This document shows positions 1-21,103 of a stretch of 21,103 nucleotides of DNA, piece after piece. The notes under the pieces are model-generated. The model did no database searches. It had not been told where the DNA came from and saw only the letters and a program-made list of their open reading frames with translations. A program made the translations under genes and the position numbers. Numbering within the stretch: the first letter of the stretch is position 1; each line of letters starts with the position of its first letter. The stretch comes from a virus (lineage: Duplodnaviria > Heunggongvirae > Uroviricota > Caudoviricetes), in IMG/VR virus record IMGVR_UViG_2547132281_000013, positions 1 through 21,103 of that record. The stretch is one strand, 5' to 3'.

Positions 1-852
1 GTGATTGCTTTACTACTGATTCCCATTCTTGTTAGCGGCTACATTTTAGTAGTCGCTAATTTATATCATTACTATCAATTGCATCGATACGATGGCCAAC
101 TTTTGTATATAAAAGTTGCAGCTCATGGAACAATGAGTGTTGTTTTTGTGATTTTAGCAGCAGTAGTAGTGAAATATTTCTTTCCTAATTTTCACCCAAT
201 AGGAATGCTTTCAGATATTCTTAATGTCAAGAAAATAATAAATGGTAATAAAGCTGAAACATGGCTTGCTTTGATTTCATTATCATCAATTATATTTTCT
301 TTAATTTGGGTGGCTTTAGTTTGGTTAAAAAATATGTTTTTTGGTTTCTTTTGTGAAAAGAAACATCATGAAAACATCTTTCATGCTAAGAAACTTAGAG
401 TATTAAGAAAAACAATTTCTAACTCAACTTTGGATAGTATGCTTTTAGATGCATTAGAAAGCAGTCCTAAAGAACCGATTCTAATAACCTTATCTTCACG
501 GAAAGTTTATGTTGGTATAGTTAATGGAATTCAAGAACCAACAGAAAGCGAAGCGCCAAATAGTTATATATCAATTTTCCCTATTATGTCAGGCTATAGA
601 GATAAAGATACTCTTTCCATCACCTTTACGAATTCATATCCATCAGAAGTACTAGTGAGTTCAGCTATTACAATGGACTCCCAAAAAAGGCATAAAGTGA
701 AAAATATGGATATAATATTTCGTGCTGATGAAATTTCTCATCTTTCATGGTTCGATTTTGAACTATTTGAACAAGTCAATGATTCGATGAAGCACGATAC
801 CATTGACTTGCGAAGTGAGACTTACTCAGGGGAAACTAGCGAAAATTTTTAG
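1..852 (+). CDS. hypothetical polytopic membrane protein, AT-rich cargo gene; 5' end may extend beyond the window
   Basis: Open frame from base 1 (GTG) to 852. Three N-terminal hydrophobic segments (LLLIPILVSGYILVVANL, VVFVILAAVVV, LALISLSSIIFSLIWVALVWL) followed by a soluble domain of about 170 aa. Markedly AT-rich compared with the adjacent integrase gene. Converges on and overlaps the int 3' end by 17 bp. No family recognised. Confidence 0.45.
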   Translation: MIALLLIPILVSGYILVVANLYHYYQLHRYDGQLLYIKVAAHGTMSVVFVILAAVVVKYFFPNFHPIGMLSDILNVKKIINGNKAETWLALISLSSIIFSLIWVALVWLKNMFFGFFCEKKHHENIFHAKKLRVLRKTISNSTLDSMLLDALESSPKEPILITLSSRKVYVGIVNGIQEPTESEAPNSYISIFPIMSGYRDKDTLSITFTNSYPSEVLVSSAITMDSQKRHKVKNMDIIFRADEISHLSWFDFELFEQVNDSMKHDTIDLRSETYSGETSENF

Positions 853-2044
853 TAATTTCAGGTTTCGCTAAAATTTCAGCATGAGGTACACACACCCAAT
901 CGATATGATTTTTAGTATAAATTTTTGTAGATTTGGCGTCGCTGTGTGCCATGCGGCCTTGCGGATCTATTCCCTGCTGATCGAAAAGGTGTGCCGCCAG
1001 CGCACGGATTTCGTGGAAGGTTGGTCTTTCTTCCATGGGTACATTGTCAAATAGTCTCAACCGATCACGAATTGCGGAAAACGATCTACTTAAATAATCT
1101 GGGGCAACTTGTGTCGGATGTGAAACCTCTTTGCTTCGTTTAACTTGGCGTTCTGGGATCCTGTGAACGACAAACGGACTTGCCACATTATCTCTGCTAT
1201 CGTCAATTATCCGTTTCAACTCTTCACCAATCGGTATTGCAACGTGTGATGCCTCTTTTTTTTGTACTTTCTGCCTATGGATATATAGTGTCCCATAAAT
1301 ACCGTTTTTTGGCTGTTCTAACCATACGCACCCGCAGATGCCGTCTTTAGGTTCGCGAATTGAGTAACGGATTCGCGATACTTCGAGTCGTGCATGTGTA
1401 GTTTGCAATGCTAGATCCATTGCTGTTCTTAACCATGGTGCAGCGGCCTGCCTGATAGCTATAAAATGCTCGAGTGACAGGCGCCGTCTTTTCTTCTCAT
1501 CAGTCCTACGCATTTTTTTTCTGATGGCCGGGTTATCCAGCATTAGTGATTCATCGACCGCATAAGAGAACAACTTTTTAAGAAAGCTGACCTTTCTGTT
1601 CTGCACATTTGCGGATGCGCTGGCATGATATTTGTTGATGTAGGTATTAACGTGTTCAAGTTCGATATCGCATGCCGGAACATTTACGAAAAACGCTTTT
1701 ACGCGTAGAGCGTCATTTTTCCAGTCATCTAAGGTACTCTGGGAAGGACGTTCGTCTTCGATAATCCGGGTCATTATGTGATCAACATGTTCAGCAAATG
1801 GTTTTGCTTCTCCGATAACACCGCCAGATTCTCTAATAAGATTTTCTACTGATGGAGATAATTCTGGTCTCATCCTCAGGTTGTACTCTCTGGCGATTGC
1901 AATAGCTATTGCCCTATCCTTACCTATATTTTTCTTCTTTCCGGTAATAAGTGTGAATTTATAAACACCTCGATCTTTATCAAAAATCAGATAATCAGGA
2001 AGATGTCTGTATTCTTTTTTACGTGGCCTTGCCGCCATGGTCAC
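836..2044 (-). CDS. int: tyrosine-type site-specific recombinase, lambda-family phage integrase
   Basis: 402-aa ORF. The C-terminal region carries the catalytic signature of tyrosine recombinases (PTFHEIRALAAHLF ... AHSDAKSTKIYTKNH, with the HxxR box and terminal Tyr), and the overall layout resembles lambda Int. It sits immediately downstream of an excisionase-like gene with start/stop overlap. Confidence 0.85.
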   Translation of the reverse strand: MTMAARPRKKEYRHLPDYLIFDKDRGVYKFTLITGKKKNIGKDRAIAIAIAREYNLRMRPELSPSVENLIRESGGVIGEAKPFAEHVDHIMTRIIEDERPSQSTLDDWKNDALRVKAFFVNVPACDIELEHVNTYINKYHASASANVQNRKVSFLKKLFSYAVDESLMLDNPAIRKKMRRTDEKKRRRLSLEHFIAIRQAAAPWLRTAMDLALQTTHARLEVSRIRYSIREPKDGICGCVWLEQPKNGIYGTLYIHRQKVQKKEASHVAIPIGEELKRIIDDSRDNVASPFVVHRIPERQVKRSKEVSHPTQVAPDYLSRSFSAIRDRLRLFDNVPMEERPTFHEIRALAAHLFDQQGIDPQGRMAHSDAKSTKIYTKNHIDWVCVPHAEILAKPEITKNFR

Positions 2045-2295
2045 CCCTCGTTTATTAACTTGCGAACAGCTTGACTAACCATTGAGTCGACTCCCCATTT
2101 TTCTGTTTCGCAGACAAAAACAGAACCGTCCACGATGCGTCCCATGAGTAGACCGTTCTCGACCCAACGTTTTATCGTTCGGTTGTCAGGAATTGAGCCA
2201 TTAGAGAATTCACGGCGTCCCCATTGGCTCGCTTTCATTAGTTTTGCCATGGCTGTTTCTCCACTTAGCCCGCTGCACTCGGGCAGTAATATCAA
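2041..2295 (-). CDS. xis: excisionase-like small DNA-binding protein
   Basis: Small ORF directly upstream of int, with its stop overlapping the int start. Basic/aromatic composition typical of Xis-type proteins (KRWVENGLLMGRIVDGSVFVCETE). The more likely start is the internal ATG at 2250 (MAKLMK...), which has a GGAG about 8 nt upstream; the maximal ORF is reported. Confidence 0.5.
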   Translation of the reverse strand: MILLPECSGLSGETAMAKLMKASQWGRREFSNGSIPDNRTIKRWVENGLLMGRIVDGSVFVCETEKWGVDSMVSQAVRKLINEG

Positions 2296-2311
2296 ATTCC
2301 AGTCCTGATAA

Positions 2312-2470
2312 TTAATTTTGTTCTCTGGTTGCTACCTGTTTTATTGGCCTGATGCTGTCCAGGATAAGACGGCGACGCATGTTTGGCGCACCCCAACGGT
2401 AACCAGTCTTTTTGTCGTAGGATTCACAACGTCCGGCAACCCAGGACGTTTCAGTGGAATGTAATTTCAT
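2312..2470 (-). CDS. small hypothetical protein, 52 aa (below the ORF-track cutoff)
   Basis: Hand translation of the minus strand: MKLHSTETSWVAGRCESYDKKTGYRWGAPNMRRRLILDSIRPIKQVATREQN. It fills the gap between xis and the DUF551-like gene in the same leftward operon. Shine-Dalgarno is weak. Confidence 0.25.
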   Translation of the reverse strand: MKLHSTETSWVAGRCESYDKKTGYRWGAPNMRRRLILDSIRPIKQVATREQN

Positions 2471-2525
2471 CCGCTTTTCACCGTCTCGGGTGAGATAACA
2501 ATTCCTGTATGAGTTTTTATCACGC

Positions 2526-2888
2526 TCATTTCTTAGTCTCCGGTGCTTTCGGCATTACTGCCCAGTGAGTGATATTGACGTTTTCAAGGTCCCCGACCTG
2601 AAATGTCCACTGCCATTCTCCGGTTTCTTTTTGCCCCCATGTGTACCAGAGAGAACGCCAGCCAATCAGCCAGCCTTCTCCACTAGCATCAAATAACAGA
2701 ACACTTTCATTTGCTGGTGGCAGTTCAGCTGACACTGGTATTATTTTGTTTTCCAGTGCCGCACATTTAGCTTCAAGCGCGTTGAATTTACGTACCAGGT
2801 ACTCAGCATTTGTTTCGTTCACTTTCAGATCTCGCGGTACACATTTCCCGCGAAGAAACCCTTCCATTTCGAAAACATTCATGCGCAT
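2526..2888 (-). CDS. DUF551/Ea22-like prophage early protein
   Basis: 120-aa ORF with a Trp-rich C-terminus (GWRSLWYTWGQKETGEWQWTF...ITHWAVMP) resembling the DUF551 domain of lambdoid early-left proteins. Assigned from memory of the motif, not by search. Confidence 0.4.
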   Translation of the reverse strand: MRMNVFEMEGFLRGKCVPRDLKVNETNAEYLVRKFNALEAKCAALENKIIPVSAELPPANESVLLFDASGEGWLIGWRSLWYTWGQKETGEWQWTFQVGDLENVNITHWAVMPKAPETKK

Positions 2889-3414
2889 TTGCGTAACTCC
2901 GATAACTCGTTAAAACGTTCCATAAACATCCCGTAGGCCTGGCCCGGTGCCAGTGGAATCACGTTGAACATCTCTGTTGCCGGGATGCCTTCCAGTACAG
3001 GCCAGAAAGAGCCATCATCAAGCCCGAGATCGCGGCGTTCGGTTGCCAGCATGATGAGATCGGCATATTTCACAGGCGTGCTCATAACCGGGGTAACCCG
3101 TATTTCTCACGGATTACAGCGTCTATTTTTTCTTCCATCCGTTTATAGTCAGGAAGAAGGCGTTTCAGTGGCGCCGGGATGTCCTGGCAATACGCTTCTG
3201 TTGCATCATGCATTAACGCTTCAAAAGCAAATTCCTGCGGTACCAGTTGGCTGCAAAGCACCGCATGTTGGGCGACGCTGTAGAAATGTGAAAGATGTCC
3301 TGCAAAGCGACAGATATTTGAAAGAGAAACCGCGATATCGTTAATAACGATGTCGTCTTTATTTATCCTGTCATAATAAAAATGCTTCCCGGAAAAAGTT
3401 TTAATAAATGACAT
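2879..3414 (-). pseudogene. yfdR: HD-domain 5'-nucleotidase-like gene (YfdR-like) split by a frameshift at a homopolymer
   Basis: Two adjacent minus-strand ORFs: 3082-3414 (MSFIKTF...REKYGLPRL, with the His and HD motifs AGHLSH and LMHDATEAY) and 2879-3085 (MSTPVKYADL...). They overlap at the tract CCGGGG (plus 3088-3093). Inserting one G/C restores a single 178-aa frame (...GLPPVMSTPVKY...). The likely start is the ATG at 3414, which has GGAG 8 nt upstream. Confidence 0.6.
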
Positions 3415-3507
3415 TTTGTTCTCCACGTATATGCGCTGCACCGCGCTGAATTCTGGTAAAAGGAAGCCCTCACCATCCGGCGATTATTGAGTCAATTACG
3501 TTTCCAT

Positions 3508-3529
3508 AAATGCCCCCGCAGGGGCATTT
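3508..3529 (-). terminator. perfect 9-bp GC-rich hairpin between yfdQ-like and yfdR-like genes (attenuator or weak terminator)
   Basis: AAATGCCCC-CGCA-GGGGCATTT. The U-tract on the minus transcript is only partial (AUUUAU). Confidence 0.3.
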
Positions 3530-3541
3530 GCAGTAATGAAA

Positions 3542-4366
3542 TCAGGCGGTGAAAGTACCAATAAAGGTTTCTACTTTGCTGTCCTTGAATTTCTCAACAA
3601 GCAGATCACGAAATTCGTTAGCCATTTCTTCCTGCACTGCTTCCAGCTGAATAATGCGCAGAACCAGTACAGGACGATCGCCAGTGATAATGCTGAGGCG
3701 TAATTTAAACGGACGTTCTTTCAGGCCTTCAAACGGAACGCATTTAAATTCAAATGCCACAGGCATAATATCTTTGGTCTTCGCTTCGACAGACTCCATC
3801 AGGGAGCGTTTGCCGCTGAAGTCATTGTCTTCAAAATCAGCGGTCTGGTTTGCTTCAATCGTGATTTTACGGACTGCCGCAGCCGCTTTTGTTGCCTGAA
3901 TGGCATCACCATTAGCATCAAAGCCCACAAGGTAGTCGGCCCAGTCTTCGATCCATTCTGCCAGTGACTTCTGGGAGTTACGCTCGCCGTTAACAGACAA
4001 CAGAGCAGAGAACGGTGCTGTCTTTTTCAGTTTGAGAGTGGCAGTGTTATCTGCGTGACCTGGCTCATCAATAGTACCCAGGTTAAGCACACTGACGGCA
4101 CGCATATTATCGGCATCGATAAAGCAGCGGGTGCCTTCATCTGCAAGATCTTTAGAATAACGGGTAAAGTCATCGATGCTGGCAGTGGAAAGCGCACCAC
4201 GGAAACGGAAACGATTTAAATTAAATTTTTCCAGATCATGAATGCGGAAATTCTCAGGCAATGCCACAGCATCGGCACCAATCTTACTGATAATTTCATT
4301 AACACCCTGAGCAGAAATAAGGGCATGGATTTGATTAATTGCGGTTACGTCTAAGTTCTGAGACAT
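3542..4366 (-). CDS. yfdQ: YfdQ-like prophage protein (DUF2303 family)
   Basis: 274-aa ORF with GAGGA 7 nt upstream of the ATG. Length and sequence are recalled as matching CPS-53 YfdQ; assigned from memory. Confidence 0.55.
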
Positions 4367-4431
4367 AATAAGTCCTCACTATATAAAGATATTCAGTGAT
4401 GAGATAAATAATCAGTTTATTAAGAACGATA

Positions 4432-4794
4432 TTAACGACCTGCTGCGCGGAGTTTTCCGTCAGGTTCACCGGCAAGAGTCAGTAATTGTCCCTGGTCTTC
4501 CTGCAGAATAGTCAGGCGACCACCGCGATCGACATACATTGGCGTTTCGGTGGTGTCTTCTTCGGAAATTTTCCCGCGGTTAGTCGGGCGAACATATGAG
4601 AGTTTGTGTTTGATTTTCACACGGTTCTCATCAAACGGTTCGATTTCCAGATTGAGTGAGACCTTCCCTTTGGTTTTCGTGTTCATCACACCGGAAGCGA
4701 CTTCACTGAGAACTGCGCCGATTTTGGTTTCAAATACGCCGCCGTCCAGCTCCCCGATAAATGCCTGCACATCAGTACTGCGTTCGCTAGCCAT
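4432..4794 (-). CDS. yfdP: YfdP-like prophage protein
   Basis: Within ORF 4432-5112 the coding-like part begins at the internal ATG at 4794 (MASERSTDVQAFIGELDGG..., 120 aa), which has GAGGAG 9 nt upstream. The upstream extension is Arg/Cys-rich and not protein-like. Confidence 0.5.
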   Translation of the reverse strand: MASERSTDVQAFIGELDGGVFETKIGAVLSEVASGVMNTKTKGKVSLNLEIEPFDENRVKIKHKLSYVRPTNRGKISEEDTTETPMYVDRGGRLTILQEDQGQLLTLAGEPDGKLRAAGR

Positions 4795-4930
4795 TTTGCT
4801 GCTCCTCATCATATCGACCCTGCAAGGCCGATTAGTTTCTCCACAAAACAGAGAAGAACACCTGCGGTGGCAGCCGCCCGGATGGATTGGGTTATGAGCC
4901 CGTCGTCCGGTGATGCTCTTCTCTGTTTTG

Positions 4931-4977
4931 TAAAAAGAGCGGTACCAGCCGGAAGCAAGGGTACAAACTGGTACCGC
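4931..4977 (-). terminator. tL-like hairpin followed by a T-run on the minus strand
   Basis: 10-bp perfect inverted repeat GCGGTACCAG / CTGGTACCGC (4939-4948 and 4968-4977) with a 19-nt loop. On the minus transcript it is followed immediately by UCUUUUUA. Confidence 0.35.
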
Positions 4978-5194
4978 CAGGACTACACACAGCATAAAGT
5001 TGTGGTGCCGGGTGCCTCCCGGTGCCTGGCGAAGGTTGCACACCAGACGGGTGGGTATCCACAGAAGGTCGACTGTCAGCCTCAACCTTAACCCGCGTGC
5101 GCTGAGCCGCATTCACCACAACGCTAAGGATTCTCTCTGGTTGAAAATACTTAGCTGTTATGTGCCTGCTTTTAGCCACATCAGGCGAGGTGGA

Positions 5195-5248
5195 CCTGGT
5201 TATTCCCCAACAACAAGGATTCGGTTAATCTGGTTATCCCCAACAACG
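5195..5248 (+). repeat. imperfect direct repeat (CTGGTTAT[T]CCCCAACAAC, two copies) just upstream of ORF 5263
   Basis: Copies at about 5195-5215 and 5230-5248, ending 15 bp before the RBS (AAGGAAAAG) of the 144-aa ORF. Confidence 0.4.
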
Positions 5249-5262
5249 CAAAAGGAAAAGAA

Positions 5263-5697
5263 ATGTCCGGTAATATCTACACGCTGTACAAATCCCACTG
5301 TGAAAATGTTGGAAAGTATCGGGGCATTGAAATCAGTGGGGTAGTGTCATCAGTCGAAATAAGCAGAGTGGAATCAAGGGCAACATTACTTACTCTTCTG
5401 GACCTTGTCTTACATGAGCACCGGAAGAAATTCGGCACTCCCTATAATCAGTTGAATGGGAAAAAGGCTCTGGTTCACCTTATTCTGATGAAGCATCACT
5501 GGATGCCAAAACAGATTAATGAGATGAAATTCGATGAACTTCTTCTTTCAATTCAGGATGAACTCACACTTGATAAAATAAGCGTAACCGCCCAGAAATT
5601 TTTAGATTATCGAGACTGGAGATCACAAATTCATCACTTTGATGATTTTGACGAAAATGAATGGGAGCCTAATTTGTCTGCACAATATCTAAAGTAA
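5263..5697 (+). CDS. hypothetical protein, 144 aa; moron-like gene antisense to the leftward early operon
   Basis: ATG with AAGGAAAAG RBS. No transmembrane segment and no recognised domain. Its 3' end overlaps the convergent small ORF at 5669-5875 by 29 bp. Confidence 0.45.
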   Translation: MSGNIYTLYKSHCENVGKYRGIEISGVVSSVEISRVESRATLLTLLDLVLHEHRKKFGTPYNQLNGKKALVHLILMKHHWMPKQINEMKFDELLLSIQDELTLDKISVTAQKFLDYRDWRSQIHHFDDFDENEWEPNLSAQYLK

Positions 5698-5875
5698 CAT
5701 CCTGTGATAAAACCGTGATTTCCTGATCCAGTTTTTTTAAGGAGTCTATTGTTTCCTGTCGATAAGACAGCACTTCACGAAGCTGGTTTATAGCTGCCAG
5801 CTTCTTTGTCATCCACTCGTAAATTTCCTCATTTGTGTATCCGGGCGCGACGATTTTTGGTTCTTTTTTGTGCAT
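5669..5875 (-). CDS. small hypothetical protein, 68 aa; first gene of the leftward (PL-like) operon
   Basis: The ORF track begins at a TTG, but the likely start is the ATG at 5875 (MHKKEPKIV...), which has GAGGAGG 7 nt upstream. Not Arg-rich, so not an obvious N-type antiterminator. Confidence 0.4.
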   Translation of the reverse strand: MHKKEPKIVAPGYTNEEIYEWMTKKLAAINQLREVLSYRQETIDSLKKLDQEITVLSQDVTLDIVQTN

Positions 5876-5935
5876 TTCACACCTCCTCAAGTTATCAGTT
5901 ACTTGTTGATGGGGACCAGATTGTTAAAGAGCTAA

Positions 5936-5956
5936 GCGCCCGAAAGGGCGTTTTTT
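5936..5956 (+). terminator. putative rho-independent terminator on the plus strand
   Basis: GCGCCC-GAAA-GGGCG followed by TTTTTT. Confidence 0.4.
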
Positions 5957-6025
5957 GTTGCTAACGAATCATCCTGGACTTCATATGCCTCAGGCGGCTA
6001 CTTCGTGGGCGTCCTGCCTGTTCTT

Positions 6026-6062
6026 TGTTTCGTTTGGGTACATTATGTATCTCAAGGGTACA
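6026..6062. promoter_or_regulatory. OL-like operator pair
   Basis: TGTTT-N7-GTACA (6026-6042) and TGTAT-N7-GTACA (6046-6062). The GGGTACATT motif occurs twice. Same half-site family as the cI/cro intergenic operators. Confidence 0.45.
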
Positions 6063-6073
6063 TTGTCAAGTAT

Positions 6074-6096
6074 AAAAAAACCTGCCGAAGCAGGTT
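6074..6096 (-). terminator. rho-independent terminator downstream of the repressor gene
   Basis: Minus-strand stem AACCTGC-TTCG-GCAGGTT followed by a run of seven T; lies 13 bp past the cI stop. Confidence 0.5.
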
Positions 6097-6108
6097 CATA
6101 GACATTGA

Positions 6109-6783
6109 TTAGGCTTTGATTTTGTATCTTCTTGGTTTTCCTGAGAAAATCACTGTACCAATTATAGAGCAATTACCGTTGATCTTAATGTAAGGCTCAG
6201 GCCAATTTGGGTTTAACGCTTTGAGATAACGCTGTGTCCCATCTTCTATCAACCTTTTGAAGGTGGTTTCACCTGTATCGTGCATCAATGCAATAACATC
6301 GTCACCGTGGCAGGCAGGTACTTCAGGATCGACAAAAATCATGTCTCCCGGGCGGTACTCATCAATCATTGAATCACCTATCACCCGCAAGATATAAGTC
6401 ATTTCCCCACAGGGTACAGGGCAGGGATACGTTTCTGCTGTGCTCAAATCAACCTCAGAATATCCAACTTCTTTCCATGCTCCGGCCTGTACCCATGATA
6501 TGACAGGGACTAATGTGATTTGTTTATTAGTGATTGAAACATCAGGTTTTTTTGTGATGTTCGTTGTCTGGTGTTCTTGATCGAGCCATCCGATAGGCAG
6601 GTCGAAACATTTTTCGATGTGTCGTGCCATGCTGTCACCGATATTTTTAGTAGCACCATCTCCCATAAACCTGCTGGTCTGGGTTGGCTCGCGATCAATC
6701 ATAGTGGCAAAGGAAGAATTCCCGCCAACACCATCTCTCAGTTTTCTGGCGTTAGACCGCCGGATGTCATGGATTGTTTTCAT
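6109..6783 (-). CDS. cI: CI-like prophage repressor (N-terminal HTH, C-terminal S24 LexA-type autopeptidase)
   Basis: 224 aa. The C-terminal domain carries the S24 catalytic Ser (RVIGDSM) and a downstream Lys (TTFKRL). Divergent from a Cro-like gene across an operator-bearing intergenic region. Confidence 0.85.
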   Translation of the reverse strand: MKTIHDIRRSNARKLRDGVGGNSSFATMIDREPTQTSRFMGDGATKNIGDSMARHIEKCFDLPIGWLDQEHQTTNITKKPDVSITNKQITLVPVISWVQAGAWKEVGYSEVDLSTAETYPCPVPCGEMTYILRVIGDSMIDEYRPGDMIFVDPEVPACHGDDVIALMHDTGETTFKRLIEDGTQRYLKALNPNWPEPYIKINGNCSIIGTVIFSGKPRRYKIKA

Positions 6784-6873
6784 AACGAAATTAAAACCCT
6801 TGTACCGTTAAGGTACAAGTGTCTTGAAGGTTCATTTCAATCATGTAATATGTACACCGGAGGTACATATTGT
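6784..6873. promoter_or_regulatory. divergent immunity control region (OR/PR/PRM-like)
   Basis: Two dyad operators TGTAC-N7-GTACA at 6801-6817 (within the 21-bp palindrome CTTGTACCGTTAAGGTACAAG) and 6851-6867. Candidate rightward promoter: -35 TTGAAG (6824-6829), 16-bp spacer, -10 TAATAT (6846-6851). The second operator overlaps the -10 and the start site. Confidence 0.55.
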
Positions 6874-7074
6874 ATGAAAGCGTATTGGGACTCTTTAACC
6901 AAAGAACAGCAGGGCGAGTTGGCCGGAAAAGTTGGCTCAACACCTGGCTACTTACGGCTGGTTTTCAATGGCTATAAAAAAGCCAGTTTTGTGCTGGCTA
7001 AAAAACTTGAGCAATGCACGTCAGGTGCAATTACGAAATCTGACTTAAGACCGGATATCTATCCGAAAGATTAG
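6874..7074 (+). CDS. cro: Cro-like HTH regulator
   Basis: 66 aa from the ATG at 6874, with GGAGG 10 nt upstream. The longer ORF-track frame (6571-) runs antisense into cI and is rejected. Confidence 0.6.
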   Translation: MKAYWDSLTKEQQGELAGKVGSTPGYLRLVFNGYKKASFVLAKKLEQCTSGAITKSDLRPDIYPKD

Positions 7075-7105
7075 CAGAACACCTTCAATTTTTAACCACA
7101 GAACG

Positions 7106-7672
7106 ATGAGGCTAACCGTGGGTAAGCATCACTGGAAAATAGAAAAACAGCCTGAGTGGTACGTGAAAGCTGTCAGAAAAACTATCGCAGCGTTGCCGGG
7201 GGGTTACGCTGAAGCAGCTGACTGGCTGGATGTAACAGAGAACGCATTATTTAACCGCCTTCGTGCCGATGGCGATCAGATTTTCCCGCTGGGATGGGCA
7301 ATGATTTTGCAACGTGCTGGTGGAACTCACTTCATTGCTGACGCTGTGGCGCAGTCTGCAAATGGCGTCTTTGTGTCTCTTCCTGATGTCGAGGATGTGG
7401 ACAACGCCGATATCAACCAACGCCTGCTGGAGGTCATTGAACAGATCGGCAGTTATTCAAAACAGATTCGTTCAGCAATTGAAGACGGTGTAGTGGAACC
7501 GCATGAGAAGACAGCAATTAACGACGAGCTGTACCTCTCAATTTCGAAGCTGCAGGAGCATGCAGCACTGGTCTACAAAATTTTTAGTACATTCAAGAGA
7601 AGTAATGACGCCCGCGAGTGTGCAGCTCCGGGCGCCGTGGCGTGTCGTGACTGTGGAGAAACTAACGCATGA
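7106..7672 (+). CDS. YmfL-like putative early regulator (CII-position gene)
   Basis: 188 aa, immediately downstream of cro. Length and position match e14 ymfL from memory. An alternative GTG start at 7121 has a better SD. Confidence 0.45.
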
Positions 7673-8007
7673 ACAGTTTAACAACACACTACCGTCGCTC
7701 GCAACTGATTGCGCTTCCTGTACCGGGTGGAAAAGCGAAGGTGGAGTATTGCTATGCAGTAAATGTACCAGGTGGCAGGGTAATTGTAACCCACAGCTTT
7801 GCAGAGTGGGCTGTGGGTGATTTTAACCGGCAAAAGGAGACAGTCCTTTGCGACAAGTTAACCGCTGGTTCAAAGATCACTACGGAGTACCCGTCAGAGT
7901 CATTCGTTGGGAGCCGGAAACACAACGGGTTATCTACCTCCGCGAAGGCTATGAGCATGAATGCTTCAGTCCGCTCGAACAGTTTCGTCGTAAATTCAGG
8001 GAAATAG
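7669..8007 (+). CDS. YmfM-like hypothetical protein, 112 aa
   Basis: ATGA start/stop coupling with the preceding gene. The 3' half overlaps an alternative-frame ORF that has a stronger RBS (next feature). Confidence 0.35.
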
Positions 8008-8027
8008 AGGTCGGTCATGAGCACTAA
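7848..8027 (+). CDS. small DUF4222-like protein, 59 aa, TTG start, in an alternative frame
   Basis: AAGGAG at 7833-7838, 9 nt upstream of TTG 7848. Product [58 protein letters not shown] is protein-like and recalled as resembling DUF4222 prophage proteins. Confidence 0.4.
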
Positions 8028-8292
8028 ATTAACCGGCTATGTATGGGATGGTTGCGCTGCATCAGGCATGAAGTTATCCAGCGTGGCAATTATGGCACGC
8101 CTGGCTGATTTCAGTAATGACGAAGGTGTGTGCTGGCCATCAATTGAAACCATTGCCCGTCAGATTGGCGCGGGGATGAGTACCGTCAGAACGGCTATCG
8201 CACGGCTGGAAGCAGAAGGCTGGTTAACGCGTAAGGCGCGTCGCCAGGGTAGAGACAACAAAAGGAGCCTGGGATGTACAGCAGACTGTTAA
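8017..8292 (+). pseudogene. N-terminal fragment of a phage replication-initiation (O-like, HTH) protein
   Basis: The first ~77 aa ([78 protein letters not shown]) look like a replication-protein N-terminus. The frame then runs into unrelated sequence and stops at 91 aa, where full-length proteins are much longer. Confidence 0.5.
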
Positions 8293-8492
8293 TCATCTAC
8301 CTGATGACGATGTTGACCGTGAGTTGCGCGAAAACTTTACCCGCAAAACCTGAAGTAACGGACACGGCCTGTGACTGGGTAAGAATCATCTACCTCACAG
8401 GTCAGGACATTGAAGTGCTGGATAAGCTTACGAAGCGGGATATTCTGGCACATAACAAAGCAGTACAGCGCAACTGTATTAGCCAGTTATGA
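8274..8492 (+). CDS. small putative exported protein or lipoprotein (possibly Rz1/o-spanin-like)
   Basis: AAGGAG 7 nt upstream of the ATG. Hydrophobic N-terminus ending in a near-lipobox (LTVSC). Position is upstream of the packaging genes. Confidence 0.3.
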   Translation: MYSRLLIIYLMTMLTVSCAKTLPAKPEVTDTACDWVRIIYLTGQDIEVLDKLTKRDILAHNKAVQRNCISQL

Positions 8493-8534
8493 GGCAAACG
8501 AGATTGCGGGCAATTATCGCCCGCAATAAAGTTA

Positions 8535-8798
8535 TCAATTATCTCCTTTAAAGGAGTCGTATTCACCCCAATCAGCAAACCCAATCGGTCTTTTAGGGGT
8601 CTCTAAGCATAAGCGTTTTTTTCGGATTAGCAGGACATTTATTTGAGATACATGCTGAACAAGTTCTACAGGACTGCCATCCTCCAGAGTACCAATGAAA
8701 GAAATTAATGATGGATTCCAGTAGCTTATGTCTGTGAAATGAAATTCAATGTTTTTACCAAAGCTAGCTAGTTGTCCTCCTACCTCATACTCTTCTTC
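8535..8798 (-). pseudogene. 3' portion of a small ORF interrupted by the IS66-family element
   Basis: Continues the frame of 11506-11631 once the IS and one copy of the target duplication are removed (...EEEYEVGGQLASFGKNIEFHF...GEYDSFKGDN). Confidence 0.5.
8791..8798. repeat. 8-bp target-site duplication TCTTCTTC (left copy)
   Basis: Identical 8-mer abuts both ends of the IS66-family element. Confidence 0.8.
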
Positions 8799-8828
8799 GT
8801 AAGCGACTCGTCAGAACCGTATTGATAT

Positions 8829-10400
8829 TTACTGAGAGCTCAGATCAACTTTCCAGGGCAACAGATCGCGTACCCGGTTTGCCGGCCAGTCCTGGATATG
8901 TTCAATGACGTAACGCAGCCACTTTTCTGGCTCCACATTGTTCAGACGGCATGTGCCGATCAGCGAGTACAACACCGCCGCATGTTCACCACCGCTGTCG
9001 GAACCCGCGAACATCCAGTTTTTCCGGCCTACGGCCACTCCCCGTAAGGCGTTCTCTGCGATGTTGTTGTCGATTTCCACCCAGCCATTACTGCAGTACA
9101 CGTTCAGTGCATCCCACTGTTTCAGCAGGTATGCGAACGCTTTTGCCGTATCTGAGTGACGCGACAGTGTTTTCATCTGTTGCTGTATCCAGTCATACAG
9201 TGACTGCATCAGTGGCGCGGCTCTGGCTTTTCTTGCCGCCAGACGCTGTTCTGCTGAACAGCCCCGGACCTCTGCCTCGATGGCATACAGTTCACCGATA
9301 CGCTGCAGGGCTTCCGTGGTGATGTCGGTGGGCGCTCTTGCATGCACATCGTGGATTTTTCTCCGGGCATGAGCCATACACGCGGCTTCCGTTATTCTGC
9401 CGGATTCGTATAACGCCCGGTAACCACCGTAAGCATCGGCCTGAAGCACACCGCTGTAACCGGCCAGGTGATTTTGTGGATGGATACCTTTCCGGTCCGG
9501 ACTGTACGCGAACCAGACCGCCGGGGGCATCTGTGAACCGGCGTTACGGTCATCACGGACGTAGACCCACAGCCGGGCTGTCCGGGTTTTACCGCTGCCC
9601 GGCTCCTGGACCGGGACGGGGATATCATCAGCATGGACTTTACCGGGCATCAGCACATACTGGCGCAGGACGTCATACAGCGGCTCCAGCAGTTCAGCAA
9701 CAGCACCTGTCCAGCGCCCCAGTGTGGCACGGCTCAGCTCCACTCCCTGACGACGGTATATTTCTGACTGGCGGTATAACGGCAGATGGTCTGCATATTT
9801 CCCGGTGACAACATGGGCCAGAAGCCCCGCTCCGGCATAACTGCGTGCAATGGGTTTTGAAGGTACTGGTGCCTGCACGATATGGTCGCACCGGCAACAG
9901 GCCTGTTTCGGACGTTGTGTTTCGATAACCTTAAAGGCGCTGCTGATAAGCTCCAGTTGCTCTGACACATCACATCCCAGAGAACTGAGTTCACCACCAC
10001 AGGCAGGACAGCATTCCTCTTCCGGCCGGATAACCCGGGTTTCACGGGGAAGTGAGGCCGGTAACGGTTTACGGGCTGAAGACTGGCGCAGGGCGGATGG
10101 CAGTACCGGGTCATATTGCTCACCCAGCGTTTCCGCCATTTCTTCCTGAAGTGCGCTGATTCGCTCCTGTGCTTCCTGTATCTGCCGTTCGGTTTTTGCA
10201 CGAAGTTTTTCTGAGCTTTTACCGAACTGCATGCGCTGCAGTTTCGCAACCAGCGCCTTCAGCCGGTTGATTTCGGAAGCATAAGCCGCCACCCGCTGTG
10301 AGAGCAGGCGGTTGTATTCAGCCATCTGGCGGATGGTGTCCTGTTGCGTCTGCAACAGTGCCCGCAGGCGGGCGTTCTCATGAGCAAGTGAGGTGTCCAT
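8829..10400 (-). CDS. tnpC: IS66-family transposase TnpC
   Basis: 523 aa with an N-terminal coiled-coil/leucine-zipper region, a CxxC...C zinc-finger-like motif (CCPACGGEL...) and a DDE-type core. Confidence 0.85.
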
Positions 10401-10419
10401 ATCCTCACTTTACAACGGG

Positions 10420-10767
10420 TTATATGCGGATTCCAGCGCGTTCCGTTCGTTTCGGGTGCTTCCAGTTGATACCTTCAAGAAGCATGGATAACTGAGCCGG
10501 AGTAAGGTGCACCTTGCCGTCACGGGTGACTGGCCAGACGAAGCGGCCCCGCTCCAGGCGTTTGGTGAAGAGGCACAGTCCGTCACTGTCAGCCCACAAC
10601 ACTTTTATCTGGTCACCCCGGCGTCCGCGGAAGATGAACAGGTGTCCGGAGAACGGGTCATCCTTCAGGACGTTCTGAACTTTTGATGCCAGGCCGTTAA
10701 AGCCATTTCGCATATCGGTGATACCTGCAACCAGCCAGATACGCGAACCTGCAGGGAGAGATATCAT
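10420..10767 (-). CDS. tnpB: IS66-family accessory protein TnpB
   Basis: 115 aa, typical IS66 Orf2 (LWADSDGLCLFTKRLERGRFVWP), translationally coupled to tnpA. Confidence 0.8.
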   Translation of the reverse strand: MISLPAGSRIWLVAGITDMRNGFNGLASKVQNVLKDDPFSGHLFIFRGRRGDQIKVLWADSDGLCLFTKRLERGRFVWPVTRDGKVHLTPAQLSMLLEGINWKHPKRTERAGIRI

Positions 10768-11444
10768 CAGTGGCTGCTCCCTTTTATTTCGCGGATAAGT
10801 GTCTGTAATAACGCCGGCGTCAGTTTACCTTTAAGCCTGAGAGTTCCGGCCGGCAGAACCAGCTCACAACACAGACTGTCGGACGGTGTATTTATCTGCT
10901 CTGGTTCCTGTGCGGGGGCCGGGATTTTATTATCCGGCTCCGGCGTTAACGTCACGGGAAGCAGTGCCGGCATATTTTTTCCGGAAGGCAGCAGGCCACC
11001 TTTCCGGTATTGATGGCGCCAGTTGAAGAGCAGGTTATCGTTGATTCCGTTTTCCCGGGCGATCTGCGCCACACAGGCTCCGGGCTGCAGTGACTGCTCC
11101 ACTAAGGCGATTTTAAACTCATAAGGGAAGTTGGGCCGCCGGGGACGTTTTTTTACCACGGGGGCTTCGGATATAACGGTGCTTTCAGGACGTACGACTG
11201 GTACCGTGGAAAATTGTCCGTAAAGGCAGGCATCAAGTTCCTGCTCCGACATGCCTGCGGGCAAAGGCCACGAAAGGCCAGCTCTCCGAAAGCGCACGAA
11301 CATACTACAAACTGTTGATTTTGGTACACCCAGGCGACGCCCGGCCACAACCCGGGGTAAATGTTCTTCAAAGTGAAGACGTAAAGCTTCAGTGATCCAG
11401 GTCCGGTGTTTCATACGATAGTGTCCATTAAAAATGATGGACAT
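10767..11444 (-). CDS. tnpA: IS66-family accessory protein TnpA (HTH), with an N-terminal extension
   Basis: The C-terminal part carries the IS66 OrfA HTH (PRRPNFPYEFKIALVEQSLQPGACVAQIARENGINDNLLFNWRHQYRKG). Start is uncertain between the ATGs at 11444 and 11414. Confidence 0.7.
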   Translation of the reverse strand: MSIIFNGHYRMKHRTWITEALRLHFEEHLPRVVAGRRLGVPKSTVCSMFVRFRRAGLSWPLPAGMSEQELDACLYGQFSTVPVVRPESTVISEAPVVKKRPRRPNFPYEFKIALVEQSLQPGACVAQIARENGINDNLLFNWRHQYRKGGLLPSGKNMPALLPVTLTPEPDNKIPAPAQEPEQINTPSDSLCCELVLPAGTLRLKGKLTPALLQTLIREIKGSSH

Positions 11445-11497
11445 TATTTTTGTAGAGCCGGAGGAAACAGACCAGACGGTTTAAATGAGCCGGTTAC

Positions 11498-11505
11498 TCT
11501 TCTTC
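11498..11505. repeat. 8-bp target-site duplication TCTTCTTC (right copy)
   Basis: Identical to 8791-8798. Confidence 0.8.
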
Positions 11506-11631
11506 AAGTTCACGGTGAAAATCATTTATCCAGCATATAAGGCGTCTATGAAATTCATTTGCAAGATTGTAGTCCTTTGGAACATATGGCTGTGAGTATT
11601 TGAGGAAATCATTCATGTAGTTATTTGTCAT
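11506..11631 (-). pseudogene. 5' portion of the small ORF interrupted by the IS66-family element
   Basis: ATG at 11631 with AAGGA about 8 nt upstream (MTNNYMNDFLKYSQPYVPKDYNLANEFHRRLICWINDFHRELEE...). The frame runs into the target duplication and the IS end. Confidence 0.5.
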
Positions 11632-11729
11632 CAGGGCGTCCTTTACGAGCATAACCATTGTTACTTAACGGATTGAAACGCTATTAAATAACATGGTTTC
11701 TATCATAATTTCTATCCGGAGTTTTCCAT

Positions 11730-12080
11730 ATGCCGCCACGAATCCCAAAAGCCTGCCGTGTTCGCGGCTGTCGTTCTACCACTACAGATCCGTCAGGCTA
11801 CTGCGAAAATCATAAAGGTGAGGGCTGGAAATCCTACAAGCCAGGTCAATCACGGCAGCAGCGCGGATATGGAACAAAGTGGGAAGTCATCCGGGAGCGG
11901 ATACTAAAGCGCGACAAAGGGTTATGTCAGAACCATCTTCGGCAGGGAGTTGTGAAGCAAGCGTCCTGCGTGGATCACCTCAAGGCGAAGGCTCACGGCG
12001 GCACTGATGAAGACAGCAACCTTGAGAGTCTGTGCTGGTCGTGTCACGCAGTGAAGACCGCGCGTGAGCGGTTCAGGTGA
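11730..12080 (+). CDS. phage-associated HNH endonuclease
   Basis: 116 aa with the HNH signature (CVDHLKAKAHGGTDEDSNLESLCWSCH) and N-terminal Cys pairs. GGAG 8 nt upstream. Sits next to the terminase genes, as is common in cos-type packaging modules. Confidence 0.8.
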   Translation: MPPRIPKACRVRGCRSTTTDPSGYCENHKGEGWKSYKPGQSRQQRGYGTKWEVIRERILKRDKGLCQNHLRQGVVKQASCVDHLKAKAHGGTDEDSNLESLCWSCHAVKTARERFR

Positions 12081-12197
12081 GAATTGATGTCATCATCAGC
12101 CAGGGGAGGGGGAGGTCGAATCTTTGCAACCGCGCGCCTTCCGGACTGCTCGCCCCATCGTTTTTTTATACCCGCGAAAAATGAAATTTAACCAGGA

Positions 12198-12701
12198 GTG
12201 CCGCATATGGCTGGAACGGCGGGGCGTTCCGGGCGTCGCCCCAAGCCAACGGCGCGCAAGGCGCTGGCCGGAAACCCCGGCAAGCGAGCCCTGAATAAAG
12301 ATGAACCTGTTTTTACGCCCATCAAAGGTGTTGAGCCACCGGAGTGGTTCGCTGAAGAAGATCTCCCTCTCGCCACGATCATGTGGCAACTGACAACTAA
12401 AGAACTCTGCGGTCAGGGCCTGCTGTGCGTGACTGACCTCGCAGTGCTTGAGCGGTGGTGTGTGGCCTATGAGTTCTGGCGACGTGCCGTGAAAAATATT
12501 GCCAGACAGGGCAACACCATCACCGGTGCAATGGGCGGTATGGTCAAAAATCCGGAGCTGACCGCCAAAAAAGAACAGGAGTCCGAGATGAGCAGTACGG
12601 GGGCAATGCTCGGACTCGACCCCAGCAGCCGCCAGCGTCTAATTGGCCTGGCGGGGAAGAAGAAAGCCACTAACCCGTTTCTGAAAATCATCGAATCATG
12701 A
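12198..12701 (+). CDS. terminase small subunit (P27-family-like)
   Basis: [21 protein letters not shown] motif. The likely start is the ATG at 12207, which has AGGAG 8 nt upstream; the ORF-track start at 12198 is a GTG. Stop overlaps the terL start (ATGA). Confidence 0.75.
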
Positions 12702-13561
12702 GCCGGAAATCTTACCCCAACGTAAATGCTGCCAATCAGTATGCCCGTGATGTCGTGCGCGGAAAGATTGTGGCCTGCCAGTTTGTGATTCAGGCCTGCC
12801 AGCGGCATCTTGATGACCTGATGGCGGAAAAAAGTAAGTCGTTTCGTTACCGCTTCGACAAGGACCTGGCTGAACGGGCCGCTAAATTTATTCAGCTGTT
12901 GCCGCACACCAAGGGTGAGTGGGCATTTAAGAGGATGCCCATCACGCTGGAGCTGTGGCAGCTCTTTGTGATCTGCTGCGCGTTTGGCTGGGTCAATAAA
13001 GGCTCCCGGCTGCGCCGCTTCCGTGAGGTGTATACCGAAATCCCCCGTAAGAACGGCAAATCGGCAATCTCTGCCGGTGTCGCCCTGTATTGTTTTGCCT
13101 GTGATAACGAGTTCGGCGCGGAAGTGTATTCCGGTGCCACGACGGAGAAACAGGCATGGGAAGTCTTTCGTCCGGCAAGACTGATGTGTAAACGCACACC
13201 CATGCTAACGGAAGCGTTCGGGATTGAGGTTAACGCCTCAAACATGAACCGTCCGGAGGATGGTGCGCGTTTTGAACCGCTGATCGGTAACCCCGGTGAT
13301 GGTTCATCACCCCACTGTGCGGTGGTGGATGAATATCACGAGCACGCCACCGATGCGCTTTACACCACGATGCTTACCGGGATGGGGGCGCGACGTCAGC
13401 CACTGATGTGGGCCATTACTACTGCCGGGTACAACATTGAGGGGCCGTGCTACGACAAGCGGCGGGAAGTTATCGAGATGCTCAACGGGTCGGTACCTGG
13501 CCTGCGGTACAGAATGACCGTTACGGCTCCCGACTGTGGCTGCTTCAGCGCAGCAAACTGA
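12698..13561 (+). pseudogene. terminase large subunit, N-terminal ATPase portion only (truncated)
   Basis: Walker A-like GKS (PRKNGKSA) and Walker B-like VVDEYHE are present. The frame stops at 287 aa after a non-conserved tail, and no nuclease domain follows. Confidence 0.65.
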
Positions 13562-13770
13562 CCAATCAGCTGGTGCAGACGGTAAGGGGGTATATCCGCG
13601 AATGCCTGCAATGGATGATTGATGACGGCGTGGTGTCCCGTATTGATCTGGATATCCGCCGCACCGGGATTAATGAACTGGGTAACAGTATCACTCTCTG
13701 GCGTCGTGACGGACCGGTAATGATTTCTTTTGATGATCTGTGGAGTGCGATAACGCATGGCGGACAGTGA
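13562..13770 (+). pseudogene. start-less C-terminal remnant of the gene preceding baseplate J (possibly gpW/gp25-like)
   Basis: Protein-like frame (...IRECLQWMIDDGVVSRIDLDIRRTGINELGNSITLWRRDGPVMISFDDLW...) ending in overlap with the baseplate J start. No credible start or RBS after the terL stop. Confidence 0.25.
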
Positions 13771-14815
13771 ATTTCAGCGCCCGACGCTGGCAGAAAATAT
13801 CAGTATGCTCCGTAACGATTTATTCGCCAGGCTGGACGTCAGCGACACGCTCCGGCGCATGGATGAAGACGTGCGGGCAAAGGTGTATGCGGCGGCGCTG
13901 CATACGGTTTACGGTTACATCGATTATCTGGCAATGAACATGCTGCCTGACCTGTGCGATGAGTCCTGGCTGGCGCGACATGCTGCGATGAAACGGTGTC
14001 CGCGCAAGGGAGCCACGGCTGCCAGTGGGTATATGCGCTGGGAAGGTGTCAGCGATGGCCTGAAGGTGACCGCCGGGAGTGTTATTCAGCGCGATGACCT
14101 GGTGCAGTACACGACAACTGACGATGCAACCAGCTCCGGTGGTGTCCTGCGCGTGCCGATCGCCTGCTCAAGTGCAGGTGCGGTCGGTAACGCTGACGAC
14201 GGTACGGCATTAATCCTGGTCACGCCGGTGAATGGTCTGCCGTCTTCCGGTGTGGCTGACACCCTGACAGGCGGATTTGATACTGAAGAGCTGGAAACGT
14301 GGCGCGCCCGCGTCATTGAGCGGTATTACTGGACGCCGCAGGGCGGGGCTGACGGGGACTATGTTGTCTGGGCTAAAGAAGTGCCCGGCATTACCCGCGC
14401 ATGGACATACCGACACTGGATGGGAACGGGGACTGTCGGTGTGATGATTGCCAGCAGCGACCTGATTAACCCCATTCCGGAAGAATCAACGGAAACGGCG
14501 GCAAGACAACACATTGAGCCACTGGCCCCGGTGGCAGGCTCTGATTTGTATGTATTCAGGCCGGTGGCGCACAAAGTGGATTTTCATATCCGCGTGACTC
14601 CGGACACACCGGAAATACGGGATGCCATCACCGCGGAGTTGCGTTCATTCCTGCTGCGTGATGGTTATCCGCAGGGAGAGCTGAAGGTATCGCGTATCAG
14701 TGAAGCGATTTCCGGTGCGAACGGGGAATACAGCCATCAGTTGCTTGCTCCGGCGGACAATATCTCCATTGCAAAAAATGAACTGGCGGTTCTGGGGACG
14801 ATTTCATGGACGTGA
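13757..14815 (+). CDS. baseplate assembly protein J-like (P2 gpJ family)
   Basis: 352 aa. Position immediately upstream of a gpI-like and tail-fibre gene with overlapping start/stop, and overall similarity to the e14 jayE-type protein. Confidence 0.75.
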
Positions 14816-15390
14816 CAAACGATGATTACATCCGTCTGTTGTCGGCACTGTTGCCCCCTGGTCCGGCGTGGTCAGCCAGCGATCCGGCGATTGCCGGTGC
14901 GGCACCGTCATTAACCCGTGCTCATCAGCGTGCGGATGCCCTGATGCGGGAGCTGGATCCGCGCACCACCACCGAACTGATAAACCGCTGGGAGCGTCTG
15001 TGCGGCCTGCCGGATGAATGTATTCCGGCAGGGACGCAGACCCTTCGCCAGCGTCAGCAACGGCTGGATGCGAAGGTTAACCTGGCGGGCGGCATCAATG
15101 AGGATTTTTACCTTGCGCAGCTTGCTGCCCTGGGCAGACCAGATGCCACCATCACGCGATACGACAAAAGCACGTTCACCTGCTCATCGGCCTGTACTGA
15201 CGCGGTGAATGCGCCGGAATGGCGGTATTACTGGCAGGTCAATATGCCAGCTGCCACCAACACCACCTGGATGACATGTGGCGATCCCTGCGATTCCGCA
15301 CTGCGTATCTGGGGGGACACCGTTATCGAGTGCGTGCTTAACAAACTCTGCCCGTCGCATACCTACGTAATTTTTAAATATCCGGAGTAA
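14806..15390 (+). CDS. P2 gpI-like tail protein (YmfQ-like)
   Basis: 194 aa, overlapping the gpJ-like stop. Conserved N-terminal LLPPGPAW motif. Length matches e14 YmfQ from memory. Confidence 0.7.
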
Positions 15391-15393
15391 TCC

Positions 15394-16320
15394 ATGCATC
15401 GTATAGACACGAAAACCGCGCAAAAGGATAAGTTCGGCGCGGGTAAGAACGGTTTTACCCGTGGTAACCCCCAGACAGGCACGCCTGCCACCGATCTGGA
15501 TGATGACTACTTTGACATGTTGCAGGAAGAGCTCTGCAGCGTGGTGGAGGCATCCGGTGCCAGCCTGGAGAAGGGGCGGCATGACCAGCTGCTTACCGCG
15601 CTTCGTGCGCTGCTGTTAAGTCGCAAAAATCCGTTTGGCGATATCAAATCGGACGGCACGGTGAAAACGGCTCTTCAAAACCTTGGTTTGGGAGATACAA
15701 GCGGATACGTGGGACGCCGGCTGAGTACCTGGGCTTTCGCGTCATCAGGTACGTATACCCCATCACTAGAAACAAAACGGATCAGGGTCACAATAACGGG
15801 CGGCGGTGGCGGAGGGGGGGGCTGCCAGGCTATATCCAGTAACGAAACGTTTTTCGGTGCTGGCGGTGGGGCCGGAGGGACAGTAATCACCATACTGACC
15901 CCGACACAGAATAGTTATCCTGTCACTATCGGCGCAGGTGGGGCCGGCGGCGTTGGTGCGACGAACGGCCTCAAGGGCGGTGATAGCTCGTTCGGATCGG
16001 TAATAGCCCCTGGTGGTGAAGGCGGCGGAAAATCAGGAGTCACAAACACAAACGGCGGTAACGGAGGCGTACCGAATATTGGCGATATCCGCATCACTGG
16101 TGGAGATGGAGGCGACGGTCAGTCCGGGAATATCGGCGTCAGCGGTGAAGGCGGTGCATCGTACTGGGGAGGCGGTGGACGCGCAGGCTCTGGCGGTGGC
16201 GTTAGAGGCAGGGCATTTGGTTCAGGCGGAGGTGGTGCATACGATGCAGGTTATAGCGGAACCAGTATGACGGGCGGGAAAGGTGCTGCTGGGGTTTGTA
16301 TTATCGAGGAGTTTGCATAA
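15394..16320 (+). CDS. side tail fibre protein (constant N-terminus plus Gly-rich variable C-terminus)
   Basis: N-terminus [47 protein letters not shown]... is the conserved Mu/e14-type fibre N-terminal region. The C-terminus is made of GGxGG repeats. The gene crosses the invertible-segment boundary at 15683-15684. Confidence 0.8.
15671..15696. other. Din-family (gix/hix/pix-like) recombination site, left boundary of the invertible segment
   Basis: CTCTTCAAAACC-TT-GGTTTGGGAGAT is an imperfect 26-bp dyad resembling hix/gix, and is an inverted copy of the site at 17503-17528. Confidence 0.6.
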
Positions 16321-16730
16321 TGAATGCGTCATATGCAGTTATTGAAAATGGGATGGTTGTGAATGTCATTGTCTGGGATGGCGAGGATGAATTCACTGTG
16401 CCGGATAATCTGCAGCTCATTAATATTTCTGATATCAGTGAGCAGCCCGGAATCGGCTGGGCGTATTCAGACGGGATATTTACTGCGCCGCTCCCTCCGG
16501 AACGTTCTCATGATGAACTGGTAGCTGACGCTGAACAGAAAAAACAGTCGCTGATAGACGCAGCAATGGCCAATATCAGCGTGATTCAGTTAAAGCTGCA
16601 GGCCGGGCGCAAACTGACGCAAGAAGAAACTACCAGACTTAACGTTGTGCTGGATTACATTGACGCGGTGACAGCAACTGATACCAGCACCGCGCCAGAT
16701 GTCATCTGGCCTGAACTGCCGGAGGCGTAG
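16320..16730 (+). CDS. tfa: tail fibre assembly protein
   Basis: Start ATG overlaps the stf stop (TAATG), with GAGGAG 9 nt upstream. C-terminal ...LDYIDAVTATDTSTAPDVIWPELP is the conserved tail-fibre-assembly motif. Confidence 0.8.
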   Translation: MNASYAVIENGMVVNVIVWDGEDEFTVPDNLQLINISDISEQPGIGWAYSDGIFTAPLPPERSHDELVADAEQKKQSLIDAAMANISVIQLKLQAGRKLTQEETTRLNVVLDYIDAVTATDTSTAPDVIWPELPEA

Positions 16731-17142
16731 GCCATTCAATATCTGGCGCACTGGAAGTATCGACCAGCTCCAGTGCGTCCAGATAATCCAGCCACAAATT
16801 ATATTGCGCCAGTTCCTCACCTTTCAGACGACCAATAGCCGCTTTACCAGCCCATTGTTTACTGTTCATATAATCGTTGGCCTGATTAATCAATTGCTGC
16901 TTTTCCAGTTCGGCTGCAGCAATCTGTTCCTCATGTGTTGGTGGTGGAATTTCAGACCATGCAGGAAAACCATTTTCTCCAGCGATACGGATTTTTCCTT
17001 TCGGCGGTAATCCGGAAAACTCAATATACGCTTGCTCATCAACTTCAACAGCATCATCTGGCCATGAGTCAGCTTGAGTGTAATCCTCTTTCATTTCCAG
17101 TGGATAGAAAGAGTTTGTAGTCGCGGAATATATGTAATTCAT
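16702..17142 (-). CDS. tfa: tail fibre assembly protein, alternative copy
   Basis: 146 aa. C-terminal ...LWLDYLDALELVDTSSAPDIEWPTPP. Its 3' end converges on and overlaps the other tfa. Confidence 0.8.
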   Translation of the reverse strand: MNYIYSATTNSFYPLEMKEDYTQADSWPDDAVEVDEQAYIEFSGLPPKGKIRIAGENGFPAWSEIPPPTHEEQIAAAELEKQQLINQANDYMNSKQWAGKAAIGRLKGEELAQYNLWLDYLDALELVDTSSAPDIEWPTPPAVQAR

Positions 17143-17163
17143 TTTTCACTCCATATAGCTAAA

Positions 17164-17514
17164 TTAACAGCCTAACGCTAAAAATGAAGCGCCGAGACCT
17201 GGAGTACTGGCTCTGGATATAAATTTAACCGGGTCGGAACTAAAAGCTGCGCAGGCAATATAACCAACAGACCCGCTATCTGGTGTGTAGTCTTGTGAGA
17301 CCAAAACACGCAGACATCGGTTTGGAAATGCAATCGGAAAATGGGTTACCACATCCTGTGCAATGCCTGGTGCGCCGATTGAGCCCCACTGAAGAATAAA
17401 ACCAGATGGTAATTTTTGATATCCAGTACCTGAAACAGAAAGCGTGAAGCTACCCATATCAGGTATCTGATTCGTCCCTGTCCCCACATTCCTTTTTGCC
17501 GCTTCTCCCAAACC
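17164..17514 (-). CDS. alternative tail-fibre C-terminal segment, start-less; expressed only after inversion
   Basis: The frame begins exactly at the crossover core (GGT TTG GGA GAA = GLGE...), matching the ...QNLGLGD... junction in stf. The first 14 ORF-track codons (17515-17556) lie outside the segment and are not coding. Confidence 0.6.
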
Positions 17515-17528
17515 AACGTTTATGAAAA
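17503..17528. other. Din-family recombination site, right boundary of the invertible segment
   Basis: TTCTCCCAAACC-AA-CGTTTATGAAAA, about 55 bp upstream of the pin remnant. Shares GGTTTGGGAGA with the left site in inverted orientation. Confidence 0.6.
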
Positions 17529-17582
17529 TGCAGAAATAACAAGCAAATGGCATCATTCCTGCTTTTGTCAGGGAGATCTATC

Positions 17583-17711
17583 ATGCTTATTGGTTATGTA
17601 CGCGTATCAACAAATGACCAGAATACCGATCTACAACGCAATGCGCTGAACTGTGCAGGGTGTGAGCTGATTTTTGAAGACAAGATAAGCGGTACAAAGT
17701 CCGAGACCTAG
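17583..17711 (+). pseudogene. pin: DNA invertase (Pin/Gin/Hin serine recombinase) remnant, N-terminal 42 codons
   Basis: MLIGYVRVSTNDQNTDLQRNALNCAGCELIFEDKISGTKSE matches the conserved N-terminus of Din invertases, including the catalytic Ser in VRVSTNDQ. A stop follows codon 42 and downstream sequence is unrelated. Confidence 0.8.
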
Positions 17712-17748
17712 GGCTGACACTGCTGTTCTTGATGCAAATTAAAGGATT

Positions 17749-17776
17749 TAATAGTGAGTAGCGGCCTTACTAATGT
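17749..17776. terminator. perfect 12-bp stem / 4-nt loop hairpin; candidate bidirectional terminator
   Basis: TAGCGGCCTTAC-TAAT-GTAAGGCCGCTA with AT-rich flanks on both sides. Lies 31 bp past the stop of the minus-strand DUF262/DUF1524 gene. Confidence 0.5.
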
Positions 17777-17806
17777 AAGGCCGCTATAATCATTTTATTA
17801 ATTGCA

Positions 17807-19696
17807 TTAATCGTGTTTTGGCCATACTTTCAATGCAATTTCCCCCAACTTTTTACCCCGCTCCAGGATTTCATCCTCATCCCATTTATCCTTAACTATA
17901 AGTGGAATGTTCAGTCGTAGATTGGTGTGGACGATGAGAGCATCACGTTTTTTCAGAAATACAGCATTCTGAACAGAACGGTTTACGCTAAGGTTAAGCA
18001 AAGTTAGATTTCCCAACGTAGCTATCGCTTGTTGCCGTTTCCTTACCAGTAGCTGTTCAGGGGTAAGATCGGTTCCAGACAGAACAATTTGGTTCAATAC
18101 CGTAGCATCTGAATTTGTCACCATATGACCATTTTCGAGAGGCCAACAGGAAAACCAACTTTGAGGCATAAGATGATCGATATCGAGATTGGAAAGATTT
18201 GGACCATCAGGCTTCTCTGTCTTCACTTGGCGACAAAGTTCTCTTTCAAGTTCCGTTAACATTGAGCGCATTTTCGGTGCGTCGAGCCTGCCAGGATAAA
18301 GTGGAGCATTGATGCAAGCATTGAGAAATTCTGAGTCACCAGGCCAACGTGAGGCTTCGCCATTTAAGCTATTGAGGATATTACGTAACTCAACACTGGA
18401 AATTTCCGTTTTAGACAAGTGCCGCAATACATTCATAAATACATTGTTGTAATTCTTTGGCGTCAGGCCACATACGGCTCTTCGTACTACGTAGGAGACA
18501 AGATCATTATACATGGCTGCTTTCTCATCATCAGCGATGTTAGCTATCGAAATGAACAAAGCAAGCGGATAAAGTGTCGTCACATCATAGTCTGCGATGC
18601 GATATCCAAAGTGTGAGATGGGGGTTGTGCCAAAACCATCAACCAATTCTTTATATTGTGATGCATATTGTTTGAGGCGCTTTACTTGCAGATCTGCTCG
18701 TTGTGAAGACAAGTCCTTACTTACATAATCACGATACTCATTGTAAAGGCGAGACAGATCAATTTCACGCTGCCTTTCTGATTGCAATGTCGCATGTACT
18801 AGCCACTCCATGCGTGGTTTATTAATACGTCCACGGCGTTGCTTTTCCGACCAGTATTTATCTTCAAAGCTCTTCCACTCATTTTCATATAATTCAATAG
18901 CATTAATATTTTCATGCTCAGCGCACATAAAGATATAGTTGCGAATAAGATCCGTGGCATGAAGTTCCGCCCCTCGCCCATTTAATGTTTCAAAAATTAT
19001 TTGGGCATCATCTTCAGCTTCGAGAAATATGCTTACCAGTTTCAGATCTGTTAAGACAGCCTCAATTAGAGCTACAGCATTTTCTTGTGGTGAGTGGTTT
19101 TCTATTTTAATCCATTTTATAAAGGCTTCAGTAAAAAAACATAATGCTTCTAGTGATGGCGGGTGATTAAAATGCTTACGCAACGTACCATGCTGCGTGA
19201 AACTATCAGAGAATACGTCCCGGAGATCGTCAATATTTTCAACATTAAAACTTTGAATAAAATGAGTTTGATCCCGAAAAGTTGGCCATAGTTTGAAGCG
19301 TTCTACTTCTTTATTTCGCATTGTGTCTTCGTTTGAGTTTTTCAGGCAAGGCGAAATGAGAGCCTCTAAGCTGAAAAGATCCGTAGCACGTAATGCTAAT
19401 CGGATGGATGCCAGAACATATTGAAGAGTGGTCAATCGTTGCTGACCATCAATAATATGTATGGAATCTACACCTAATAATCCTTTTTTTGATTGAGGTT
19501 CCAGTACAACCGCACCAAGGAAATGGGGAGTTGGTTTTGTACCCGAGAGCCGGGATTGTGCTTTCTCTAGGATATCCTCCAGTAGAGCTGACCATTGGTC
19601 TTGCTGAGTCCATACATAGGCACGTTGATAGAATGGAACACAGTATTGTCGGCGGTCTTGAAAAAGTTGTTGGACAGTTAGCGTCTCGGATTTCAT
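17807..19696 (-). CDS. DUF262/DUF1524 protein, GmrSD-like candidate type IV (modification-dependent) restriction endonuclease
   Basis: N-terminal DUF262 hallmark ...SIHIIDGQQRLTTLQYVLASI... (DGQQR). C-terminal DUF1524-type His-Me finger motifs ...LDIDHLMPQSW... and ...LGNLTLLNLSVNRSVQN.... The likely start is the ATG at 19696 (MKSETLTVQQLF...) with AGGT upstream; the maximal ORF extends to 19756 but has no RBS. Confidence 0.75.
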   Translation of the reverse strand: MKSETLTVQQLFQDRRQYCVPFYQRAYVWTQQDQWSALLEDILEKAQSRLSGTKPTPHFLGAVVLEPQSKKGLLGVDSIHIIDGQQRLTTLQYVLASIRLALRATDLFSLEALISPCLKNSNEDTMRNKEVERFKLWPTFRDQTHFIQSFNVENIDDLRDVFSDSFTQHGTLRKHFNHPPSLEALCFFTEAFIKWIKIENHSPQENAVALIEAVLTDLKLVSIFLEAEDDAQIIFETLNGRGAELHATDLIRNYIFMCAEHENINAIELYENEWKSFEDKYWSEKQRRGRINKPRMEWLVHATLQSERQREIDLSRLYNEYRDYVSKDLSSQRADLQVKRLKQYASQYKELVDGFGTTPISHFGYRIADYDVTTLYPLALFISIANIADDEKAAMYNDLVSYVVRRAVCGLTPKNYNNVFMNVLRHLSKTEISSVELRNILNSLNGEASRWPGDSEFLNACINAPLYPGRLDAPKMRSMLTELERELCRQVKTEKPDGPNLSNLDIDHLMPQSWFSCWPLENGHMVTNSDATVLNQIVLSGTDLTPEQLLVRKRQQAIATLGNLTLLNLSVNRSVQNAVFLKKRDALIVHTNLRLNIPLIVKDKWDEDEILERGKKLGEIALKVWPKHD

Positions 19697-19874
19697 GGTA
19701 TACCTGTAAGCGACATTGTACAAAAGTGAGGAGTTAATCTGATTTAGAACAATCATTTTATTTTGCTATGATACAACGTATTTGTTACCGGTTAAGCAAA
19801 AAACGCGTCTGAACGCTGACGTTTTAGGGCTTTACTGGTTATTCTTTCTTATCTCTTCATCATTGGATTTGCCC

Positions 19875-20780
19875 CTATATTTCCAGACATCTGTTATCAC
19901 TTAACCCATTACAAGCCCGCTGCCGCAGATATTCCCGTGGCGAGCGATAACCCAGCGCACTATGCGGATGCCATTCGTTATAATGCTCGAACGCCTCTGC
20001 AAGGTTCTTTGCTGCCGTTAACCCGTCTGGTTTGGGCATGATACTGATGTAGTCACGCTTTATCGTTTTCACGAAGCTCTCTGCTATTCCGTTACTCTCC
20101 GGACTCCGCACCGCCGTGTTCTTCGGTTCAAGTCCCAACATCCGGGCGAACTGGCGTGTTTCATTAGCCCGGTAGCATGAACCATTATCCGTCAGCCACT
20201 CCACTGGAGACGACGGAAGATCGTTGCCGAAGCGGCGTTCCACCGCTCCCAGCATGACGTCCTGTACTGTTTCACTGTTGAAGCCGCCGGTAGTGACCGC
20301 CCAGTGCAGTGCCTCACGATCACAGCAGTCCAGCGCGAACGTGACACGCAGTCTCTCTCCGTTATCACAGCAGAACTCGAACCCGTCAGAGCACCATCGC
20401 TGATTGCTTTCTTTCACGGCCACTCTGCCTGTATGTGCCCGTTTCGATGGCGGTACAGCAGGTTTTCGCTCAAGCAACAGCGCATTCTGGCGCATGATCC
20501 GGTAAACACGTTTGGCATTGATCGCAGGCATACCATCAAGTTCTGCCTGTCTGCGAAGCAGCGCCCATACCCGACGATAACCATACGTGGGCAGCTCTCC
20601 GATAACATGGTGTATACGGAGAAGCACATCCGTATCATCAGTGTGACGACTGCGGCGGCCATCCATCCAGTCATCGGTTCGTCTGAGAATGACGTGCAAC
20701 TGCGCACGCGACACCCGGAGACAACGGCTGACTAAGCTTACTCCCCATCCCCGGGCAATAAGGGCGCGTGCGCTATCCAC
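19875..20780 (-). CDS. insD: IS2 transposase InsD (OrfB, DDE integrase domain)
   Basis: 301 aa, GTG-initiated frame [28 protein letters not shown]... recalled as IS2 InsD. In vivo it is expressed mainly as an InsCD fusion by -1 frameshifting. Confidence 0.85.
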
Positions 20781-21103
20781 TTTTTTGCCCGTCCATATTC
20801 AACGGCTTCTTTGAGGAGTTCATTTTCCATCGTTTTCTTGCCGAGCAGGCGCTGGAGTTCTTTAATCTGCTTCATGGCGGCAGCAAGTTCAGAGGCAGGA
20901 ACAACCTGTTCTCCGGCGGCGACAGCAGTAAGACTTCCTTCCTGGTATTGCTTACGCCAGAGAAATAACTGGCTGGCTGCTACACCATGTTGCCGGGCAA
21001 CGAGGGAGACCGTCATCCCCGGTTCAAAGCTCTGCTGAACAATTGCGATCTTTTCCTGTGTGGTACGCCGTCTGCGTTTCTCCGGCCCTAAGACATCAAT
21101 CAT
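20738..21103 (-). CDS. insC: IS2 InsC (OrfA, HTH)
   Basis: 121 aa, [56 protein letters not shown].... Confidence 0.85.
20780..20786 (-). promoter_or_regulatory. programmed -1 ribosomal frameshift heptamer A AAA AAG (insC to insD)
   Basis: Minus-strand GCA AAA AAG TGG in the insC frame; a -1 slip reads AAA AAA GTG GAT AGC..., which is the insD frame. Confidence 0.7.

Follow-up and report, generated by a model that had tools for sequence, protein, structure and literature searches.

A two-gene cassette encoding a predicted membrane protein with an Sm-like barrel and a small partner is a candidate mobile anti-phage module at the integrase end of a prophage

Several described systems resemble parts of the locus reported here. 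In the Rex system of phage lambda, a partner protein senses infection and a membrane protein dissipates the membrane potential. The barrel of Cap15-type effectors from CBASS systems binds a ligand and triggers membrane disruption, and the core of the channel MscS, which is built from three transmembrane helices followed by a cytoplasmic Sm-like β-domain, forms a heptameric channel. Sm-fold domains in general usually oligomerise. Each known superinfection-exclusion system consists of one small membrane protein and has a narrow host range, and phage P22 keeps the gene for such a protein, sieA, between its ejection-protein genes and its tailspike gene. Many toxin–antitoxin modules act as abortive-infection systems. 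In prophage e14 of Escherichia coli K-12, the gene of the abortive-infection protease Lit lies next to the integrase gene intE and converges on it. The window analysed here, which is the whole 21,103-nt stretch of the viral record IMGVR_UViG_2547132281_000013, begins with a gene in the corresponding position. The neighbouring tyrosine integrase (positions 836..2044, minus strand) has a lambda-type Arm-binding N-terminus and is 26% identical to IntE, which bears out the positional analogy to e14 drawn in an initial annotation of the window.

The first gene of the window (1..852, plus strand) starts with GTG and comprises 283 codons. It encodes a predicted inner-membrane protein of 283 residues (WP_000561018.1), which is a full-length member of the phage protein family PHROG 3630. 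The reading frame is a real gene and did not arise by chance, since the probability of a stop-free frame of 283 codons at its base composition is about 1.5e-10, the comparison with an 86%-identical homologue gives a dN/dS of 0.087/1.04 (approximately 0.08), and homologues are numerous. Its GC content is 32.2%, compared to 42.8% for int and 48.8% for the whole window, and its GC3 is 24% versus 37% for int. The initial annotation thus correctly described the gene as AT-rich relative to the integrase gene, on which it converges with a 17-bp overlap (836-852). The in-frame codon immediately 5' of the GTG is TAG, and the homologues start at the same methionine; therefore, the N-terminus of the protein is complete, and the longer N-terminus that had been considered at first is ruled out. 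The gene does not represent the 3' portion of any housekeeping gene, and no match to a known non-defence family was found.

The DNA immediately upstream of the window can be studied in the genome of E. coli APEC O78. The first 2.3 kb of the window (1-2300) are 100% identical in 22 complete E. coli genomes, including that of APEC O78, and 99.7% identical in a 23rd. The genomes listed with a 100% match and a recorded host come mostly from poultry. APEC O78 served only as a proxy for the DNA upstream of the window, because the remainder of the window is not colinear with it. Just outside the window, this genome encodes a protein of 66 residues (WP_000002741.1; locus L001, 7796-7996), the stop codon of which ends 4 nt before position 1. 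An upstream partner had been suspected, and this gene, ending 4 nt before the GTG, answers to it. In APEC O78, the large gene is at 8001-8852 of L001, and a promoter-like site precedes the pair at 7606-7633. The small gene is preceded by a strong ribosome-binding site, GGAGGAG, and the translation of the small and large genes is probably coupled. The small partner is a basic soluble protein, which consists of a β-hairpin with an invariant glycine, G24, followed by a long helix, and the small proteins of the family share one core with this glycine. It matches phrog_5739 with an E-value of 2e-08. Some of the small partners are labelled 'multidrug ABC transporter ATPase' in their source records.

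The pairing of the two genes is constant among the related loci. These were collected with alignment A1 of the large protein; alignment A2 is very diverse, and no stretch of it is conserved enough. A small open reading frame on the same strand precedes the large gene in all 87 phage, prophage and mobile-element loci for which upstream sequence was available among the first 91 collected (annotated phages, E. coli and Vibrio contigs, and IMG/VR viral contigs), and it ends between -32 and +39 nt relative to the start of the large gene. In the annotated phages, a reading frame of 58-82 residues is always located 5' of the homologue, as in phiES15, Klebsiella phage ST15-OXA48phi14.1, and Salmonella phages SEN4 and SEN5. 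A small upstream reading frame is also present in most of 55 genome loci from several phyla. The distance matrices of the large and small proteins are correlated with a Mantel r of 0.91, a value reached by 0 of 999 permutations (98 non-redundant pairs), and the small gene is under purifying selection, with a dN/dS of 0.12. An intact large gene was never seen without the small gene; endosymbionts with eroding genomes retain an intact small reading frame beside a fragmented large gene (L098, L106-L108 and L132). Because the small reading frame is constantly present upstream, diverges together with the large gene and is itself under purifying selection, the functional unit is, as judged from sequence comparison, a cassette of two genes that move together and diverge together, the partner being obligatory. 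The first reading of the locus as an AT-rich cargo gene stands as far as its accessory nature and its place between the attachment site and int are concerned, but not in the notion of a single gene.

The attachment site is located on the outer side of the cassette. About 210 nt further upstream in APEC O78 is an annotated 3' half of tRNA-Pro, beside a yejO-like autotransporter gene and narP. Neither ARAGORN nor the Rfam tRNA model detected this annotated tRNA-Pro beside the cassette, and we read it as a remnant of the att site. The intact tRNA-Pro is at the opposite end of the APEC O78 prophage, beside yejM. With the intact tRNA at the other end and the att remnant here, the cassette is phage-side cargo between att and int. 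On the other side of int, a small reading frame directly upstream of it (2041..2295, minus strand; annotated as a hypothetical protein of 69 residues at window 2041-2250) is in the putative position of the excisionase gene, and its sole match is a weak one to the DUF4817 helix-turn-helix. At the opposite end of the prophage remnant that carries the cassette lies a gene for the type IV restriction enzyme GmrSD. Sister prophages at the tRNA-Pro site have integrases that are 93-96% identical and identical early genes, and the genes between att and int are entirely different. One such cargo gene encodes a DUF2971 protein, which matches the PADLOC candidate family PDC-S31. Since sister prophages with near-identical integrases carry different genes there, the slot between att and int is a cargo-swapping site in this family of tRNA-Pro prophages.

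The large protein combines an N-terminal membrane region with a soluble domain. A Kyte-Doolittle scan with a 19-residue window identified hydrophobic stretches at approximately residues 1-21, 39-61 and 88-116, and the helices of an AlphaFold2 model (2-19, 32-60 and 84-119) match these segments. The soluble remainder has about 167 residues, in agreement with the initial description of three N-terminal hydrophobic helices and a soluble domain of about 170 residues. Conservation is concentrated in two blocks, which are the transmembrane region and the C-terminal domain. Transmembrane helix 1 (residues 1-21, positions 1..63) contains the conserved residues P8, S12 and G13. It is followed by LHRYDGQLLY(I/L)K (residues 27-38, positions 79..114), the motif with the highest conservation in the N-terminal half, in which L27, G32, Q33, L35, Y36 and K38 are invariant in alignment A1. 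According to the alignments and the positive-inside rule, this motif forms a predicted cytoplasmic loop that enters helix 2 (residues 39-61, positions 115..183), where G43 is invariant in both alignments, A1 and A2. Helix 3 (residues 88-116, positions 262..348) carries a stripe of serines formed by S93, which is invariant in A1, S96 and S100. The segment after helix 3 is basic, with seven lysine or arginine residues among 24, so the positive-inside rule predicts an N-out/C-in topology, in which both the HRYDGQLLY loop and the C-terminal domain would be cytoplasmic. Between the conserved blocks is a variable, gap-rich linker, which contains the string HENIFH (residues 123-128, positions 367..384).

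In the model, the C-terminal part of the protein is a helix (residues 143-153) followed by a domain related in fold to Sm, LSm and Hfq proteins (residues 157-251, positions 469..753). The model, which is a medium-confidence monomer prediction, has the N-terminal helix and the strongly bent five-stranded barrel expected of the Sm fold. The soluble part of the protein is thus modelled as an Sm-like barrel, with the similarity confined to the level of the fold: no Pfam LSM or Hfq family matched the protein or 67 diverse members of its family, and no match was found among the sequences in the PDB. Residues K168, Y170, G172, P180, E182, S197, G198, R200 and Y213 of the domain show no variation in alignment A1 and a conservation of 90% or more in A2, and G198 is invariant in both. 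N211 is, together with Y213, also among the conserved C-terminal residues. The characteristic motifs of the domain are RKVYVG, EPxE and SGYRDK. The best-conserved loop of the Sm-like domain, EPxE, is acidic, and this speaks somewhat against simple nucleic-acid binding.

The family is large and is recorded under one name. When 1.8 billion representative proteins were searched by profile, 2,656 clusters were identified at E ≤ 1e-3, of which 1,370 had E ≤ 1e-10; the 2,656 clusters were formed at 50% identity, and 229 clusters of homologues were obtained at 90% identity. Nearly all homologues are 240-340 residues long and match the architecture of the protein from end to end. The sole named family that matched the large protein is PHROG 3630, of unknown function (E 6.9e-75, residues 1-271 aligned to positions 1-260 of the 274 in the profile). 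Searches of Pfam, NCBIfam and PADLOC assigned no family to the large protein, and the same was true of the 67 diverse members. One of the 67 had a Pfam FPL match below the cutoff (E 0.0033), which we take as chance. In PADLOC-DB 2.0.0, no system HMM matched either protein of the cassette at E ≤ 1 or four phage homologues of the cassette family at E ≤ 0.1. A sequence search of solved structures with the large protein returned nothing, and a fold search of BFVD returned one weak and uninformative match. The remote-homology and structure prediction of the 283 residues proposed in the initial annotation yielded no family of known function, and transmembrane helices with an Sm-like barrel as the model.

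The cassette is present in Alpha-, Beta- and Gammaproteobacteria, Leptospirae (Turneriella), Bacteroidota (Flavobacterium) and Acidobacteria. In 34 representative phage and prophage loci, the most frequent neighbouring Pfam families are integrase (9), Phage_GPA, which is the P2 replication protein gpA (7), portal (6) and terminase (4). Two positions predominate: lambdoid prophages carry the cassette at their att-int end, and P2-like phages carry it in the gpA-gpQ region. The pair is located between int and attP in phiES15, and it occupies the gpA-portal hotspot of P2-like phages of Klebsiella and Salmonella. In P22-like prophages of E. coli, it lies between the ejection-protein genes and the tailspike gene, in the slot that corresponds to that of sieA. 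In Vibrio cholerae, the pair is on an integrase-bearing island with TraN. The family is also carried by 31 plasmids, mostly from Salmonella and many of them conjugative; the single one inspected is an IncC plasmid. Outside Enterobacterales, the cassette is an isolated islet among mostly ordinary chromosomal genes, such as those for MFS transporters and response regulators, and the 25 genome loci sampled had only two SMODS and two AAA+S8 neighbours. The cassette is thus found repeatedly in antiviral hotspots and in those slots of mobile elements whose cargo varies.

The gpA-gpQ region of P2-like phages was described as an antiviral hotspot by Rousset et al. 2022 (PMC9122126), who listed 169 curated hotspot systems in their Table S5B. 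System #57 of that table (75 occurrences) contains both proteins of the cassette, with a membrane protein given as LHRYDGQLLYMK ... SGYRDKD and a small partner beginning VEVVGRGAIIT..., and system #43 (93 occurrences), which is labelled '2 TM', is a more distant member of the family (PMC9122126). In the Klebsiella P2-like phage, the pair is followed by a SEFIR gene, which prompted a comparison with the validated AC1 '2TM+1TM+TIR' system of Rousset 2022. The link was rejected: the family motifs are absent from the sequences in Table S2, and hence the family is not among the tested systems of that study. The reading frame of 69 residues between the family gene and the SEFIR gene encodes no hydrophobic stretch of transmembrane length, and the SEFIR gene matches the stand-alone bSEFIR system.

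The second line of evidence for a role in defence is a machine-learning prediction. Table S10 of the DefensePredictor study, which covers 3,000 E. coli strains (PMC13092281), contains a row with the cluster identifier WP_000561018.1, the exact accession of the large protein. The mean log-odds of the cluster is 6.71 (standard deviation 1.0, range 5.1-7.6), and the strict cutoff of the method is 4 (PMC13092281). The cluster is flagged as defensive and labelled 'Predicted novel defense gene', and among known defence proteins it is listed with neither a remote nor a structural homologue (PMC13092281). In the validation of the method, 42 of 94 tested units, approximately 45%, were confirmed (PMC13092281). 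None of the sequences of the validated DefensePredictor systems contains the family motifs, and the defence role therefore stays a prediction. A main-text literature search by protein accession returned nothing, and we found no record of a phage-protection experiment on the cassette. Two supplementary tables and PHROGs already list the family, although without comment, so that it is not new as a candidate. As far as the literature shows, what apparently is new are the two-gene organisation across phyla, the Sm-like domain and the distribution over multiple kinds of element.

Based on its genomic locations and the DefensePredictor score, we propose that the cassette is a mobile anti-phage module of some kind, carried as accessory cargo, which would be likely to protect the lysogen against other phages; we give this reading a rough probability of 55%. 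The initial suggestion of a possible exclusion, abortive-infection or toxin gene now draws on the occurrence of the family in antiviral hotspots and on the machine-learning prediction. A specific mechanism, in which the large protein is a gated membrane effector, can be put forward tentatively; it is possible, and we would not call it probable. The Sm-like domains may oligomerise into a cytoplasmic ring beneath the bundle of transmembrane helices, an idea suggested by the architectural resemblance to the core of MscS. The small partner might bind the cytoplasmic assembly and either keep it silent or sense for it. Infection would alter the interaction of the partner with the assembly, and the transmembrane bundle would then perturb the inner membrane, causing ion leakage and the loss of the proton-motive force. 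Such a perturbation could abort the infection, following the logic of lambda RexAB or of the CBASS effectors that combine transmembrane helices with a β-barrel. All of these elements, from the ring and the topology to the binding of the partner and the action on the membrane, are extrapolated from a monomer model of medium confidence. Going further, we speculate, as a long shot, that the family represents a new class of membrane-embedded Sm-fold assemblies, in which a ring of Sm-like domains tethered to the bundle of three transmembrane helices would serve as an immunity pore gated by a nucleic-acid or protein ligand and controlled by a partner of 60-80 residues. Such a class would have an origin separate from that of MscS, and phages, plasmids and islands would have carried it across bacterial phyla.

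The alternative that survives best, unlikely as we consider it, is superinfection exclusion, in which the membrane protein would block genome injection without killing the cell, like P22 SieA, T4 Imm or HK97 gp15, and the small protein would serve in assembly or regulation. A predicted inner-membrane protein that is carried by prophages, encoded by lysogen cargo adjoining att and int and found in the sieA-equivalent slot of P22-like E. coli prophages is what exclusion would lead one to expect. However, the alignment of the family profile to SieA by hhalign has a probability of 0.35%, and the large protein has a conserved, predicted-cytoplasmic Sm-like domain and an obligatory partner. Furthermore, the family spans several phyla and is also found on plasmids and in plain chromosomal contexts. 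This multi-phylum, partnered, Sm-domain pattern is better explained by an intracellular sensor or effector than by an entry block that is specific for a receptor or channel.

A toxin–antitoxin or addiction module is slightly harder still to credit. The large protein would be the toxin and the small one the antitoxin, and together they would stabilise the prophage, plasmid or island. The operon has the arrangement of such modules, with the small gene upstream and the large one downstream at the narrow spacing seen here (4 nt) and in the 87 loci, and the cassette is present on conjugative IncC plasmids. The constant presence of the small gene beside an intact large one, and the fragmentation of the large gene beside an intact small reading frame in eroding endosymbionts, would also be explained; however, the survival of a short reading frame for longer than a long one in decaying genomes is expected from target size alone. 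No antitoxin or DNA-binding domain can be recognised in the small protein, and the pair is concentrated in the antiviral hotspots of phages. Because many toxin–antitoxin modules are themselves abortive-infection systems, this alternative overlaps with the anti-phage module that we favour.

Lysogenic conversion unrelated to phages or addiction, with the cassette providing an envelope, transport, stress or host-colonisation factor, is improbable and ranks below the preceding alternatives. Additional genes (morons) of the att-int region include non-defence genes, and the P2 hotspot also houses cargo such as partition systems and the cytolethal distending toxin (Rousset 2022, PMC9122126). The neighbours of the cassette on the chromosomes of other phyla are housekeeping genes. 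The 100%-identical allele occurs mostly in poultry-associated E. coli, but this association reflects a clonal lineage, since 22 genomes match the 2300-bp query at 100% identity. The large protein has no similarity to transporter, channel or virulence families, and the patchy distribution over multiple elements and the DefensePredictor score favour a conflict system. Finally, a variant of the Lit metalloprotease using HExxxH, for which the convergent int-adjacent slot and the HENIFH string would speak, can be dismissed, because, as the initial annotation had noted, the 283 residues contain no HEXXH motif and only HENIFH, which is located in the variable linker, is not conserved even among 45-60% identical homologues (gap-rich columns of a 58-sequence alignment) and so is not a catalytic motif, and because the hhalign probability of the family profile against K-12 Lit is 0.07%, no Pfam protease matched, and the modelled fold of transmembrane helices and an Sm-like barrel is not that of a zincin, all of which agrees with the earlier view that the cargo is probably different from Lit.

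If the cassette is defensive, it is a compact system of approximately 1.1 kb, without a homologue among the characterised systems and yet widespread. It would provide a tractable model of a tiny sensor that controls a membrane effector composed of a transmembrane bundle and a cytoplasmic Sm-like barrel, and a function could be assigned to PHROG 3630, to phrog_5739 and to two recurrent 'hypothetical' occupants of the P2 hotspot. If it is not defensive, it is still a conserved mobile two-gene module.

Judged by sequence similarity, the family is outside every characterised system to which it was compared, namely Lit, SieA, YmfE, MscS, Cap15/S_2TMBeta and all PADLOC families. The locus shares with e14 the int-adjacent slot of lit, the convergent orientation and a related integrase. 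Both elements are decaying prophages with a type IV restriction enzyme at the far end, which is GmrSD here and mcrA in e14. In contrast, the proteins themselves are unrelated, since that of the cassette is membrane-anchored and Sm-like, has a partner and is devoid of HEXXH. YmfE, a neighbour in e14, has no similarity to the large protein. P22 SieA, T4 Imm and HK97 gp15 resemble the large protein as inner-membrane proteins encoded in accessory slots of phages or prophages, but each of them is one small protein that has neither a conserved cytoplasmic domain nor a partner; what the cassette has in common with SieA is the genomic slot in some P22-like prophages.

The resemblance to MscS consists of three transmembrane helices followed by a cytoplasmic Sm-like β-domain, and homology was rejected, as no similarity to the MS_channel core of transmembrane helix 3 and β-domain was found at profile level. 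The Cap15 (S_2TMBeta) effectors of CBASS similarly have N-terminal transmembrane helices and a small C-terminal β-barrel, and two SMODS proteins were matched in the neighbourhoods of the 25 sampled genome loci. However, S_2TMBeta did not match the large protein, no cyclase is consistently associated with the cassette, and its constant partner has 60-80 residues. Lambda RexA and RexB are likewise a prophage two-gene unit composed of a polytopic inner-membrane protein and a cytoplasmic partner, and the proposed logic, in which the partner would sense infection and the membrane protein would dissipate the potential, is the same, as an inference for the cassette. No PADLOC family matched the cassette, and Rex is set apart by its description: RexB has four transmembrane helices and no Sm-like domain, RexA has approximately 280 residues compared to the 66 of the cassette partner, and rexAB is located in the immunity region and not between att and int. 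Systems #43 and #57 of Rousset, the DefensePredictor cluster and PHROG 3630 belong to the same family as the cassette and are catalogue entries only, described as 'hypothetical', '2 TM' or 'unknown function'. The cassette of the present prophage occupies the lambdoid att-int slot, whereas systems #43 and #57 are from the P2 hotspot.

The prophage in the window is decaying and IS-riddled, yet its cargo cassette, which consists of the gene for the membrane protein with a Sm-like domain and that for its 66-residue upstream partner, is intact. The segment of the window from 5219 to 16203 is not colinear with E. coli APEC O78. Its genes include those for a cI-like S24 repressor (6109–6783), a CII-like regulator (7106–7672), a truncated large terminase (12698–13561), baseplate J, and a Mu gp48-like protein, together with a tail-fibre gene and an IS66-family insertion (8829–11444).

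The cassette is located between the attachment site and the integrase gene, and this slot is a hotspot of cargo exchange in prophages of the tRNA-Pro site. Two sister prophages at the same site have integrases 93–96% identical to the one in the window and the same early genes, and carry unrelated cargo in the slot (L151 1771–4351; L152 3288–4415). The cargo of one sister-prophage strain encodes a DUF2971 protein (PADLOC candidate PDC-S31) and two hypothetical proteins, and that of another a different pair of hypothetical proteins of 256 and 118 residues. In APEC O78, an intact tRNA-Pro lies beside yejM, at the opposite prophage end. A second, 78-nt tRNA-Pro is present in the genome annotation approximately 420–495 nt upstream of window position 1 (L001 7508–7585), and was not matched by ARAGORN or the Rfam tRNA model. 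Its 3' half presumably matches native proL; its 5' half is of different sequence but still forms seven of seven acceptor-stem pairs, including one G-T. The element looks like an att remnant fused to a tRNA-like phage segment.

The source records of several homologues of the small partner (P0327, P0333, P0337, P0342, P0344, P0345, P0347, and P0352) give the protein name as "multidrug ABC transporter ATPase". The name is implausible for proteins of 62–74 residues and looks like a propagated misannotation. Genomes of Sodalis and Arsenophonus endosymbionts (L098, L106, L107, L108, and L132) contain an intact small upstream ORF and a fragmented large gene, which would fit an earlier loss of a toxic partner. 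The same pattern is also expected from target size alone, since the small ORF is the smaller mutational target.

In one clade of P2-like phages (L003 4853–6492, L087, L088, and L090), the cassette is followed by an ORF of 50–69 codons and a gene for a 465–477-residue protein, and this four-gene order recurs within the clade. In Klebsiella phage ST15-OXA48phi14.1 (L003), the long protein has a match, at E = 7e-103, to the bSEFIR defence system. The cassette and SEFIR may be functionally linked in these phages.

At the end of the prophage remnant opposite the cassette, next to an IS2/IS3-family transposase gene, the minus strand encodes a 649-residue GmrSD-type type IV (modification-dependent) restriction enzyme (17807–19756; Pfam GmrSD_N and GmrSD_C; PADLOC mREase_IV, 1418 bits). 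With the cassette at its other end, the remnant thus carries defence-type cargo at both ends. In this respect it resembles e14, which has lit at one end and mcrA at the other.

Follow-up and report, generated by a model that had tools for sequence, protein, structure and literature searches.

A Defective Prophage of the SfV, e14 and CPS-53 Lineage, Probably Resident at proL, with Different Cargo on Each Side of Its Former attP

Gene Content of the Window

The window, meaning the whole stretch of 21,103 nucleotides analyzed here, opens on the plus strand with a gene of 34% GC (1–852) for a 283-aa protein in which three long transmembrane helices and, C-terminally, an Sm-like beta-barrel are predicted. 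It is followed on the minus strand by a proL-specific tyrosine integrase with a lambda-type arm-binding domain (836–2044; Pfam Arm-DNA-bind_1) and by a putative excisionase (2041–2250), named from its position and its weak similarity to XisE and TorI. The latter shares 16–23% identity and the pattern W..R..S..P..T(I/L)(K/R)RW with these proteins and has no HMM match. The sequence-only reading had placed int and xis in an e14-like list; both positions are filled, xis putatively, but neither gene is that of e14; the integrase is 26% identical to IntE and is not its orthologue. Among 5426 complete E. coli genomes, 109 carry this integrase type, always at a single place on the chromosome.

An early-left operon of the SfV/CPS-53 type occupies 2312–5119 on the minus strand, as recognized from 97% nucleotide identity to CPS-53, from the annotation of a nearly identical copy (L001, 99.9% identical) and from orf29–32 of SfV. 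It comprises a frameshifted small gene (2312–2529), a yfdS-like gene (2526–2888), a frameshifted yfdR (2879–3441), yfdQ (3542–4366), yfdP (4432–4794) and a frameshifted ymfH-like gene (4809–5119). Beside the repressor gene lies a moron-like pair (5263–5890; NCBIfam NF033230, E = 1e-45; phrog_5286), formed by an ECs1072-family gene (5263–5697, plus strand) and a 68-aa ORF (5669–5875, minus strand); relatives hold other genes or none at this site. The immunity region is of the e14 type, with the CohE/YmfK repressor (6109–6783, minus strand; Peptidase_S24), CroE/YmfT (6874–7074, plus strand), YmfL (7118–7672, plus strand; NCBIfam YmfL) and YmfM (7669–8007, plus strand), all within a block of 96.7% nucleotide identity to e14. 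The repressor should confer e14-type immunity.

Further to the right, the modules are fragmentary. The region 8017–8798 holds an oweE-like replication-gene stump on the plus strand (HTH_36), cut by a deletion at 8246–8251, and then the end of the lysis module, namely an Rz-like spanin remnant (8274–8492, plus strand; phrog_1275) and the 3′ part of a DUF6173 gene (8535–8798, minus strand). The packaging remnant, all on the plus strand, consists of an HNH endonuclease (11730–12080; Pfam HNH), a P27-type TerS (12207–12701; Terminase_4) and the N-terminal part of the TerL ATPase (12698–13561; TerL_ATPase), cut by a deletion at 13494–13498. What had been listed as a terminase is TerS together with about 267 N-terminal codons of TerL, which the deletion has fused to a gp46 fragment. 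That C-terminal fragment (13494–13770), a remnant of a Mu-type baseplate, is followed on the same strand by a full-length Baseplate J (13757–14815; Baseplate_J, E = 3e-53) and YmfQ/gp48 (14806–15390). The baseplate remnant (13494–15390) matches phrog_180 and is 96% identical to jayE/ymfQ of e14.

The tail-fiber cassette (15394–17556; Pfam Gly_rich_2, Gp53-like_C and Caudo_TAP) contains Stf (15394–16320) and Tfa (16320–16730) on the plus strand, and Tfa′ (16702–17142) and an alternative Stf C-terminus (17164–17556) on the minus strand. Inverted 18-nt crossover sites lie at 15678–15695 and 17504–17521 (inverted repeat I1, 94% complementary). The pin gene named by the sequence-only reading is represented by its start, 93.6% identical to that of pinE, and ends as a 42-codon stump of a Pin-type serine invertase (17583–17711, plus strand), whose 42-aa product still matches the Resolvase family and which is annotated in L001 as "recombinase, missing C-terminus". 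Since the invertase is truncated, the invertible segment is without an invertase of its own.

Two insertion sequences, neither of which had appeared in the sequence-only list, complete the inventory. ISCro1 of the IS66 family (8799–11497, minus strand, 2699 bp; 99.8% identical to an annotated ISCro1 in an intact relative integrated at icd, L004) lies within the DUF6173 gene and encodes tnpC (8829–10400, 523 aa), tnpB (10420–10767, 115 aa) and tnpA (10767–11444, 225 aa), all with IS66 Pfam domains. It has the termini GTAAGCG.../...CGGTTAC and is bordered by an 8-bp target duplication, TCTTCTTC, at 8791–8798 and 11498–11505; the site is empty in L001 and in another proL copy, L027. IS2 (19864–21103, minus strand; annotated as such in L001) lies between the restriction gene described below and a DinI-like pseudogene, with orfB at 19875–20780 and orfA at 20738–21103. 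Homology to UTI89 and L027 ends at 19863, the IS2 terminus has the sequence TGGATTTGCCCC..., and the window ends about 90 bp short of the far end of the element.

Cargo on Both Sides of the Prophage

It had been proposed that the slots holding lit and mcrA in e14 carry different genes here. This proved correct: the left slot holds the 283-aa membrane protein and the right slot a restriction enzyme, and neither lit, mcrA nor homologues of them were found in the window.

The right-slot gene (17807–19696, minus strand) encodes a single-chain GmrSD type IV, modification-dependent restriction endonuclease of 629 aa, or of 649 aa if an in-frame ATG upstream at 19756 is used. The protein combines an N-terminal DUF262 domain (GmrSD_N, ParB-like NTPase; PF03235, E = 7.4e-34, full model) with a C-terminal DUF1524 His-Me/HNH nuclease domain (GmrSD_C; PF07510, E = 7.9e-20), and matches the PADLOC mREase_IV model over its full length at 1418 bits. 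It is identical to UTI89_C2960 at 621 of 629 positions (99%), and alignment to that protein shows that D507, H508 and N522, the catalytic motif defined in PMC4437046, are present. Activity and phage restriction have been reported for the UTI89 protein, the "UT enzyme" (PMC4437046). With an identity this high, the traits of the class, NTP-stimulated cleavage of glc-5hmC and 5hmC DNA and restriction of T-even phages, would be expected to carry over, and the enzyme should cut the glucosyl-hydroxymethylcytosine DNA of T-even phages. This would be the same class of task as that of mcrA in e14, type IV restriction, with another specificity. IS2 begins 168 bp upstream of the GmrSD start codon and could affect its promoter.

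The position of GmrSD downstream of prophage tail-fiber genes was published in 2015 (PMC4437046). Prophages at icd (L021) and at ssrA (L022, UTI89) carry the pin′-GmrSD module in collinear form. As in the window, the UTI89 ssrA prophage and the Eco94GmrSD prophage carry the pin′-GmrSD-DinI′ module directly after a tail-fiber cassette of the same type, the UTI89 module being 97% identical in nucleotides and 99% in protein. Unlike the window, the UTI89 prophage sits at ssrA, is largely intact and has a GIY-YIG protein and two hypothetical proteins between GmrSD and att. Other relatives hold mcrA, or an acyltransferase with a GIY-YIG protein, in the right slot.

At proL, five different fillings are found between the sharp, conserved borders of the left slot. 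In relatives, the slot is occupied by an AbiLi-like ATPase pair, by PDC-S31/DUF2971, by genes without an assigned role or, next to a 90%-identical int in an Enterobacter, by CBASS. Here, the 283-aa gene is the second of a two-gene cassette: a gene of about 66–70 aa precedes it in all ten contexts examined and lies just upstream of position 1. The 283-aa protein has no Pfam match above cut-off, no NCBIfam match and no hit among PADLOC-DB 2.0 families at E ≤ 0.01. Its structure model is only moderately confident (pLDDT 69.7), with a candidate Sm-like (LSm/Hfq/WYL) fold at residues ~155–250; a viral fold search returned nothing informative.

The cassette occurs sporadically in phages and islands of Enterobacterales and Vibrionaceae and recurs on mobile elements, including phage phiES15, where it lies between attP and int, and the gpA-to-portal hotspot of a P2-like Klebsiella phage, where it lies beside a SEFIR gene. 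In P2-like phages and P4-like satellites, hotspots lie at constant positions between conserved borders and take up diverse anti-phage systems that can replace one another; these elements belong to another phage lineage, whereas the hotspot considered here is the region flanking attP. Judged by this location, which is the sole argument for a defense role, the cassette of the ~66-aa protein and the 283-aa membrane protein with its predicted Sm-like domain would most likely be a membrane-acting phage-exclusion or abortive-infection module. The more specific proposal that the gene at 1–852 and the ~66-aa gene form an undescribed two-gene anti-phage or superinfection-exclusion system, mobile between hotspots as a unit, is tentative, and we hold the odds to be against it. 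Its effector would be the membrane protein, with three predicted transmembrane helices and a cytoplasmic Sm-like domain, possibly ring-forming, that may bind nucleic acid or a ligand. The pair would move among the attP-int slot (SfV-type phages, phiES15), the P2-like gpA-portal hotspot and P4-type islands, and also, in a lambdoid Photobacterium prophage, the moron slot ahead of the lysis genes.

We give even chances to a function outside defense, whether in lysogenic conversion or housekeeping at the membrane (envelope modification, stress tolerance) or as a toxin-antitoxin-like addiction pair. Such a function would agree with the lack of a PADLOC model match, with the attP-flanking region of SfV, which carries O-antigen modification genes and not intracellular defense, and with those slot occupants that are without an assigned role. 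Against it speak the slots repeatedly shared with recognized defense genes in sister elements, and the low GC and sporadic occurrence on phages and islands in Enterobacterales and Vibrionaceae.

Integration Site and Lineage

Nearly identical copies with flanking sequence indicate where the element resides. The copy in L001 lies at the tRNA-Pro(GGG) gene proL, between yejO/narP and yejM, and not at icd; a 54-bp perfect direct att repeat corresponds to the 3′ part of tRNA-Pro(GGG), and one tRNA only is intact. The window stops short of the prophage ends, attL lying ~450 bp before position 1 and attR ~770 bp beyond 21103. In a second assembly (L026), a copy 99.989% identical to the window is collinear over 2698–21103, with tRNA-Pro(GGG) and yejM past its end. 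The flanks in both are those of an integrated prophage. The window is, with a probability of roughly 0.88, an internal part of a defective prophage of ~22 kb from the SfV/SfII/SfIV-e14-CPS-53 lineage, integrated by its own tyrosine integrase at the 3′ end of proL beside yejM. In this lineage, lambdoid regulation goes together with an HK97-type head, a Mu-type contractile tail and an invertible tail-fiber cassette.

The e14-parallel gene order and the CPS-53-like early-left genes that the sequence-only reading had recognized were both borne out by whole-prophage alignment, which showed collinearity. BLASTN blocks run in the same order in the window and in K-12 e14: ymfH (4805–5193, 89%), the end of ymfJ with cohE/croE/ymfL/ymfM/oweE (5960–8250, 96.7%), the start of aaaE (13295–13497, 95.6%), jayE/ymfQ/stfP (14028–15695, 96%) and the starts of stfE and pinE (17502–17704, 93.6%). 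Identity to e14 is 96–97% over 5.1 kb. The single inverted block falls within the invertible segment, and e14 positions 2210–7000 and 16300–17400 are without a DNA match in the window. CPS-53 matches yfdS to yfdP at 97% (2535–4813, 2.3 kb) and, through tfaS/yfdK/yfdL, the tfa and stf′ genes at 87%. SfIV, SfV and SfII share 97% identity across 23–38% of the window, SfIV reaching 97.3% across 38%. The order int, xis, early-left genes, cI, cro, ymfL/M, replication, packaging, baseplate J/gp48, stf, tfa, inverted tfa′-stf′ and pin, with gaps after replication and packaging, was found also by BLASTN against the intact relative L004, and the SfV annotation agrees.

Since only ~24% of the window can be aligned with K-12 e14 as DNA, and int and att are not the same, "e14-like" describes a family-level resemblance. 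It is very improbable that the element is a variant of e14 proper, placed at icd by IntE with its cargo alone exchanged. The shared gene order and the 96–97% nucleotide identity in the immunity/early-right and jayE-ymfQ-stfP blocks would suit this origin, but the integrase, the proL site with its tRNA-Pro att repeat, and an early-left module, packaging remnant and deletion end-points unlike those of e14 do not; the flanks in L001, L026 and L027 refute it. Both elements have a pin-type site with an invertible tail-fiber cassette followed by a type IV restriction gene, carry cargo between attL and int, and are defective through internal deletions. They differ in site (icd in e14), in cargo (mcrA and ymfD/ymfE/lit in e14), in pin, which is intact in e14, and in the two IS insertions; e14 also lacks yfdS–P, HNH, TerS and a full-length J, all kept in the window.

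The defective prophage at proL has further counterparts. SfV, SfIV and SfII share an identical order of gp46-47-48 baseplate genes, tail fiber, tfa, cargo, attP, int, xis, yfdS/R/Q/P equivalents and cI; unlike the window, they are complete, functional phages with another integrase and att site, and the cargo they carry next to attP is the gtrABV operon for O-antigen glucosylation. CPS-53 (KpLE1) is a decayed remnant of the same lineage in K-12, but it lies at argW with IntS and TorI, carries gtr genes (yfdGHI) as attP-flanking cargo and has no e14-type immunity region. Because SfV and an e14-type prophage at icd also have the yfdPQRS module, it is the norm of the family and not a special CPS-53 mosaic; K-12 e14 is a reduced version.

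Decay by Deletion and Insertion

Both deletions were defined against the intact icd relative L004. A single microhomology deletion, with GGGTA at the junction at 8246–8251, removed the genes from replication through lysis and joined the replication stump to the end of the lysis module; 5.6 kb are absent relative to L001. The second joins L004 position 23096 to 39463, at the cost of 16.4 kb encoding head and tail proteins. L027, which shares both deletions but lacks the IS elements, represents an IS-free precursor. The element retains int, the putative xis, the e14-type repressor/Cro pair and the accessory genes that flanked the former attP on both sides. With two deletions, the loss of most of pin and the gain of ISCro1 and IS2, it cannot make virions. 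The retained genes and the perfect att repeats are what an intact or inducible, particle-producing temperate phage would have, but there is next to no chance of this, as the replication protein past ~78 codons, Q, holin/endolysin, portal, capsid, sheath, tube, tape measure and baseplate hub are all absent relative to L004, TerL is truncated, and yfdR and further genes are frameshifted.

An assembly chimera or window artefact joining unrelated prophage pieces, which might be suspected because no complete E. coli genome in the collection has at least 80% of the window at one place, has practically no probability, being refuted by the independent assembly L026, collinear over 18.4 kb with both IS elements, and by L027. 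The TerL′ fusion protein specific to the deletion is also listed in 58 index blocks of the assembly collection, and those contigs that were read have the same arrangement.

The Accessory Region Around attP

On the circular phage genome, the tail-fiber genes and int delimit one contiguous accessory region around attP. SfV illustrates this with the order tfa-gtrV/B/A-int-xis-orf29..32 (the yfdS..P equivalents), the gtr serotype-conversion genes lying in its attP region. Integration splits this region into the two "ends" of the prophage. Between conserved borders, the inserts differ from one related prophage to another, and homologous recombination in these borders would swap the cassettes. On the left, the borders would be ~135 bp by attL and the 3′ end of int; on the right, the crossover site with the 5′ stub of pin and the att-proximal DNA.

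The sequence-only reading regarded the exchangeable ends as defense hotspots, an interpretation that is supported. It stands for the right slot, where GmrSD is a bona fide defense gene, and the left slot has the expected sharp borders and varied fillings, but defense is shown for one of the two slots here. The idea of exchangeable prophage ends is itself established knowledge.

Conclusions

As a prophage, the element contributes little: the lineage has been studied at length and this is a further decayed representative, and its GmrSD allele and position were published in 2015. The left cassette is its only possible novelty. It exemplifies how the "ends" of a prophage are a single attP-centered accessory region whose borders stay fixed while type IV restriction enzymes, Abi-type systems, CBASS and operons for O-antigen modification take each other's place inside it, and how a pin′-GmrSD module has moved among prophages that occupy three different attachment sites. 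Of practical interest is the two-gene left cassette, which is small, widespread in Enterobacterales and Vibrionaceae, and always located on mobile elements.

Identity and Relationships of the Prophage

Megablast against 5,426 complete Escherichia coli genomes identified the window as E. coli prophage DNA. In none of these genomes does a single locus contain 80% or more of it; the best match, a near-identical copy integrated at proL (L001, NZ_CM143725.1), covers 71% of the window at 99.9-100% identity. The analysis of the window began with ORF listing, composition and a tRNA scan, which found no tRNA genes inside it, and Rfam found no RNA families.

The sequence-only reading had described a mosaic e14-like prophage with different cargo at both ends, and our comparisons confirm this observation and support its interpretation. 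The claimed parallel with the e14 gene order holds, as all BLASTN blocks shared with K-12 e14 lie in the same order: ymfH (window 4805-5193, 89%), cohE/croE/ymfL/ymfM/oweE (5960-8250, 96.7%), the start of aaaE (13295-13497), jayE/ymfQ/stfP (14028-15695, 96%), and the starts of stfE and pinE (17502-17704). The early-left genes do resemble those of K-12 CPS-53, with window 2535-4813 matching yfdS-yfdP at 97%, and a second CPS-53 block, tfaS/yfdK/yfdL, aligns at 16545-17521 (87%). The alignable share of the window is about 24% for e14 and 17% for CPS-53.

Among functional phages, the Shigella phages SfIV, SfV, and SfII come closest, with 96-97% identity across 23-38% of the window. The SfV genome is arranged gp46-gp47(J)-gp48-stf-tfa-gtrV/B/A-int-xis-orf29..32-cI, where orf29..32 are the equivalents of yfdS..P, so "CPS-53-like" genes in the early-left region are the rule for the lineage. 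A nearly intact, icd-integrated and IntE-bearing relative (L004) also has them. K-12 e14 is a reduced form of the lineage.

Corrections to the sequence-only reading concern where the element is integrated and by which integrase, its IS elements and deletions, and the pin stump. They also concern its extent: the window is cut inside both cargo slots, so that roughly 450 bp at the left end, with the first gene of the left cassette among them, and roughly 770 bp at the right end fall outside it.

Integration Site and Integrase

The flanks of L001 and of two further assemblies with the same element (L026 and L027) establish an integrated prophage at proL. In L001 the element sits between yejO/narP and yejM, with a perfect direct repeat of 54 bp at its two ends (7500-7553 and 31554-31607). 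The repeat corresponds to the 3' portion of tRNA-Pro(GGG) with 8 additional bp; the tRNA is intact only at the yejM-side copy. The same attL repeat was found in four other proL prophages, and tRNA-Pro(GGG) and yejM lie just past the right end of the window in L026 and L027. The integrase (window 836-2044) shares 26% identity with IntE, and the next gene is a putative xis, assigned solely from its position and a weak similarity.

Deletions, Insertion Sequences, and Other Decay

Comparison with L004 and L001 revealed two large deletions. The first, at window 8246-8251, has GGGTA microhomology and removed 5.6 kb relative to L001, leaving only the initial ~78 codons of the replication gene, joined to the last part of the lysis module; weak CasR and PaaX matches on this replication stump were dismissed as HTH noise. 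The second, at 13494-13498, removed 16.4 kb of head and tail genes and fuses TerL at codon ~267 to the C-terminal part of the baseplate protein gp46. A look-up of this deletion-specific TerL' fusion protein recovered the same element from independent assemblies.

The window also contains two IS elements. ISCro1 (IS66 family, 2699 bp) occupies window 8799-11497 inside a DUF6173 gene, with the 8-bp target duplication TCTTCTTC (span 8791-11505), and IS2 runs from 19864 past the window end. A second ISCro1 copy, 99.8% identical, lies in L004 in another gene, a DNA circularization gene. Collinearity with L026 extends over window 2698-21103, at 99.989% identity and with both IS elements included. 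L027 has both deletions and neither IS, and therefore represents a precursor state. Between L001 (16248-25064) and window 8251-15379, the flanks are common at 99.9-100% and the internal deletions differ: L001 retains the replication-to-lysis genes and lacks TerS/TerL and J, while the window shows the opposite pattern. Both are explained by separate decay from a more complete proL prophage.

Smaller lesions include frameshifts in yfdR and two small genes. The 1.8-kb tail-fibre segment keeps both 18-nt inverted crossover sites (window 15678-15695 and 17504-17521); within this region (15678-17711), the segment's own invertase survives only as a 42-codon pin stump (17583-17711). A 226-aa ORF at 4432-5112 was rejected as a separate gene, being yfdP (120 aa) over-extended upstream.

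The stretch separating the repressor gene from the early-left operon (window 5263-5890) is a third variable spot. In the window element it consists of an opposite-strand ECs1072-family gene and a 68-aa ORF; e14 has ymfI/ymfJ, another of the compared prophages (L006) has a different gene, and two more (L005 and L007) have nothing annotated. In L004, a KwaB-like (Kiwa) gene and a partner lie between Q and the lysis genes (17085-18496), marking one more place for cargo in this phage lineage.

The Right Slot Carries GmrSD

The right slot, which follows the tail-fibre cassette and pin' and corresponds to the place of mcrA in e14, encodes a 629-aa GmrSD enzyme (window 17807-19696) with the Pfam domains GmrSD_N and GmrSD_C. 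It matches the full PADLOC mREase_IV model at 1418 bits, is identical to UTI89_C2960 at 621 of 629 residues, is 93% identical to the icd-prophage copy, and has the residues described as catalytic in Eco94GmrSD (D507, H508, and N522). By analogy with the UTI89 enzyme, the protein would be expected to restrict T2 and T6, though not T4. The ORF can be extended 20 codons upstream (19697-19756) to an in-frame ATG, giving 649 aa; the second ATG (629 aa) is the start in the PADLOC model, the RefSeq annotation, and the UTI89 protein. IS2 begins only 168 bp upstream of the start codon (19697-19864) and might change GmrSD expression; copies without IS2 (L027 and UTI89) run on into a DinI-like pseudogene.

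Eco94GmrSD, the UTI89 enzyme, and APECO1_3911 are carried on SfII-like prophages directly downstream of tail-fibre genes, and the enzymes are reported to restrict T-even phages (He et al. 2015, PMC4437046). Collinear pin'-GmrSD junctions occur at three attachment sites, namely proL (the window element), icd (L021), and ssrA (L022, UTI89); therefore, one ancestral event made the junction and recombination spread it. At icd, GmrSD takes exactly the e14 mcrA position. Other occupants of the slot are mcrA itself in K-12 and an acyltransferase with a GIY-YIG protein in L004.

The Left Slot and Its Alternative Occupants

The left slot is the attL-to-int interval, where e14 has lit. Of the 5,426 complete genomes, 109 have the window's integrase type, and only 23 of these have window 1-852; in the others, homology ends at window 872-896, within the 3' end of int. 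Five proL prophages have in common ~135 bp next to attL and are then wholly different until int, with inserts of 1.0-3.8 kb. Among them are an AbiLi-like ATPase accompanied by a partner and a DUF4760 protein (L007), a PDC-S31/DUF2971 protein (L005), and genes of no assigned function. In a cross-species survey with the integrase, many of the ORFs collected were probably chromosomal flank, and only one clear match was used: in Enterobacter, a CBASS cyclase and a 2TM effector adjoin a 90%-identical integrase. The left slot is thus bounded and exchangeable, and often holds defence genes. None of the 17 loci surveyed had the 283-aa cassette of the window beside the integrase relative. A hypothetical protein of equal length in the same slot of another prophage (L008) was tested as a divergent homologue of the 283-aa protein and proved unrelated.

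A Conserved Two-Gene Cassette

The 283-aa protein encoded at window 1-852 belongs to phrog_3630 and received no Pfam, NCBIfam, or PADLOC assignment; a weak Pfam FPL match (17.9 bits, cut-off 26.1) was disregarded, and a BFVD fold search gave no informative match. Its 229 homologues, in Enterobacterales and Vibrionaceae, are every one annotated as hypothetical. Strongly conserved motifs in the family include LHRYDGQLLYLK and SRKVYVGIVN...EPNE...MSGYRDKDTL, and K168, Y170, G172, E182, and R200 are invariant. The protein (~280 aa across the family) is predicted to be a membrane protein with an Sm-like domain.

A gene of 66-93 aa lies directly upstream in all ten contexts compared, with gaps of 0-116 nt. 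Its product is phrog_5739, with a weakly conserved V..RGG...A..V motif. In L001 this gene occupies 7796-7996, outside the window, position 1 of which is the start of the second gene; with a promoter-like site and both genes (66 aa and 283 aa), the cassette region of L001 is 7554-8871. Besides E. coli proL, the pair was seen in a second E. coli prophage and, in the corresponding slot, in a Klebsiella prophage. It also occurs in a Salmonella/Citrobacter P4-type island next to an AAA ATPase and S8 peptidase pair, in a Serratia island, in an element of V. cholerae, and in a remnant prophage of Erwinia. In a lambdoid prophage of Photobacterium it precedes the lysis genes, in Cronobacter phage phiES15 it lies between attP and int, and in a P2-like Klebsiella phage it separates gpA/DinI from the portal gene and adjoins a SEFIR gene. 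The phrog_5739 and phrog_3630 pair is a conserved two-gene accessory cassette, and it fits no model of a known defence system.

In the Salmonella/Citrobacter P4-type island (L015 and L016, 6802-10263), the neighbour of the cassette is a convergent AAA-ATPase and Peptidase_S8 gene pair, which looks like another accessory module, possibly for defence.

Significance of the Element

Prophage accessory regions as interchangeable defence loci are an established concept, and the right-hand cargo, GmrSD, is itself already established. The accession and PHROG identifiers of the left cassette appear in none of the literature searched. From its location only, the left cassette may have a role in defence or exclusion. 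What interest the element has rests on this left cassette, of hypothetical function.

Follow-up and report, generated by a model that had tools for sequence, protein, structure and literature searches.

The DNA analysed here, referred to as the window, is the whole 21,103-nucleotide stretch of the virus record IMGVR_UViG_2547132281_000013 (Caudoviricetes), and corresponds to a degraded SfV/e14-like prophage adjoining tRNA-Pro. Its genes run in the order integrase, small ORFs, a yfdS-like gene of the DUF551 type, yfdR, yfdQ and yfdP, followed by the repressor region. The upstream partner of yfdR in the yfdQRS(T) module, yfdQ (3542..4366, minus strand), is intact; it matches Pfam DUF2303 with E = 3e-92 and is labelled "YfdQ family protein" by PGAP in genomes identical at this locus. 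Downstream lies the yfdS-like gene (2526..2888, minus strand), recognised from the ORF list, Pfam and annotation, which is also intact. There is a 10-nt overlap between its start and the yfdR stop, and its score against Pfam DUF551 is 21.5 bits, just under the cut-off of 22. The synteny yfdP-yfdQ-yfdR-yfdS, with the DUF2303 gene upstream and the DUF551-like gene downstream of yfdR, is therefore present in the window.

Between these two genes yfdR is divided over two minus-strand reading frames, as defined by the ORF list and by alignment to intact alleles. The 5′ fragment (3082..3414) is listed as an ORF running 3441/3414→3082; counted from the ATG at 3414 it has 110 codons, followed by the stop TGA at 3084-3082. 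Its product ends ...REKYGLPRL*, the final two residues (RL) being out of frame. The 3′ fragment (2879..3085) comprises 68 codons plus a stop (2881-2879), starts at the native Met111 codon and encodes a product beginning MSTPVKYADL.... In the tetranucleotide ATGA at 3082..3085, the early TGA that results from the frameshift and the ATG of the native Met111 overlap. A sequence-only reading of the locus had described a split HD-domain gene with a stop overlapping the second start, and the two frames bear this out.

The site of the defect lies a few bases upstream of this overlap. On the plus strand the sequence reads CC at 3088-3089 and then GGGG at 3090-3093, which is the CCGGGG tract to which the junction had been assigned; the four G residues (3090..3093) are the C4 run of the coding strand, which has five C in intact alleles. 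When one C is added to the coding-strand run, a single frame of 537 nt and 178 aa is obtained (...REKYGLPPVMSTPVKY...), just as had been predicted for one added G. The only residues altered by the frameshift are PV, which become RL, and the two ORFs together span all 178 positions. As it stands, the window gene is 536 nt long and stops after codon 110. Because it does not have the single uninterrupted 537-nt frame of YfdR, the window copy is a pseudogene of the YfdR family and not a functional member.

The repaired protein shows high identity to K-12 YfdR over its full length (175 of 178 residues), and PGAP names the identical locus yfdR. The K-12 MG1655 gene (b2361), which lies in the cryptic prophage CPS-53 and is annotated as a 5′-deoxynucleotidase, is 537 nt long and encodes 178 aa, so the length given for it in the earlier reading was correct. 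K-12 has the same gene order as the window, yfdP-yfdQ-yfdR-DUF551 (yfdS-like). The two loci differ in that the window copy is one base short and split into 110 + 68 aa, and in their prophages: the window element is SfV/e14-like and beside tRNA-Pro, whereas K-12 yfdR belongs to CPS-53, beside argW. Furthermore, the K-12 junction reads CCT CCT and has no homopolymer, in contrast to the C4 of the window.

Residues 19-175 of the repaired protein align continuously with the single-chain HD protein Atu1052 (PDB 2GZ4) with E = 6e-14. This alignment spans the junction, where GLPPV in repaired YfdR is matched by GLPPH in Atu1052. Since the repaired protein aligns as one chain across the break, we judge that the two ORFs are not a chance juxtaposition. 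Alignment to 2GZ4 (VAQH / HDA / KxAD) assigns the H...HD...D motif to H50 and H69-D70 in the 5′ ORF and to D119 in the 3′ ORF, and these residues are the predicted metal ligands, with Asp119 (KYAD) as the putative fourth ligand of the motif. The expected His and HD motifs are indeed on the N-terminal part, which is the higher-coordinate ORF of this minus-strand gene. All residues of the motif are present in the window, but they are divided over two ORFs and do not lie on one polypeptide.

Family profiles recognise the protein poorly. The 5′ ORF alone gave sub-threshold matches to Pfam YfbR-like/HD_3 over residues 40-103, and the family profile search with the 3′ ORF alone gave no match. Even the repaired protein scores below the cut-offs for Pfam YfbR-like (PF12917; 24.3 bits against 25.9) and for the NCBIfam YfbR equivalog (NF003009; 19.9 bits against 122), and because of this YfdR is best regarded as a distant HD relative rather than a YfbR equivalog. 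Repaired YfdR has the H...HD...D pattern in common with the HD-domain phosphohydrolases Atu1052 (PDB 2GZ4) and YfbR (PF12917), and the relationship is remote. The best-documented property of K-12 YfdR is that this HD-domain protein binds domain I of DnaA (Noguchi & Katayama 2016, PMC4776307). The same study reports that overexpression of yfdQRS or yfdQRT inhibits initiation and that YfdR has far lower affinities for nucleotides than YfbR does; DnaA binding and inhibition of initiation are known for K-12 YfdR only (PMC4776307).

Intact alleles establish what was lost. A 33-mer carrying the C5GG junction (TTACCCCCGGTTATG) has matches in 805 of 5,426 complete E. coli genomes, with 795 records at 100%, and the intact junction, CCGTGAGAAATACGGGTTACCCCCGGTTATGAG, is the window junction plus exactly one C. 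The proposal of a single-base indel in a G/C homopolymer is thereby confirmed. The closest such intact gene examined, from MLI107, differs from window yfdR by six substitutions and the one-base indel; 3′ of the indel, the sole in-gene difference between the two is at 3075. By comparison, the C4 32-mer occurs in 12 of the 5,426 complete genomes, about 2,970 of which bear yfdR. Phage records give a similar picture: 49 matched, and all 15 of those listed are one base longer than the window over the matched span, pointing to an intact yfdR in these 15. Homologues were thus found as one gene across the junction in K-12, in the 15 listed phage records of the 49 and in 2GZ4, and they are not naturally two genes at this point.

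Two more elaborate origins were considered and set aside. A complex indel plus substitution lacking a simple intact parent was suggested by the closest intact allele of VE-V11-M (TTACCCCCAGTTATG) and by the failure of a repaired 72-mer to find an exact match; the 33-mer refutes it, an unrelated SNP in the flank being the reason why the 72-mer has no exact match. Once a simple C5 parent was known, there was no longer any need to invoke a quasi-palindrome or a templated mutation.

An alternative to a dead gene is a functional split gene, in which ribosomes would re-initiate at Met111 within the ATGA and two translationally coupled fragments would reassemble into a working HD domain or DnaA binder. 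The exact overlap of stop and start means that the 3′ fragment could be translated, and with both ORFs covering all 178 positions and only PV→RL changed, little of the protein would be missing. The break also falls at a 4-residue gap of YfdR relative to Atu1052, which suggests a loop, and the 3′ ORF shows no further disruption in the window lineage. A working split protein could moreover account for the occurrence of the C4 allele in several prophages and on several haplotype backgrounds. Against this, the allele is restricted to 12 of the approximately 2,970 yfdR-bearing genomes, the context is a decaying prophage, and a search 5-12 nt upstream of the 3′ ORF ATG found no AGGAG-like Shine-Dalgarno sequence. 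Intact alleles share the polymorphisms seen among C4 alleles; Q159 in the 3′ fragment, for instance, occurs in 13 genomes with intact yfdR, and there is hence no sign of selection following the split. For the same reason we rejected an earlier idea that H159Q reflects relaxed selection after the frameshift. Taken together, these observations make a functional split gene improbable. If it were true, the split protein would provide a modest case in nature of an HD domain complemented from fragments.

The sequence-only reading had left open whether the frameshift is a genuine pseudogenisation or an error. Single-base changes in homopolymers are a classic type of sequencing error, and the change here is of one base within a homopolymer, so a sequencing or assembly mistake in a genome that truly has G5 and an intact yfdR has to be considered. 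The other C4 carrier SCU-306, in which yfdR shows a second homopolymer deletion and neighbouring genes are frameshifted, lends this reading some support. However, ten of the 12 C4 carriers among the 5,426, all of them complete RefSeq genomes, match the 701-bp allele of the window at 100% identity, and these ten come from unrelated projects, with sources that include human blood in Finland, APEC O78:H4 from chickens, a pig in China, a fox, food in Canada, and Viet Nam. Furthermore, in a collection of 15 billion proteins (NCBI, ENA, Logan) the exact 110-aa product is found on 193 contigs and the exact 68-aa product on 186, among them draft assemblies and the ENA metagenome contig k141_12087, which has a MEGAHIT-style name. 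No genome combines the window's 72-bp flanks with C5; the best match of the repaired 72-mer is 98.6%, with none full-length without a mismatch, so that the same mistake would need to have been made in each member of the lineage and on each platform. An error is in our estimate very unlikely. Because the truncated products recur on about 190 contigs, draft and metagenome assemblies included, we conclude with high confidence that the yfdR frameshift is a real, clonally inherited pseudogene mutation. Of the two possibilities left open, genuine pseudogenisation thus stands and error is disfavoured.

The frameshift is already known in the sense that public annotation flags the gene as a pseudogene. 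The PGAP label "yfdR, 5'-deoxynucleotidase, frameshifted" appears in all 3-4 annotations examined of the 10 genomes, and also in SCU-306 and EC09. The RefSeq/PGAP loci labelled "yfdR, frameshifted" in MS20649, APEC E19057/E123, EC130, CFIAFB20180540 and others are identical to the window over the 701 bp and lie in the same remnant with the same flanks. With respect to MS20649, CFIAFB20180540 and similar genomes there is no difference inside the gene, and the window prophage differs elsewhere, in the position of ISCro1, in a deletion and in having more tail genes.

Programmed ribosomal frameshifting or transcriptional slippage that restores full-length YfdR can be dismissed as very unlikely. 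The two neighbouring, overlapping ORFs could be joined by a -1 shift, but the 5′ ORF contains no slippery heptamer of the X XXY YYZ form that marks programmed -1 frameshift genes, CCC-C would favour a +1 shift leading to the third frame and not to the 3′ ORF, transcriptional slippage is not known to occur on a run as short as four C, and the overwhelming majority of homologues are in one frame.

Comparison with a sister lineage (GZM7, APEC O78, ACN001 and others), in which this prophage remnant contains a different, intact yfdR allele, places the inherited mutation in a wider exchange of sequence. Between the window and this lineage, as represented by GZM7, we found 43 substitutions and the indel, all within 2845-4423, and none in 1-2844 or 4424-5219. 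Because the differences are confined in this way, the broken yfdR is taken to lie inside a 1.6-kb recombination patch (2845..4423) that replaced yfdQ too and covers the 5′ end of the DUF551 gene, yfdR and yfdQ.

The remainder of the element is mosaic and decayed. Its relatives carry truncated Q, methyltransferase, PerC and tail genes, two other frameshifted small genes, and IS2 and ISCro1; internal prophage deletions differ between strains of one lineage, and any one genome in the collection covers at most 71% of the window. The prophage is interrupted at about 8829-11444 by an IS66-family element, ISCro1 (tnpA, tnpB and a 523-aa transposase). Its position differs from that in the genomes with the identical yfdR, among which MS20649 and CFIAFB20180540 have no annotated ISCro1. 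A copy of IS2 occupies the right end of the window (about 19875-21103). Compared with CFIAFB20180540, the window is without the replication/Q/lysis block but has more baseplate and tail genes, so that one lineage holds different states of prophage decay. Towards the far end of the remnant, annotation of identical loci places a 649-aa DUF262 domain protein at 17807-19756 (minus strand), possibly a defence-type cargo.

Two further features of the same region were noted. At 2312-2529 (minus strand) there is a second small pseudogene, labelled "hypothetical protein, frameshifted" by PGAP in both the window and sister lineages, which has two extra bases (TC) at 2494-2495 relative to the intact 216-nt gene of MLI107. 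Upstream of yfdP, at about 4810-5120 (minus strand), a 311-nt "hypothetical protein, frameshifted" is annotated in every prophage context examined, including a nearly complete prophage. An apparent frameshift kept across such diverse elements might reflect a mis-modelled gene, a recoding site or a non-coding element. An Rfam scan of this feature gave no match, and Rfam and tRNA scans of the whole window found nothing.

The C4 junction is also found in other prophage contexts, namely in CP121673.1, a contig of GCA_974496785.1, SCU-306 and EC09. It lies on at least three local flanking haplotypes, each matching an intact C5GG background. This distribution would be explained either by recurrent slippage at the C5 run or by an older allele that has been shuffled by very short recombination tracts. 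Persistence of the C4 allele while recombining would be slightly unexpected if the gene were purely dead. In SCU-306 (NZ_CP053231.1), yfdR, at 2200-2722 of the locus analysed, has an A6→A5 loss in addition to C5→C4; the neighbouring genes are frameshifted, and this locus may represent more advanced decay or homopolymer errors in the assembly.

Nine of the ten carriers of the identical allele (e.g. NZ_CP082087.1) have a second or third place that matches the yfdR junction region, and none of these places has a C4 junction. Because of these additional matches, none of them C4, a further copy of yfdR, probably intact, is likely to be present in another prophage of those genomes.

A simple course of events best accounts for the pseudogene. 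One C:G pair was lost from the C5/G5 run of an intact allele, most simply by replication slippage; this is the sole G/C run of four or more in yfdR and is presumably its most slippage-prone G:C site. The shifted frame meets a TGA two codons later, so that at most a 110-aa N-terminal fragment would be made, without the last conserved Asp of the HD motif. Since the break parts His50 and His69-Asp70 from Asp119, the HD phosphohydrolase is most likely inactive in the window allele, and the N-terminal fragment, without D119 and about 40% of the fold, would be expected to be inactive in itself. The yfdQ-yfdR-yfdS module would probably be deprived of its central DnaA-binding component, and the overlapping DUF551 gene may be less strongly coupled to it in translation.

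The break in yfdR is one of several decay steps in a defective prophage. The loss of the gene was probably neutral, which is consistent with the deletion of yfdQRST in K-12, for which no effect on hydroxyurea resistance or on regulation of initiation was detected (PMC4776307). The C4 allele with identical 701-bp flanks provides a modest lineage marker, being present in 10 of the 5,426 complete genomes; APEC O78:H4 or other poultry isolates account for several of these. As a case of prophage gene decay through homopolymer slippage the finding is routine and matters little in itself, and it serves as a reminder that the replication-inhibiting yfdQRS(T) module is dispensable.

Follow-up and report, generated by a model that had tools for sequence, protein, structure and literature searches.

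The question raised by the 470 bases that separate yfdP from an ECs1072-family gene in an E. coli prophage is whether they encode a protein, an RNA, or only a terminator of the leftward early transcript. Sequence matching this gap is found in 3,095 of 5,426 complete E. coli genomes, with at least 80% of the gap matched in 1,843 of them; mosaic breakpoints bound the region, no annotation treats it as RNA, and RefSeq gives it a protein label both here and in K-12. The initial annotation of the locus had described a structured gap and suggested either an antitermination-controlled terminator or a prophage sRNA. Within the window (the whole stretch of 21,103 nucleotides analyzed), both answers appear to hold together. 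Judging from sequence comparison, the gap is a minus-strand RNA gene whose predicted product belongs, in diverged form, to the STnc100/PasD superfamily of small RNAs from lambdoid prophages, and the hairpin and U-run that had been noticed form the 3' terminator of this STnc100/PasD-homologous RNA.

Table 1. Coordinates of the features discussed, in window positions.
Feature	Position	Strand	Remarks
Gap	4795-5262		470 bases; between yfdP start and ECs1072-family gene
yfdP start codon (ATG)	4794-4792	minus	left edge of gap
Y-shaped element	4838-4936	minus	helix of 25-30 bp with two small hairpins on top; yfdP leader
Predicted RNA, whole	4932-5161	minus	~230 nt; P0, P1-P5 junction, linker, terminator
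Intrinsic terminator	4932-4977	minus	stem 4977-4968 with 4948-4939, then U-run 4938-4932
Linker UUUAUGCUGUGUGUAGUCCUG	4978-4998	minus	single-stranded; candidate seed for base pairing
Five-helix junction P1-P5	4999-5122	minus	
P1, closing helix	5122-5114 with 5007-4999	minus	
P5, CCGGG-AGGCA-CCCGG	5008-5022	minus	most conserved motif of the STnc100 superfamily
P4	5048-5024	minus	
P3	5094-5049	minus	
P2	5110-5095	minus	
P0, 5' hairpin	5123-5155	minus	directly abuts P1; -11.8 kcal/mol, z = -5.0
tRNA-Thr-like fossil CCACC-N9-GUGG-CUAAAAG-CAGGCAC	5162-5193	minus	just upstream of the RNA
Hairpin CCUUGU-N12-ACCAGG	5195-5218		next to the fossil
ECs1072-family gene	5263-5697	plus	right edge of gap
First PL gene	5890-5669	minus	ORF of 68-73 aa
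rrn-type boxA GCUCUUUAACAA	5932-5921		exact; in PL leader, just after a hairpin
PL-like promoter TTGACA-16-CATAAT	6042-6069	minus	11/12 consensus matches; just downstream of the cI terminator
cI terminator	6097-6078		

Fold and kinship of the RNA

The gap as a whole is indeed structured on the minus strand (z = -5.1, with 0 of 100 shuffles as good), the plus strand being weaker at z = -2.5. The structure is a five-helix junction closed by P1 and preceded by the hairpin P0, and covariation, which had been proposed as a check, bears it out. When the relatives were aligned with a covariance model, 98.4% of the cells in the junction were paired and 21 of the 27 pairs had changed on both sides, as against 2-8 pairs when the partners were slid, while none of 500 shuffles reached the real count. 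A plain MAFFT alignment gave 97.6% paired cells and 15 of 39 pairs changed on both sides, versus 2-5 when slid; for P0, also in a MAFFT alignment, 9 of 12 pairs were changed on both sides across 13 relatives. Helix P5 is the second GC hairpin of the initial annotation, CCGGG-TGCCT-CCCGG as written on the plus strand and lying 2 nt from the position first given, and it reproduces the Rfam consensus CACCGGGAGGCACCCGGCACCA letter for letter. Its stem is nearly invariant among the relatives and its loop varies (AGGCA, AGGAA, AAGCA, AAGCC); the e14 copy has lesions in P5.

The key match came from the Rfam/Infernal search that had also been suggested: STnc100 (RF02076) aligns to positions 4930-5152 of the minus strand over its full length (model positions 1-206 of 206) at 44.6 bits (E 5.5e-8), a score below the gathering cut-off of 47 bits, so that at the gathering threshold there is no match. 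The homologues in SfII, phiES15, sal3 and ST64B score 35-41 bits to the same model, on the same strand. The reciprocal test used R1, a covariance model built only from the subfamily of the window and confined to the core, with P0 left out. R1 matches the window at 4996-5124 with 116.8 bits, and it finds the canonical STnc100 of the Stx2 phage Stx2a_F403, 75-100 nt downstream of stx2B, with 53.9 bits (E 4.8e-13), as well as the copy of Klebsiella phage 1 LV-2017 with 47.1 bits. A scan of genome contigs with a 30-nt core pattern returned only 4 loci, all from Escherichia or Shigella; the diversity of the relatives was drawn from IMG/VR.

The RNA is thus homologous to STnc100/PasD, the match spanning the full length of the model and both occurring in lambdoid prophages. 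It shares with STnc100 the closing helix UGGUG/CACCA, the AAU junction, the CCGGG-AGGCA-CCCGG hairpin and a 3' intrinsic terminator with its U-run. PasD1 and PasD2, which are related to STnc100 and like it are encoded by prophages of Salmonella and pathogenic E. coli, are Hfq-stabilized sRNAs with RIL-seq targets, and in EPEC PasD is Hfq-dependent. The differences are nevertheless considerable. Canonical copies are late-region genes, located close to Q, stx and the lysis genes and apparently equipped with -35 and -10 boxes of their own, whereas the RNA described here sits in the early-left operon and has a tRNA-like fossil instead; moreover, it carries the extra hairpin P0, its P2-P4 and its linker (seed) are not the same, and a long Y-shaped helix follows it. 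With this assignment the STnc100/PasD superfamily also reaches into the early, repressor-controlled operon of phages like e14, SfV and ST64B.

The linker between P1 and the terminator is the candidate seed. Its sequence UGCUGUGUGUAGUC is kept in relatives from E. coli, Salmonella and Cronobacter despite completely different terminators, and the same scaffold carries at least two other linkers, one in mEp460 and the IMG/VR relative L063, the other in L064. Within the window, the sole match to a search for complementarity to the linker was the locus itself. The family is therefore modular, with a conserved five-helix scaffold to which linker, terminator and 5' context are fitted exchangeably, and this modularity eases testing of the function of these RNAs.

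Ends of the RNA and its transcription

The perfect 10-bp inverted repeat of the initial annotation (4939-4948 and 4968-4977, with 19 nt between the arms) is present, as is the minus-strand sequence UCUUUUUAC that follows it (4938-4930). The hairpin has a folding energy of -21.2 kcal/mol (z = -4.4; none of 200 shuffles matched it), and the stem can be extended to 11-13 bp, followed by C and then UUUUU. Termination may be weak, given an unusually large loop of 15-19 nt and no more than five U in the U-run; the loop also exceeds the limit of 8 in a simple terminator scan, which is why that scan lacked the hairpin. At the same position ST64B has the stem GUCGGCGUC/GACGCCGAC and phiES15 has GCCCGC/GCGGGC + U7. 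Three unrelated stem sequences are thus found at one place, each followed by a U-run and always at the same distance from the core. Terminators of representatives were folded, a strict scoring script having missed most variants on account of 1-3 unpaired bases between stem and U-run. A boxA at the terminator (CGCUCUUUUUA) was considered and rejected; most variants read GUCCUUUUUA, so it is not conserved.

Leftward transcription bound for yfdPQR, xis and int has to pass the hairpin. This transcription presumably starts at the PL-like promoter, which places the predicted RNA, lying between the cI/immunity region and yfdP/xis, about 900 nt from PL. Two other elements of the initial proposal fare less well. 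The right neighbor of the gap, taken for the first PL gene, is a plus-strand gene, that position belonging to the ORF 5890-5669; and antitermination control of the lambda-N type finds no support, no N-like protein having been recognized. The 73-aa product of the first PL ORF has no Pfam match, and comparisons with Pfam, NCBIfam and PHROG placed it in no N-like family. PADLOC assigned the neighboring proteins to no defense family.

Just upstream of the RNA lies a module that aligns, only loosely, to the T-arm and acceptor end of real tRNA-Thr genes. Its conservation is 84-97% in phages of E. coli, Salmonella, Klebsiella and Cronobacter, where the RNA bodies next to it differ, and in three IMG/VR relatives (L053, L093 and L022) real tRNA-Thr genes stand at its position; ARAGORN found no tRNA gene in the window. 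The fossil is probably a processing site that creates the 5' end of the RNA. The hairpin beside it is one of two copies of the repeat CTGGTTAT(T)CCCCAACAAC (5189-5207 and 5223-5241), and its stem varies in sequence among the relatives with the pairing kept. The hairpin more likely belongs to the 5' UTR of the rightward gene; in e14, SfII, phiES15 and sal3 its 3' arm, read on the plus strand, reaches up to or into the ribosome-binding site of that gene. No sigma-70-like promoter matching at least 9 of 12 positions was found upstream of the RNA on the minus strand. Hand-picked sigma-70 candidates upstream of P0 were discarded, as they do not have the final T of the -10 box, and so was an upstream sigma-54 candidate, TGGC-N8-GGCA, whose spacing is right for the Rfam 5' end; its GG-GC spacing shifts by 1 nt in e14, SfII and sal3.

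The ends given for the RNA derive from Term-seq 3' ends of the e14 homologue, 89.5% identical, mapped to the window, with ...CAGGCAC|AUAAC of e14 corresponding to window C5162 and ...CCCUUUUU|AC to window 4932. In MG1655, minus-strand 3' ends were reported at 1201195, 1201257 and 1201423 (Adams et al. 2021, PMC7815308). That at 1201195 is the last U of the U-run, window 4932, in agreement with the 3' end expected at about 4930; it was seen in one of three conditions, M63 medium, with 34,193 reads (PMC7815308). The end at 1201257 falls just after P1, in the linker (window 4995), and that at 1201423, the last base of the tRNA-like fossil, is the strongest, present in all three conditions with 1.1-2.9e5 reads (PMC7815308). 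Rho scores are given for the latter two only (LB 0.4), and both are marked as not Rho-dependent (PMC7815308). In uninduced K-12, then, the most prominent 3' end is located ahead of the RNA and not at its terminator. An RNA gene at this place would explain these orphan and "ORF-internal" 3' ends. [quoted passage not shown]

Beyond the terminator, in the yfdP leader, lies a long inverted repeat (4843-4867 and 4907-4931) that had been overlooked. Its Y-shaped helix pairs the terminator U-run with GGAGA and has 25 consecutive pairs, 30 when the U-run is counted; the minus strand folds at -51.2 kcal/mol (z = -8.0), and the plus strand has only 15 consecutive pairs. Across relatives 95% of the cells are paired, and 6 pairs are changed on both sides versus 0-2 when slid. 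Both e14 and SfII have the helix although they lack yfdP; phiES15 does not have it. On structural grounds it is a candidate RNase III site.

A proposed mode of action

As a whole, the locus is best explained, with a probability that we put at roughly three in four, by an STnc100-type RNA that is derived from the PL transcript, processed and terminated, and acts in trans, the terminator also serving as an attenuator. Such an RNA would have no promoter of its own and would be transcribed from the repressor-controlled leftward promoter (6069-6042), and for that reason it would be made chiefly once the prophage is induced. Cleavage just past the tRNA-Thr-like fossil, after C5162, would give the 5' end, and the 3' end would form where transcription terminates at the 4939-4977 hairpin and its U-run; where transcription reads through, RNase III cleavage of the helix 4838-4936 could supply the 3' end instead. 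Once freed, the RNA would act in trans through the linker, probably with Hfq, as PasD does, while the same terminator would attenuate transcription into yfdPQR, xis and int. The trans-acting function is our inference. The prediction that follows is a small, SOS-inducible RNA in many commensal and pathogenic strains.

Excision from the leftward early transcript probably releases the RNA, in a way similar to that of DicF from the dicB operon of the Qin prophage. DicF is reportedly embedded in the repressor-controlled early operon of a defective lambdoid prophage and has no promoter of its own, and it is said to be cut on its 5' side by RNase E and finished on its 3' side by termination or RNase III. 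There is, however, no real sequence kinship, the Rfam DicF model scoring 15.7 bits (E = 3), at the terminator, and DicF is a 53-nt RNA of simple fold as opposed to ~230 nt with a five-helix junction. The terminator and long helix in a leftward transcript with a boxA in its PL leader also recall lambda tL1, the RNase III site of the N leader and nut, but no N-like protein is recognized here, the boxA-like stretch at the terminator is not kept among variants, and the hairpin, unlike tL1, closes off a conserved RNA gene at its 3' end. The put sites of HK022 are cis-acting antiterminator RNAs of an N-less lambdoid phage, two stem-loops of ~70 nt placed just after the promoters. They resemble the present case as structured RNA in the early transcripts of a phage with no recognized N homologue; the RNA in the window differs in lying far from PL and in its fold, and we found no evidence of antitermination.

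Coding potential and competing explanations

The statement that no protein-like frame fills the gap was correct as to conservation and incorrect as to the letters, since an ORF at 4432-5112 on the minus strand spans the gap in frame with yfdP. Its equivalent in phage SfIV is annotated as a 226-aa protein, while RefSeq/PGAP places a pseudogene here at 4809-5119 ("hypothetical protein, frameshifted") and a 103-aa YmfH in K-12 e14. A coding gap, in the form of YmfH or of an N-terminal extension giving a 226-aa YfdP, could further appeal to the match of YmfH to phrog_33599 over 37 residues and to the overexpressed ymfH clone that triggers the retron-Sen2 toxin, an effect that could, however, stem from the RNA and not the protein. 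We regard this reading as barely credible. Comparison of 89 variants revealed no conserved coding frame, the YmfH frame staying open for 12-120 codons and the ATG frame for 7 to >138, and 1-nt indels separate the window from ST64B inside the core. The start codons lie inside helix P1 with no ribosome-binding site, no frame of the gap matches a Pfam or NCBIfam family, and the substitutions preserve base pairs, not codons; in our own reading of the three minus-strand frames, e14-specific indels appear to have stitched the e14 ORF together from three frames of the window. Given that no reading frame is conserved, the K-12 YmfH ORF and the PGAP "frameshifted" call are probably artefacts, and an RNA gene in their place takes one phantom protein family out of the E. 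coli y-ome. At the other extreme, the gap might hold nothing but a tL terminator beside what is left of a decaying tRNA and sRNA, brought in by recombination and without present function. The resemblance of the upstream module to a degraded tRNA-Thr, the damaged P5 of e14 and the breakpoints at the borders of the region would all suit such decay, which is still very improbable in the face of compensatory changes in all helices across phages of Escherichia, Salmonella, Klebsiella and Cronobacter, of the large number of E. coli genomes that carry the gap, and of a terminator that is replaced by unrelated sequences and yet always rebuilt at the same distance from the core.

A more serious competitor, though in our estimation a rather unlikely one, is a cis-acting module of the early-left transcript, be it a 5' stabilizer, an insulator, a cassette for processing or a leader that binds a protein or a ligand, in place of a trans-acting sRNA; the module, the leaky terminator and the long helix may then set how much transcription and translation reach yfdP and beyond. 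Some IMG/VR relatives have the core (130-145 bits with R1) directly after a tRNA-Thr and without any terminator, and such cores lie 29 nt before the start codon of a gene for a TerB-like or small membrane protein; with these terminator-less leaders upstream of ORFs, a cis role fits at least as well as a trans role. The junction and the P5 stem are, besides, conserved far beyond the needs of a scaffold, the RNA has no promoter of its own, and the Y helix in the yfdP leader sequesters the U-run. A trans-acting RNA, on the other hand, better accounts for the terminator-bearing versions, which have the classic 3' end of an sRNA (single-stranded stretch, hairpin and U-run), for a linker exchanged as a unit between variants in the manner of a seed, and for the canonical PasD and STnc100, which are stand-alone Hfq-associated RNAs; nor was any riboswitch-like alternative pairing between P1 and the terminator seen on inspection by eye. 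We offer as a tentative and, on balance, unlikely proposal that P0-P5 is more than one further Hfq sRNA scaffold, namely a mobile autonomous RNA domain of enterobacterial lambdoid phages, descended from an RNA located behind tRNA-Thr in phage tRNA arrays and acting to bind a specific factor or direct processing. It may have been put to use in three settings: on its own as an sRNA close to stx and the lysis genes, 29 nt ahead of moron-like accessory genes (for a TerB-like protein and small membrane proteins) as their leader, and as an excised cassette of the early-left transcript, where the fossil tRNA may still serve as the cleavage signal that frees the RNA. If that proposal were true, the phenotype of K-12 ymfH, the triggering of the retron toxin included, would be the phenotype of an RNA.

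An STnc100/PasD homologue in the early-left region

The prophage in the window is lambdoid and belongs to the SfIV/SfV/e14 type; the region of the yfdP-proximal gap (4795-5262) is identical to E. coli CH4790 and shares 99% identity with Shigella phage SfIV. It follows from the layout of the flanking genes and of the leftward promoter that leftward early transcription crosses the gap, yet the flanking genes are divergently oriented. The ECs1072-family gene and the first leftward ORF also overlap convergently by 29 bp (5669-5697), and two plus-strand terminator-like hairpins lie within or beyond that ORF (5779-5804 and 5934-5953), so rightward and leftward transcription must collide there.

Features around the gap and of the RNA (window positions)
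Feature	Position	Strand	Remark
cI repressor, LexA-like	6109-6783	minus	right of gap
cI terminator	6097-6078	minus	right of gap
Strong leftward promoter TTGACA-16-CATAAT	6069-6042	minus	right of gap
First leftward ORF, 68-73 aa	5890-5669	minus	right of gap
ECs1072-family gene	5263-5697	plus	convergent with the 68-73-aa ORF
Linker, 21 nt, single-stranded	4998-4978	minus	directly after closing helix P1
Y-shaped element	4936-4838	minus	25 consecutive pairs, two hairpins on top
yfdP	4432-4794	minus	left of gap
yfdQ, yfdR, then xis and int		minus	left of gap, beyond yfdP

The initial annotation had taken the gap to be structured and possibly to hold a terminator or a prophage sRNA, and the minus-strand RNA of the whole gap indeed folds 5.1 SD better than dinucleotide shuffles (2.5 for the plus strand). 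Both of the hairpins it described are present, the perfect 10-bp inverted repeat at 4939-4948 / 4968-4977, followed on the minus strand by UCUUUUUAC, and CCGGG-N5-CCCGG at 5008-5022; a longer inverted repeat, 4843-4867 / 4907-4931, had been overlooked. The Rfam search that it suggested gave no match in the window at curated thresholds, but under permissive settings STnc100 (RF02076) matched over its full length, on the minus strand at 4930-5152, scoring 44.6 bits (E 5.5e-8), 2.4 bits short of the 47-bit cut-off. In this alignment, the hairpin 4939-4977 with its U-run is the family terminator, and the best-conserved motif of the family is CCGGG-AGGCA-CCCGG. Homologues in SfII, phiES15, sal3 and ST64B score 35-41 bits against STnc100, on the same strand as in the window. 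Conversely, R1, a covariance model of the RNA core that scores the window at 116.8 bits, recognises a Klebsiella phage copy (47.1 bits) and, with 53.9 bits (E 5e-13), the canonical STnc100 that an Stx2 phage carries downstream of stx2B. The gap RNA is thus homologous to STnc100 and to the related prophage sRNA PasD. However, the canonical copies lie in the late region, and they show promoter-like boxes where the gap RNA has a 5' hairpin (P0) and a tRNA fossil; the linker also differs, and the Y helix is a feature of the gap RNA. In ST64B, an isrK Hfq-binding RNA match (64.3 bits, gathering score 50) was found on the plus strand at 5231-5307 of its locus, right of the immunity region.

A conserved fold and unconserved reading frames

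Relatives were drawn from E. coli genomes, GenBank phages and IMG/VR, and 12 divergent representatives were kept and aligned. RNAalifold places P0 (5155-5123) next to a closing helix, P1 (5122-5114 with 5007-4999), which encloses four hairpins, P2-P5. In a MAFFT alignment, 97.6% of the cells are paired and 15 of 39 pairs show double-sided changes (9 of 12 in P0 alone), as compared to 2-5 double-changed pairs with slid partners, and none of 500 shuffles reached this level. The alignment fitted to R1 gave 98.4% and 21 of 27 pairs, against 2-8 slid, but is biased towards structure by its construction, a bias of which the MAFFT alignment is free.

Among the phages, P0 tolerates inserts of widely differing length, from 21 to ~130 nt; in Salmonella phage 118970_sal3, an insertion of ~90 nt in apical P0 contains the tRNA T-arm-like CTGGTTCGATTCCAG. 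In the e14 core, the P5 hairpin, invariant elsewhere, has lost one nucleotide and has a G-to-A substitution (CCGGG-GGCACCCGA); with 107.7 bits, this K-12 copy scores lowest of its group against R1 and so may be partly decayed. Four other loci (L036, L069, L047 and L124) have, 300-700 nt upstream of the first R1 match and on the same strand, a second, weaker one (22-27 bits), an indication that some phages carry the RNA as tandem paralogues.

The claim that no protein-like frame fills the gap does not hold literally, but no frame is conserved; ORFs have been annotated across the gap. PGAP labels 4809-5119 a 'frameshifted hypothetical protein', the K-12 e14 homologue (89.5% identity) is annotated as 'YmfH' (103 aa), and SfIV has an annotated YfdP fusion of 226 aa. 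Across 89 sequence variants, the YmfH frame is open for 12 to 120 codons and the frame from the ATG within GGUGAAUG for 7 to >138 codons, and the cores of the window and ST64B differ by one-base indels. By our reading of the sequences, the e14 ORF would owe its existence only to e14-specific indels joining three window frames. The unconserved frames, the core indels, the lack of any Pfam or NCBIfam match and the position of the ORF start codons within helix P1 argue strongly against the gap being a protein gene. Overexpression of a ymfH clone has been reported to trigger the retron-Sen2 RcaT toxin (bioRxiv 10.1101/2020.06.22.160242); the RNA, and not a protein, could be what triggers it should ymfH prove to be an RNA gene. 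A non-exhaustive literature search found no paper describing this copy or doubting ymfH as a protein. The practical value lies in annotation, as 3,095 of 5,426 complete E. coli genomes have a match to the gap.

The 3' and 5' ends of the RNA

The terminator hairpin (-21.2 kcal/mol, z = -4.4) is followed by a run of five U. At the same place, ST64B and sal3 have an unrelated hairpin, GUCGGCGUC/GACGCCGAC, and phiES15 and the related locus L064 another, GCCCGC/GCGGGC with U7, which argues for selection on terminator function and not on sequence. The linker motif UGCUGUGUGUAGUC is kept across those swaps, and mEp460/L063 and L064 have different linkers on an unchanged scaffold; such behaviour would be expected of exchangeable seeds. 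The 3' end had been predicted at about 4930, and Term-seq of MG1655 places a minus-strand end at 1201195, the last U of the e14 U-run, in M63 medium (Adams et al. 2021, PMC7815308, Supplementary file 1), equivalent to window 4932. A further minus-strand end, at 1201257 (window 4995), lies just past P1 in LB at OD 0.4 (Adams et al. 2021, PMC7815308). That the 3' end is letter 51 in the printed strings was confirmed on the sgrS row. The stretch shared by mEp460 (2693-2832 of its locus), many Stx2c phages and others is limited to window 4796-4979, which holds the Y helix and terminator. Upstream of it, these phages keep the P0/P1 frame but have another body on it (28 bits with R1), which puts the mosaic breakpoint at the linker-terminator junction.

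Upstream of the RNA, no sigma-70-like promoter matching at least 9/12 was found, and a sigma-54-like match was rejected since its spacing fails in relatives. What is found there is a 32-nt module (5193-5162), 84-97% conserved beside differing RNA bodies in Escherichia, Salmonella, Klebsiella and Cronobacter phages. ARAGORN detects no tRNA in the window, and the module aligns loosely with the anticodon arm, T-arm and acceptor end of tRNA-Thr. Distant IMG/VR relatives have a real tRNA-Thr at this position, ending an Asn/Arg-Tyr-Thr array; there, ...CGGCACCA of the tRNA runs into the same ACAYAAC, with P0 next. In the e14 region, the Term-seq 3' end with the most reads, 1201423, falls on the last base of the fossil module (between ...CAGGCAC and AUAAC) and was seen in all three growth conditions with 1.1-2.9e5 reads (PMC7815308). 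Cleavage there would release a downstream RNA that starts at window 5161. Transcription would then come from the repressor-controlled leftward promoter, in agreement with the LexA-cleavage-dependent induction of ymfH, xisE and intE of e14 and their membership of one transcriptional module.

The leader of the leftward promoter (5921-5953, minus) has a hairpin AACGCCC-UUUC-GGGCGCUU followed immediately by GCUCUUUAACAA, an exact rrn-type boxA, of which ~0.05 matches are expected per window; this boxA, which 44 of 115 related loci have ~815 nt upstream from the core of the RNA, may signal NusB/NusE antitermination of the early-left operon. In the IMG/VR contigs L053, L093 and L022, phage tRNA arrays include a relative of the RNA, in the order Asn or Arg, Tyr, Thr, RNA, with a tRNA-Ser after the RNA in L093. 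Upstream of the ECs1072-family gene, window 5189-5241 has two copies of CTGGTTAT(T)CCCCAACAAC, 34 nt apart, and Salmonella phage F1055 and Klebsiella phage Kp4866-6 keep the pair. The loop and arm of a hairpin (5195-5218) come from one of the copies; the hairpin stem covaries from phage to phage, and on the plus strand the hairpin abuts the ribosome-binding site of the rightward gene. The stretch may also hold a weak plus-strand promoter, TTCCCC-17-TAATCT. In e14 (2843-2925 of its locus), SfII, phiES15 and sal3, the conserved module reads as a promoter on the plus strand (TTCACC-16-TATGCT in e14, TATACT in phiES15), with the -10 box precisely on the mosaic boundary, so that these 38 bp may act on one strand as a rightward accessory-gene promoter and on the other as an RNA processing site.

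Possible trans and cis roles and the Y-shaped element

The proposed scheme is that of a promoterless RNA embedded in the repressor-controlled early operon of a lambdoid prophage; an endonuclease would free it on the 5' side, and its 3' side would result from termination or RNase III. DicF is made by this same route, and the proposed arrangement is DicF-like in both embedding and release. The most likely function, by analogy, is trans-acting base pairing through the linker, because the canonical relatives PasD1/2 are Hfq-stabilised and have RIL-seq partners. The main rival is that the fold acts in cis: some relatives have the same core (130-145 bits) without the terminator, 29 nt upstream of start codons, as in L053 and L022, the genes that follow encoding a TerB-like or a small membrane protein, and the junction and P5 stem are conserved beyond the needs of a passive scaffold. 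The two roles are not mutually exclusive.

Downstream of the terminator, the Y element (-51.2 kcal/mol, z = -8.0, minus strand) reaches 30 consecutive pairs if the U-run pairs with GGAGA; the plus strand has only 15 since several pairs are G-U. Pairing is kept at 95%, with six double-changed pairs against 0-2 slid, a moderate support because divergence is low there. In e14 the element precedes xisE and in SfII a yfdR-like gene, and phiES15 lacks it; it travels with the RNA, not with yfdP. Its length makes it a plausible RNase III substrate, and such candidate cutting would trim read-through transcripts and remodel the yfdP leader.

Follow-up and report, generated by a model that had tools for sequence, protein, structure and literature searches.

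The closest described systems are the sieB regions of phages P22 and lambda, in which, reportedly following Ranade and Poteete in 1993, the sieB promoter is overlapped by an antisense RNA named sas. Reviews report that in P22 the sas antisense RNA switches translation within sieB, and an RNA-seq study gives the length of the P22 sas RNA as 127 nt, together with its sequence (PMC13397905, Table 2). It is in P22 only that a discrete antisense RNA of this kind, produced in lytic growth, has been shown. The P22 record NC_002371 carries a ‘sieB: promoter’ annotation at 29690–29720 and a ‘sieB RNA start site’ at 29727. Here we analyse a pair of direct repeats from another lambdoid prophage and put at roughly 0.65 the probability that they belong to a module of this known kind, comprising a sieB-type promoter and a sas-type antisense RNA.

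The window, by which we mean the whole stretch of 21,103 nt that was analysed, is an SfIV/SfV/CPS-53-like lambdoid prophage. Its landmarks around the repeats are the following.

Ending at about 4794, minus strand: yfdP-like gene.
5263–5697, plus strand: cassette gene (ORF 5263) of 144 aa, with the RefSeq name ‘ECs1072 family phage-associated protein’, matching phrog_5286.
5669–5875, minus strand: second cassette gene, of 68 aa, convergent with ORF 5263 and matching phrog_1744; first ORF of the pL transcript.
5934–5953, plus strand: terminator hairpin and T run, at the end of the plus-strand cassette transcript.
6042–6069, minus strand: pL-like promoter, TTGACA-16-CATAAT, overlapped by CI-operator-like ATGTAC..GTACAT repeats.
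6109–6783, minus strand: cI repressor gene.

Downstream of cI there is a terminator, followed by the pL-like promoter (read from 6069 to 6042), whose operator pattern recurs in the OR region and which is the presumed source of an antisense transcript. Because cI and pL lie on the minus strand, upstream of the antisense side of ORF 5263, this ORF is antisense to the pL operon. The same context, a gene antisense to the pL operon and near the repressor, was found at five other loci from different genera. ORF 5263 gave no Pfam match at E ≤ 0.1 and no PADLOC match, and for neither cassette gene, ORF 5263 or the 68-aa ORF, was an informative protein-family match obtained. A reading of ORF 5263 as sieB with an in-frame esc start was rejected, given the lack of a Pfam match and the assignment to phrog_5286 instead.

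The two repeats lie immediately upstream of ORF 5263. Copy 1 (CCTGGTTATTCCCCAACAACA) occupies 5195–5215 and copy 2 (TCTGGTTATCCCCAACAACG) occupies 5229–5248, a start-to-start distance of 34 nt; they differ by one 1-nt indel (TTATT versus TTAT) and at their first and last bases. The original prediction had placed copy 1 correctly and had started copy 2 one base late, at 5230. A Shine–Dalgarno region, AAGGAAAAG, begins 3 nt past copy 2, and the ATG of the ORF stands at 5263. Among local direct repeats with copies no more than 100 nt apart, this pair has the top score in the 21-kb window, 17 against a maximum of 16 in simulations, with none of 100 Markov-1 simulated windows reaching 17. The 21-kb window holds no further direct copy of the motif; a single inverted, degenerate copy is present at 5905–5925, and a degenerate third unit lies at 5108–5141.

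The repeat pair is not a chance occurrence, and in this the original prediction was borne out, both by the score and by wide conservation; it is mainly conservation, as stronger evidence than the simulated windows, that rules chance out. We fetched 119 IMG/VR loci with the same left flank and then carried out a motif-anchored scan and a species-level genome scan. Across 66 distinct left blocks, the core TCCCCAACAAC, present twice, is near-invariant, and TTCCCCAACAAC ... ATCCCCAACAAC is conserved at ≥ 95% in each column. The motif occurs in genomes with 14 genus names of Enterobacterales, and the repeat pair in 1448 of 5426 complete E. coli genomes; in 12 of 12 E. coli records sampled from these 1448 it is unannotated. 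The module adjoins a LexA/S24-type repressor in every context examined, and all but four of the sequence contexts of the motif are the same slot beside the repressor, the other four looking like chance matches within unrelated sequence. It is scarcely credible that the repeats are a neutral relic, left over from a tandem duplication and without a function of their own. Although the degenerate third unit shows that duplication did occur in the region, the repeat is near-invariant across the 14 genus names while its flanks diverge wholly, and different module families, described below, keep matched pairs.

The features of the module that enter the comparison with P22 and lambda are these.

5164–5193, minus strand: conserved 3′ domain of a putative sas-like RNA, with two interleaved stems; 85% identical to P22.
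5195–5218, minus strand: copy 1 and predicted hairpin B of the sas-like RNA, CCUUGUUGUU-GGGG-AAUAACCAGG, from RNAalifold and pair counts.
5203–5208, plus strand: predicted −35, TTCCCC, inside copy 1; aligned to TACCCC in the sieB promoter annotated in P22.
5226–5231, plus strand: predicted −10, TAATCT (TAnnnT); aligned to TAAACT in the sieB promoter of P22 and lambda.
5229–5248, plus strand: copy 2, with a predicted transcription start at about 5237 (±1); also the left arm of an inverted repeat that flanks the cassette.

A blastn search with a consensus of the block of about 85 nt matched lambda at 34397–34464 and P22 at 29653–29720 (78–80% over 69 nt), and the window, P22 and lambda align colinearly, with 70–72% identity over 87 aligned columns. 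All three share the same order of elements, namely TGCCTG(T)CTTTTA.CCAC.TCAGGC..GGTGG, a first C-rich motif, a spacer, TAA(A/T)CT and a second copy of the motif. Identity to P22 is 85% in the GCCTG..GGTGG part and only 61% in the repeat-containing part. In P22 and lambda the places of copies 1 and 2 are taken by a different matched pair, two copies of ACCCCTACAG with a spacing of about 34 nt. P22 reads TACCCC-TACAGCGAGAAATCGGA-TAAACT-CTATTC-A(+1)CCCCTACAG, and the window reads TTCCCC-AACAACAAGGATTCGGT-TAATCT-GGTTAT-CCCCAACAAC.

The likeness to the sieB–sas system of P22 and lambda therefore extends over the colinear block, the predicted −35/−10 geometry with a direct repeat at the predicted −35 and +1, the GCCTG..CAGGC / CCAC..GTGG tail and the place in the genome, antisense to the pL operon near the repressor. 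The two systems differ in the repeat itself, which is CCCCTACAG in P22 and lambda and CCCCAACAAC in the window phage, and in what lies downstream, sieB/esc in the former and one of at least 21 unrelated cassettes in the module family of the window. Furthermore, unlike P22 and lambda, the window phage has no N/gene-24 homologue between the cassette and pL, and its cassette is abutted by a boxA and an inverted copy of the motif, whereas P22 and lambda are without such an arm.

The pattern T(T/A)CCCC-N17-TAA(T/A)CT is common to the window, P22 and lambda. In the 66 left blocks TTCCCC is invariant and the 17-nt spacer to the −10 is fixed, its length being kept while the sequence of its 3′ half is free to vary. 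At the −10 position, TATTAT stands in one cassette type (C), despite a different neighbouring sequence, and a perfect TATAAT with a 16-nt spacer in another (D) and in locus L124. In the alignment, T5237 of the window stands opposite the annotated start of the P22 sieB RNA, which is the A preceding CCCCTACAG, so that transcription in the window phage is predicted to start at about 5237 (±1). Copy 1 would then overlap the −35, and CCCCAACAAC of copy 2 is predicted to form the first 10–11 nt of the ORF-5263 mRNA. The C/A-rich leader ends 3–6 nt ahead of each cassette’s own ribosome-binding site. A generic promoter scan left this plus-strand promoter uncalled, and the predicted −35, TTCCCC, fits the consensus at 3 of 6 positions; the promoter is recognised only because of its conservation and its homology to P22.

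On the opposite strand, the published sas sequence matches the P22 block exactly in reverse complement, spanning the sieB AUG, copy 2, the −10 and copy 1 and ending about 18 nt past GCCTG. Since the window block is homologous to that of P22, it would be a homologue of the sas gene, probably read from pL. With ends carried over from P22 sas, we infer for the window phage a sas-like RNA of approximate extent 5150–5268 on the minus strand.

A minus-strand alignment of 18 diverse sequences (the module family of the window, P22, lambda and two further repeat families) was folded using RNAalifold, which returned a hairpin enclosing copy 1 in reverse complement as well as the GCCUG/CAGGC stem. In the window, the hairpin reads CCU-UGUUGUU-GGGG-AAUAAC-AGG on the minus strand (plus-strand 5195–5218), its GGGG loop being the plus-strand CCCC at 5205–5208. 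Compensatory changes occur in 6–7 of its 9 pairs across the 18 sequences. The proportion of paired cells is 95.6%, compared with 86.6% in shuffles (0 of 500 reaching the observed value) and 25–44% in slid-partner controls. Canonical pairs in this hairpin make up 93.8% on the minus strand and 84.6% on the plus strand, which pairs less well because 22 G–U pairs turn into A–C mismatches. These figures are good evidence for a minus-strand RNA structure enclosing copy 1.

The 3′ domain is common to all module classes. Its first stem pairs GCCTG (5164–5168) with CAGGC (5182–5186) and its second pairs CCAC (5176–5179) with GTGG (5190–5193); locus L133 carries compensatory changes here, GCCTT/AAGGC and CCGC/GCGG. 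A local hairpin around copy 2 has a predicted energy of −16 to −18 kcal/mol in the P22 family and is weak, at −4 to −9 kcal/mol, in the module family of the window, for which reason two equivalent recognition hairpins are not established. Base-pairing within its hairpin makes copy 1 harder to use as a second site for recognising the target. The pL leader did not fold more stably than shuffled sequences.

A scan anchored on the conserved tail revealed further matched pairs, TTCCACAGTCAA, CCCCAATGCAA and CCCCCACAA, each present twice. Adding CCCCTACAG and CCCCAACAAC, there are at least five module families with different, internally matched pairs at the same positions. In a second class of module (SfV, e14 and others) the tail is kept and the repeat part is replaced by a single covarying hairpin. 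Together, the matched repeat families and the covarying hairpin offer comparative support for a sas-type RNA. Repressors vary between phages with an identical repeat, and cassettes vary within one repeat family.

These observations bear on the nature of the site. The original prediction had read the repeats as the binding site of a regulator or as an iteron-like element; the part that stands is their place in the control region of ORF 5263, and neither an iteron nor a protein-regulator site found support. An iteron was rejected, as the motif has no more than two direct copies within the 21 kb, both in the immunity region left of cI and away from the replication genes; the replication gene annotated in SfIV, a near-identical phage, is on the far side of cro. 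We consider it quite unlikely that a host or phage DNA-binding regulator occupies the two direct copies, near −35 and +1, with the inverted arm as a possible further site. Such positions are typical of operators, the core is strongly conserved and a third, inverted copy could permit DNA looping, yet at least five families have different matched repeats, with no co-varying regulator gene noticed in an unsystematic look, and a spacing of 34 nt fits neither response-regulator repeats nor iterons. The copy-1 stem, moreover, has compensatory changes and a G–U bias typical of RNA. A dedicated DNA-binding protein is also unlikely because a single family holds different cassettes and a single repeat occurs with different repressors in different phages. 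The CI operators are unrelated to the repeat: those of this phage (ATGTACCC..GATACAT, CTTGTACC..GGTACAAG and ATGTAC..GTACAT) are unlike CCCCAACAAC, and a CI/Cro operator was rejected. Other candidate resemblances were partial or not conserved across cassette types and were likewise set aside, namely a DnaA box, a LexA box, sigma-32, sigma-54 and sigma-E promoters, a linker sequence like a CsrA site (ACAAGGAU) and a C/A-rich GcvB target.

The right-hand boundary of the module coincides with a mosaic junction. Megablast homology to related phages stops either at 5193, just before copy 1 (SfV, SfII), or at 5247, at the end of copy 2 (PhiR29 group). Among the 1448 E. coli genomes that carry the module, only 476 match ≥ 80% of a query that extends 15 nt past 5247, and the partial E. 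coli matches that were sampled end at 5247. Between the shared left flank and the pL region, the IMG/VR loci fall into many unrelated types; those with the repeat all diverge right after CCCCAACAAC, and k-mer clustering yielded at least 21 cassette families after CAAC, bracketed by the module. As the finding that would speak against it, the original prediction had named loss of the motif where the ORF is conserved; the opposite is seen, with the motif kept and the ORF swapped among at least 21 cassettes. None of the cassettes tested matched a known defence family.

Between the left module and a conserved right block of inverted arm, boxA and terminator lies a slot for the exchange of cassettes. 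In its fixed position, variable cargo and expression from the prophage, this slot resembles the accessory and defence hotspots of temperate phages (lambda rexAB/sieB, P2/P4; PMC9122126); it differs from them in having as flanks a defined promoter-leader/antisense module and a boxA–terminator block, with a base-sharp junction.

Mosaic breakpoints falling exactly at the motif could also be taken to mean that the repeats are primarily recombination ends, either terminal inverted repeats of a transposase-less cassette or crossover sites, with regulation secondary. This account is very unlikely in our judgement. It would fit the occurrence of one cassette with different left flanks and of one flank with many cassettes, the inverted arms flanking every cassette, and the GTTAA shared in register by the 9 bp on either side. 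However, the motif keeps to its one slot by the repressor in all but four contexts, no transposase or recombinase is associated with it, there is no clear target-site duplication, and IMG/VR holds no empty site with arms ≤ 30 nt apart; the block is, besides, already accounted for, being homologous to a promoter and an antisense RNA that have been mapped. The arms are loosely like what we take to be the ends of IS10 (CTG..ATCCCC). IS10-like ends with a 9-bp target duplication were rejected, the resemblance being loose, with no copies elsewhere and no clean duplication.

Two features define the right-hand side of the slot.

5905–5925, plus strand: right arm, the inverted motif GTTGATGGGGACCAGATTGTT (reverse complement AACAATCTGGTCCCCATCAAC).
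5921–5932, minus strand: boxA-like GCTCTTTAACAA in the pL transcript, an exact match that overlaps the outer end of the right arm.

A right arm is present at the right end of 21 of 21 cassette families of the window module. It is directly followed by GTTAAAGAGC and then by the terminator, and at loci with another terminator the arm keeps its GTTAAAGAGC. The pL RNA reads GCUCUUUAACAAUCUGG at this point, which is an exact GCTCTTTAACAA; the putative pL transcript thus contains the boxA consensus, about 105 nt downstream of pL and conserved across genera. This GCTCTTTAACAA is presumably the same as the core of the E. coli rrn boxA, and the P22 nutL sequence contains GCTCTTTAAC. A second boxA in the pR transcript (6890–6901) has two mismatches and is at chance level. 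No significant right arm was found in P22, lambda or the other repeat families, and since these have the direct repeat without the arm, the arm does not explain the direct repeat.

The arms are more alike within than between cassette families (permutation p = 1.4e-4, 21 families), which raises a further reading, as a rival or as an addition to the sas-type one, namely that copy 2 is mainly the strand of a long-range RNA helix. The right arm of the pL transcript (AAUCUGG...CAAC, 3′ of boxA) would pair with a segment 650 nt downstream, the reverse complement of copy 2, looping out the antisense cassette in the way that the rrn leader and spacer enclose 16S rRNA, with RNase III cleavage or sequestration of the antisense RNA as the outcome. 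The matching of arms within families holds at p = 1.4e-4 for DNA and 3.6e-4 for minus-strand duplex energy, and multi-base co-changes occur in cassette types C (GTAACCCTC/GAGGGTTAC) and E (GATGACT/AGTCATC). The inverted copy at the right end of all 21 families, its constant abutment on GCTCTTTAACAA even with a differing terminator and the weak local hairpin of copy 2 in the window module family also agree with such a helix. We nevertheless regard it as unlikely, because the arms are only 9–20 bp long and 460–850 nt apart, single-base variants (L197, L200 and L112) are uncompensated, and P22, lambda and other families have the direct repeat without a right arm. Assignment of the arms to a strand by duplex energy was discarded; the energies favour the minus strand, yet they do so for mismatched arm pairs too, so that the preference reflects base composition.

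The rrn leader, in which a boxB hairpin is followed by boxA and by the 5′ strand of a long-range stem cut by RNase III, offers a parallel. As there, the pL RNA has in order a hairpin, GCUCUUUAACAA and then one strand of a long-range complementary pair, and the pair encloses a long untranslated stretch. We take GCUCUUUAACAA to be identical to the E. coli rrn boxA core. In contrast to the rrn leader, the helix of the window is short and only partly compensated, and we treat the resemblance as a lead.

Returning to the sieB-type promoter and sas-type RNA, the observations would fit the following mechanism. On the plus strand, a sigma-70-type promoter, TTCCCC-N17-TAATCT, would drive a cassette mRNA with copy 2 in its leader, and on the minus strand the same DNA would be read from the CI-controlled pL. 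The antisense RNA would cover the start codon, the ribosome-binding site and the leader and would then continue into a structured tail, in which the reverse complement of copy 1 is predicted to fold into a stable hairpin with a GGGG loop. It would in this way carry two copies complementary to the mRNA leader, one as true antisense and one in the hairpin, and the need for two anti-leader copies may be the reason why the repeats match. pL would be expected to fire when the prophage is induced or when a phage carrying the same module superinfects, and the antisense RNA would then shut off or re-route translation of the cassette gene, by analogy with sas. The translational switch of P22 cannot simply be assumed here, because the downstream gene is not sieB/esc.

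More tentatively, the module may serve accessory and exclusion genes of prophages as a general ‘plug-in socket’ guarded by antisense RNA, with the repeat families as specificity groups and the arm restraining the antisense RNA; we hold this wider proposal to be possible, at odds clearly below even. If it were true, a promoter and a shared 5′ leader would come ready-made for any cassette inserted after CCCCAACAAC, and a phage of the same family firing its pL could silence the cassette in cis or in trans. The families CCCCAACAAC, CCCCTACAG, TTCCACAGTCAA, CCCCAATGCAA and CCCCCACAA would then decide which phages silence which resident exclusion genes, and the boxA-linked arm would process or restrain the antisense RNA and protect pL transcription across the untranslated antisense cassette.

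A literature search for the motif strings returned no relevant match, and in the searchable literature we found no description of the repeat pair, of its family-specific matching or of a cassette socket. What had been an anonymous repeat can be explained, on the reading preferred here, as part of a promoter/antisense-RNA switch so far known only from P22 and lambda sieB, and apparently reused ahead of at least 21 unrelated cassettes in genomes with 14 Enterobacterales genus names. As a sequence handle, the left block together with the boxA-linked right arm could also be used to harvest accessory genes of prophages, which are candidates for exclusion or defence. The same reading supplies testable rules on how a phage might escape harm from its own cassette.

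An Rfam scan at gathering thresholds gave zero matches in the whole window, and at permissive thresholds the only match was a neighbouring STnc100-like one, with none over the repeat. This full-model match (RF02076) covers minus-strand 5152–4930, directly 3′ of the putative sas-like RNA, with E = 4.8e-8 and a score of 44.6 bits, below the gathering threshold of 47. The stretch resembles the model of STnc100, a prophage small RNA, and is separate from the repeat. It ends in a terminator, and PGAP calls a frameshifted pseudogene there.

The promoter and overlapping sas-like antisense RNA module exists in at least five families with different matched repeat pairs (loci L216-L300), namely CCCCAACAAC, CCCCTACAG, TTCCACAGTCAA, CCCCAATGCAA and CCCCCACAA. 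The spacing of these matched pairs is uniform, at about 33-35 nt in all of them. At locus L148, two -10-like hexamers precede copy 2 of the repeat, arising from a 9-bp tandem duplication (CTGTATAAT-CTGTATAAT). The elements of the window that surround or form part of this module are as follows.

4930-5152, minus strand: full-length, sub-threshold match to the STnc100 small-RNA family
5164-5193: conserved stems GCCTG/CAGGC and CCAC/GTGG, which interleave with each other
5905-5953: conserved right-hand block, comprising an inverted motif copy, a boxA-like element and a hairpin terminator that includes a T run
6030-6075: pL-like promoter (TTGACA-16-CATAAT) with operator-like repeats
6797-6870: OR region, with the same operator-like pattern as at pL

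The 5164-5193 tail is common to every module class, including those of P22, lambda, SfV and e14. Its two stems have a pseudoknot-like arrangement, and locus L133 carries compensatory changes in both of them (GCCTT/AAGGC and CCGC/GCGG). A different, SfV/e14-like module class (loci L003, L006, L068, L220, L218, L231 and others) has a single hairpin after a conserved GGTGGTAT, the stems of which covary strongly (CCTTTTA/TAAAAGG, CTTGG/CCAAG, GCTGG/CCAGC and CCTTAAAA/TTTTAAGG). The loop of this hairpin contains a CACACAG or CCCTACAAC-like motif, and the plus-strand gene has its ribosome-binding site within the 3' strand of the hairpin.

The sas-like RNA is directly adjoined on its 3' side by the STnc100-like stretch, which scores 44.6 bits (E = 4.8e-8) against a gathering threshold of 47 and has a U run, preceded by a hairpin (4939-4977), at its end. 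The same stretch is annotated as a frameshifted pseudogene by the RefSeq pipeline (PGAP); in other genera the left end of the block (CAGGCACACAACATGAAAGCG) coincides with the start of an intact gene on the minus strand. Within this stretch lies a third, degenerate repeat unit (5108-5141, ATTCACCACAACGCTAAGGATTCTCTCTGGTT), similar to ATTCCCCAACAAC-AAGGATTCGGTTAATCTGGTT and specific to left flanks of the E. coli type. A long, imperfect inverted repeat at 4843-4931, located between the STnc100-like terminator and the start of yfdP, has 25-nt arms that are 84% complementary and separated by 39 nt.

In the right-hand block, the boxA-like element is on the minus strand, where it matches GCTCTTTAACAA exactly, the sequence of the rrn boxA core. 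The inverted arm and this element are linked across genera, also where the terminator has been replaced. Further right, the pL-like promoter and OR share the pattern ATGTAC(C)..N5-7..GTACA(T/G), which defines the CI (prophage repressor) operators of the window's immunity type.

Several of the accessory cassettes that lie between the module and the right-hand block (loci L132, L205, L202 and L210) pair a tiny ORF bearing a conserved N-terminal '..DYEERH..' motif with a protein of about 150 aa (MTRDD(L/M).FD..YSF..EK...) that contains hydrophobic, possibly membrane-spanning stretches. Such a layout is reminiscent of membrane-acting exclusion proteins.

Follow-up and report, generated by a model that had tools for sequence, protein, structure and literature searches.

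Members of the ECs1072 and YdfC protein families form a recurrent convergent gene cassette with a fixed orientation rule, which we describe here as new, together with the observation that the larger of the two genes has been missed in several public phage annotations. The cassette was characterised in a 21,103 nt stretch of DNA from a caudovirus record (IMGVR_UViG_2547132281_000013, positions 1 to 21,103; hereafter the window), where a 144-aa gene on the plus strand meets a 68-aa gene on the minus strand. A sequence-only reading of the window had described this convergent pair with its 29 bp overlap, a good ribosome binding site for the 144-aa ORF and a GAGGAGG sequence for the 68-aa gene, and all of these were recovered (Table 1). 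Both ORFs are genuine genes, and the pair is an exchangeable AT-rich accessory cassette of ~0.75 kb in a swap-prone slot. Our best reading, to which we would give an even chance, is that of an accessory gene pair under excludon-type control, with reciprocal expression of the two genes in lysogeny and lysis.

Table 1. Features of the convergent gene pair and its surroundings, in window positions
Feature	Position	Strand	Remarks
yfdQ (DUF2303) and yfdP	left end of gene order	minus	
ORF-free GC-rich stretch	between yfdP and the 144-aa/68-aa pair		
STnc100-like sRNA element (RF02076)	4930..5152	minus	downstream of the cassette in the PL direction
Conserved upstream block	5160..5247		TGCCTG..CTTTT..CCAC.TCAGGC..GGTGG plus direct repeat; directly upstream of the 144-aa gene
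Shine-Dalgarno-like AAGGA	5252..5256	plus	6 nt before the ATG of the 144-aa gene
144-aa gene, ECs1072-family phage-associated protein	5263..5697	plus	ATG start
3′-end overlap of the two genes	5669..5697	both	29 bp
68-aa gene, YdfC-family small protein (PHROG 1744)	5669..5875	minus	first gene of the leftward operon
Second terminator-like hairpin	5779..5804	plus	dG ~-15 kcal/mol, then TTTGTCAT; inside the 68-aa coding sequence
Shine-Dalgarno GAGGAGG	5882..5888	minus	6 nt before the ATG of the 68-aa gene
boxA GCTCTTTAACAA	5921..5932	minus	exact rrn-type; PL leader, between the PL-like promoter and the 68-aa gene
Intrinsic terminator for the plus transcript	5934..5959	plus	8-bp stem (5934-5953), GAAA loop, T6
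PL-like promoter	6042..6069	minus	TTGACA-16-CATAAT, σ70-like; between the cI terminator and the 68-aa gene
cI terminator (ymfK-type)	6078..6097	minus	
cI repressor, LexA-like, ymfK type	6109-6783	minus	
cro (ymfT), then CII-like gene (ymfL)	beyond cI in gene order		

This region of the window corresponds to the immunity and early-left part of an SfIV/SfV/e14-like temperate phage integrated in E. coli, and a 1.7-kb query around the gene pair showed 98% identity to Shigella phage SfIV and 99.9% identity to a RefSeq E. coli chromosome. The PL-like promoter is overlapped by GGTACA operator-like motifs, which recur in the cI-cro intergenic region, and the promoter region is almost base-for-base that of the K-12 e14 promoter driving ymfJ. 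Since this promoter sits between the cI terminator and the 68-aa gene, and is nearly identical to the SOS/CI-type promoter of e14, the 68-aa gene represents the first gene of a repressor-controlled leftward operon, directly after the promoter (6069..6042), as the sequence-only reading had proposed. A 14 nt sequence, GGGTACATTGTCAA, is repeated exactly at 1037-1050 and 6056-6069; the copy at 6056-6069 takes in the −35 box of the PL-like promoter together with an operator-like motif, and the copy at 1037-1050 is located directly upstream of a leftward gene start near 1036, where a second promoter under repressor control may exist in the int/xis region. The STnc100-like element gave a full-length match to the RF02076 model (44.6 bits, E=4.8e-8), which is below the gathering score of 47 bits, and the STnc100 copies beside the cassette in Klebsiella phages scored 107–108 bits at the same relative position. 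The corresponding sequence is represented as a frameshifted pseudogene in RefSeq and as parts of two ORFs in SfIV, and Qin-type loci contain DicF and a partial STnc100-like element after ydfC.

The product of the 144-aa gene matched the NCBIfam model of the ECs1072 family (NF033230) with 155.1 bits against a curated cut-off of 70, aligning residues 4–144 to profile positions 2–142 of 142; it also corresponds to PHROG 5286, and RefSeq names the identical gene as ECs1072 family too. An exhaustive profile search yielded relatives in 77 clusters at 50% identity, almost all ~145–155 aa in length, and the conserved positions of the family include R54, G66, A69, H72 and W134. The dN/dS of the gene between diverged loci was 0.07–0.15, and an AlphaFold2 model showed an all-helical domain (pLDDT 93.7, pTM 0.88). 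An alternative is that the 144-aa ORF is spurious, occurring antisense to the operon by chance of reading frame and not being a gene, which would fit its lack of annotation in ST64B and several Klebsiella phage records, as well as the outcome of a promoter search upstream of the gene, where neither scanning nor inspection by eye gave a convincing σ70 or σ54 promoter. However, the constant length over 77 clusters, the low dN/dS, the confidence of the model and the coverage by both an NCBIfam and a PHROG family all contradict this alternative, which has next to no chance of being correct and is effectively refuted already because of the conservation data. The copies without annotation in the GenBank records of ST64B (L006 2345-2779) and of the Klebsiella phages KPP5665-2 and ST846-OXA48phi9.2 (L008/L009 2318-2791) are nevertheless intact and under purifying selection.

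The 68-aa protein matched PHROG 1744 over its full length (E=5.8e-34, residues 1–68 of 68), and aligned end to end (residues 1–66) with annotated YdfC-family proteins of Qin-type prophages at 38–39% identity. A profile search returned 225 relatives of 79–93 aa from across the Enterobacterales, and the dN/dS between diverged loci was 0.2–0.4, so that both genes of the pair are under purifying selection. The protein has an N-terminal motif, EPxI(V)APGYTxEExYEWM, followed by one long helix (residues 15–60), and its AlphaFold2 model (pLDDT 88.8) consists of an extended N-terminal peptide and one 46-residue helix. The function of YdfC is not known (bioRxiv 10.1101/2025.03.22.644768). The gene contains an A7/T7 homopolymer at 5732-5738, and many database variants of the protein diverge at exactly this point, via frameshifts or sequencing errors.

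The leader preceding the 68-aa gene contains the boxA sequence 4 nt past a minus-strand hairpin (CGCCC-UUUC-GGGCG, 5921-5953 region), which is the reverse complement of the plus-strand terminator. The boxA 12-mer GCTCTTTAACAA occurs once in the window, and identical copies are present in PhiR29_1 and in L182 (4336..4325), an unrelated phage locus. Hairpin and boxA together suggest a nutL-like site for NusB/S10-dependent antitermination, without an N gene nearby. The 68-aa gene comes first after this nut-like hairpin and perfect boxA, which is the position of N in lambdoid phages, and its product could thus be envisaged as an N-like antiterminator acting at the hairpin-boxA just upstream, with the 144-aa ORF being incidental. 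We rejected the protein as an N analogue and consider such a role highly improbable, as it is acidic (pI 5.3) and lacks an arginine-rich motif, and as the first gene of the slot is not conserved, with sister phages that have >97% identical flanks carrying another first gene (ymfJ, orf33) or none (PhiR29_1); furthermore, the YdfC-type family sits after Q/tR′ in other phages. The earlier description of the region as N-proximal needs correction, with no N gene being present.

The terminator that had been noted downstream of the 144-aa gene was found as an 8-bp stem with GAAA loop, and is shared with PhiR29_1, in which the plus-strand cargo gene is different. Its location beyond the small gene agrees with the sequence-only proposal that the plus transcript runs fully antisense to that gene, but the second hairpin inside the 68-aa coding sequence may stop transcription earlier, and because of these two hairpins the plus transcript may end either ~100 nt or ~260 nt past the 144-aa stop codon. 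Hairpins at similar positions to 5779..5804 were also detected in ST64B and the Klebsiella phages, and the 3′ overlap of the two genes in other lineages ranged from 71 to 110 bp. At the other end of the 144-aa gene, the conserved part of the upstream block spans ~5160-5196, and a direct repeat, CTGGTTAT(T)CCCCAACAAC, is located at 5196-5214 and 5230-5247. The block also precedes other plus-strand cargo, namely ymfI in e14, the PhiR29_1 gene, a 171-aa gene in O157 prophages and the ECs1072-like gene of L182, and it probably supplies the promoter or 5′ region of the cargo gene, although a consensus promoter is not visible. The block has the potential for nested or pseudoknotted pairing of GCCTG with CAGGC and CCAC with GTGG, and L182 has a second copy of it directly upstream of its boxA.

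Comparison with related phages delimited the slot occupied by the pair. SfV shares positions 4400-5193 and 5963-6900 of the window, e14 shares 4805-5193 and 5960-6900, PhiR29_1 shares 4400-5247 and 5916-6900, and Ayreon shares 4400-4979 and 6012-6900, which places the left junctions at 4979-5247 and the right junctions at 5916-6012. In all four phages other cargo takes the place of the cassette: SfV has orf33 there, e14 has ymfI/ymfJ, and PhiR29_1 has a plus-strand gene of another kind. The 144-aa gene had been called moron-like, and this description is supported by its own terminator (5934-5959), the deviant GC content of the insert (40.7%, versus 48.8% for the whole window) and the presence or absence of the cassette among phages with >97% identical flanks. 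At least 80% of the 5140-5960 region of the window was present in 409 of 5426 complete E. coli genomes (~7.5%), and part of this region, mostly the upstream block, in 2196 of the 5426. The same antisense position is taken by an alternative plus-strand cargo gene (~165–171 aa, with a coiled-coil N-terminal part and a Cys-rich C-terminal part) in O157:H7 Rac/Qin-like prophages (L189 2609-3124) and in PhiR29_1 (L005 ~2330-2880); the 242-aa gene annotated in PhiR29_1 probably has its start placed too far upstream, within the STnc100-like element. The e14 genes ymfI and ymfJ, SfV orf33, the PhiR29_1 cargo and the antisense ORF of Qin were tested as hidden homologues of the pair, and were not homologous.

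The convergent overlapping pair was present in 11 of the 18 lineages sampled, down to ~25–30% identity. Two of these 11 were represented by many loci, the SfIV-type prophages by 85 and the Klebsiella phages by 74, and the others were ST64B, a further pair of viral contigs, Erwinia, Xenorhabdus, Enterobacter, two species of Serratia and the contig L179. A further lineage had both genes adjacent with an extra ORF in between, and the large gene was without partner in the other six (two chromosomal contexts, a site beside an IS21 element, the metagenomic contig L010, and the prophages L182 and L190). Counted by locus, 168 of the 175 scanned large-gene loci had the convergent partner, with one cut by the contig end and six lacking it. 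The lineages included extra samples taken from the large-gene side (L179, which is an NCBI genome-assembly contig, Erwinia L180/181, L183, L182 and L190), and others from the partner side (Xenorhabdus L185, Enterobacter L186 and Serratia fonticola L187), all three of which contained the large gene; a scan of genome contigs for related loci gave only three loci. The unannotated 144-aa ORF of ST64B is 31% identical to that of the window and converges, with an overlap of 71 bp, on sb50, the C-terminal part of which is a YdfC-like sequence. Similarly, the Klebsiella phages have the same convergent arrangement with an overlap of 95 bp and no annotation for the large ORF. YdfC was also found without the large gene, in Qin-type prophages.

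Two settings were observed for the cassette. In the window, L179, L180, L183 and L185 it lies immediately to the left of cI, at the start of the leftward operon, and in ST64B, Klebsiella, Enterobacter and Serratia it is found between the genes for the Q antiterminator and holin. The small gene was in every case co-directional with the lytic operon, and the large gene opposed to it; in a Klebsiella phage, the small gene comes after a minus-strand terminator resembling tR′. Relatives of the cassette are spread through prophages of Klebsiella, Salmonella, Citrobacter, Serratia, Enterobacter, Erwinia and Xenorhabdus. In two related prophages, a phage-encoded CsrA homologue directly adjoins the cassette (L179, 2-169; Xenorhabdus L185, 3714-3911).

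The pairwise identities of the two proteins correlated (r=0.81, 12 lineages), showing that the two genes diverged together, which is equally expected from simple linkage. This mirror-tree correlation could thus arise if the two genes were unrelated neighbours, consisting of an ordinary small early-operon protein of the YdfC family and an independent moron inserted behind it, co-inherited by adjacency only and with a 3′ overlap that has no regulatory role. Such an explanation would also accommodate the occurrence of either family without the other, and the nature of the slot as a recombination hot spot with many alternative cargos. It does not readily account for the maintenance of orientation and 3′ overlap over such low levels of identity, the appearance of the pair as a unit in both the PL-proximal and the Q-holin operon, or the recovery of the large gene in 3/3 partner-side samples, and we regard mere adjacency as somewhat unlikely.

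Excludon-type control, our preferred reading, is likely since the two predicted transcription units converge and overlap. The 68-aa YdfC-family gene, read from the repressor-controlled leftward promoter, would be silent in the lysogen and expressed early after induction, and the 144-aa gene, placed head-on in the leftward operon with its own upstream region and terminator, could be expressed while the lytic promoter is off. Lytic transcription, from PL or PR′, would collide with transcription of the 144-aa gene and produce antisense RNA to its mRNA, resulting in silencing on induction. The plus-strand transcript would in turn run antisense to the small-gene mRNA, wholly or in part, and may damp leaky PL expression in the lysogen. 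Such antisense coupling of the pair is plausible. Additionally, the small protein, with its single coiled-coil-type helix and conserved N-terminal peptide, may act on the 144-aa protein or its target, the conserved pairing being what would suggest an action on the large protein. What we infer for the pair from this arrangement is that the 144-aa gene is expressed in the lysogen, that the two genes are regulated reciprocally, and that the two proteins may be linked.

Indirect backing for this reading of the window pair may come, by analogy, from the behaviour of e14 and of the ECs1072 protein itself. The ymfI-ymfJ genes of e14 were classed as a convergent excludon from RNA-seq (PMC12288877), and ymfJ was strongly induced late in the SOS response with little change for ymfI (PMC11002266), the late induction of ymfJ being as expected because of CI-type control. 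ECs1072, the namesake of the large-gene family, was detectable in uninduced cultures of O157 Sakai (PMC2241611). Against the excludon-type reading stand the scan of the plus strand, which gave no σ70 consensus match for the 144-aa gene, the facultative pairing, a co-divergence that linkage alone could produce, and the searches for functional homologues, defence-system models and fold matches, which gave none for either protein.

Scans with Pfam and PADLOC gave no match for either protein, and a sequence-profile search of the PDB returned zero matches with the 144-aa protein and only designed or natural coiled coils with the 68-aa protein. The model of the 144-aa protein had no structural match in the libraries searched, and no defence-system model, functional homologue or fold match was obtained for either protein from PADLOC, Pfam, NCBIfam, the PDB and the structure libraries. 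An extra NCBIfam match consisted of a weak CheZ coiled-coil hit only, and was dismissed as compositional. The statement of the sequence-only reading that neither product has a recognisable domain was therefore correct for Pfam and PADLOC, but both proteins do match established families (NF033230/PHROG 5286 and PHROG 1744/YdfC). The remote-homology and structure prediction it had pointed to produced these family matches and two models, but no fold match or functional homologue. We did not find a functional study of the ECs1072 or YdfC families in the literature, and to our knowledge there is no exclusion phenotype known for ECs1072-family proteins.

An exclusion or toxin-antitoxin-like module had nonetheless been put forward from the sequence, in which a 144-aa protein made in the lysogen would harm an infecting phage or the cell, and the 68-aa protein, made upon the lytic switch of the resident phage, would neutralise it. 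Lambdoid phages hold exclusion genes such as sieB and rex in the PL-type region, the expression logic implied by the orientation fits, and the small partner is a single helix, as is typical of binding peptides; the conserved pairing and co-divergence agree with a module as well, in an indirect manner. On the other hand, neither a PADLOC defence model nor a toxin or antitoxin Pfam family was matched, the layout is convergent, whereas type II systems are bicistronic operons, the large gene is stably maintained without its partner in six of the 18 lineages, plain chromosomal sites included, and YdfC stands alone in Qin-type prophages. We consider a toxin-antitoxin, abortive-infection or exclusion module improbable, and a strict relationship of the toxin-antitoxin or immunity kind is unlikely, given that chromosomal sites and two prophages maintain the large gene by itself and that Qin has YdfC but not the large gene. 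A more speculative extension, which we hold to be doubtful, is that the ECs1072 protein and the YdfC-like helix peptide form an unrecognised two-component prophage module. The 144-aa protein, whose fold had no match in the libraries searched, would then be produced during lysogeny, with incoming phage or host physiology as its target, and the resident phage would switch it off on induction by head-on transcription with antisense RNA and by binding of the small protein, made early or late; the module would hop between PL-proximal and Q-holin 'safe harbours' via the flanking STnc100-like sequences.

Returning to excludon-type control, the head-on orientation, conserved in those two lytic operons that are switched most strongly, predicts that expression of the cassette is wired to the lysogeny/lysis decision. 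If there is a phenotype, be it exclusion, defence or host modulation, the large gene would represent a new family with an unmatched fold, and the pair a clear-cut natural case of excludon control in phages. Even without one, the locus remains a well-defined cargo slot, of use in the annotation and engineering of the prophages that carry it.

Among known systems, the e14 pair ymfI/ymfJ of K-12 fills the very same slot, bordered by the conserved upstream block on one side and by a PL/OL/cI region of 97.7% identity on the other, and is also a convergent pair (63 bp 3′ overlap) with the minus-strand gene first after PL, but has no sequence similarity to either protein of the window pair. YdfC of the Qin ydfABC-dicF-dicB operon aligns with the 68-aa protein along its full length at the identity given above, and both genes are promoter-proximal in a repressor-controlled leftward operon with an sRNA after them (DicF or STnc100-like); Qin-type loci differ in the absence of an ECs1072-family gene opposite ydfC, where there is a low-quality antisense ORF only. 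The window pair resembles excludons in having convergent genes with overlapping 3′ ends, one strongly switched promoter and a terminator beyond the partner gene, although it is known from ORFs and predicted terminators, whereas excludons are defined by overlapping transcripts, convergent or divergent, with mutually exclusive expression. With type II toxin-antitoxin systems it shares the format of two small-protein genes in a cassette that moves among prophages, the smaller protein probably being a binding peptide; it differs in that its genes are convergent and not co-transcribed, in the absence of a toxin or antitoxin domain in Pfam, PADLOC, PDB sequence and fold searches, and in the often solitary large gene, so that co-occurrence is not obligate (6/18 lineages without partner). 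In the sieB-esc-sas superinfection-exclusion system of P22 and lambda, an accessory gene in the PL region is expressed by the prophage, and the resident phage is spared on lytic growth via antisense RNA and a small escape product, Esc, which is an internal product of sieB. The embedding of an accessory gene in the PL region is common to both, as would be the logic of antisense RNA combined with a small lytic-phase product, but there is no homology and Esc is not a convergent gene. The closest relatives of the window pair are thus the ECs1072 and YdfC families by sequence, e14 ymfI/ymfJ and more generally the excludons by architecture, and P22 sieB/esc/sas by logic.

Follow-up and report, generated by a model that had tools for sequence, protein, structure and literature searches.

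Conserved TGTAC-N7-GTACA dyads as predicted operators of the e14/SfV-type prophage immunity switch

We analysed a 21,103-bp stretch of viral DNA (IMGVR_UViG_2547132281_000013:1-21103, hereafter the window), in which two divergent genes, a repressor gene and a cro-like gene, are separated by 90 bp. The repressor gene, of the ymfK/cohE type of cI, is an open reading frame on the minus strand at 6109-6783, and its product of 224 aa has the length given in a preliminary description of this DNA. Residues 93-212 of the repressor match the Pfam family Peptidase_S24 (E=1.4e-26), and its C-terminal domain matches that of lambda cI (E=1.9e-9). The translation further shows a serine motif (GDSM), a lysine motif (KRL) and a site of the cleavage type (QAG). 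On the plus strand, the cro-like gene ymfT (66 aa) occupies 6874-7074; its ATG is found at 6874 instead of 6875, where the start had been placed before. The YmfT product gives weak matches to YdaS_toxin and HTH_3, under the Pfam cut-offs, and bears the RefSeq name YdaS family HTH protein. Rightward of ymfT lie ymfL (7106-7672), which Pfam identifies as coding for a CII-like Phage_CP76 protein, and ymfM (7669-8007), whose product is listed in the K-12 annotation as an inhibitor of cell division.

Comparison with known phages showed that the 1.8 kb around the intergenic region shares 97.7% identity with Shigella phage SfIV and 94.7% with SfV; for phage Ayreon and a group of Stx2c-converting phages the value is about 93%. 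RefSeq annotates the gene pair in E. coli genomes as ymfK and ymfT, which belong to the cryptic prophage e14. The repressor and the Cro-like protein each differ from K-12 YmfK and YmfT, respectively, by a single residue, and the 90-bp intergenic region differs from that of K-12 MG1655 at one base (6821, G here and A in K-12). SfV, SfIV and e14 thus carry essentially the same element, with cI/cohE/ymfK next to cro/croE/ymfT, and the differences from SfV and e14 are single bases only. Past ymfM, the replication-protein gene is reduced to an N-terminal HTH_36 fragment (8017-8292), and an IS66-family element with three minus-strand genes (8829-11444) lies about 0.5 kb beyond this fragment; it probably interrupted the replication-protein gene. 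The segment 12198-14815 holds a small terminase gene, then a large terminase cut to its ATPase domain (12698-13561), then Baseplate_J (13757-14815). As Baseplate_J follows almost directly after the terminase, the head genes and most tail genes are missing, and the prophage is defective, like e14. At the prophage end we found a gene for a GmrSD-type type IV restriction enzyme (17807-19756, minus strand), in a place where K-12 e14 has other defence genes, followed by an IS3-type transposase gene at 19875-20780.

The 90-bp gap between the repressor gene and ymfT holds two perfect dyads of 17 bp, both found by reading the sequence and by pattern search. The first, TGTACCGTTAAGGTACA, lies at 6801-6817 (OR-a, TGTAC-CGTTAAG-GTACA), and the second, TGTACACCGGAGGTACA, at 6851-6867 (OR-b, TGTAC-ACCGGAG-GTACA). 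In both cases the symmetry is wider than 17 bp: OR-a can be read as TTGTACC-N5-GGTACAA over 6800-6818, and OR-b has 9-bp arms over 6847-6871. The exact pattern TGTAC-N7-GTACA occurs twice in the whole 21,103-bp window, against 0.01 matches expected, and none of 100 shuffled controls reached two matches; the pair proposed in the preliminary description is therefore perfect at both sites and well above chance. When up to one mismatch was allowed, a single extra match was obtained in the whole window, namely TGTATCTCAAGGGTACA at 6046-6062, which brings the total to 3 against 0.41 expected. This site (OL-a, TGTAT-CTCAAGG-GTACA) lies to the left of the repressor gene, close to a further site, TGTTTCGTTTGGGTACA at 6026-6042 (OL-b). 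OL-b has two mismatches, both in the distal (left) arm, and taken alone it does not rise above chance, since other two-mismatch matches are scattered through the window.

Both intergenic dyads fall on promoter elements. A PR-like promoter on the plus strand (6824-6851) consists of TTGAAG (6824-6829), a 16-bp spacer and TAATAT (6846-6851), as read from the sequence, and its start is predicted at about 6858. This hexamer pair is present as previously given; it had been called a good one, and we would rate it as moderate, as it agrees with the consensus at 8/12 positions. At this score it is under the threshold of the promoter scan, which is why the scan did not list it. Across 30 distinct sequences, the PR hexamers carry 1.1-1.2 bits, compared with 0.6 for the remaining spacer. 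OR-b covers the last base of the -10 hexamer and the predicted PR start, and its spacer holds the cro ribosome-binding site GGAGG (6859-6863, plus strand), so that the described overlap of the second dyad with both PR and the cro ribosome-binding site is correct. The OR-b spacer is itself conserved (1.68 bits), because it contains this GGAGG.

The other dyad, OR-a, lies on the promoter of the repressor gene. This PRM-like promoter (6783-6818, minus strand), which we assigned from the alignment and the mapped leaderless ymfK mRNA, has a -35 element TTGTAC (6818-6813), a 17-bp spacer and a -10 element TTTAAT (6795-6790), with transcription beginning on the A of the repressor ATG (6783) or on a neighbouring base. 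In the alignment, a motif T-N-(T/A)-A-A-T is kept across genera exactly 6 nt before the repressor ATG, and no Shine-Dalgarno sequence precedes the repressor gene across the same genera. A -10-like motif so close to the ATG, together with the missing Shine-Dalgarno sequence, predicts a leaderless repressor mRNA. Consistent with this, differential RNA-seq found a leader of <10 nt for no more than five mRNAs of E. coli K-12, that of ymfK being one of them (PMC4681348), and the repressor promoter is thereby located over 6801-6817. OR-a consequently spans -18 to -34 of PRM, within the core of a leaderless repressor promoter and thus in an OR3-like place, which the preliminary description did not note. 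At this position, bound repressor should block its own promoter.

On the other side of the repressor gene, an intrinsic terminator (6070-6097, minus strand) ends the repressor gene. It consists of a stem at 6097-6078 with 8 pairs and a loop of 4, followed by a T-run, in agreement with the cI terminator earlier placed at 6074-6096. The terminator is annotated likewise in the SfV and Ayreon records, and throughout the Enterobacterales the hairpin and the T-run after the repressor gene are kept, with differing stem sequences. Directly beyond it lies a PL-like promoter (6042-6069, minus strand), TTGACA (6069-6064)-16-CATAAT (6047-6042), which agrees with the consensus at 11/12 positions and has a predicted start at about 6035; the Ayreon record also has a minus-strand promoter annotated just past the repressor terminator. 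In 22 distinct enterobacterial sequences, the -35 and -10 elements of this promoter carry 1.66 and 1.93 bits, respectively. OL-a fills the spacer of the promoter, and OL-b, at a distance of 20 bp centre to centre (about two helical turns), lies over the predicted leftward start. With the terminator in between, and the leftward promoter conserved across the Enterobacterales together with the left sites, the lambda-like OL/OR layout suggested beforehand is upheld.

The two left sites are conserved to different degrees. Every Enterobacterales locus examined carries OL-a beyond the terminator, and the OL-a arms hold 1.82-2.00 bits against 0.54 at the spacer centre (22 distinct enterobacterial sequences, dyad-anchored). 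For OL-b, the proximal arm (GTACA, 6038-6042) carries 1.70 bits and the distal arm 0.75 bits in 22 enterobacterial sequences, and a full dyad with one mismatch occurs only in the Edwardsiella and Trabulsiella relatives. From these values we consider OL-b to be a strong half-site, GGTACA (6037-6042), with a weak, degenerate partner, TGTTT (6026-6030). Hence, of the two left sites originally described as related dyads, 6046-6062 stands with one mismatch, and 6026-6042 has to be revised to a conserved half-site joined to a poorly conserved half. In the Pseudomonas phages CF60a and LESphi3, the OR dyads are kept and no TGTAC dyads are present after the repressor gene; palindromes of the type CTGTATATACAG, which resemble LexA boxes, precede the next genes downstream of the repressor in these two phages.

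We also observed a 25-nt box, CAGGCAGGACGCCCACGAAGTAGCC, on the minus strand in the leftward leader (5995-6019); about 17 nt separate it from the predicted PL start, which lies upstream. In the leftward leaders of prophages representing eight or more enterobacterial genera, this box is nearly invariant and its flanks vary. Searches of Rfam returned nothing meaningful, either for the whole window at gathering thresholds or for 5200-6900 at E up to 5, and the predicted fold of the leftward leader showed no unusual structure (z = 0.04). Roberts and co-workers reportedly described, in 2007, a transcription-termination immunity system downstream of PL in SfV, and the 25-nt box may belong to this SfV-type system.

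Conservation among prophages sharing the repressor had been named in the preliminary description as the point on which its proposal could fail, and our comparison supports the proposal on this point. In a close set of 82 loci, drawn from IMG/VR contigs, SfV and Ayreon and having a repressor identity of 99% or more, we found 29 distinct intergenic sequences. Together with the window (30 sequences), 2 of 20 columns were variable in the OR arms, compared with 5 of 14 in the spacers. One of the variable arm columns lies in the left arm of OR-b, which reads either TGTAC or TGTAT (TGTAT in SfV), and three neighbouring PR spacer columns, 6836-6838, are hypervariable.

A more distant set was assembled by tblastn of the N-terminal domain of the repressor on phage genomes, followed by an alignment scan with one genome per species, which gave 34 loci from about 20 gammaproteobacterial genera with N-terminal domain identities of 50-99%. 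Besides many Enterobacterales, this set includes Edwardsiella, Proteus, Serratia, Salinicola, Halomonas, Vibrio, Pseudomonas and Amphritea. Paired dyads with at most one mismatch, 50-51 bp apart, precede the repressor start in 32 of the 34 loci, with arms kept and spacers varying; the other two, both from Vibrio, have one comparable dyad each. The dyad centres lie about 26 and 76 bp upstream of the repressor start in most of the 34 loci; for OR-b, the value of about 76 bp applies to nearly all of them. The position of OR-a relative to the ATG falls within -26 to -30 in 31 loci; outside this range it lies at -49 in Amphritea and at -55 in one Vibrio locus. All remaining dyad matches in these loci, each taken as 3.2 kb, are downstream of the repressor gene, mostly just past the terminator, and none lies within genes or far upstream. 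Measured over 30 distinct sequences, the OR-a arms carry 1.86 and 1.75 bits, against 0.37 at the spacer centre, and the OR-b arms carry 1.57-1.58 bits. An instructive case is Edwardsiella phage EPP-1, whose N-terminal domain is 64-66% identical and which has all four sites with different spacers, arranged as two OR dyads, the terminator, and then TTGACA-[TGTACCCATGCGGTACA]-CATAAT-[TGTACTTATAAGATACA].

We then found that the presence of the dyads follows the recognition helix of the repressor. The motif (E/S)(P/E)TQ(T/I/V/A)SR in this helix is common to the loci with dyads. In the loci of BP-4795 (H-19B type) and Ralstonia phage RSK1, where the repressor domains are about 41% identical and the recognition helices are different, no TGTAC dyads were detected, and other repeats occupy the same place. 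Conserved arms with variable spacers, and loss of the dyads where the helix has changed, are the pattern expected of operators read by the N-terminal domain of the repressor. The consensus of these putative operators in the family is (A/T)TGTACC-N5-GGTACA(A/T). A Cro of the YmfT type is present in every locus with dyads, so the comparison does not tell cI, Cro or both apart as readers of the dyads; by analogy with lambda, both probably read them.

Between the two strong OR dyads there is a candidate third dyad, X, at 6818-6834 (AGTGT-CTTGAAG-GTTCA), which the preliminary description missed. X lies over the PR -35 element and is centred at position -43 relative to the start of the ymfK mRNA. 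The strong sites are 50 bp apart, and X is located between them at distances of 33 and 17 bp. In its arms, X agrees with the dyad at 6/10 positions in the window and at 7/10 in K-12. The agreement rises to 8/10 for the Pseudomonas and Halomonadaceae loci and for most of the remaining enterics, and it falls to 5/10 in a single locus. For comparison, 0.36% of background positions have at least 7/10 arm matches. X always lies 16-17 bp from OR-a, and the mismatched arm varies by lineage. We put forward the hypothesis that X is the counterpart of OR2 and would complete a three-site OR.

What kind of protein would recognise these sites is indicated by the N-terminal domain of the repressor. A Pfam search with its 75 residues (window 6559-6783) gave no family, even with E values of up to 10 allowed, and comparison with the 434 repressor domain gave a non-significant hhalign probability of 0.7%. 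A profile of five sequences of this domain is similar over its full length to the DNA-binding domain of SPC32H Rep (5d50_A, E=1.2e-7), and the helix-turn-helix assignment is thus based on this one PDB relative (5D50). A single-sequence AlphaFold2 model of the repressor reached a pLDDT of 31 and was unusable. The domain is widespread in gammaproteobacterial prophages, yet has no Pfam model. SPC32H Rep, the sole solved relative, binds palindromic sites; it works as a tetramer, and an antirepressor inactivates it (PMC9638917). The repressor described here instead carries a lambda-type S24 cleavage domain, and its operator is probably different from that of SPC32H Rep, since the recognition-helix residues differ in the alignment.

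The resemblance to lambda lies in the overall organisation. As in lambda, the repressor and cro genes are divergent, 17-bp partly symmetric operators lie on PR, PRM and PL, the repressor mRNA is leaderless, the self-cleaving S24 C-terminal domain is homologous to that of cI, and OL is situated at a strong leftward promoter. The differences concern recognition and spacing. The half-site is TGTAC(C) here, whereas the lambda operator half-site is TATCAC, and the N-terminal domain is not detectably related to the lambda or 434 repressor domains. Moreover, there are two strong OR sites 50 bp apart with a weak one between them, in contrast to the three sites of lambda, which are 23-24 bp apart. Finally, nothing but the terminator separates the repressor stop from OL, a distance of about 45 bp, whereas lambda has rexAB and a 2.4-kb gap.

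Taken together, our analysis suggests that these dyads serve as operators in the immunity switch of an e14/SfV-type lambdoid prophage, a reading made from sequence comparison to which we give a probability of about 85%. What is found at the locus corresponds to such a switch with regard to the gene layout, the overlap of the sites with the cores of PR and PRM (the PR start being a predicted one), the second cluster at PL, the repressor domains, and the way in which site conservation tracks the recognition helix. We propose that the 224-aa YmfK/CohE-type repressor would bind as a dimer, with one N-terminal domain on each TGTAC(C) half-site, and that the Cro-like YmfT probably reads the same sites. 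Judging from position, repressor on 6851-6867 would cover the -10 and +1 of PR and the cro ribosome-binding site, and would thereby silence ymfT-ymfL-ymfM. Repressor on 6801-6817 would, by its position, limit its own synthesis, as at lambda OR3, and the weak dyad at 6818-6834 may act as OR2, which is the least certain step. On the left side, occupation of 6046-6062 in the PL spacer and of the half-site 6037-6042 on the start should, from their positions, silence the leftward operon, which runs to xis and int. Induction would then occur by RecA-stimulated self-cleavage of the S24 domain, recognised here by homology, and would free both PR and PL. In agreement with such a scheme, e14 genes on both sides of the switch (intE, ymfJ and ymfM) are induced late in the SOS response, which has been attributed to the CI-like repressor (PMC11002266).

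The widely spaced OR sites would also allow a different arrangement, in which a repressor tetramer clamps both strong OR dyads and loops out about 50 bp including PR, unlike the neighbouring dimers of lambda. This idea comes from the constant distance of 50-51 bp, about five helical turns, between the strong OR dyads from E. coli to Pseudomonas and Amphritea, and from the observation that the weak dyad always abuts one strong dyad, and it recalls the tetrameric DNA binding of SPC32H Rep. We regard the tetramer arrangement as rather unlikely. If it were true, the clamp would be a switch architecture of a distinct type, found widely and based on an N-terminal domain for which Pfam has no model.

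Returning to the repressor as the reader of the dyads, the sites might instead be read only by the Cro-like YmfT or the CII-like YmfL, with the cI-like repressor recognising another sequence. YmfT is itself a small helix-turn-helix protein, and its occurrence in every locus with dyads means that co-occurrence does not discriminate between it and the repressor. However, a dyad in the core of the repressor promoter and an OL pair next to the repressor terminator fit control by the repressor in a lysogen, and no other dyad family is present in these e14 regions. The loci of BP-4795 and RSK1, which have the same general type of Cro, a changed repressor helix and no dyads, also speak against YmfT as the only reader, with the qualification that a joint change of both proteins would fit these loci equally well. 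YmfL homologues are absent from several loci that keep the dyads. Recognition by Cro or YmfL alone is less economical than recognition by the repressor, and we consider it very improbable.

We found hardly any room for the view that the dyads function as RNA hairpins, either terminating or attenuating transcription ahead of the repressor gene or hiding the cro ribosome-binding site. The ymfK mRNA, which starts at its ATG, would contain neither dyad, and the cro mRNA would lack half of the hairpin, as the predicted PR start at about 6858 is beyond the left arm of the second dyad. The second dyad does flank the cro GGAGG, and the scan lists 6819-6799 (minus strand) as terminator-like, with GGTTTTAATT coming after the stem. 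Relatives, however, do not keep the T-run that follows the first dyad and have for example GGTACACAATGTC and GGTACAGATGATGG at this place, and TGTAC is fixed in sequence with no compensatory changes in the arms, as is typical of protein recognition. For these reasons an intrinsic terminator at 6799-6819 was rejected. Sites for a host factor such as LexA would account for the SOS induction of the e14 genes, which were once listed as LexA-repressed, but this is most improbable, because the E. coli SOS box is CTGT-N8-ACAG with TGT and ACA 8 bp apart and the dyads place them 11 bp apart, the dyads track the N-terminal domain of the phage repressor across hosts as far as Pseudomonas and Halomonas and vanish once its recognition helix changes, and sfiC/ymfM has been published as not being under LexA control.

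Parts of this picture are already known. The element is the immunity region of the long-known e14/SfV prophage family, and a provisional operator annotation for SfV dates from 2002: the SfV GenBank record marks 26377-26445, corresponding to about 6800-6868 of the window, as "putative operator region". Mehta, Casjens and Krishnaswamy are said to have identified repressor and Cro binding sites of e14 in 2004 by comparison with SfV. In the SfV and Ayreon records examined, the OL sites are not annotated as operators, and Ayreon marks the promoter only. Papers from 2020-2024 still word the control of e14 by a CI-like repressor as likely. Within the literature covered by our search, we found no experimental report of binding to these dyads and no mapped start sites for PR or PL, and a full-text search for TGTAC/GTACA phage operators returned only unrelated systems, such as the TGTACA palindromes of YefM-YoeB. 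To what is known, we add from sequence analysis the conservation of the putative operators throughout the family with a consensus, the near-invariant spacing of 50-51 bp, and the placement of one dyad within the leaderless repressor promoter, as well as the predicted assignment of the OL promoter and the candidate third site. These additions sharpen the known picture; they neither change it nor establish a new principle.

In summary, our results point to a set of conserved dyads as the likely operators of an immunity type that is common, being present in 1,323 of 5,426 complete E. coli genomes and found in K-12 e14, in the serotype-converting phages SfV and SfIV, and in Stx2c-converting phages. 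The switch would control SOS-inducible genes, such as that for the division inhibitor YmfM. In the Stx2c phages, prophage induction, and hence toxin release, is expected to depend on the immunity switch. The consensus and the mapped promoter overlaps provide targets for binding studies, and they should make homoimmune prophages of this family recognisable from sequence.

Follow-up and report, generated by a model that had tools for sequence, protein, structure and literature searches.

Probable same-strand overlap of ymfM and a DUF4222 gene, under asymmetric constraint, in an e14-like lambdoid prophage

Two reading frames on the same strand, ymfM and a shorter frame that encodes a DUF4222 protein, probably form a genuine overlapping gene pair in an e14-like lambdoid prophage, with selection acting asymmetrically on the two partners. 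From the comparative evidence assembled for this locus, we infer that both products are actually made. Selection acts on the amino acids of the YmfM N-terminal domain and of the DUF4222 protein, and on the remaining tail of YmfM for openness and lack of hydrophobicity only. A first-pass annotation of the window (the whole stretch of DNA analysed, 21,103 nt, from IMG/VR record IMGVR_UViG_2547132281_000013) had regarded the two frames as mutually exclusive and the 3′ half of the 112-aa frame as a possible spurious read-through. Neither proposal is supported: the N-terminal domain of YmfM and the DUF4222 protein are both under selection, and the 3′ half of the longer frame is free of stop codons against expectation, both between and within lineages. 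Negative controls match the null model.

By gene content, the surrounding genes are the early-right operon of an e14-like lambdoid prophage, in which the order is a cro-like gene, the cII-like ymfL, ymfM with the DUF4222 gene inside it, and a replication gene. The features of the region are given below in window coordinates, with the evidence for each in brackets.

6109-6783, minus strand: LexA-like repressor gene (gene neighbourhood of the window).
7106-7672, plus strand: ymfL, CII-like regulator gene (Pfam Phage_CP76; NCBIfam phage_reg_YmfL, 168 bits; sequence).
7655-7658, plus strand: GGAG, resembling a Shine-Dalgarno sequence and lying 10 nt ahead of the ymfM ATG (sequence).
7669-8007, plus strand: ymfM (frame A, ORF A), ATG start, 112 aa, comprising a conserved N-terminal domain and a tail that overlaps the DUF4222 gene (ORF list; PHROG 1170; K-12 b1148).
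7669-7839, plus strand: YmfM N-terminal domain, about 57 codons, under amino-acid purifying selection (dN/dS; stand-alone homologues; AlphaFold2).
7834-7839, plus strand: AAGGAG, Shine-Dalgarno sequence of the DUF4222 gene, separated from the TTG by 8 nt (sequence; GGAG or GAGG at equivalent distance in all lineages).
7848-8027, plus strand: DUF4222 gene (frame B, ORF B), TTG start at 7848-7850, 59 aa, predicted small five-stranded beta-barrel (Pfam PF13973; dN/dS; conserved start; AlphaFold2; PGAP WP_001250269.1).
7848-8004, plus strand: tail of YmfM, comprising codons 61-112 in the b2-b3-b1′ frame relative to DUF4222 (dN/dS; stop counts; hydrophobicity; pLDDT).
7899-7901, plus strand: example of a stop-risk codon, DUF4222 Val18 (GTC before ATT), where GTA or GTG would give TAA or TGA in the ymfM frame (sequence).
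7857-7859, 7893-7895, 7929-7931 and 7974-7976, plus strand: sites equivalent to the Val18 stop-risk codon (sequence).
8005-8007, plus strand: TAG that ends ymfM; the replication gene ATG follows after 9 nt, in the same frame (sequence; ORF list).
8017-8250, plus strand: 5′ fragment of a replication initiator gene (O-like, HTH_36) (Pfam HTH_36; PHROG 11896 and 391).

Frames A and B are distinct, their starts lying 179 nt apart (2 mod 3), and they share 160 nt (7848-8007). The arrangement recorded in the first-pass annotation, a 112-aa ORF overlapped in a different frame by an ORF with AAGGAG upstream of a TTG at 7848, was confirmed for both ORFs, the Shine-Dalgarno sequence and the coordinates. 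At the upstream junction, the TGA stop of ymfL (7670-7672) overlaps the ymfM ATG as ATGA (7669-7672). At the downstream junction, ORF B terminates at 8025-8027, within the first codons of the replication-type gene (ATG at 8017), so that its 59-aa product does end across the start of that gene, as had been described. The ymfM frame is also the frame of the replication gene in the window, the two being separated by the TAG and three codons. Comparison with the intact replication gene of locus L001 and of K-12 shows that homology stops after 8250. At the DNA level, ORF A and K-12 ymfM share 97.5% identity (9 differences in 359 nt), and the product of ORF A matches PHROG 1170 over residues 1-112 (E 1.1e-67); profile scans of Pfam and NCBIfam gave no match for it. 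No RNA family was returned when 6700-8400 was scanned against Rfam (E up to 1), and a promoter and terminator scan found nothing above shuffled expectation in the range of the two ORFs.

For comparative analysis, about 360 loci were gathered from E. coli genomes, phage records, one genome per species, IMG/VR viral contigs and contigs encoding chosen proteins, many of these loci deriving from metagenome assemblies. After duplicate removal, 148 have a DUF4222 gene together with a YmfM-like N-terminal region, and they fall into 19 clusters at 85% nucleotide identity over the DUF4222 gene. Values of dN/dS were obtained from 14 representatives for two regions, 7672-7827 (N-terminal domain) and 7851-8003 (overlap).

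The case for the DUF4222 gene begins with the profile search proposed for its 59-aa product, which returns Pfam DUF4222 (PF13973) at 67.3 bits and E 8.6e-19, with residues 2-53 aligned to profile positions 3-52 of 53; the gathering threshold of this family is 27 bits. Across the overlap, dN/dS in the DUF4222 frame is 0.095. Substitutions on spanning-tree branches of no more than 5% divergence, a crude count of events, fall 27, 28 and 143 times on DUF4222 codon positions 1, 2 and 3, respectively. The three differences between the window and K-12 within the overlap (7889, 7949 and 7970) follow the same pattern, all being silent in DUF4222 and all altering YmfM. The start codon, which is ATG, GTG or TTG depending on the lineage, lies exactly four codons before an N/D-R-[WRHI]-[FY] motif in every lineage, and GGAG or GAGG is found 7-10 nt upstream of it in all of them. 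The position of the gene between the cII-like gene and the replication gene is constant at all loci examined. AlphaFold2 models the protein as a small barrel of five beta-strands plus a short helix (pLDDT 82). Fold searches with this model gave generic KOW, Tudor, SH3-like and DUF1653 similarity and no match at E up to 0.001, and sequence searches of solved structures found no match for the DUF4222 protein or for YmfM.

On these comparative grounds, the DUF4222 ORF is a genuine protein-coding gene with its own initiation site, and the suggestion that the small TTG-started frame was DUF4222-like and real is borne out. It is not a new discovery, as RefSeq already has it (e.g. WP_001250269.1). 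The converse reading, in which ymfM is the sole real gene and contains DUF4222 as a spurious ORF, is implied by the GenBank annotation of K-12 and of phages: K-12 MG1655, SfII and PhiR49_1 annotate the 112-aa ORF alone, and the published phenotype bears the ymfM name. We give this reading virtually no credence, however, because DUF4222 is under strong purifying selection in its own frame, matches a Pfam family, has a conserved initiation site, occurs elsewhere as a separate gene without overlap and yields a confident fold model.

The upstream part of ymfM is also constrained. Over 7672-7827, dN/dS is 0.31 in the ymfM frame versus about 1.06-1.10 in the other two frames, and substitutions on the short tree branches fall 20, 21 and 59 times on ymfM codon positions 1, 2 and 3. 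The frame-specific substitution pattern thus marks both the DUF4222 frame and the N-terminal part of YmfM as protein-coding sequence under purifying selection. AlphaFold2 predicts three strands and two helices for the YmfM domain, with pLDDT values of 55-75. Stand-alone homologues of 59-68 aa occur in other lineages, some of them followed by a separate DUF4222 gene. In a profile search of 1.84 billion representative proteins, proteins with the YmfM domain are of two main sizes, about 58-68 aa and about 108-117 aa, accompanied by fragments and by longer ORFs such as read-throughs into Rha. The domain is thus autonomous, the long form arising where its stop codon is missing.

Several other candidates at the locus were set aside. 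Matches of the N-terminal domain profile to long repeat proteins were judged to be due to chance or inflated by repeats, as in P0211, a 17-fold repeated fragment, and in P0277 and P0284, which carry 'LPxGGxVTYCYxVxNTG' repeats. A fold search with the YmfM model was meaningless, the model being of low confidence. An ORF of 105 aa at 7503-7820, in the DUF4222 frame, is non-coding (dN/dS about 1.1). An antisense ORF at 7752-8024 was considered as a third gene; it is open in 18 of the 19 clusters versus 8.3 expected, an excess explained by a conserved Ser in an AGY box together with the constraint of frame A on Leu codons.

The tail of YmfM behaves differently from its N-terminal domain and from DUF4222. 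No purifying selection on YmfM amino acids was found within the overlap, where amino-acid selection acts in the DUF4222 frame only; the comparison of substitution patterns by frame that the first-pass annotation had proposed thus places selection over 7848-8007 in the DUF4222 frame and not in the 112-aa frame alone. In the ymfM frame, dN/dS for 7851-8003 is 1.8, and the four-fold degenerate sites of DUF4222 diverge at the rate of the flanking genes, which is to say neutrally. AlphaFold2 assigns residues 67-112 a pLDDT below 50, and they are predicted to be disordered. These properties, together with the occurrence of the N-terminal domain as a stand-alone protein of 59-68 aa elsewhere and the lack of any ymfM call by PGAP, speak for a reading in which DUF4222 alone is real in the overlap and the extension of YmfM over 7848-8007 is an accidental read-through without selective value, the N-terminal domain perhaps being a gene in its own right.

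Accidental read-through nevertheless predicts about two stops per lineage in frame A, and none occurs. Expected stops were obtained by synonymous recoding of each DUF4222 gene with codon usage taken from 407 flanking ORFs, a null model that rests on the codon usage of those flanking genes. Across the DUF4222 gene, frame A contains 0 stops versus 37.8 expected and is open in 19 of 19 clusters versus 1.5 expected; the third forward frame of the same clusters contains 71 stops versus 62 expected. The probability that frame A is open ranges from 0.016 to 0.22 per cluster under codon-usage recoding and from 0.016 to 0.29 under a stricter null in which third positions alone are allowed to vary. For the stricter null, the summed log10 probability is -20.7, a value that overstates significance because the 19 clusters share ancestry and recombine.

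The deficit is also seen within clusters, where a crude minimum-spanning-tree reconstruction contains 73 transversions that are synonymous in DUF4222, of which none creates a stop in the ymfM frame versus 15.0 expected (P = 1.3e-6). Ten DUF4222-silent changes in the window would create such a stop, and the main risk sites are Val codons that precede a codon starting with A (Val4, Val16, Val18 and Val28). A tally over the 19 clusters shows Val at these sites to be encoded by GTC or GTT in 47 of 47 instances, the third base alternating between C and T from one cluster to another. By comparison, GTA or GTG makes up 42% of the Val codons found in the risk context in flanking genes at these loci.

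A second sample, in which loci were picked via ten different DUF4222 proteins and ascertainment through YmfM was thereby avoided, gives the same picture. Every intact locus in it has an ORF beginning MNS... in frame A that extends from the 3′ end of the cII-like gene to a point 10 nt short of the following gene, and gene callers leave the stretch upstream of DUF4222 empty in these loci.

Composition of the tail is also biased. Its hydrophobic fraction is 0.243 versus 0.320 expected given openness, and is lower than expected in 17 of the 19 clusters; the two exceptions are loci in which frame A continues into a Rha gene. Selection on the tail therefore appears to maintain only an open and non-hydrophobic frame, its amino-acid sequence being unconstrained, and the tail would offer a clear natural example of a frame selected for its length and openness but not for its sequence. 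The 'function' of such a tail may amount to the passage of ribosomes and nothing else, or to being a harmless by-product that cannot be avoided. With stops absent between lineages and within clusters, hydrophobicity biased downwards, and the expected stops present in the homologous frame of DUF4222 genes that are not overlapped, accidental read-through is quite unlikely.

Those non-overlapped genes come from Morganella/Proteus-type phages, in which the YmfM-like domain is either absent or a 63-aa protein whose TGA overlaps the DUF4222 ATG (ATGA). The frame equivalent to A over DUF4222 carries 2-6 stops in these loci versus 2.2-5.7 expected, and its hydrophobicity and third-base composition match expectation. 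Two further lineages have separate genes of 61-63 aa and 59-62 aa in equivalent synteny. In loci of the non-overlapping kind, ATGA junctions link the three genes one to the next. The adjacent, essentially non-overlapping small genes of the Morganella type and of the two other lineages are possibly the ancestral arrangement. A DUF4222 lineage that lacks an upstream YmfM domain (L342-L344) has 0-1 stops in the equivalent frame, an indication that open runs can also arise in other ways.

The preferred reading, a gene pair with both frames translated, would operate as follows. Both products would be made from a prophage that is normally repressed. Translation of ymfM would begin at 7669, where its ATG shares bases with the ymfL stop, and would yield a folded domain of about 57 aa before the ribosomes continued across the entire DUF4222 gene. 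This extension would add about 52 disordered and hydrophilic residues, with termination at the TAG at 8005-8007, 9 nt before the replication ATG. A separate set of ribosomes would initiate at AAGGAG-N8-TTG (7848), in a frame set back by one base from that of ymfM, to make the 59-aa DUF4222 beta-barrel protein, the stop of which overlaps the first codons of the replication gene. The tail may be kept because YmfM needs a generic disordered extension, or because reading through it delivers ribosomes to the replication start, by termination-reinitiation coupling.

The geometry of the downstream junction bears on the second of these alternatives. Wherever a downstream gene was called, the stop of the ymfM frame falls, with few exceptions, either 3-9 nt short of the ATG of that gene or 8-11 nt past it; the exceptions are the Rha read-throughs L013 and L062 and the Morganella locus L021. 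This geometry holds even when the downstream gene belongs to another family. The DUF4222 stop lies at varying distances of 4-86 nt inside the next gene. Such a junction would fit tight translational coupling along the operon. Frame A could accordingly be imagined as open for translation mechanics alone, to reach the replication start by termination-reinitiation or for protection against polarity, with a peptide that is merely harmless. The near-constant position of the frame-A stop, the freedom of the tail sequence to vary, the ATGA chaining of the three genes in the non-overlapping arrangement and the low hydrophobicity expected of a benign by-product all speak for it. Translation of DUF4222 already delivers ribosomes to the replication start, however, so that the need for a second stream is open to question. 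We consider this account possible but short of probable; moreover, it is a sub-case of the explanation in which both frames are translated rather than a full alternative to it, and the coupling itself is deduced from gene spacing.

A further alternative would fuse the YmfM N-terminal domain to DUF4222 by a programmed -1 frameshift. The DUF4222 frame is indeed the -1 frame of ymfM, CAAAAG lies just upstream of the TTG in the window, and a few database proteins of 102-119 aa (P0032, P0051, P0060 and P0063) are fusions of the two. The region nevertheless contains no X XXY YYZ heptamer, and the run of A at 7832-7835 is not conserved, being CAGAAG in K-12 and GCGGAG in other lineages. Stops occur in the DUF4222 frame up to about 20 nt before its start (TGA at 7818-7820 and TAA at 7824-7826), every lineage has a Shine-Dalgarno sequence and start codon for DUF4222, and the fusion proteins are set apart from the window by indels, a pattern expected of mutants or of errors in assembly. 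A frameshift is for these reasons very improbable, and independent initiation of the two genes of the pair is the reading retained here.

Existing records divide between the two frames. In NC_000913.3, ymfM is present (b1148, 'cell division inhibitor YmfM') but a DUF4222 gene is absent, and the same applies to the records of phages SfII and PhiR49_1. E. coli genomes annotated by PGAP have DUF4222 but lack ymfM, and the 165-240 nt upstream of DUF4222, in which the YmfM N-terminal domain lies, are left without a gene. Roughly 2,000 E. coli genomes carry the locus, and RefSeq PGAP calls DUF4222 in thousands of E. coli genomes and in other Enterobacterales. Some Klebsiella phage records annotate the antisense ORF instead, and in no record inspected were both genes annotated together. 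The earlier suspicion that reference annotations are inconsistent here was thus well placed, K-12 MG1655 and phage records having ymfM only and PGAP having DUF4222 only. On this evidence both genes should be annotated, and records with only one of them are incomplete.

The overlap also affects how a published phenotype is read. Ansari et al. cloned the ymfM ORF in pBAD24 and deleted ymfM, reporting that cells filamented and lost their Z-rings and that the gene contributes to filamentation in the SOS response, and equated ymfM with SfiC (bioRxiv 10.1101/2020.11.19.390815). The gene was treated as a single one, and the overlapping ORF is not mentioned in that study (bioRxiv 10.1101/2020.11.19.390815). 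The 339-nt clone in pBAD24 carries the Shine-Dalgarno sequence of DUF4222, its TTG and 53 of its 59 codons, which include the whole Pfam domain, and the published deletion takes out most of both genes. As clone and deletion both hit the two frames, the phenotype belongs to the DNA segment and not yet to one protein, and the active product behind the assignment of ymfM to SfiC cannot yet be given to one frame. It is doubtful, though worth stating, that the SOS-inducible division inhibitor of e14 (SfiC) is the embedded DUF4222 protein or needs both products. If DUF4222 were the inhibitor, this would be the first function for a Pfam family present in thousands of enterobacterial prophages.

Small prophage-encoded division inhibitors, namely lambda Kil, Rac KilR and Qin DicB, are discussed together with SulA in the same study (bioRxiv 10.1101/2020.11.19.390815). 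Like these proteins, the ymfM segment blocks Z-ring formation when expressed, according to the published work, and either a domain of about 57 aa or a protein of 59 aa would be of typical size for an inhibitor. In contrast, no sequence or fold relationship to them was found in profile, structure or fold searches.

The closest known counterpart is ymfM of K-12 e14 (b1148), which likewise encodes 112 aa, has ymfK, ymfT and ymfL upstream and an O-like gene downstream, and contains an identical 59-aa DUF4222 ORF. The two prophages differ downstream of 8250, where that of the window is rearranged differently. ORF B is itself a full-length member of PF13973, and the same ORF is annotated by PGAP at the locus as WP_001250269.1.

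Same-strand overlapping, or overprinted, phage genes include lambda Rz/Rz1 and the overlaps of phiX174. The ymfM/DUF4222 pair resembles these systems in that two proteins would be obtained from one stretch of the same strand in different frames, one frame being older and strongly constrained. It differs from them in that the overlapped part of ymfM lacks amino-acid conservation and in that ymfM and DUF4222 also occur side by side in related phages. Adjacent in some phages and overlapped in others, the two genes offer a tractable example of how an overprinted sequence arises and is kept.

At the 3′ end of ymfM, the replication gene, an O-like gene starting at 8017, lies in the ymfM reading frame, and only the TAG stop and three codons separate the two (8005-8019). 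Gaps of 9, 6 or 3 nt between ymfM and the next gene, all of them in frame, are found in most junction types. Amber read-through at the TAG would fuse ymfM to the replication protein. An open passage of another kind is seen in L013 (E. coli O121:H19) and L062, two comparison loci with a divergent N-domain ORF beginning MNSLTANN..., which crosses DUF4222 and then enters a Rha-family gene without a stop, giving read-through ORFs of 388 and 553 codons, respectively. PGAP, the RefSeq annotation pipeline, sets the Rha start inside DUF4222; the N-domain-to-Rha read-through is also represented by many database proteins of 190-390 aa.

In L342-L344 (IMG/VR contigs), a DUF4222 lineage without the upstream YmfM domain, the same alternative frame over DUF4222 holds 0-1 stops versus 2.9 expected and encodes a hydrophobic, transmembrane-like stretch (MKTPIISIAFIWISGVSVFVSYV). 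This open frame could encode an overprinted small membrane protein distinct from YmfM, or it could have arisen by chance. Five further loci from metagenome-derived viral contigs (L245, L273, L274, L275 and L277) carry a premature stop in DUF4222, and their ymfM frame is full-length and intact; these stops may be real knock-outs or assembly errors.

Within the region encoding the YmfM N-domain (7672-7827), four-fold degenerate sites have diverged 2-3 times less than their counterparts in the flanking genes when the same pairs of sequences are compared (0.038 versus 0.072, 0.073 versus ~0.19, and 0.163 versus ~0.47). No Rfam family matches this region, and it contains no coding frame other than that of ymfM. 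The low divergence may stem from recent mosaic exchange or from an unrecognised nucleotide-level element. The same domain includes a motif, LPVPGG... (window 7711-7790, YmfM residues ~15-40), similar to the 'LPxGGxVTYCYxVxNTG' unit that recurs in tandem in the large secreted proteins P0277 and P0284, two database proteins that match the N-domain profile at E ~1e-6 to 1e-5, values inflated by the repetition. The likeness is probably a chance motif match, with a shared beta-strand motif as a possible alternative.

The match of the replication gene (8017-8292) to the intact gene stops directly after ...CGTCGCCAGGGT (8250). The DNA joined there is different prophage DNA, found in other genomes in a DUF6173 neighbourhood; an IS66-family element lies downstream of it, and a restriction endonuclease gene occupies the prophage region's far end:

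8829-11444, minus strand, IS66-family element with three ORFs
17807-19756, minus strand, GmrSD-type restriction endonuclease of 649 aa (GmrSD_N + GmrSD_C)

In the K-12 prophage e14, ymfN turns into a terminase chimera at the same point as the junction at 8250, within ~2 nt. One breakpoint is common to two different rearrangements, that of the replication gene in the window and that of ymfN in K-12 e14.

What the first reader, a model, noticed from the sequence alone, without database searches (positions are those of the whole stretch)
8791..11631. Complete IS66-family element with 8-bp TCTTCTTC target duplication interrupting a small minus-strand ORF
The terminal inverted repeats start at 8799 (GTAAGCG...) and end at 11497, and the identical 8-mer TCTTCTTC abuts both ends (8791-8798 and 11498-11505). 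Removing the element and one repeat copy joins 11506-11631 and 8535-8798 into one minus-strand ORF of roughly 128 aa with a proper RBS (MTNNYMNDFLKYSQ...GEYDSFKGDN). The intact duplication and undisturbed ORF halves argue for a recent insertion. The interrupted gene is a moron-position gene between the lysis-remnant region and the packaging genes (the bor-like position) and has no recognised family.
Basis: seen in the sequence. Interest (0 to 1): 0.55.

Follow-up and report, generated by a model that had tools for sequence, protein, structure and literature searches.

The report
ISCro1 insertion splitting a prophage gene
A well-known jumping gene (insertion sequence ISCro1) has recently landed in, and knocked out, a small prophage gene of unknown function (DUF6173 family) inside an already decaying E. 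coli prophage. This is an ordinary event.

Summary
Window 8799-11497 is a complete 2,699-bp IS66-family element with intact tnpA, tnpB and tnpC on the minus strand. It has GTAAGCG.../...GGTTAC inverted ends and a perfect 8-bp duplication, TCTTCTTC. It is 100% identical to ISCro1 copies in many E. coli genomes, and five of those copies have the same ends, each with its own 8-bp duplication.

In-silico excision restores a 129-aa ORF. Its 390 nt are identical (0 differences) to the intact gene for WP_000184049.1. The empty site occurs in 32 complete E. coli genomes, while no complete genome carries this insertion. So this is a recent, lineage-private transposition.

- The element is ISCro1, not shown to be IS679.
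- The interrupted gene does have a recognised family: Pfam DUF6173 (76 bits) and PHROG 3306, both of unknown function.

DUF6173 is a strongly conserved, solitary cargo gene of mobile elements. It usually sits antisense between the spanin and small-terminase genes of temperate phages. Its predicted fold is a small Sm/SH3-like barrel, and its function remains unknown.

The host prophage is itself a remnant, with a 5.6-8.2 kb deletion of the replication-to-lysis genes and a truncated terminase. Verdict: real, fully explained, already known in kind, low interest.

The parts
8791..8798 (.). Target-site duplication, left copy (TCTTCTTC). It also forms part of the 3' fragment of the DUF6173 gene.
   Evidence: The empty site in L001 and L032 holds a single copy.
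8799..8820 (.). Terminal inverted repeat of ISCro1 at the tnpC-distal end (GTAAGCGACTCGTCAGAACCGT).
   Evidence: (pair I7, 22 nt, 73% complementary). The same end is found in five other copies.
8829..10400 (-). tnpC, the IS66-family DDE transposase, 523 aa.
   Evidence: Pfam DDE_Tnp_IS66 E 7e-104, plus zf-IS66, LZ_Tnp_IS66 and DDE_Tnp_IS66_C. Same coordinates as RefSeq WP_000381379.1 in identical copies.
10420..10767 (-). tnpB, the IS66 accessory protein, 115 aa (unrelated to the IS605 TnpB nuclease).
   Evidence: Pfam TnpB_IS66 E 4.7e-40. Corresponds to RefSeq WP_000624622.1.
10767..11444 (-). tnpA, the IS66 accessory HTH protein, 225 aa. Its stop codon overlaps the tnpB start codon (ATGA).
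   Evidence: Pfam HTH_Tnp_1 E 8.6e-15. Corresponds to RefSeq WP_001339397.1. The overlap is read.
11476..11497 (.). Terminal inverted repeat of ISCro1 at the tnpA-proximal end (...ACGGTTTAAATGAGCCGGTTAC).
11498..11505 (.). Target-site duplication, right copy (TCTTCTTC).
11506..11631 (-). 5' fragment of the DUF6173 gene. Together with the adjacent duplication copy it encodes codons 1-45, and the terminal GTAA of the IS supplies an immediate stop (...HRELEEE*).
8535..8798 (-). 3' fragment of the DUF6173 gene: the last base of codon 42 through codon 129 plus the stop, its first 8 nt being the duplicated target. It encodes the whole predicted beta-barrel and is now cut off from its start codon.
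   Evidence: Structure model.
11639..11643 (-). Shine-Dalgarno-like AAGGA, 7 nt upstream of the DUF6173 ATG.
   Evidence: Read directly from the sequence.
8503..8527 (.). Stable GC-rich hairpin between the convergent spanin and DUF6173 genes. It is probably a bidirectional terminator.
   Evidence: 11-bp stem, -18 kcal/mol, z -4.3 against shuffles. The terminator function is inferred. The consensus scan did not list it because the T-tail is weak.

Best explanation
A copy of ISCro1, a 2,699-bp IS66-family insertion sequence, transposed into codons 42-45 of a 129-codon DUF6173-family gene. ISCro1 encodes the DDE transposase TnpC and the accessory proteins TnpA and TnpB.

The target gene is a low-GC, antisense accessory gene ('moron'). 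It lies between the spanin gene and the HNH and terminase genes of an e14-like prophage at the E. coli yejM-proL locus.

Staggered cleavage of the target TCTTCTTC, followed by repair, produced the 8-bp direct duplication. The gene is now split. The 5' piece can make only a 45-residue peptide, ended by a stop codon that the IS terminus supplies. The 3' piece, which encodes the whole conserved beta-barrel, has no start codon or promoter of its own. The result is a null allele.

The event is recent and private to this lineage. It is one of several independent lesions in a prophage that is already non-functional.

Shown here: the identity, ends and duplication of the IS, the empty site, the identity of the gene, and the deletions. 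Inferred: the biochemical steps of transposition, which rest on family knowledge, the loss of function, and any role of DUF6173.
For: IS identity:
- 100.0% identity over all 2,699 bp to copies that RefSeq annotates as ISCro1, with tnpA, tnpB and tnpC.
- Pfam IS66 domains.
- Published ISCro1 length of 2,699 bp and an 8-bp duplication (PMC12115866).

Ends and duplication:
- Five other identical copies share the GTAAGCG.../...GGTTAC ends, each with a different perfect 8-bp duplication.

Empty site:
- A 994-bp excised reconstruction matches 32 complete E. coli genomes at 98.5-100% identity over at least 87% of its length.
- The reconstructed ORF has 0 of 390 nt differences from the annotated DUF6173 gene in L001 and L032.

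Private event:
- No complete genome covers the IS/flank junction, and there is no exact match in the GTDB representative genomes.

Gene family:
- PF19670, 76.1 bits.

Prophage decay:
- The nearest relative, NZ_CM143725.1, is 99.9% identical on both arms but has different internal deletions.
- The window-specific deletion junction at 8246-8251 shows 6-bp microhomology.
- The large terminase is cut at about 13497.
Against: Nothing contradicts the explanation. Limits:
- The ISfinder reference sequence of ISCro1 was not available, so the name rests on RefSeq annotation of identical copies and on the published length and duplication.
- Three bases (TAC) happen to match on both sides beyond the 8-mer, so this one locus alone would also allow an 11-bp duplication. 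The five other copies settle the ends.
- No sigma-70 consensus promoter was found for the DUF6173 gene, so its expression in the intact state is assumed, not shown.
Confidence: 0.95

Rival explanations
1. Assembly artefact: because ISCro1 is multi-copy in many strains, an assembler placed a repeat copy at the wrong locus, and the gene is intact in the real genome.
For: ISCro1 is highly repeated, with up to 34 places per genome. The source assembly of the window is unknown, and no other genome shows this junction.
Against: A misplaced repeat would not create a perfect 8-bp duplication of a target that is single-copy in the empty site. Nor would it place full-length ends exactly where five independent copies end.
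Confidence: 0.02
2. The insertion is not neutral. Either inactivation of DUF6173 was selected (for example, the product became costly once the prophage decayed), or the IS was retained because it alters expression of the neighbouring HNH and terminase genes or of the 3' gene fragment.
For: DUF6173 is otherwise very strongly conserved, with 34 invariant columns across phyla, so its loss is a definite change of phenotype. The IS genes run in the same direction as the split gene, so read-through into the 3' fragment is conceivable.
Against: This is a single private event. The prophage is accumulating unrelated deletions and frameshifts, as expected for neutral decay. The target is AT-rich like the other ISCro1 duplications seen here, which fits plain target preference. 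There is no in-frame start for the 3' fragment downstream of the IS.
Confidence: 0.05
3. The flanking 8-mers and the split ORF result from homologous recombination between two ISCro1 copies (an IS-mediated rearrangement), not from a simple insertion.
For: ISCro1-mediated recombination between replicons has been reported (PMC12115866).
Against: Recombination between two copies at different sites would leave unlike 8-mers on the two sides and non-contiguous flanks. Here the flanks are contiguous and identical to the empty site.
Confidence: 0.01

Closest known systems
ISCro1 (IS66 family; first named in Citrobacter rodentium ICC168)
   Same: 100% nucleotide identity over 2,699 bp to copies annotated as ISCro1. 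Same length and 8-bp duplication as published (PMC12115866). Same tnpA-tnpB-tnpC layout.
   Different: Nothing but the insertion site, which is not seen in 5,426 complete E. coli genomes.
IS679 (IS66 family, EPEC plasmid pB171; Han et al. 2001, J Bacteriol 183:4296; details from my own knowledge)
   Same: Three-gene IS66 organisation, about 2.7 kb, 8-bp duplication and GTAA termini.
   Different: IS679 is listed as a separate element from ISCro1 in C. rodentium (PMC3072379). No IS679 reference sequence could be obtained here, so the identity was not measured. A 2,704-bp copy in pYJ4-a is only a frameshifted ISCro1.
ISEc8 (IS66 family of EHEC O157)
   Same: Same family. The tnpC genes are about 71% identical over 870 nt.
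   Different: A clearly different element; only part of tnpC aligns.
Phage lambda bor and other antisense morons downstream of Rz (own knowledge)
   Same: The position and orientation of the interrupted gene. It is antisense to the late operon, immediately after the spanin genes and before the packaging genes. It has lower GC and a hairpin after its stop codon.
   Different: No sequence or fold relation to Bor. DUF6173 has no signal peptide or lipobox, and it is predicted to be a soluble helix plus small beta-barrel.
Sm/Lsm/Hfq-like and WYL small beta-barrel domains

Membership tests
IS66 family insertion sequence | DDE transposase of the IS66 type (TnpC). | tested here: met
   PF03050 E 7e-104, plus zf-IS66, LZ_Tnp_IS66 and IS66_C.
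IS66 family insertion sequence | Accessory genes tnpA and tnpB upstream of tnpC, with tnpA and tnpB overlapping. | tested here: met
   PF01527 in ORF 10767-11444 and PF05717 (E 4.7e-40) in ORF 10420-10767. The ATGA overlap at 10767 is read.
IS66 family insertion sequence | Imperfect terminal inverted repeats beginning GTAA(GCG). | tested here: met
   16 of 22 matched positions, with termini GTAAGCG and GTAACCG. The same termini occur in five other copies.
IS66 family insertion sequence | 8-bp target-site duplication. | tested here: met
   TCTTCTTC on both sides. The target is single-copy in the empty site. Five other copies each carry their own 8-bp duplication.
ISCro1 (named element) | Near-identity in nucleotide sequence to the reference element, with matching length. 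| tested here: met
   100% identity over 2,699 bp to RefSeq-annotated ISCro1 copies. Published length 2,699 bp and 8-bp duplication. The ISfinder reference itself was not available.
IS679 (named element) | At least 95% nucleotide identity to IS679 of pB171. | not testable with these tools
   The reference plasmid and the paper are not held.
Pfam DUF6173 (PF19670) | Score above the gathering threshold over most of the model. | tested here: met
   76.1 bits against a cut-off of 27, model positions 16-101 of 102. Identical to WP_000184049.1, 'DUF6173 family protein'.
Phage moron (accessory gene not needed for the lytic cycle) | Independent transcription unit inserted between conserved modules, with deviating composition and patchy presence. 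| tested here: inconclusive
   Met: antisense orientation, 37% GC against 47-56% in the flanks, a hairpin after the stop, and the same slot in unrelated phages. Not met: no sigma-70 consensus promoter was found. Expression in lysogens could not be tested.
Sm/Hfq-like fold | N-terminal helix plus a five-stranded bent barrel, with a significant structural match. | tested here: inconclusive
Known anti-phage defence systems (PADLOC-DB v2) | Match to any defence protein model. | tested here: not met
   0 families at E <= 1.

The most novel reading that the evidence does not exclude
The interest lies in the interrupted gene, not in the IS. DUF6173 is an uncharacterised and unusually conserved small protein. 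Identity is 53-82% between E. coli, Pseudomonas, Pseudoalteromonas, Oxalicibacterium and an Omnitrophota MAG, and the family comprises 1,464 clusters at 50% identity.

It travels as a solitary cargo gene. In many temperate phages it sits antisense in the spanin/terminase slot. Elsewhere it lies next to Tn3-type transposases and resolvases, Pycsar, RES-Xre and type I restriction genes, integrases, and in cassette arrays.

It could be a new lysogen-expressed factor with an Sm-like barrel, acting in exclusion, defence or regulation. The window strain would then be a natural knockout with isogenic-like relatives that keep the intact gene.
Probability: 0.25. Interest if true: 0.5.

Novelty: already known. 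Interest (0 to 1): 0.12.

Why it matters
As found, it matters little. IS insertions into prophage accessory genes are routine, and ISCro1 is abundant: full-length copies occur in 1,492 of 5,426 complete E. coli genomes.

Its practical uses are threefold:
- It is a lineage-specific marker, since the junction is unique.
- It is a clean textbook example of a recent IS66-family transposition with a recoverable empty site.
- It points to DUF6173, a widespread and strongly conserved cargo gene of mobile elements that has no publication and no known function. For that gene, this strain and its relatives (for example CFIAFB20180540) form a natural mutant/wild-type pair.

Tried and rejected
1. IS679 identity. 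I tried to fetch pB171 (AB024946 and NC_002142, neither held; NC_010862 turned out to be pMAR7) and the Han et al. 2001 paper (not held). The 2,704-bp copy in pYJ4-a looked like IS679 by length but is a frameshifted ISCro1.

2. Source of the window. The exact left junction was not found in the GTDB representative genomes or in complete E. coli genomes.

3. Function of DUF6173.
- PADLOC gave no hit.
- A profile search of PDB sequences gave no hit.
- BFVD Foldseek gave nothing significant.
- The afdb50 library was unavailable.
- A literature search for 'DUF6173' returned 0 papers.
- In isolated phage genomes it occurs only in Pseudoalteromonas phage C5a and a C. difficile phage, unannotated in both.
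- It is on few plasmids.

4. Promoter for the DUF6173 gene. The consensus scan found none in the 98-bp divergent intergenic region.

5. An obligatory partner gene was considered and rejected. The neighbours differ in every context.

I used P0001, which is 99% identical, instead.
Full report
**1. The observation.** Reading 8400-11800 and a script confirm every coordinate.
- TCTTCTTC lies at 8791-8798 and at 11498-11505.
- Between the two copies is a 2,699-bp element, 8799-11497. Its ends, GTAAGCGACTCGTCAGAACCGT and (reverse complement) GTAACCGGCTCATTTAAACCGT, match at 16 of 22 positions (pair I7).
- The 8-mer occurs only three times on the + strand of the window.
- Three minus-strand ORFs fill the element: 10767-11444 (225 aa), 10420-10767 (115 aa) and 8829-10400 (523 aa).

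**2. What the element is.** Pfam assigns the three ORFs as follows:
- HTH_Tnp_1 for TnpA.
- TnpB_IS66 for TnpB, E 4.7e-40.
- DDE_Tnp_IS66, E 7e-104, with the IS66 zinc-finger, leucine-zipper and C-terminal modules, for TnpC.

The tnpA stop overlaps the tnpB start (ATGA at 10767).

Megablast against 5,426 complete E. coli genomes finds full-length copies in 1,492 genomes. Several are 100.0% identical over all 2,699 bp, and RefSeq annotates them 'IS66-like element ISCro1 family transposase' with tnpA and tnpB.

In five such copies at unrelated loci (traC, a peptidoglycan DD-metalloendopeptidase (M23-type) gene, xisR, near pcoE, near a eut gene) the element has exactly the same first and last bases. 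Each is flanked by its own perfect 8-bp duplication: GGTCAAAA, GTTTTAAC, CGTTAAAA, CTTTAAAG and GCATGGAA. This fixes the ends here, even though three further bases (TAC) happen to match on both sides.

The literature describes ISCro1 as a 2,699-bp IS66-family element that makes an 8-bp duplication (PMC12115866). It has 24 copies in Citrobacter rodentium ICC168, where it is listed separately from IS679 (PMC3072379). I could not obtain an IS679 reference. The 2,704-bp copy in pYJ4-a is only a frameshifted ISCro1.

**3. The empty site and the interrupted gene.** Removing 8799-11505 gives a 390-nt minus-strand ORF of 129 aa with AAGGA 7 nt upstream of the ATG. A 994-bp reconstruction of the empty site matches 32 complete E. 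coli genomes at 98.5-100% identity over at least 87% of its length, and RefSeq annotates a 'DUF6173 family protein' there.

In two fetched loci (L001, strain CFSAN061769; L032, strain CFIAFB20180540) the annotated gene for WP_000184049.1 is identical to the reconstruction at all 390 nt. No complete genome spans the IS/flank junction, and the exact junction is absent from the GTDB representative genomes.

So the insertion is recent (no divergence in the IS or in either gene half) and private to this lineage. It falls after nucleotide 134 of the gene, so the duplicated 8-mer spans codons 42-45. The IS terminus supplies a stop directly after ...HRELEEE, which leaves a 45-residue peptide. The 3' fragment, which encodes the whole conserved core, has no start of its own.

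**4. The gene has a family.** The protein scores 76.1 bits on Pfam PF19670 (DUF6173; cut-off 27) and matches PHROG 3306, of unknown function. It matches no PADLOC model, and no paper in the library mentions DUF6173.

The word-indexed search found 281 relatives. The exhaustive profile search found 1,464 clusters at 50% identity.

Conservation is striking. Identity to the E. coli protein is 53-82% in Klebsiella, Serratia, Yersinia, Pseudomonas, Aeromonas, Pseudoalteromonas, Oxalicibacterium and an Omnitrophota MAG. There are 34 invariant columns, including W-x-N-x-F-H and P-K-R-P-I-G-F motifs.

An AlphaFold2 model (mean pLDDT 81) has these parts:
- a disordered, variable N-terminus;
- one long helix (residues 30-48);
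- a five-stranded small barrel;
- a short C-terminal helix.

**5. Where DUF6173 genes live.** In Klebsiella and Yersinia lambdoid prophages the gene occupies the same slot as here. It is antisense, between the Rz/lysis genes and the small terminase, although the head modules differ.

In most of the 24 IMG/VR loci examined (of 41 found), the flanking ORFs are on the opposite strand. The upstream neighbour tested was a small terminase in 5 of 6 cases and an integrase in the sixth. Three of the four downstream neighbours tested were Rz-like spanins.

Outside phages, the gene is found in these settings:
- next to a resolvase and a Pycsar system (cyclase plus PycTM) in Pseudomonas;
- next to a Tn3 transposase and a TOPRIM protein, with RES-Xre or type I restriction genes nearby, in marine contigs;
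- in arrays of small cassettes with toxin-antitoxin pairs;
- beside integrases.

It is always solitary, with no constant partner. This is the signature of mobile-element cargo that benefits the carrier, but it does not say how. My best guess is a lysogen-expressed exclusion, defence or regulatory factor that binds a nucleic acid or a conserved host component through its barrel. I put that at about 0.25.

**6. Context: a decaying prophage.** The window carries the following:
- an integrase (836-2044, minus strand);
- yfdQ/yfdR-type early genes;
- an S24 repressor, ymfK (6109-6783, minus strand), and the ymfT and ymfL genes;
- an HNH endonuclease (11730-12080) and a P27-type small terminase (12198-12701);
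- a truncated large terminase (12698-13561, 287 aa);
- baseplate J, Mu gp48 and tail-fibre genes;
- a GmrSD/DUF262 enzyme (17807-19756, minus strand) and IS2.

The locus lies at yejM/tRNA-Pro.

Compared with the fuller prophage in L001, the window lacks 8.2 kb between window positions 8246 and 8251. The lost genes include the rest of the replication-initiator gene, the PerC-family regulator and adenine methylase genes, RusA, KilA-N, DUF968, Q, two holins, the GH19 endolysin and part of the first spanin ORF. Against the nearest relative L032, the corresponding gap is 5.6 kb.

The junction shows 6-bp microhomology, AGGGTA. It fuses the first ~80 residues of the replication-initiator-like protein to spanin sequence (ORF 8017-8292). 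No complete genome shares it.

L032 is 99.9% identical over window 1-8251 and 15379-21103. It keeps that region and an intact DUF6173 gene but has lost the packaging and head genes instead. The IS insertion is thus one of several independent lesions, as expected for neutral decay.

**7. Supporting details for 'moron'.** The ORF has 37.4% GC, against 47% to its left, 56% to its right and 55% in the IS. A stable hairpin (8503-8527, -18 kcal/mol, z -4.3) follows its stop codon, between the convergent genes. No sigma-70 consensus promoter was detected upstream.

**8. Verdict.** It is a known element doing a known thing in a dying prophage, so the kind is already known and the interest is low (0.12). 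What remains interesting is the uncharacterised DUF6173 family itself.

Noticed in passing
window 8017-8292, junction at 8246-8251: Window-specific deletion (8.2 kb relative to L001, 5.6 kb relative to L032). It joins the first ~80 residues of a replication-initiator-like HTH protein to spanin sequence across a 6-bp microhomology, AGGGTA. It removes the replication, Q antiterminator, holin and endolysin genes. No complete E. coli genome shares this junction.
   Followed up: yes
window 12698-13561, break near 13497: The large terminase is truncated (287 aa against 577 aa in L001). Similarity to L001 stops at 13497, and baseplate J (13757-14815) follows. So the portal, protease, capsid, connector and tail-sheath genes seem to be deleted. 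The exact far endpoint was not mapped.
   Followed up: partly
window 8274-8492: An intact 72-aa Rz-like spanin/lipoprotein ORF (PHROG 1275) survives. It is the only remnant of the lysis cassette, and it converges on the DUF6173 gene.
   Followed up: partly
window 17807-19756 (minus strand) and 19875-21103 (minus strand): A GmrSD/DUF262-DUF1524 type IV restriction enzyme gene sits at the right end of the prophage, next to an IS2 (IS3-family) copy. This is a defence gene carried as prophage cargo.
   Followed up: no
window 2300-5120: In the 99.9% identical relative L032, RefSeq marks several early-region genes as frameshifted (yfdR and two hypotheticals). That is further evidence of prophage decay. 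I did not check base by base whether the same frameshifts are present in the window.
   Followed up: no
L002/L003 5176-8288 (Pseudomonas oryzihabitans): The DUF6173 gene sits between a serine resolvase and a Pycsar system (cyclase plus PycTM), followed by umuDC. This looks like a transposon-borne defence cargo block.
   Followed up: partly
P0141 (387 aa) and P0149 (464 aa): Rare fusion proteins with an N-terminal XRE-type HTH and a C-terminal DUF6173 domain. The architecture recalls HTH-WYL regulators and hints at a sensor or regulatory role for the barrel.
   Followed up: partly
ISCro1 target duplications (window, L020-L024, PMC12115866): The seven duplications seen are TCTTCTTC, GGTCAAAA, GTTTTAAC, CGTTAAAA, CTTTAAAG, GCATGGAA and TAACCTTT. 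They average about 68% A+T, which suggests a mild preference for AT-rich targets and fits insertion into a 37% GC gene.
   Followed up: partly

Follow-up and report, generated by a model that had tools for sequence, protein, structure and literature searches.

The region between positions 11,730 and 13,770 of the window (the whole 21,103-nucleotide stretch of DNA analyzed here) is very probably the scar of a single 14.3-kb deletion within an e14/SfV-like temperate phage, integrated at a tRNA-Pro gene adjoining yejM in Escherichia coli. As prophage decay, the loss of these 14.3 kb from an e14-like E. coli prophage is ordinary in all but its break site which, judging from the sequences compared, is a short palindromic site that has been broken repeatedly in related prophages. 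The element comprises an integrase gene, early-left genes, repressor/cro/ymfL/ymfM, the packaging genes HNH-TerS-TerL', a J-YmfQ-tail fibre block with an invertible segment, and GmrSD cargo. It lies between two tRNA-Pro genes by yejM and its integrase is a 400-aa protein of the Arm-DNA-binding type. The prophage of E. coli AMSHJX01 (NZ_CP030939.1, 2264-2300 kb; hereafter L001) served as the intact reference, alongside other intact relatives (L016-L035). The window aligns to L001 by blastn in blocks of 94-100% identity that follow the same order, which places it in the e14/SfV-like family as a defective member; intact relatives match the DNA it has kept at 97-99.8% identity. Sister alleles and e14 have annotated homologues of ymfK/T/L/M/Q.

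The terL-gp46 junction and a second deletion

As claimed in an earlier note on this DNA, the first two packaging genes are intact. The HNH endonuclease gene (11730-12080, + strand; PF01844) encodes 116 aa, with 116/116 identical to WP_001135100.1 of L001. The TerS gene of the P27/Terminase_4 family (12207-12701, + strand; PF05119) encodes 164 aa that are identical to L001 throughout (164/164); its ORF spans 12198-12701 from a mechanically assigned GTG start at 12198, and the ATG at 12207 is the probable start. This exact TerS protein is found in thousands of contigs, mostly intact prophages. Like HK97/phi-P27-type packaging modules, the window has HNH directly upstream of a P27-family TerS and a TerL start that overlaps the TerS stop. 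It departs from such modules in having a TerL without the nuclease domain.

The TerL ORF (12698-13561) encodes 287 aa, to which terL itself contributes a 5' fragment (12698-13497, + strand) of codons 1-266 plus 2 nt out of 577 codons, containing the ATPase domain only according to Pfam and blastn. TerL_ATPase (PF03354) was detected at aa 87-256, with a Walker A-like PRKNGKS at 115-121 and a Walker B AVVDE at 208-212; Pfam did not find in the stump the TerL_nuclease domain (PF20441) that intact relatives carry. Over residues 1-267 the protein is identical to L001 TerL (577 aa), and blastn homology stops at 13497. Frame arithmetic and translation resolve the remainder (13498-13561, + strand) as an out-of-frame tail of 20 codons plus a stop at 13561, made of gp46 DNA in the wrong frame. 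The earlier description of a TerL cut after its ATPase motifs at 287 aa was therefore correct about the truncation and misplaced the end of homology, which falls at aa 266/267. Without the nuclease domain, the module cannot work as a complete terminase in cutting or translocating DNA.

Downstream of the junction lies the 3' remnant of a Mu gp46-like baseplate gene (GP46; 13495-13770, + strand; PF07409), which retains aa 51-141 of 141 and has no start of its own. The remnant covers profile positions 31-100 of 101 and is identical to aa 51-141 of L001 gp46 at 91/92 positions, stop included. It is contained in an ORF at 13447-13770 previously described as a start-less remnant overlapping the baseplate J start. 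This description was accurate and the remnant can now be named; the gap supposed to separate the TerL stop from baseplate J is, on the other hand, all GP46 coding sequence. For annotation purposes, the 287-aa 'terminase' is a pseudogene fragment, and so is the ORF at 13447-13770.

The two fragments meet in a 4-bp microhomology at 13494-13497, as determined by blastn, three-way alignment and the raw sequence. The shared TACC is common to terL (GGTCGGTACC|CAACG) and gp46 (GGGGGATACC|TGGCC). In L001 coordinates, blastn places a single junction at 21998 -> 36278, with 14,283 bp missing. The absent DNA spans terL nt 801 to gp46 nt 149 and the fusion is out of frame. The loss, which covers all head genes and the majority of tail genes, comprises the TerL nuclease domain, YmfR, portal, protease, capsid, connectors, sheath, tube, tape measure and three baseplate genes. 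Alignment with an intact HNH-terS-terL phage, which had been proposed as a check, thus attributes the reported absence of portal, protease, capsid, tube and sheath genes between packaging and baseplate to one deletion. The ancestral order was the usual one, HNH - terS - terL - ymfR - portal - protease - capsid - connectors, then sheath - tube - tape measure, then baseplate (gp44/45/46/J/YmfQ) and tail fibre. The deletion would have arisen by illegitimate (microhomology) break-and-join, as opposed to homologous or Int/Pin-mediated recombination.

A second deletion has truncated the replication gene, as had been noticed. The stump (8017-8292, + strand; blastn, alignment and translation) retains 78 of 313 codons (8017-8251) followed by a 13-codon foreign tail. 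Junction alignment with L001 places the breakpoint at 8246-8251 (AGGGTA), with 7,530 bp missing that encoded the replication C-terminus, PerC, a LexA-like protein, RusA, KilA-N, DUF968, Q, holins and lysozyme. Intact e14/SfV-like prophages keep both the 14.3 kb (terL nt 800 to gp46 nt 150) and the 7.5 kb (replication gene to late region), and, unlike the window, are without ISCro1 or IS2. Nucleotide identity between the window and L001 is 99.75% over 11495-13497 and 97.3% over 13494-15695.

The terL-gp46 junction recurs well beyond the window. Public assemblies index the exact 287-aa TerL stump in 58 blocks; L012 (AELE01000017.1) matches the window at 99.99% identity, and the junction 32-mer is found in L012-L015. 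Two of these, L013 and L015, have both deletion junctions and neither IS. Since the junction occurs in many independent assemblies, some of which lack the two IS, it is real and older than the IS insertions. That the junction is an assembly artefact, or that TerL is merely frameshifted, has next to no probability. The exact junction is present in draft and Logan assemblies and was found in 0/5,426 complete E. coli genomes searched, and this count is all that such an explanation can draw on apart from a priori possibility. Against it, the identical junction appears in NCBI and Logan assemblies of independent samples, and its flanking states vary, with and without ISCro1/IS2 and with and without an extra HNH-terS deletion. 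In addition, 14,283 bp of the reference are missing, not shifted: a single frameshift cannot restore TerL, since 310 of its codons are physically gone along with 13 kb of genes further downstream.

Retained modules and comparison with e14

Two full-length baseplate genes follow the gp46 remnant. Baseplate J/gp47 (13757-14815, + strand; 352 aa) matches PF04865 over the whole profile and is identical to L001 at 347/353 positions. The YmfQ/Mu Gp48-like gene (14806-15390, + strand; 194 aa; PF10076) encodes a protein found in exactly this form in many intact prophages. The tail-fibre module with its invertible segment occupies 15394-17556, with Pfam matches to Gly_rich_2, Caudo_TAP (two) and Gp53-like_C. 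It contains a fibre gene (15394-16320, + strand), tfa (16296-16730, + strand), an inverted tfa (16702-17142, - strand) and an alternative fibre C-terminus (17164-17556, - strand). Pin crossover sites lie in inverted orientation at 15678-15695 and 17504-17521 (inverted repeat I2, AAACC-TT-GGTTTGGGAGA). A Pin-type invertible fibre segment of this kind, with 26-bp crossover sites and opposed tfa/fibre cassettes, is a defining feature of the e14/SfV-like family.

The adjoining pin gene, a serine invertase, is reduced by translation to 42 codons (17583-17711, + strand), confirming the stump described earlier; the 42-aa product matches Resolvase (PF00239) in L012/L013 and is annotated as a partial recombinase in L003-L005. 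It is followed by cargo, a GmrSD-type (DUF262 + DUF1524) type IV restriction gene (17807-19756, - strand) with a 629-aa product matching PF03235 and PF07510, annotated as a DUF262 protein in L003-L005; it sits where e14 has mcrA. ISCro1 of the IS66 family (8799-11497, - strand; ORFs 8829-10400, 10420-10767 and 10767-11444) is inserted in a DUF6173 gene. Flank alignment identified its 8-bp target duplication, TCTTCTTC, at 8791-8798 and 11498-11505. The insertion has Pfam IS66 domains in L012, is named ISCro1 in L004 and is absent from L013-L015. IS2 (19875-21103, - strand; orfB 19875-20780, orfA 20738-21103) lies at the right end of the element; it is annotated in L003-L005 and absent from L013 and L015.

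The window and e14, which occupies the icd locus of K-12 and carries ymfN (= oweE/aaaE), beeE, jayE, ymfQ, stfP/stfE, pinE and mcrA, belong to one phage family. They share the order ymfK/T/L/M, packaging module, J, YmfQ, invertible fibre segment and pin, after which each carries a type IV restriction gene as cargo (mcrA in e14, GmrSD here). Their mode of decay is also alike: one deletion fuses a replication-gene stump to late DNA and the other takes head and tail genes as far as the baseplate. The earlier suggestion of e14-like decay with different breakpoints applies to packaging/baseplate, where the breakpoints differ from the beeE/jayE junction of e14. It does not apply to the replication gene, where the breakpoint is that of e14's oweE within 1-3 nt (CCAGGGT|A).

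The two elements nevertheless differ in what was kept. In e14, HNH, terS and the terL 5' half were lost and the terL 3' half, ymfR and a portal stump were kept; in the window, HNH, terS and the terL 5' half remain, whereas ymfR and the portal gene are gone. J is intact in the window and truncated in e14, while the reverse is true of pin. Insertion of ISCro1 and IS2 is a further difference. Integration in icd with IntE/XisE, the hallmark of e14 itself, is not found here; the element is integrated at tRNA-Pro/yejM and the integrases differ.

Status of the element

Since it could neither package DNA nor build heads or tails, the element is most simply read as a defective prophage, a status judged from gene content alone. 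We searched the window by tblastn with 29 products or fragments lost in its two deletions and obtained no match anywhere in it. The element therefore contains no further virion structural gene, and this result, together with the exclusion of a restorable TerL, upholds the cryptic prophage originally proposed after both had been sought as counter-evidence. The genes expected of an inducible, particle-forming prophage (portal to tape measure, lysis, late antiterminator) are among the 29 L001 products/fragments that tblastn failed to find. Likewise, a tailocin would need the sheath, tube, tape measure, gp44/45-like baseplate and lysis genes, all of which are absent.

A functional satellite or hijacker, in which HNH, TerS and the TerL ATPase fragment redirect the packaging of a helper and J-YmfQ-fibre retarget its tails, seems very improbable. 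In its favour, the element has intact HNH and TerS, identical to the versions of functional phages, as well as an integrase and a repressor, and in many independent remnants HNH-terS survives on one side and YmfQ-fibre on the other. However, the query itself covered both sides, which biases this apparent pattern of retention. Satellites of the PICI, cf-PICI or P4-like kinds have a compact, dedicated gene set; here, the replication gene breaks off at codon 78 and what the junctions join are pieces of ordinary phage genes, out of frame. Pseudogene stumps (terL', 'gp46, rep', pin') make up the boundaries, in collinear order with the intact prophage. Replication genes, lysis genes and the antiterminator Q, which is needed for late transcription, are gone. 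Sister lineages argue in the same direction: L014 has already lost HNH and the terS 5' end, and the sister alleles L003-L005 are without J-YmfQ-fibre or terS-terL. Were a cos region situated between HNH and terS, cutting in trans, and hence helper-dependent mobilization, could in principle occur; inspection of the intergenic region (12081-12206) revealed no obvious GNTANC-like cos palindrome.

Decay as a defective prophage is likely to have been neutral and stepwise, as in e14. So little time has passed since the deletion that dN/dS cannot separate neutrality from selection on the kept genes, and HNH, TerS, J and YmfQ, like the fibre genes, probably survive intact only because the deletion is young. 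The two deletions came first, followed by insertion of ISCro1 and IS2 and then by more erosion in sister lineages. For example, L014 has an additional deletion of 595-600 bp from HNH to terS, and the sister alleles L003-L005, the same prophage in the same chromosomal position, have lost other blocks including J-YmfQ. Several alternative decay states thus occur at one chromosomal locus. Frameshifts in yfdR and two other early genes are a sign of continuing decay. The element provides one well-mapped case, in itself not surprising, of the passage from temperate phage to cryptic remnant with the order of events resolved.

Recurrent breakpoints and the TA motif

Deletion junctions across the e14/SfV-like family, counted without IS insertion boundaries and mosaic module swaps, are strongly biased in sequence. 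A microhomology containing TA is present at 19/30 mapped junctions, where 1.76 were expected (P = 2e-18), TA being the rarest dinucleotide in the phage (4.3%). Among junctions found after the TA hypothesis had been formed, 10/18 are TA-type (P = 9e-10). The IS boundaries served as an internal check and showed the expected target duplications and no TA bias. At the 27 unique TA-type parental sites, G stands two bases before TA in 21 (background 0.31) and C two bases after it in 20 (background 0.30); GNTANC is found in 14/27 (background 0.098, P = 4e-8). Microhomology alone is not the source of this flanking bias, since it is also seen on the lost side. In a separate TerS-based scan of genome contigs, relatives from other Enterobacterales were too diverged for nucleotide-level junction mapping and gave just a cassette boundary (Dam gene present/absent), which was not counted as a deletion.

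Breakpoints are also re-used. The 21-nt left flank of the terL site occurs about 141 times across the loci examined; about 130 of these continue as terL and the remaining 11 are junctions to five different partners. The terL breakpoint therefore appears to be non-random: its GGTACC/G-R-T-A-Y-C-type palindrome would be a hot spot, with at least five different partners joined to it in related prophages. Besides terL:800, with its five partners, re-used breakpoints include portal:408 (e14, L011, L222), L001:33305 (L003, L057, L168), L001:38163 (L003, L302, L307), HNH:140, J:274 and rep:235, compared with about 0.26 coincident pairs expected by chance.

We lean slightly towards sequence-directed break-and-join at short CGG(W)TA(W)CCG / G-R-T-A-Y-C palindromes, with strand exchange at the central TA, as the origin of these junctions, the terL-gp46 deletion included, in preference to a chance microhomology event. 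The TA enrichment, the G/C flanking motif and the breakpoint re-use all argue for it. Weighing against it, about 40% of junctions are of types other than TA, the motif and some of the P values come from the same data, and some re-use may reflect a second deletion starting at an older junction, although this too would point to a hot site. The agent could be a type IIA topoisomerase cleavage complex, the phage RusA resolvase, or another nuclease or recombinase. RusA cleaves 5' of CC at a crossover (PMC1636454), which suits TA|CC junctions, but it acts specifically on DNA junctions and leaves plain duplex DNA uncut (PMC1636454). The gyrase consensus core is CGGCGGTAT-N4-ATACCGCCG (PMC6379681 supplement), and the central position of a gyrase G-segment is occupied by a TA step within GTAC (PMC13284261). 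By eye, the GGTA.. / ..TACC of the breakpoints resemble the inner arms of the consensus (GGTAT / ATACC); however, the breakpoint arms abut at a single TA and are not 8 bp apart. When breakpoints were scored within +-10 nt against the core of the 133-bp gyrase consensus, the match was not significant (P about 0.11-0.15 by a crude, unweighted match). The published type IIA determinants, -4G/+8C, -2A/+6T and -1T/+5A around a 4-bp stagger, i.e. GNAT|N4|ATNC (PMC10117906), differ from GRTAYC, and -1T/+5A and -2A/+6T are not reproduced at the breakpoints.

The junctions do share with topoisomerase II-associated events the features of short or no homology and a symmetric sequence preference at both parental sites. 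Such gyrase-associated illegitimate recombination is reportedly the subject of a model from the Ikeda lab. Deletion by Pin or by the integrase was considered and rejected. The breakpoints are unlike the 12-2-12 pix site (TTCTCCCAAACC-AA-GGTTT...): Pin's own sites (AAACC-TT-GGTTT) have an AA/TT core with inner ACC/GGT arms, in contrast to the TA core and inner GG/CC arms of the breakpoints, which show no conservation beyond about 4 nt. An integrase-mediated deletion was dismissed because related elements have different integrases and attachment sites (icd, thrW, proL).

More tentatively, an undescribed sequence-directed break-and-join process might account for most of the large deletions that yield cryptic e14/SfV-like remnants. 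The same tentative proposal would cover the terL-gp46 junction of the window and the beeE/jayE junction of K-12 e14, and would have hybrid sites be re-usable. The latter junction is also TA-type (GTGGTA|TATGCG). If so, decay runs through a small network of preferred sites and not through random breakpoints. Should deletions really fall at a small number of palindromic TA sites, domestication would be partly deterministic in a very common E. coli prophage family, and the responsible activity (host topoisomerase, phage resolvase or other) would be testable by junction-PCR. Deletions that run from terL or portal to gp46 or J with other breakpoints are found in L002, L006-L011 and K-12 e14.

Loss of the head genes and most tail genes by one deletion

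The packaging and baseplate genes of the window were located by ORF scanning and Pfam searches, and follow one another on the plus strand. An HNH endonuclease gene (11730-12080, +) precedes the gene for the small terminase subunit (P27/Terminase_4; ORF 12198-12701, +, ATG probably at 12207), a 287-aa ORF containing only the ATPase domain (aa 87-256) of the large subunit TerL (12698-13561, +), an ORF without a start whose product aligns with the C-terminal two thirds of phage GP46 proteins (13447-13770, +), and full-length genes for baseplate J (13757-14815, +) and YmfQ/Mu-gp48 (14806-15390, +). A glycine-rich tail fibre gene and then two opposed fibre-assembly/fibre-tip cassettes lie 3' of ymfQ. 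When window 11500-14900 was searched by megablast against 5,426 complete E. coli genomes, its left 2 kb proved 99.8% identical to prophages in which terL is full length, and its right part matched baseplate regions; the terL-gp46 junction was found in none of these genomes.

As an intact reference, we used the prophage at icd in E. coli strain AMSHJX01 (L001). Its genes run HNH, terS, terL (577 aa), ymfR, portal, protease, capsid, connectors, terminator, sheath, tube, assembly protein, tape measure, DNA-circularisation protein, three baseplate genes, GP46, J, YmfQ and fibre. By protein comparison, HNH (116/116 aa), TerS (164/164 aa) and TerL over aa 1-267 are identical to their L001 counterparts, and J and YmfQ are confirmed as full length. 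In blastn alignments, window 11495-13497 corresponds to L001 19996-21998 (99.75% identity) and window 13494-15695 to L001 36278-38480 (97.3%). One deletion of 14,283 bp, from terL nt 800 to gp46 nt 150, accounts for the junction, its ends overlapping by TACC (13494-13497). As terL and gp46 are in different frames, TerL reads 20 foreign codons before a stop at 13561 and what remains of GP46 (aa 51-141) lacks a start codon.

An earlier note, based on the sequence alone, had described a cryptic prophage with intact HNH and TerS, a large subunit ending after its ATPase part, a start-less remnant overlapping the start of J, and no head or tail genes between packaging and baseplate. The alignment it proposed, with an intact HNH-terS-terL prophage, bears out each of these points. 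Restoration of a full-length TerL by a single frameshift is ruled out, since the 14,283 bp are absent and no lost product is encoded in the window; virion structural genes elsewhere in the element are likewise ruled out, as tblastn queries with the 29 products or fragments that the window's two deletions removed gave no match anywhere in the window. The note's interpretation therefore stands. Taken alone, this correct finding is ordinary prophage decay.

Recurrent TA sites at deletion breakpoints

The second deletion removed 7,530 bp, including RusA, KilA-N, DUF968, Q, holins and lysozyme. Its junction, AGGGTA at 8246-8251, lies within the stump of the replication gene (8017-8292, +), which is cut at codon 78, as the note's report of a truncated replication gene implied, and is now joined to DNA just upstream of a DUF6173 gene. 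The e14 element of K-12 (L159) belongs to the same phage family and decayed in the same two places. It still has the 3' half of terL and ymfR, and its portal stump is joined to a J gene that is itself truncated. The note's comparison, decay of the e14 kind with other breakpoints, thus holds for the packaging/baseplate deletion but not for the replication-gene site, which the e14 oweE/aaaE junction shares within 1-3 nt. The e14 beeE/jayE junction, like the terL-gp46 junction, has TA inside its microhomology (TA-type).

Most junctions in the first alignment were TA-type, with flanks such as GGTACC, GGTAACC or GATATC, and further junctions were collected from other alleles, 80 metagenome loci, e14 and 80 IMG/VR loci. 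TA is the rarest dinucleotide of the phage (4.3%), and simulated random deletions carried it in 2.7% of microhomologies of 2 bp and up to 16% at 6 bp. The observed count was 19 of 30 junctions versus 1.76 expected (P=2e-18), with 10 of 18 among those collected once the idea existed (P=9e-10). A final batch of six events not selected for the site included two of TA-type. Across 27 unique TA-type parental sites, G stands two bases 5' of TA in 21 (background 0.31), C two bases 3' in 20 (background 0.30), and GNTANC occurs in 14 (background 0.098, P=4e-8). Microhomology does not explain this bias, which is also present on the side lost from the product. The extended consensus resembles CGG(W)TA(W)CCG. 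In the 19 TA-type junctions of these e14/SfV-like prophage remnants, the crossover falls on a TA within a palindrome that resembles this consensus or G-R-T-A-Y-C. Sites with the signature or re-use are at window 13494-13497 and 8246-8251, at L001 11929, 20376, 21998, 23533, 33305, 33708, 36814 and 38163, and at e14 8904 and 10639.

The window's terL site reads CTCAACGG(G/T)TCGGTA|CC. Its 21-nt left flank occurs about 141 times in the loci collected; about 130 copies run on as terL and 11 are junctions, with five different partners (gp46:150 in the window lineage, gp46:309, the head-closure region, L001:33708 and L001:38163). Portal:408 is re-used in e14 and in the relatives L011 and L222, and two or three partners are found for portal:408, L001:33305, L001:38163, HNH:140, J:274 and the replication-gene site, with about 0.26 coincident breakpoint pairs expected by chance. 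We regard the hot-spot signature as real. The window's terL breakpoint is one of a few palindromic TA sites that recur, the only aspect of the finding of specialist interest.

Several agents were considered. Half-sites of the TA-type breakpoints resemble the gyrase consensus core, CGGCGGTAT-N4-ATACCGCCG (PMC6379681), and a TA step within GTAC has been reported at the centre of a gyrase G-segment (PMC13284261); an unweighted test of the breakpoints against the core was not significant, and known type IIA determinants and spacing (PMC10117906) are unlike the TA-type sites. RusA is encoded by phages of the e14/SfV-like family; it cleaves junction crossovers 5' of CC but does not cut plain duplex DNA (PMC1636454). 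Pin was rejected, since its own sites have AA/TT at the core and arms of a pattern opposite to that of the TA-type breakpoints, as was the integrase, which differs between the elements.

Stepwise decay of one ancestral insertion

Indexes of public assemblies contain the exact 287-aa TerL stump in 58 blocks. L012 (AELE01000017.1, GCA_000166615.2) is 99.99% identical to window 2698-21103. The window carries ISCro1 (IS66 family; 8799-11497) within the DUF6173 gene, with an 8-bp target duplication TCTTCTTC, and IS2 at 19875-21103. ISCro1 is not present in the sister assemblies L013-L015, and L013 and L015 have both deletion junctions without either IS, which places the deletions before the insertions. 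ISCro1 inserted independently in strain EC130 (L004), where it occupies another position in this prophage. In L014 (Logan SRR31093878), another deletion, of about 600 bp (L014 9502-9506, GCCAC microhomology; window 11740-12334 missing), starts at HNH codon 4 and ends within terS. It takes most of HNH and the 5' end of terS, so the packaging genes that remain are still being eroded, not conserved.

At the same site, between two tRNA-Pro genes beside yejM, other strains have this prophage with 100% identical ends and quite different deletions. These run from HNH nt 140 to the tape measure and from the DNA-circularisation gene to the ymfQ/fibre boundary in L003, and from HNH nt 140 to the 3' end of the fibre gene, upstream of tfa, in L004 and L005. 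The ancestral prophage at this locus is known in at least four decay states, a ready-made series in which the order of decay could be studied. Together with the erosion in L014, they show that one ancestral insertion has decayed stepwise, in lineage-specific ways and apparently neutrally. Among six further E. coli remnants (L002, L006-L011), each shows a deletion of its own from terL or portal to gp46 or J. In L002 14001-21405 (E. coli PCP06173), a terL'-'gp46-J-YmfQ block is followed at once by a second, inverted packaging module (portal', ymfR, full terL, terS, HNH), an arrangement that points to either an inversion or the tandem remains of two related prophages.

Retained genes and cargo

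The pin stump mentioned in the earlier note comprises 42 codons (17583-17711, +), and with pin truncated the fibre segment would invert only if Pin were supplied in trans. Directly after it lies a GmrSD type IV restriction gene (17807-19756, -); in e14, the corresponding place after pinE holds mcrA. The family hence appears to carry type IV restriction cargo at its right end.

A 112-aa ORF after ymfL (7669-8007, +) matches in length and position the cell-division inhibitor gene ymfM of e14; it is kept beside an intact S24 repressor gene (6109-6783, -). Two ORFs at 2879-3441 (-) are pieces of one yfdR-like 5'-deoxynucleotidase gene. That gene and two small hypothetical genes (about 2312-2529 and 4809-5119) are annotated as frameshifted in identical sister alleles, so point pseudogenisation has also occurred in the element. 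At the left end, outside the integrase, a 283-aa ORF (1-852, +) with no Pfam match on record lies in the first kb of the window, where G+C is unusually low (0.34); it could be a moron or defence gene.
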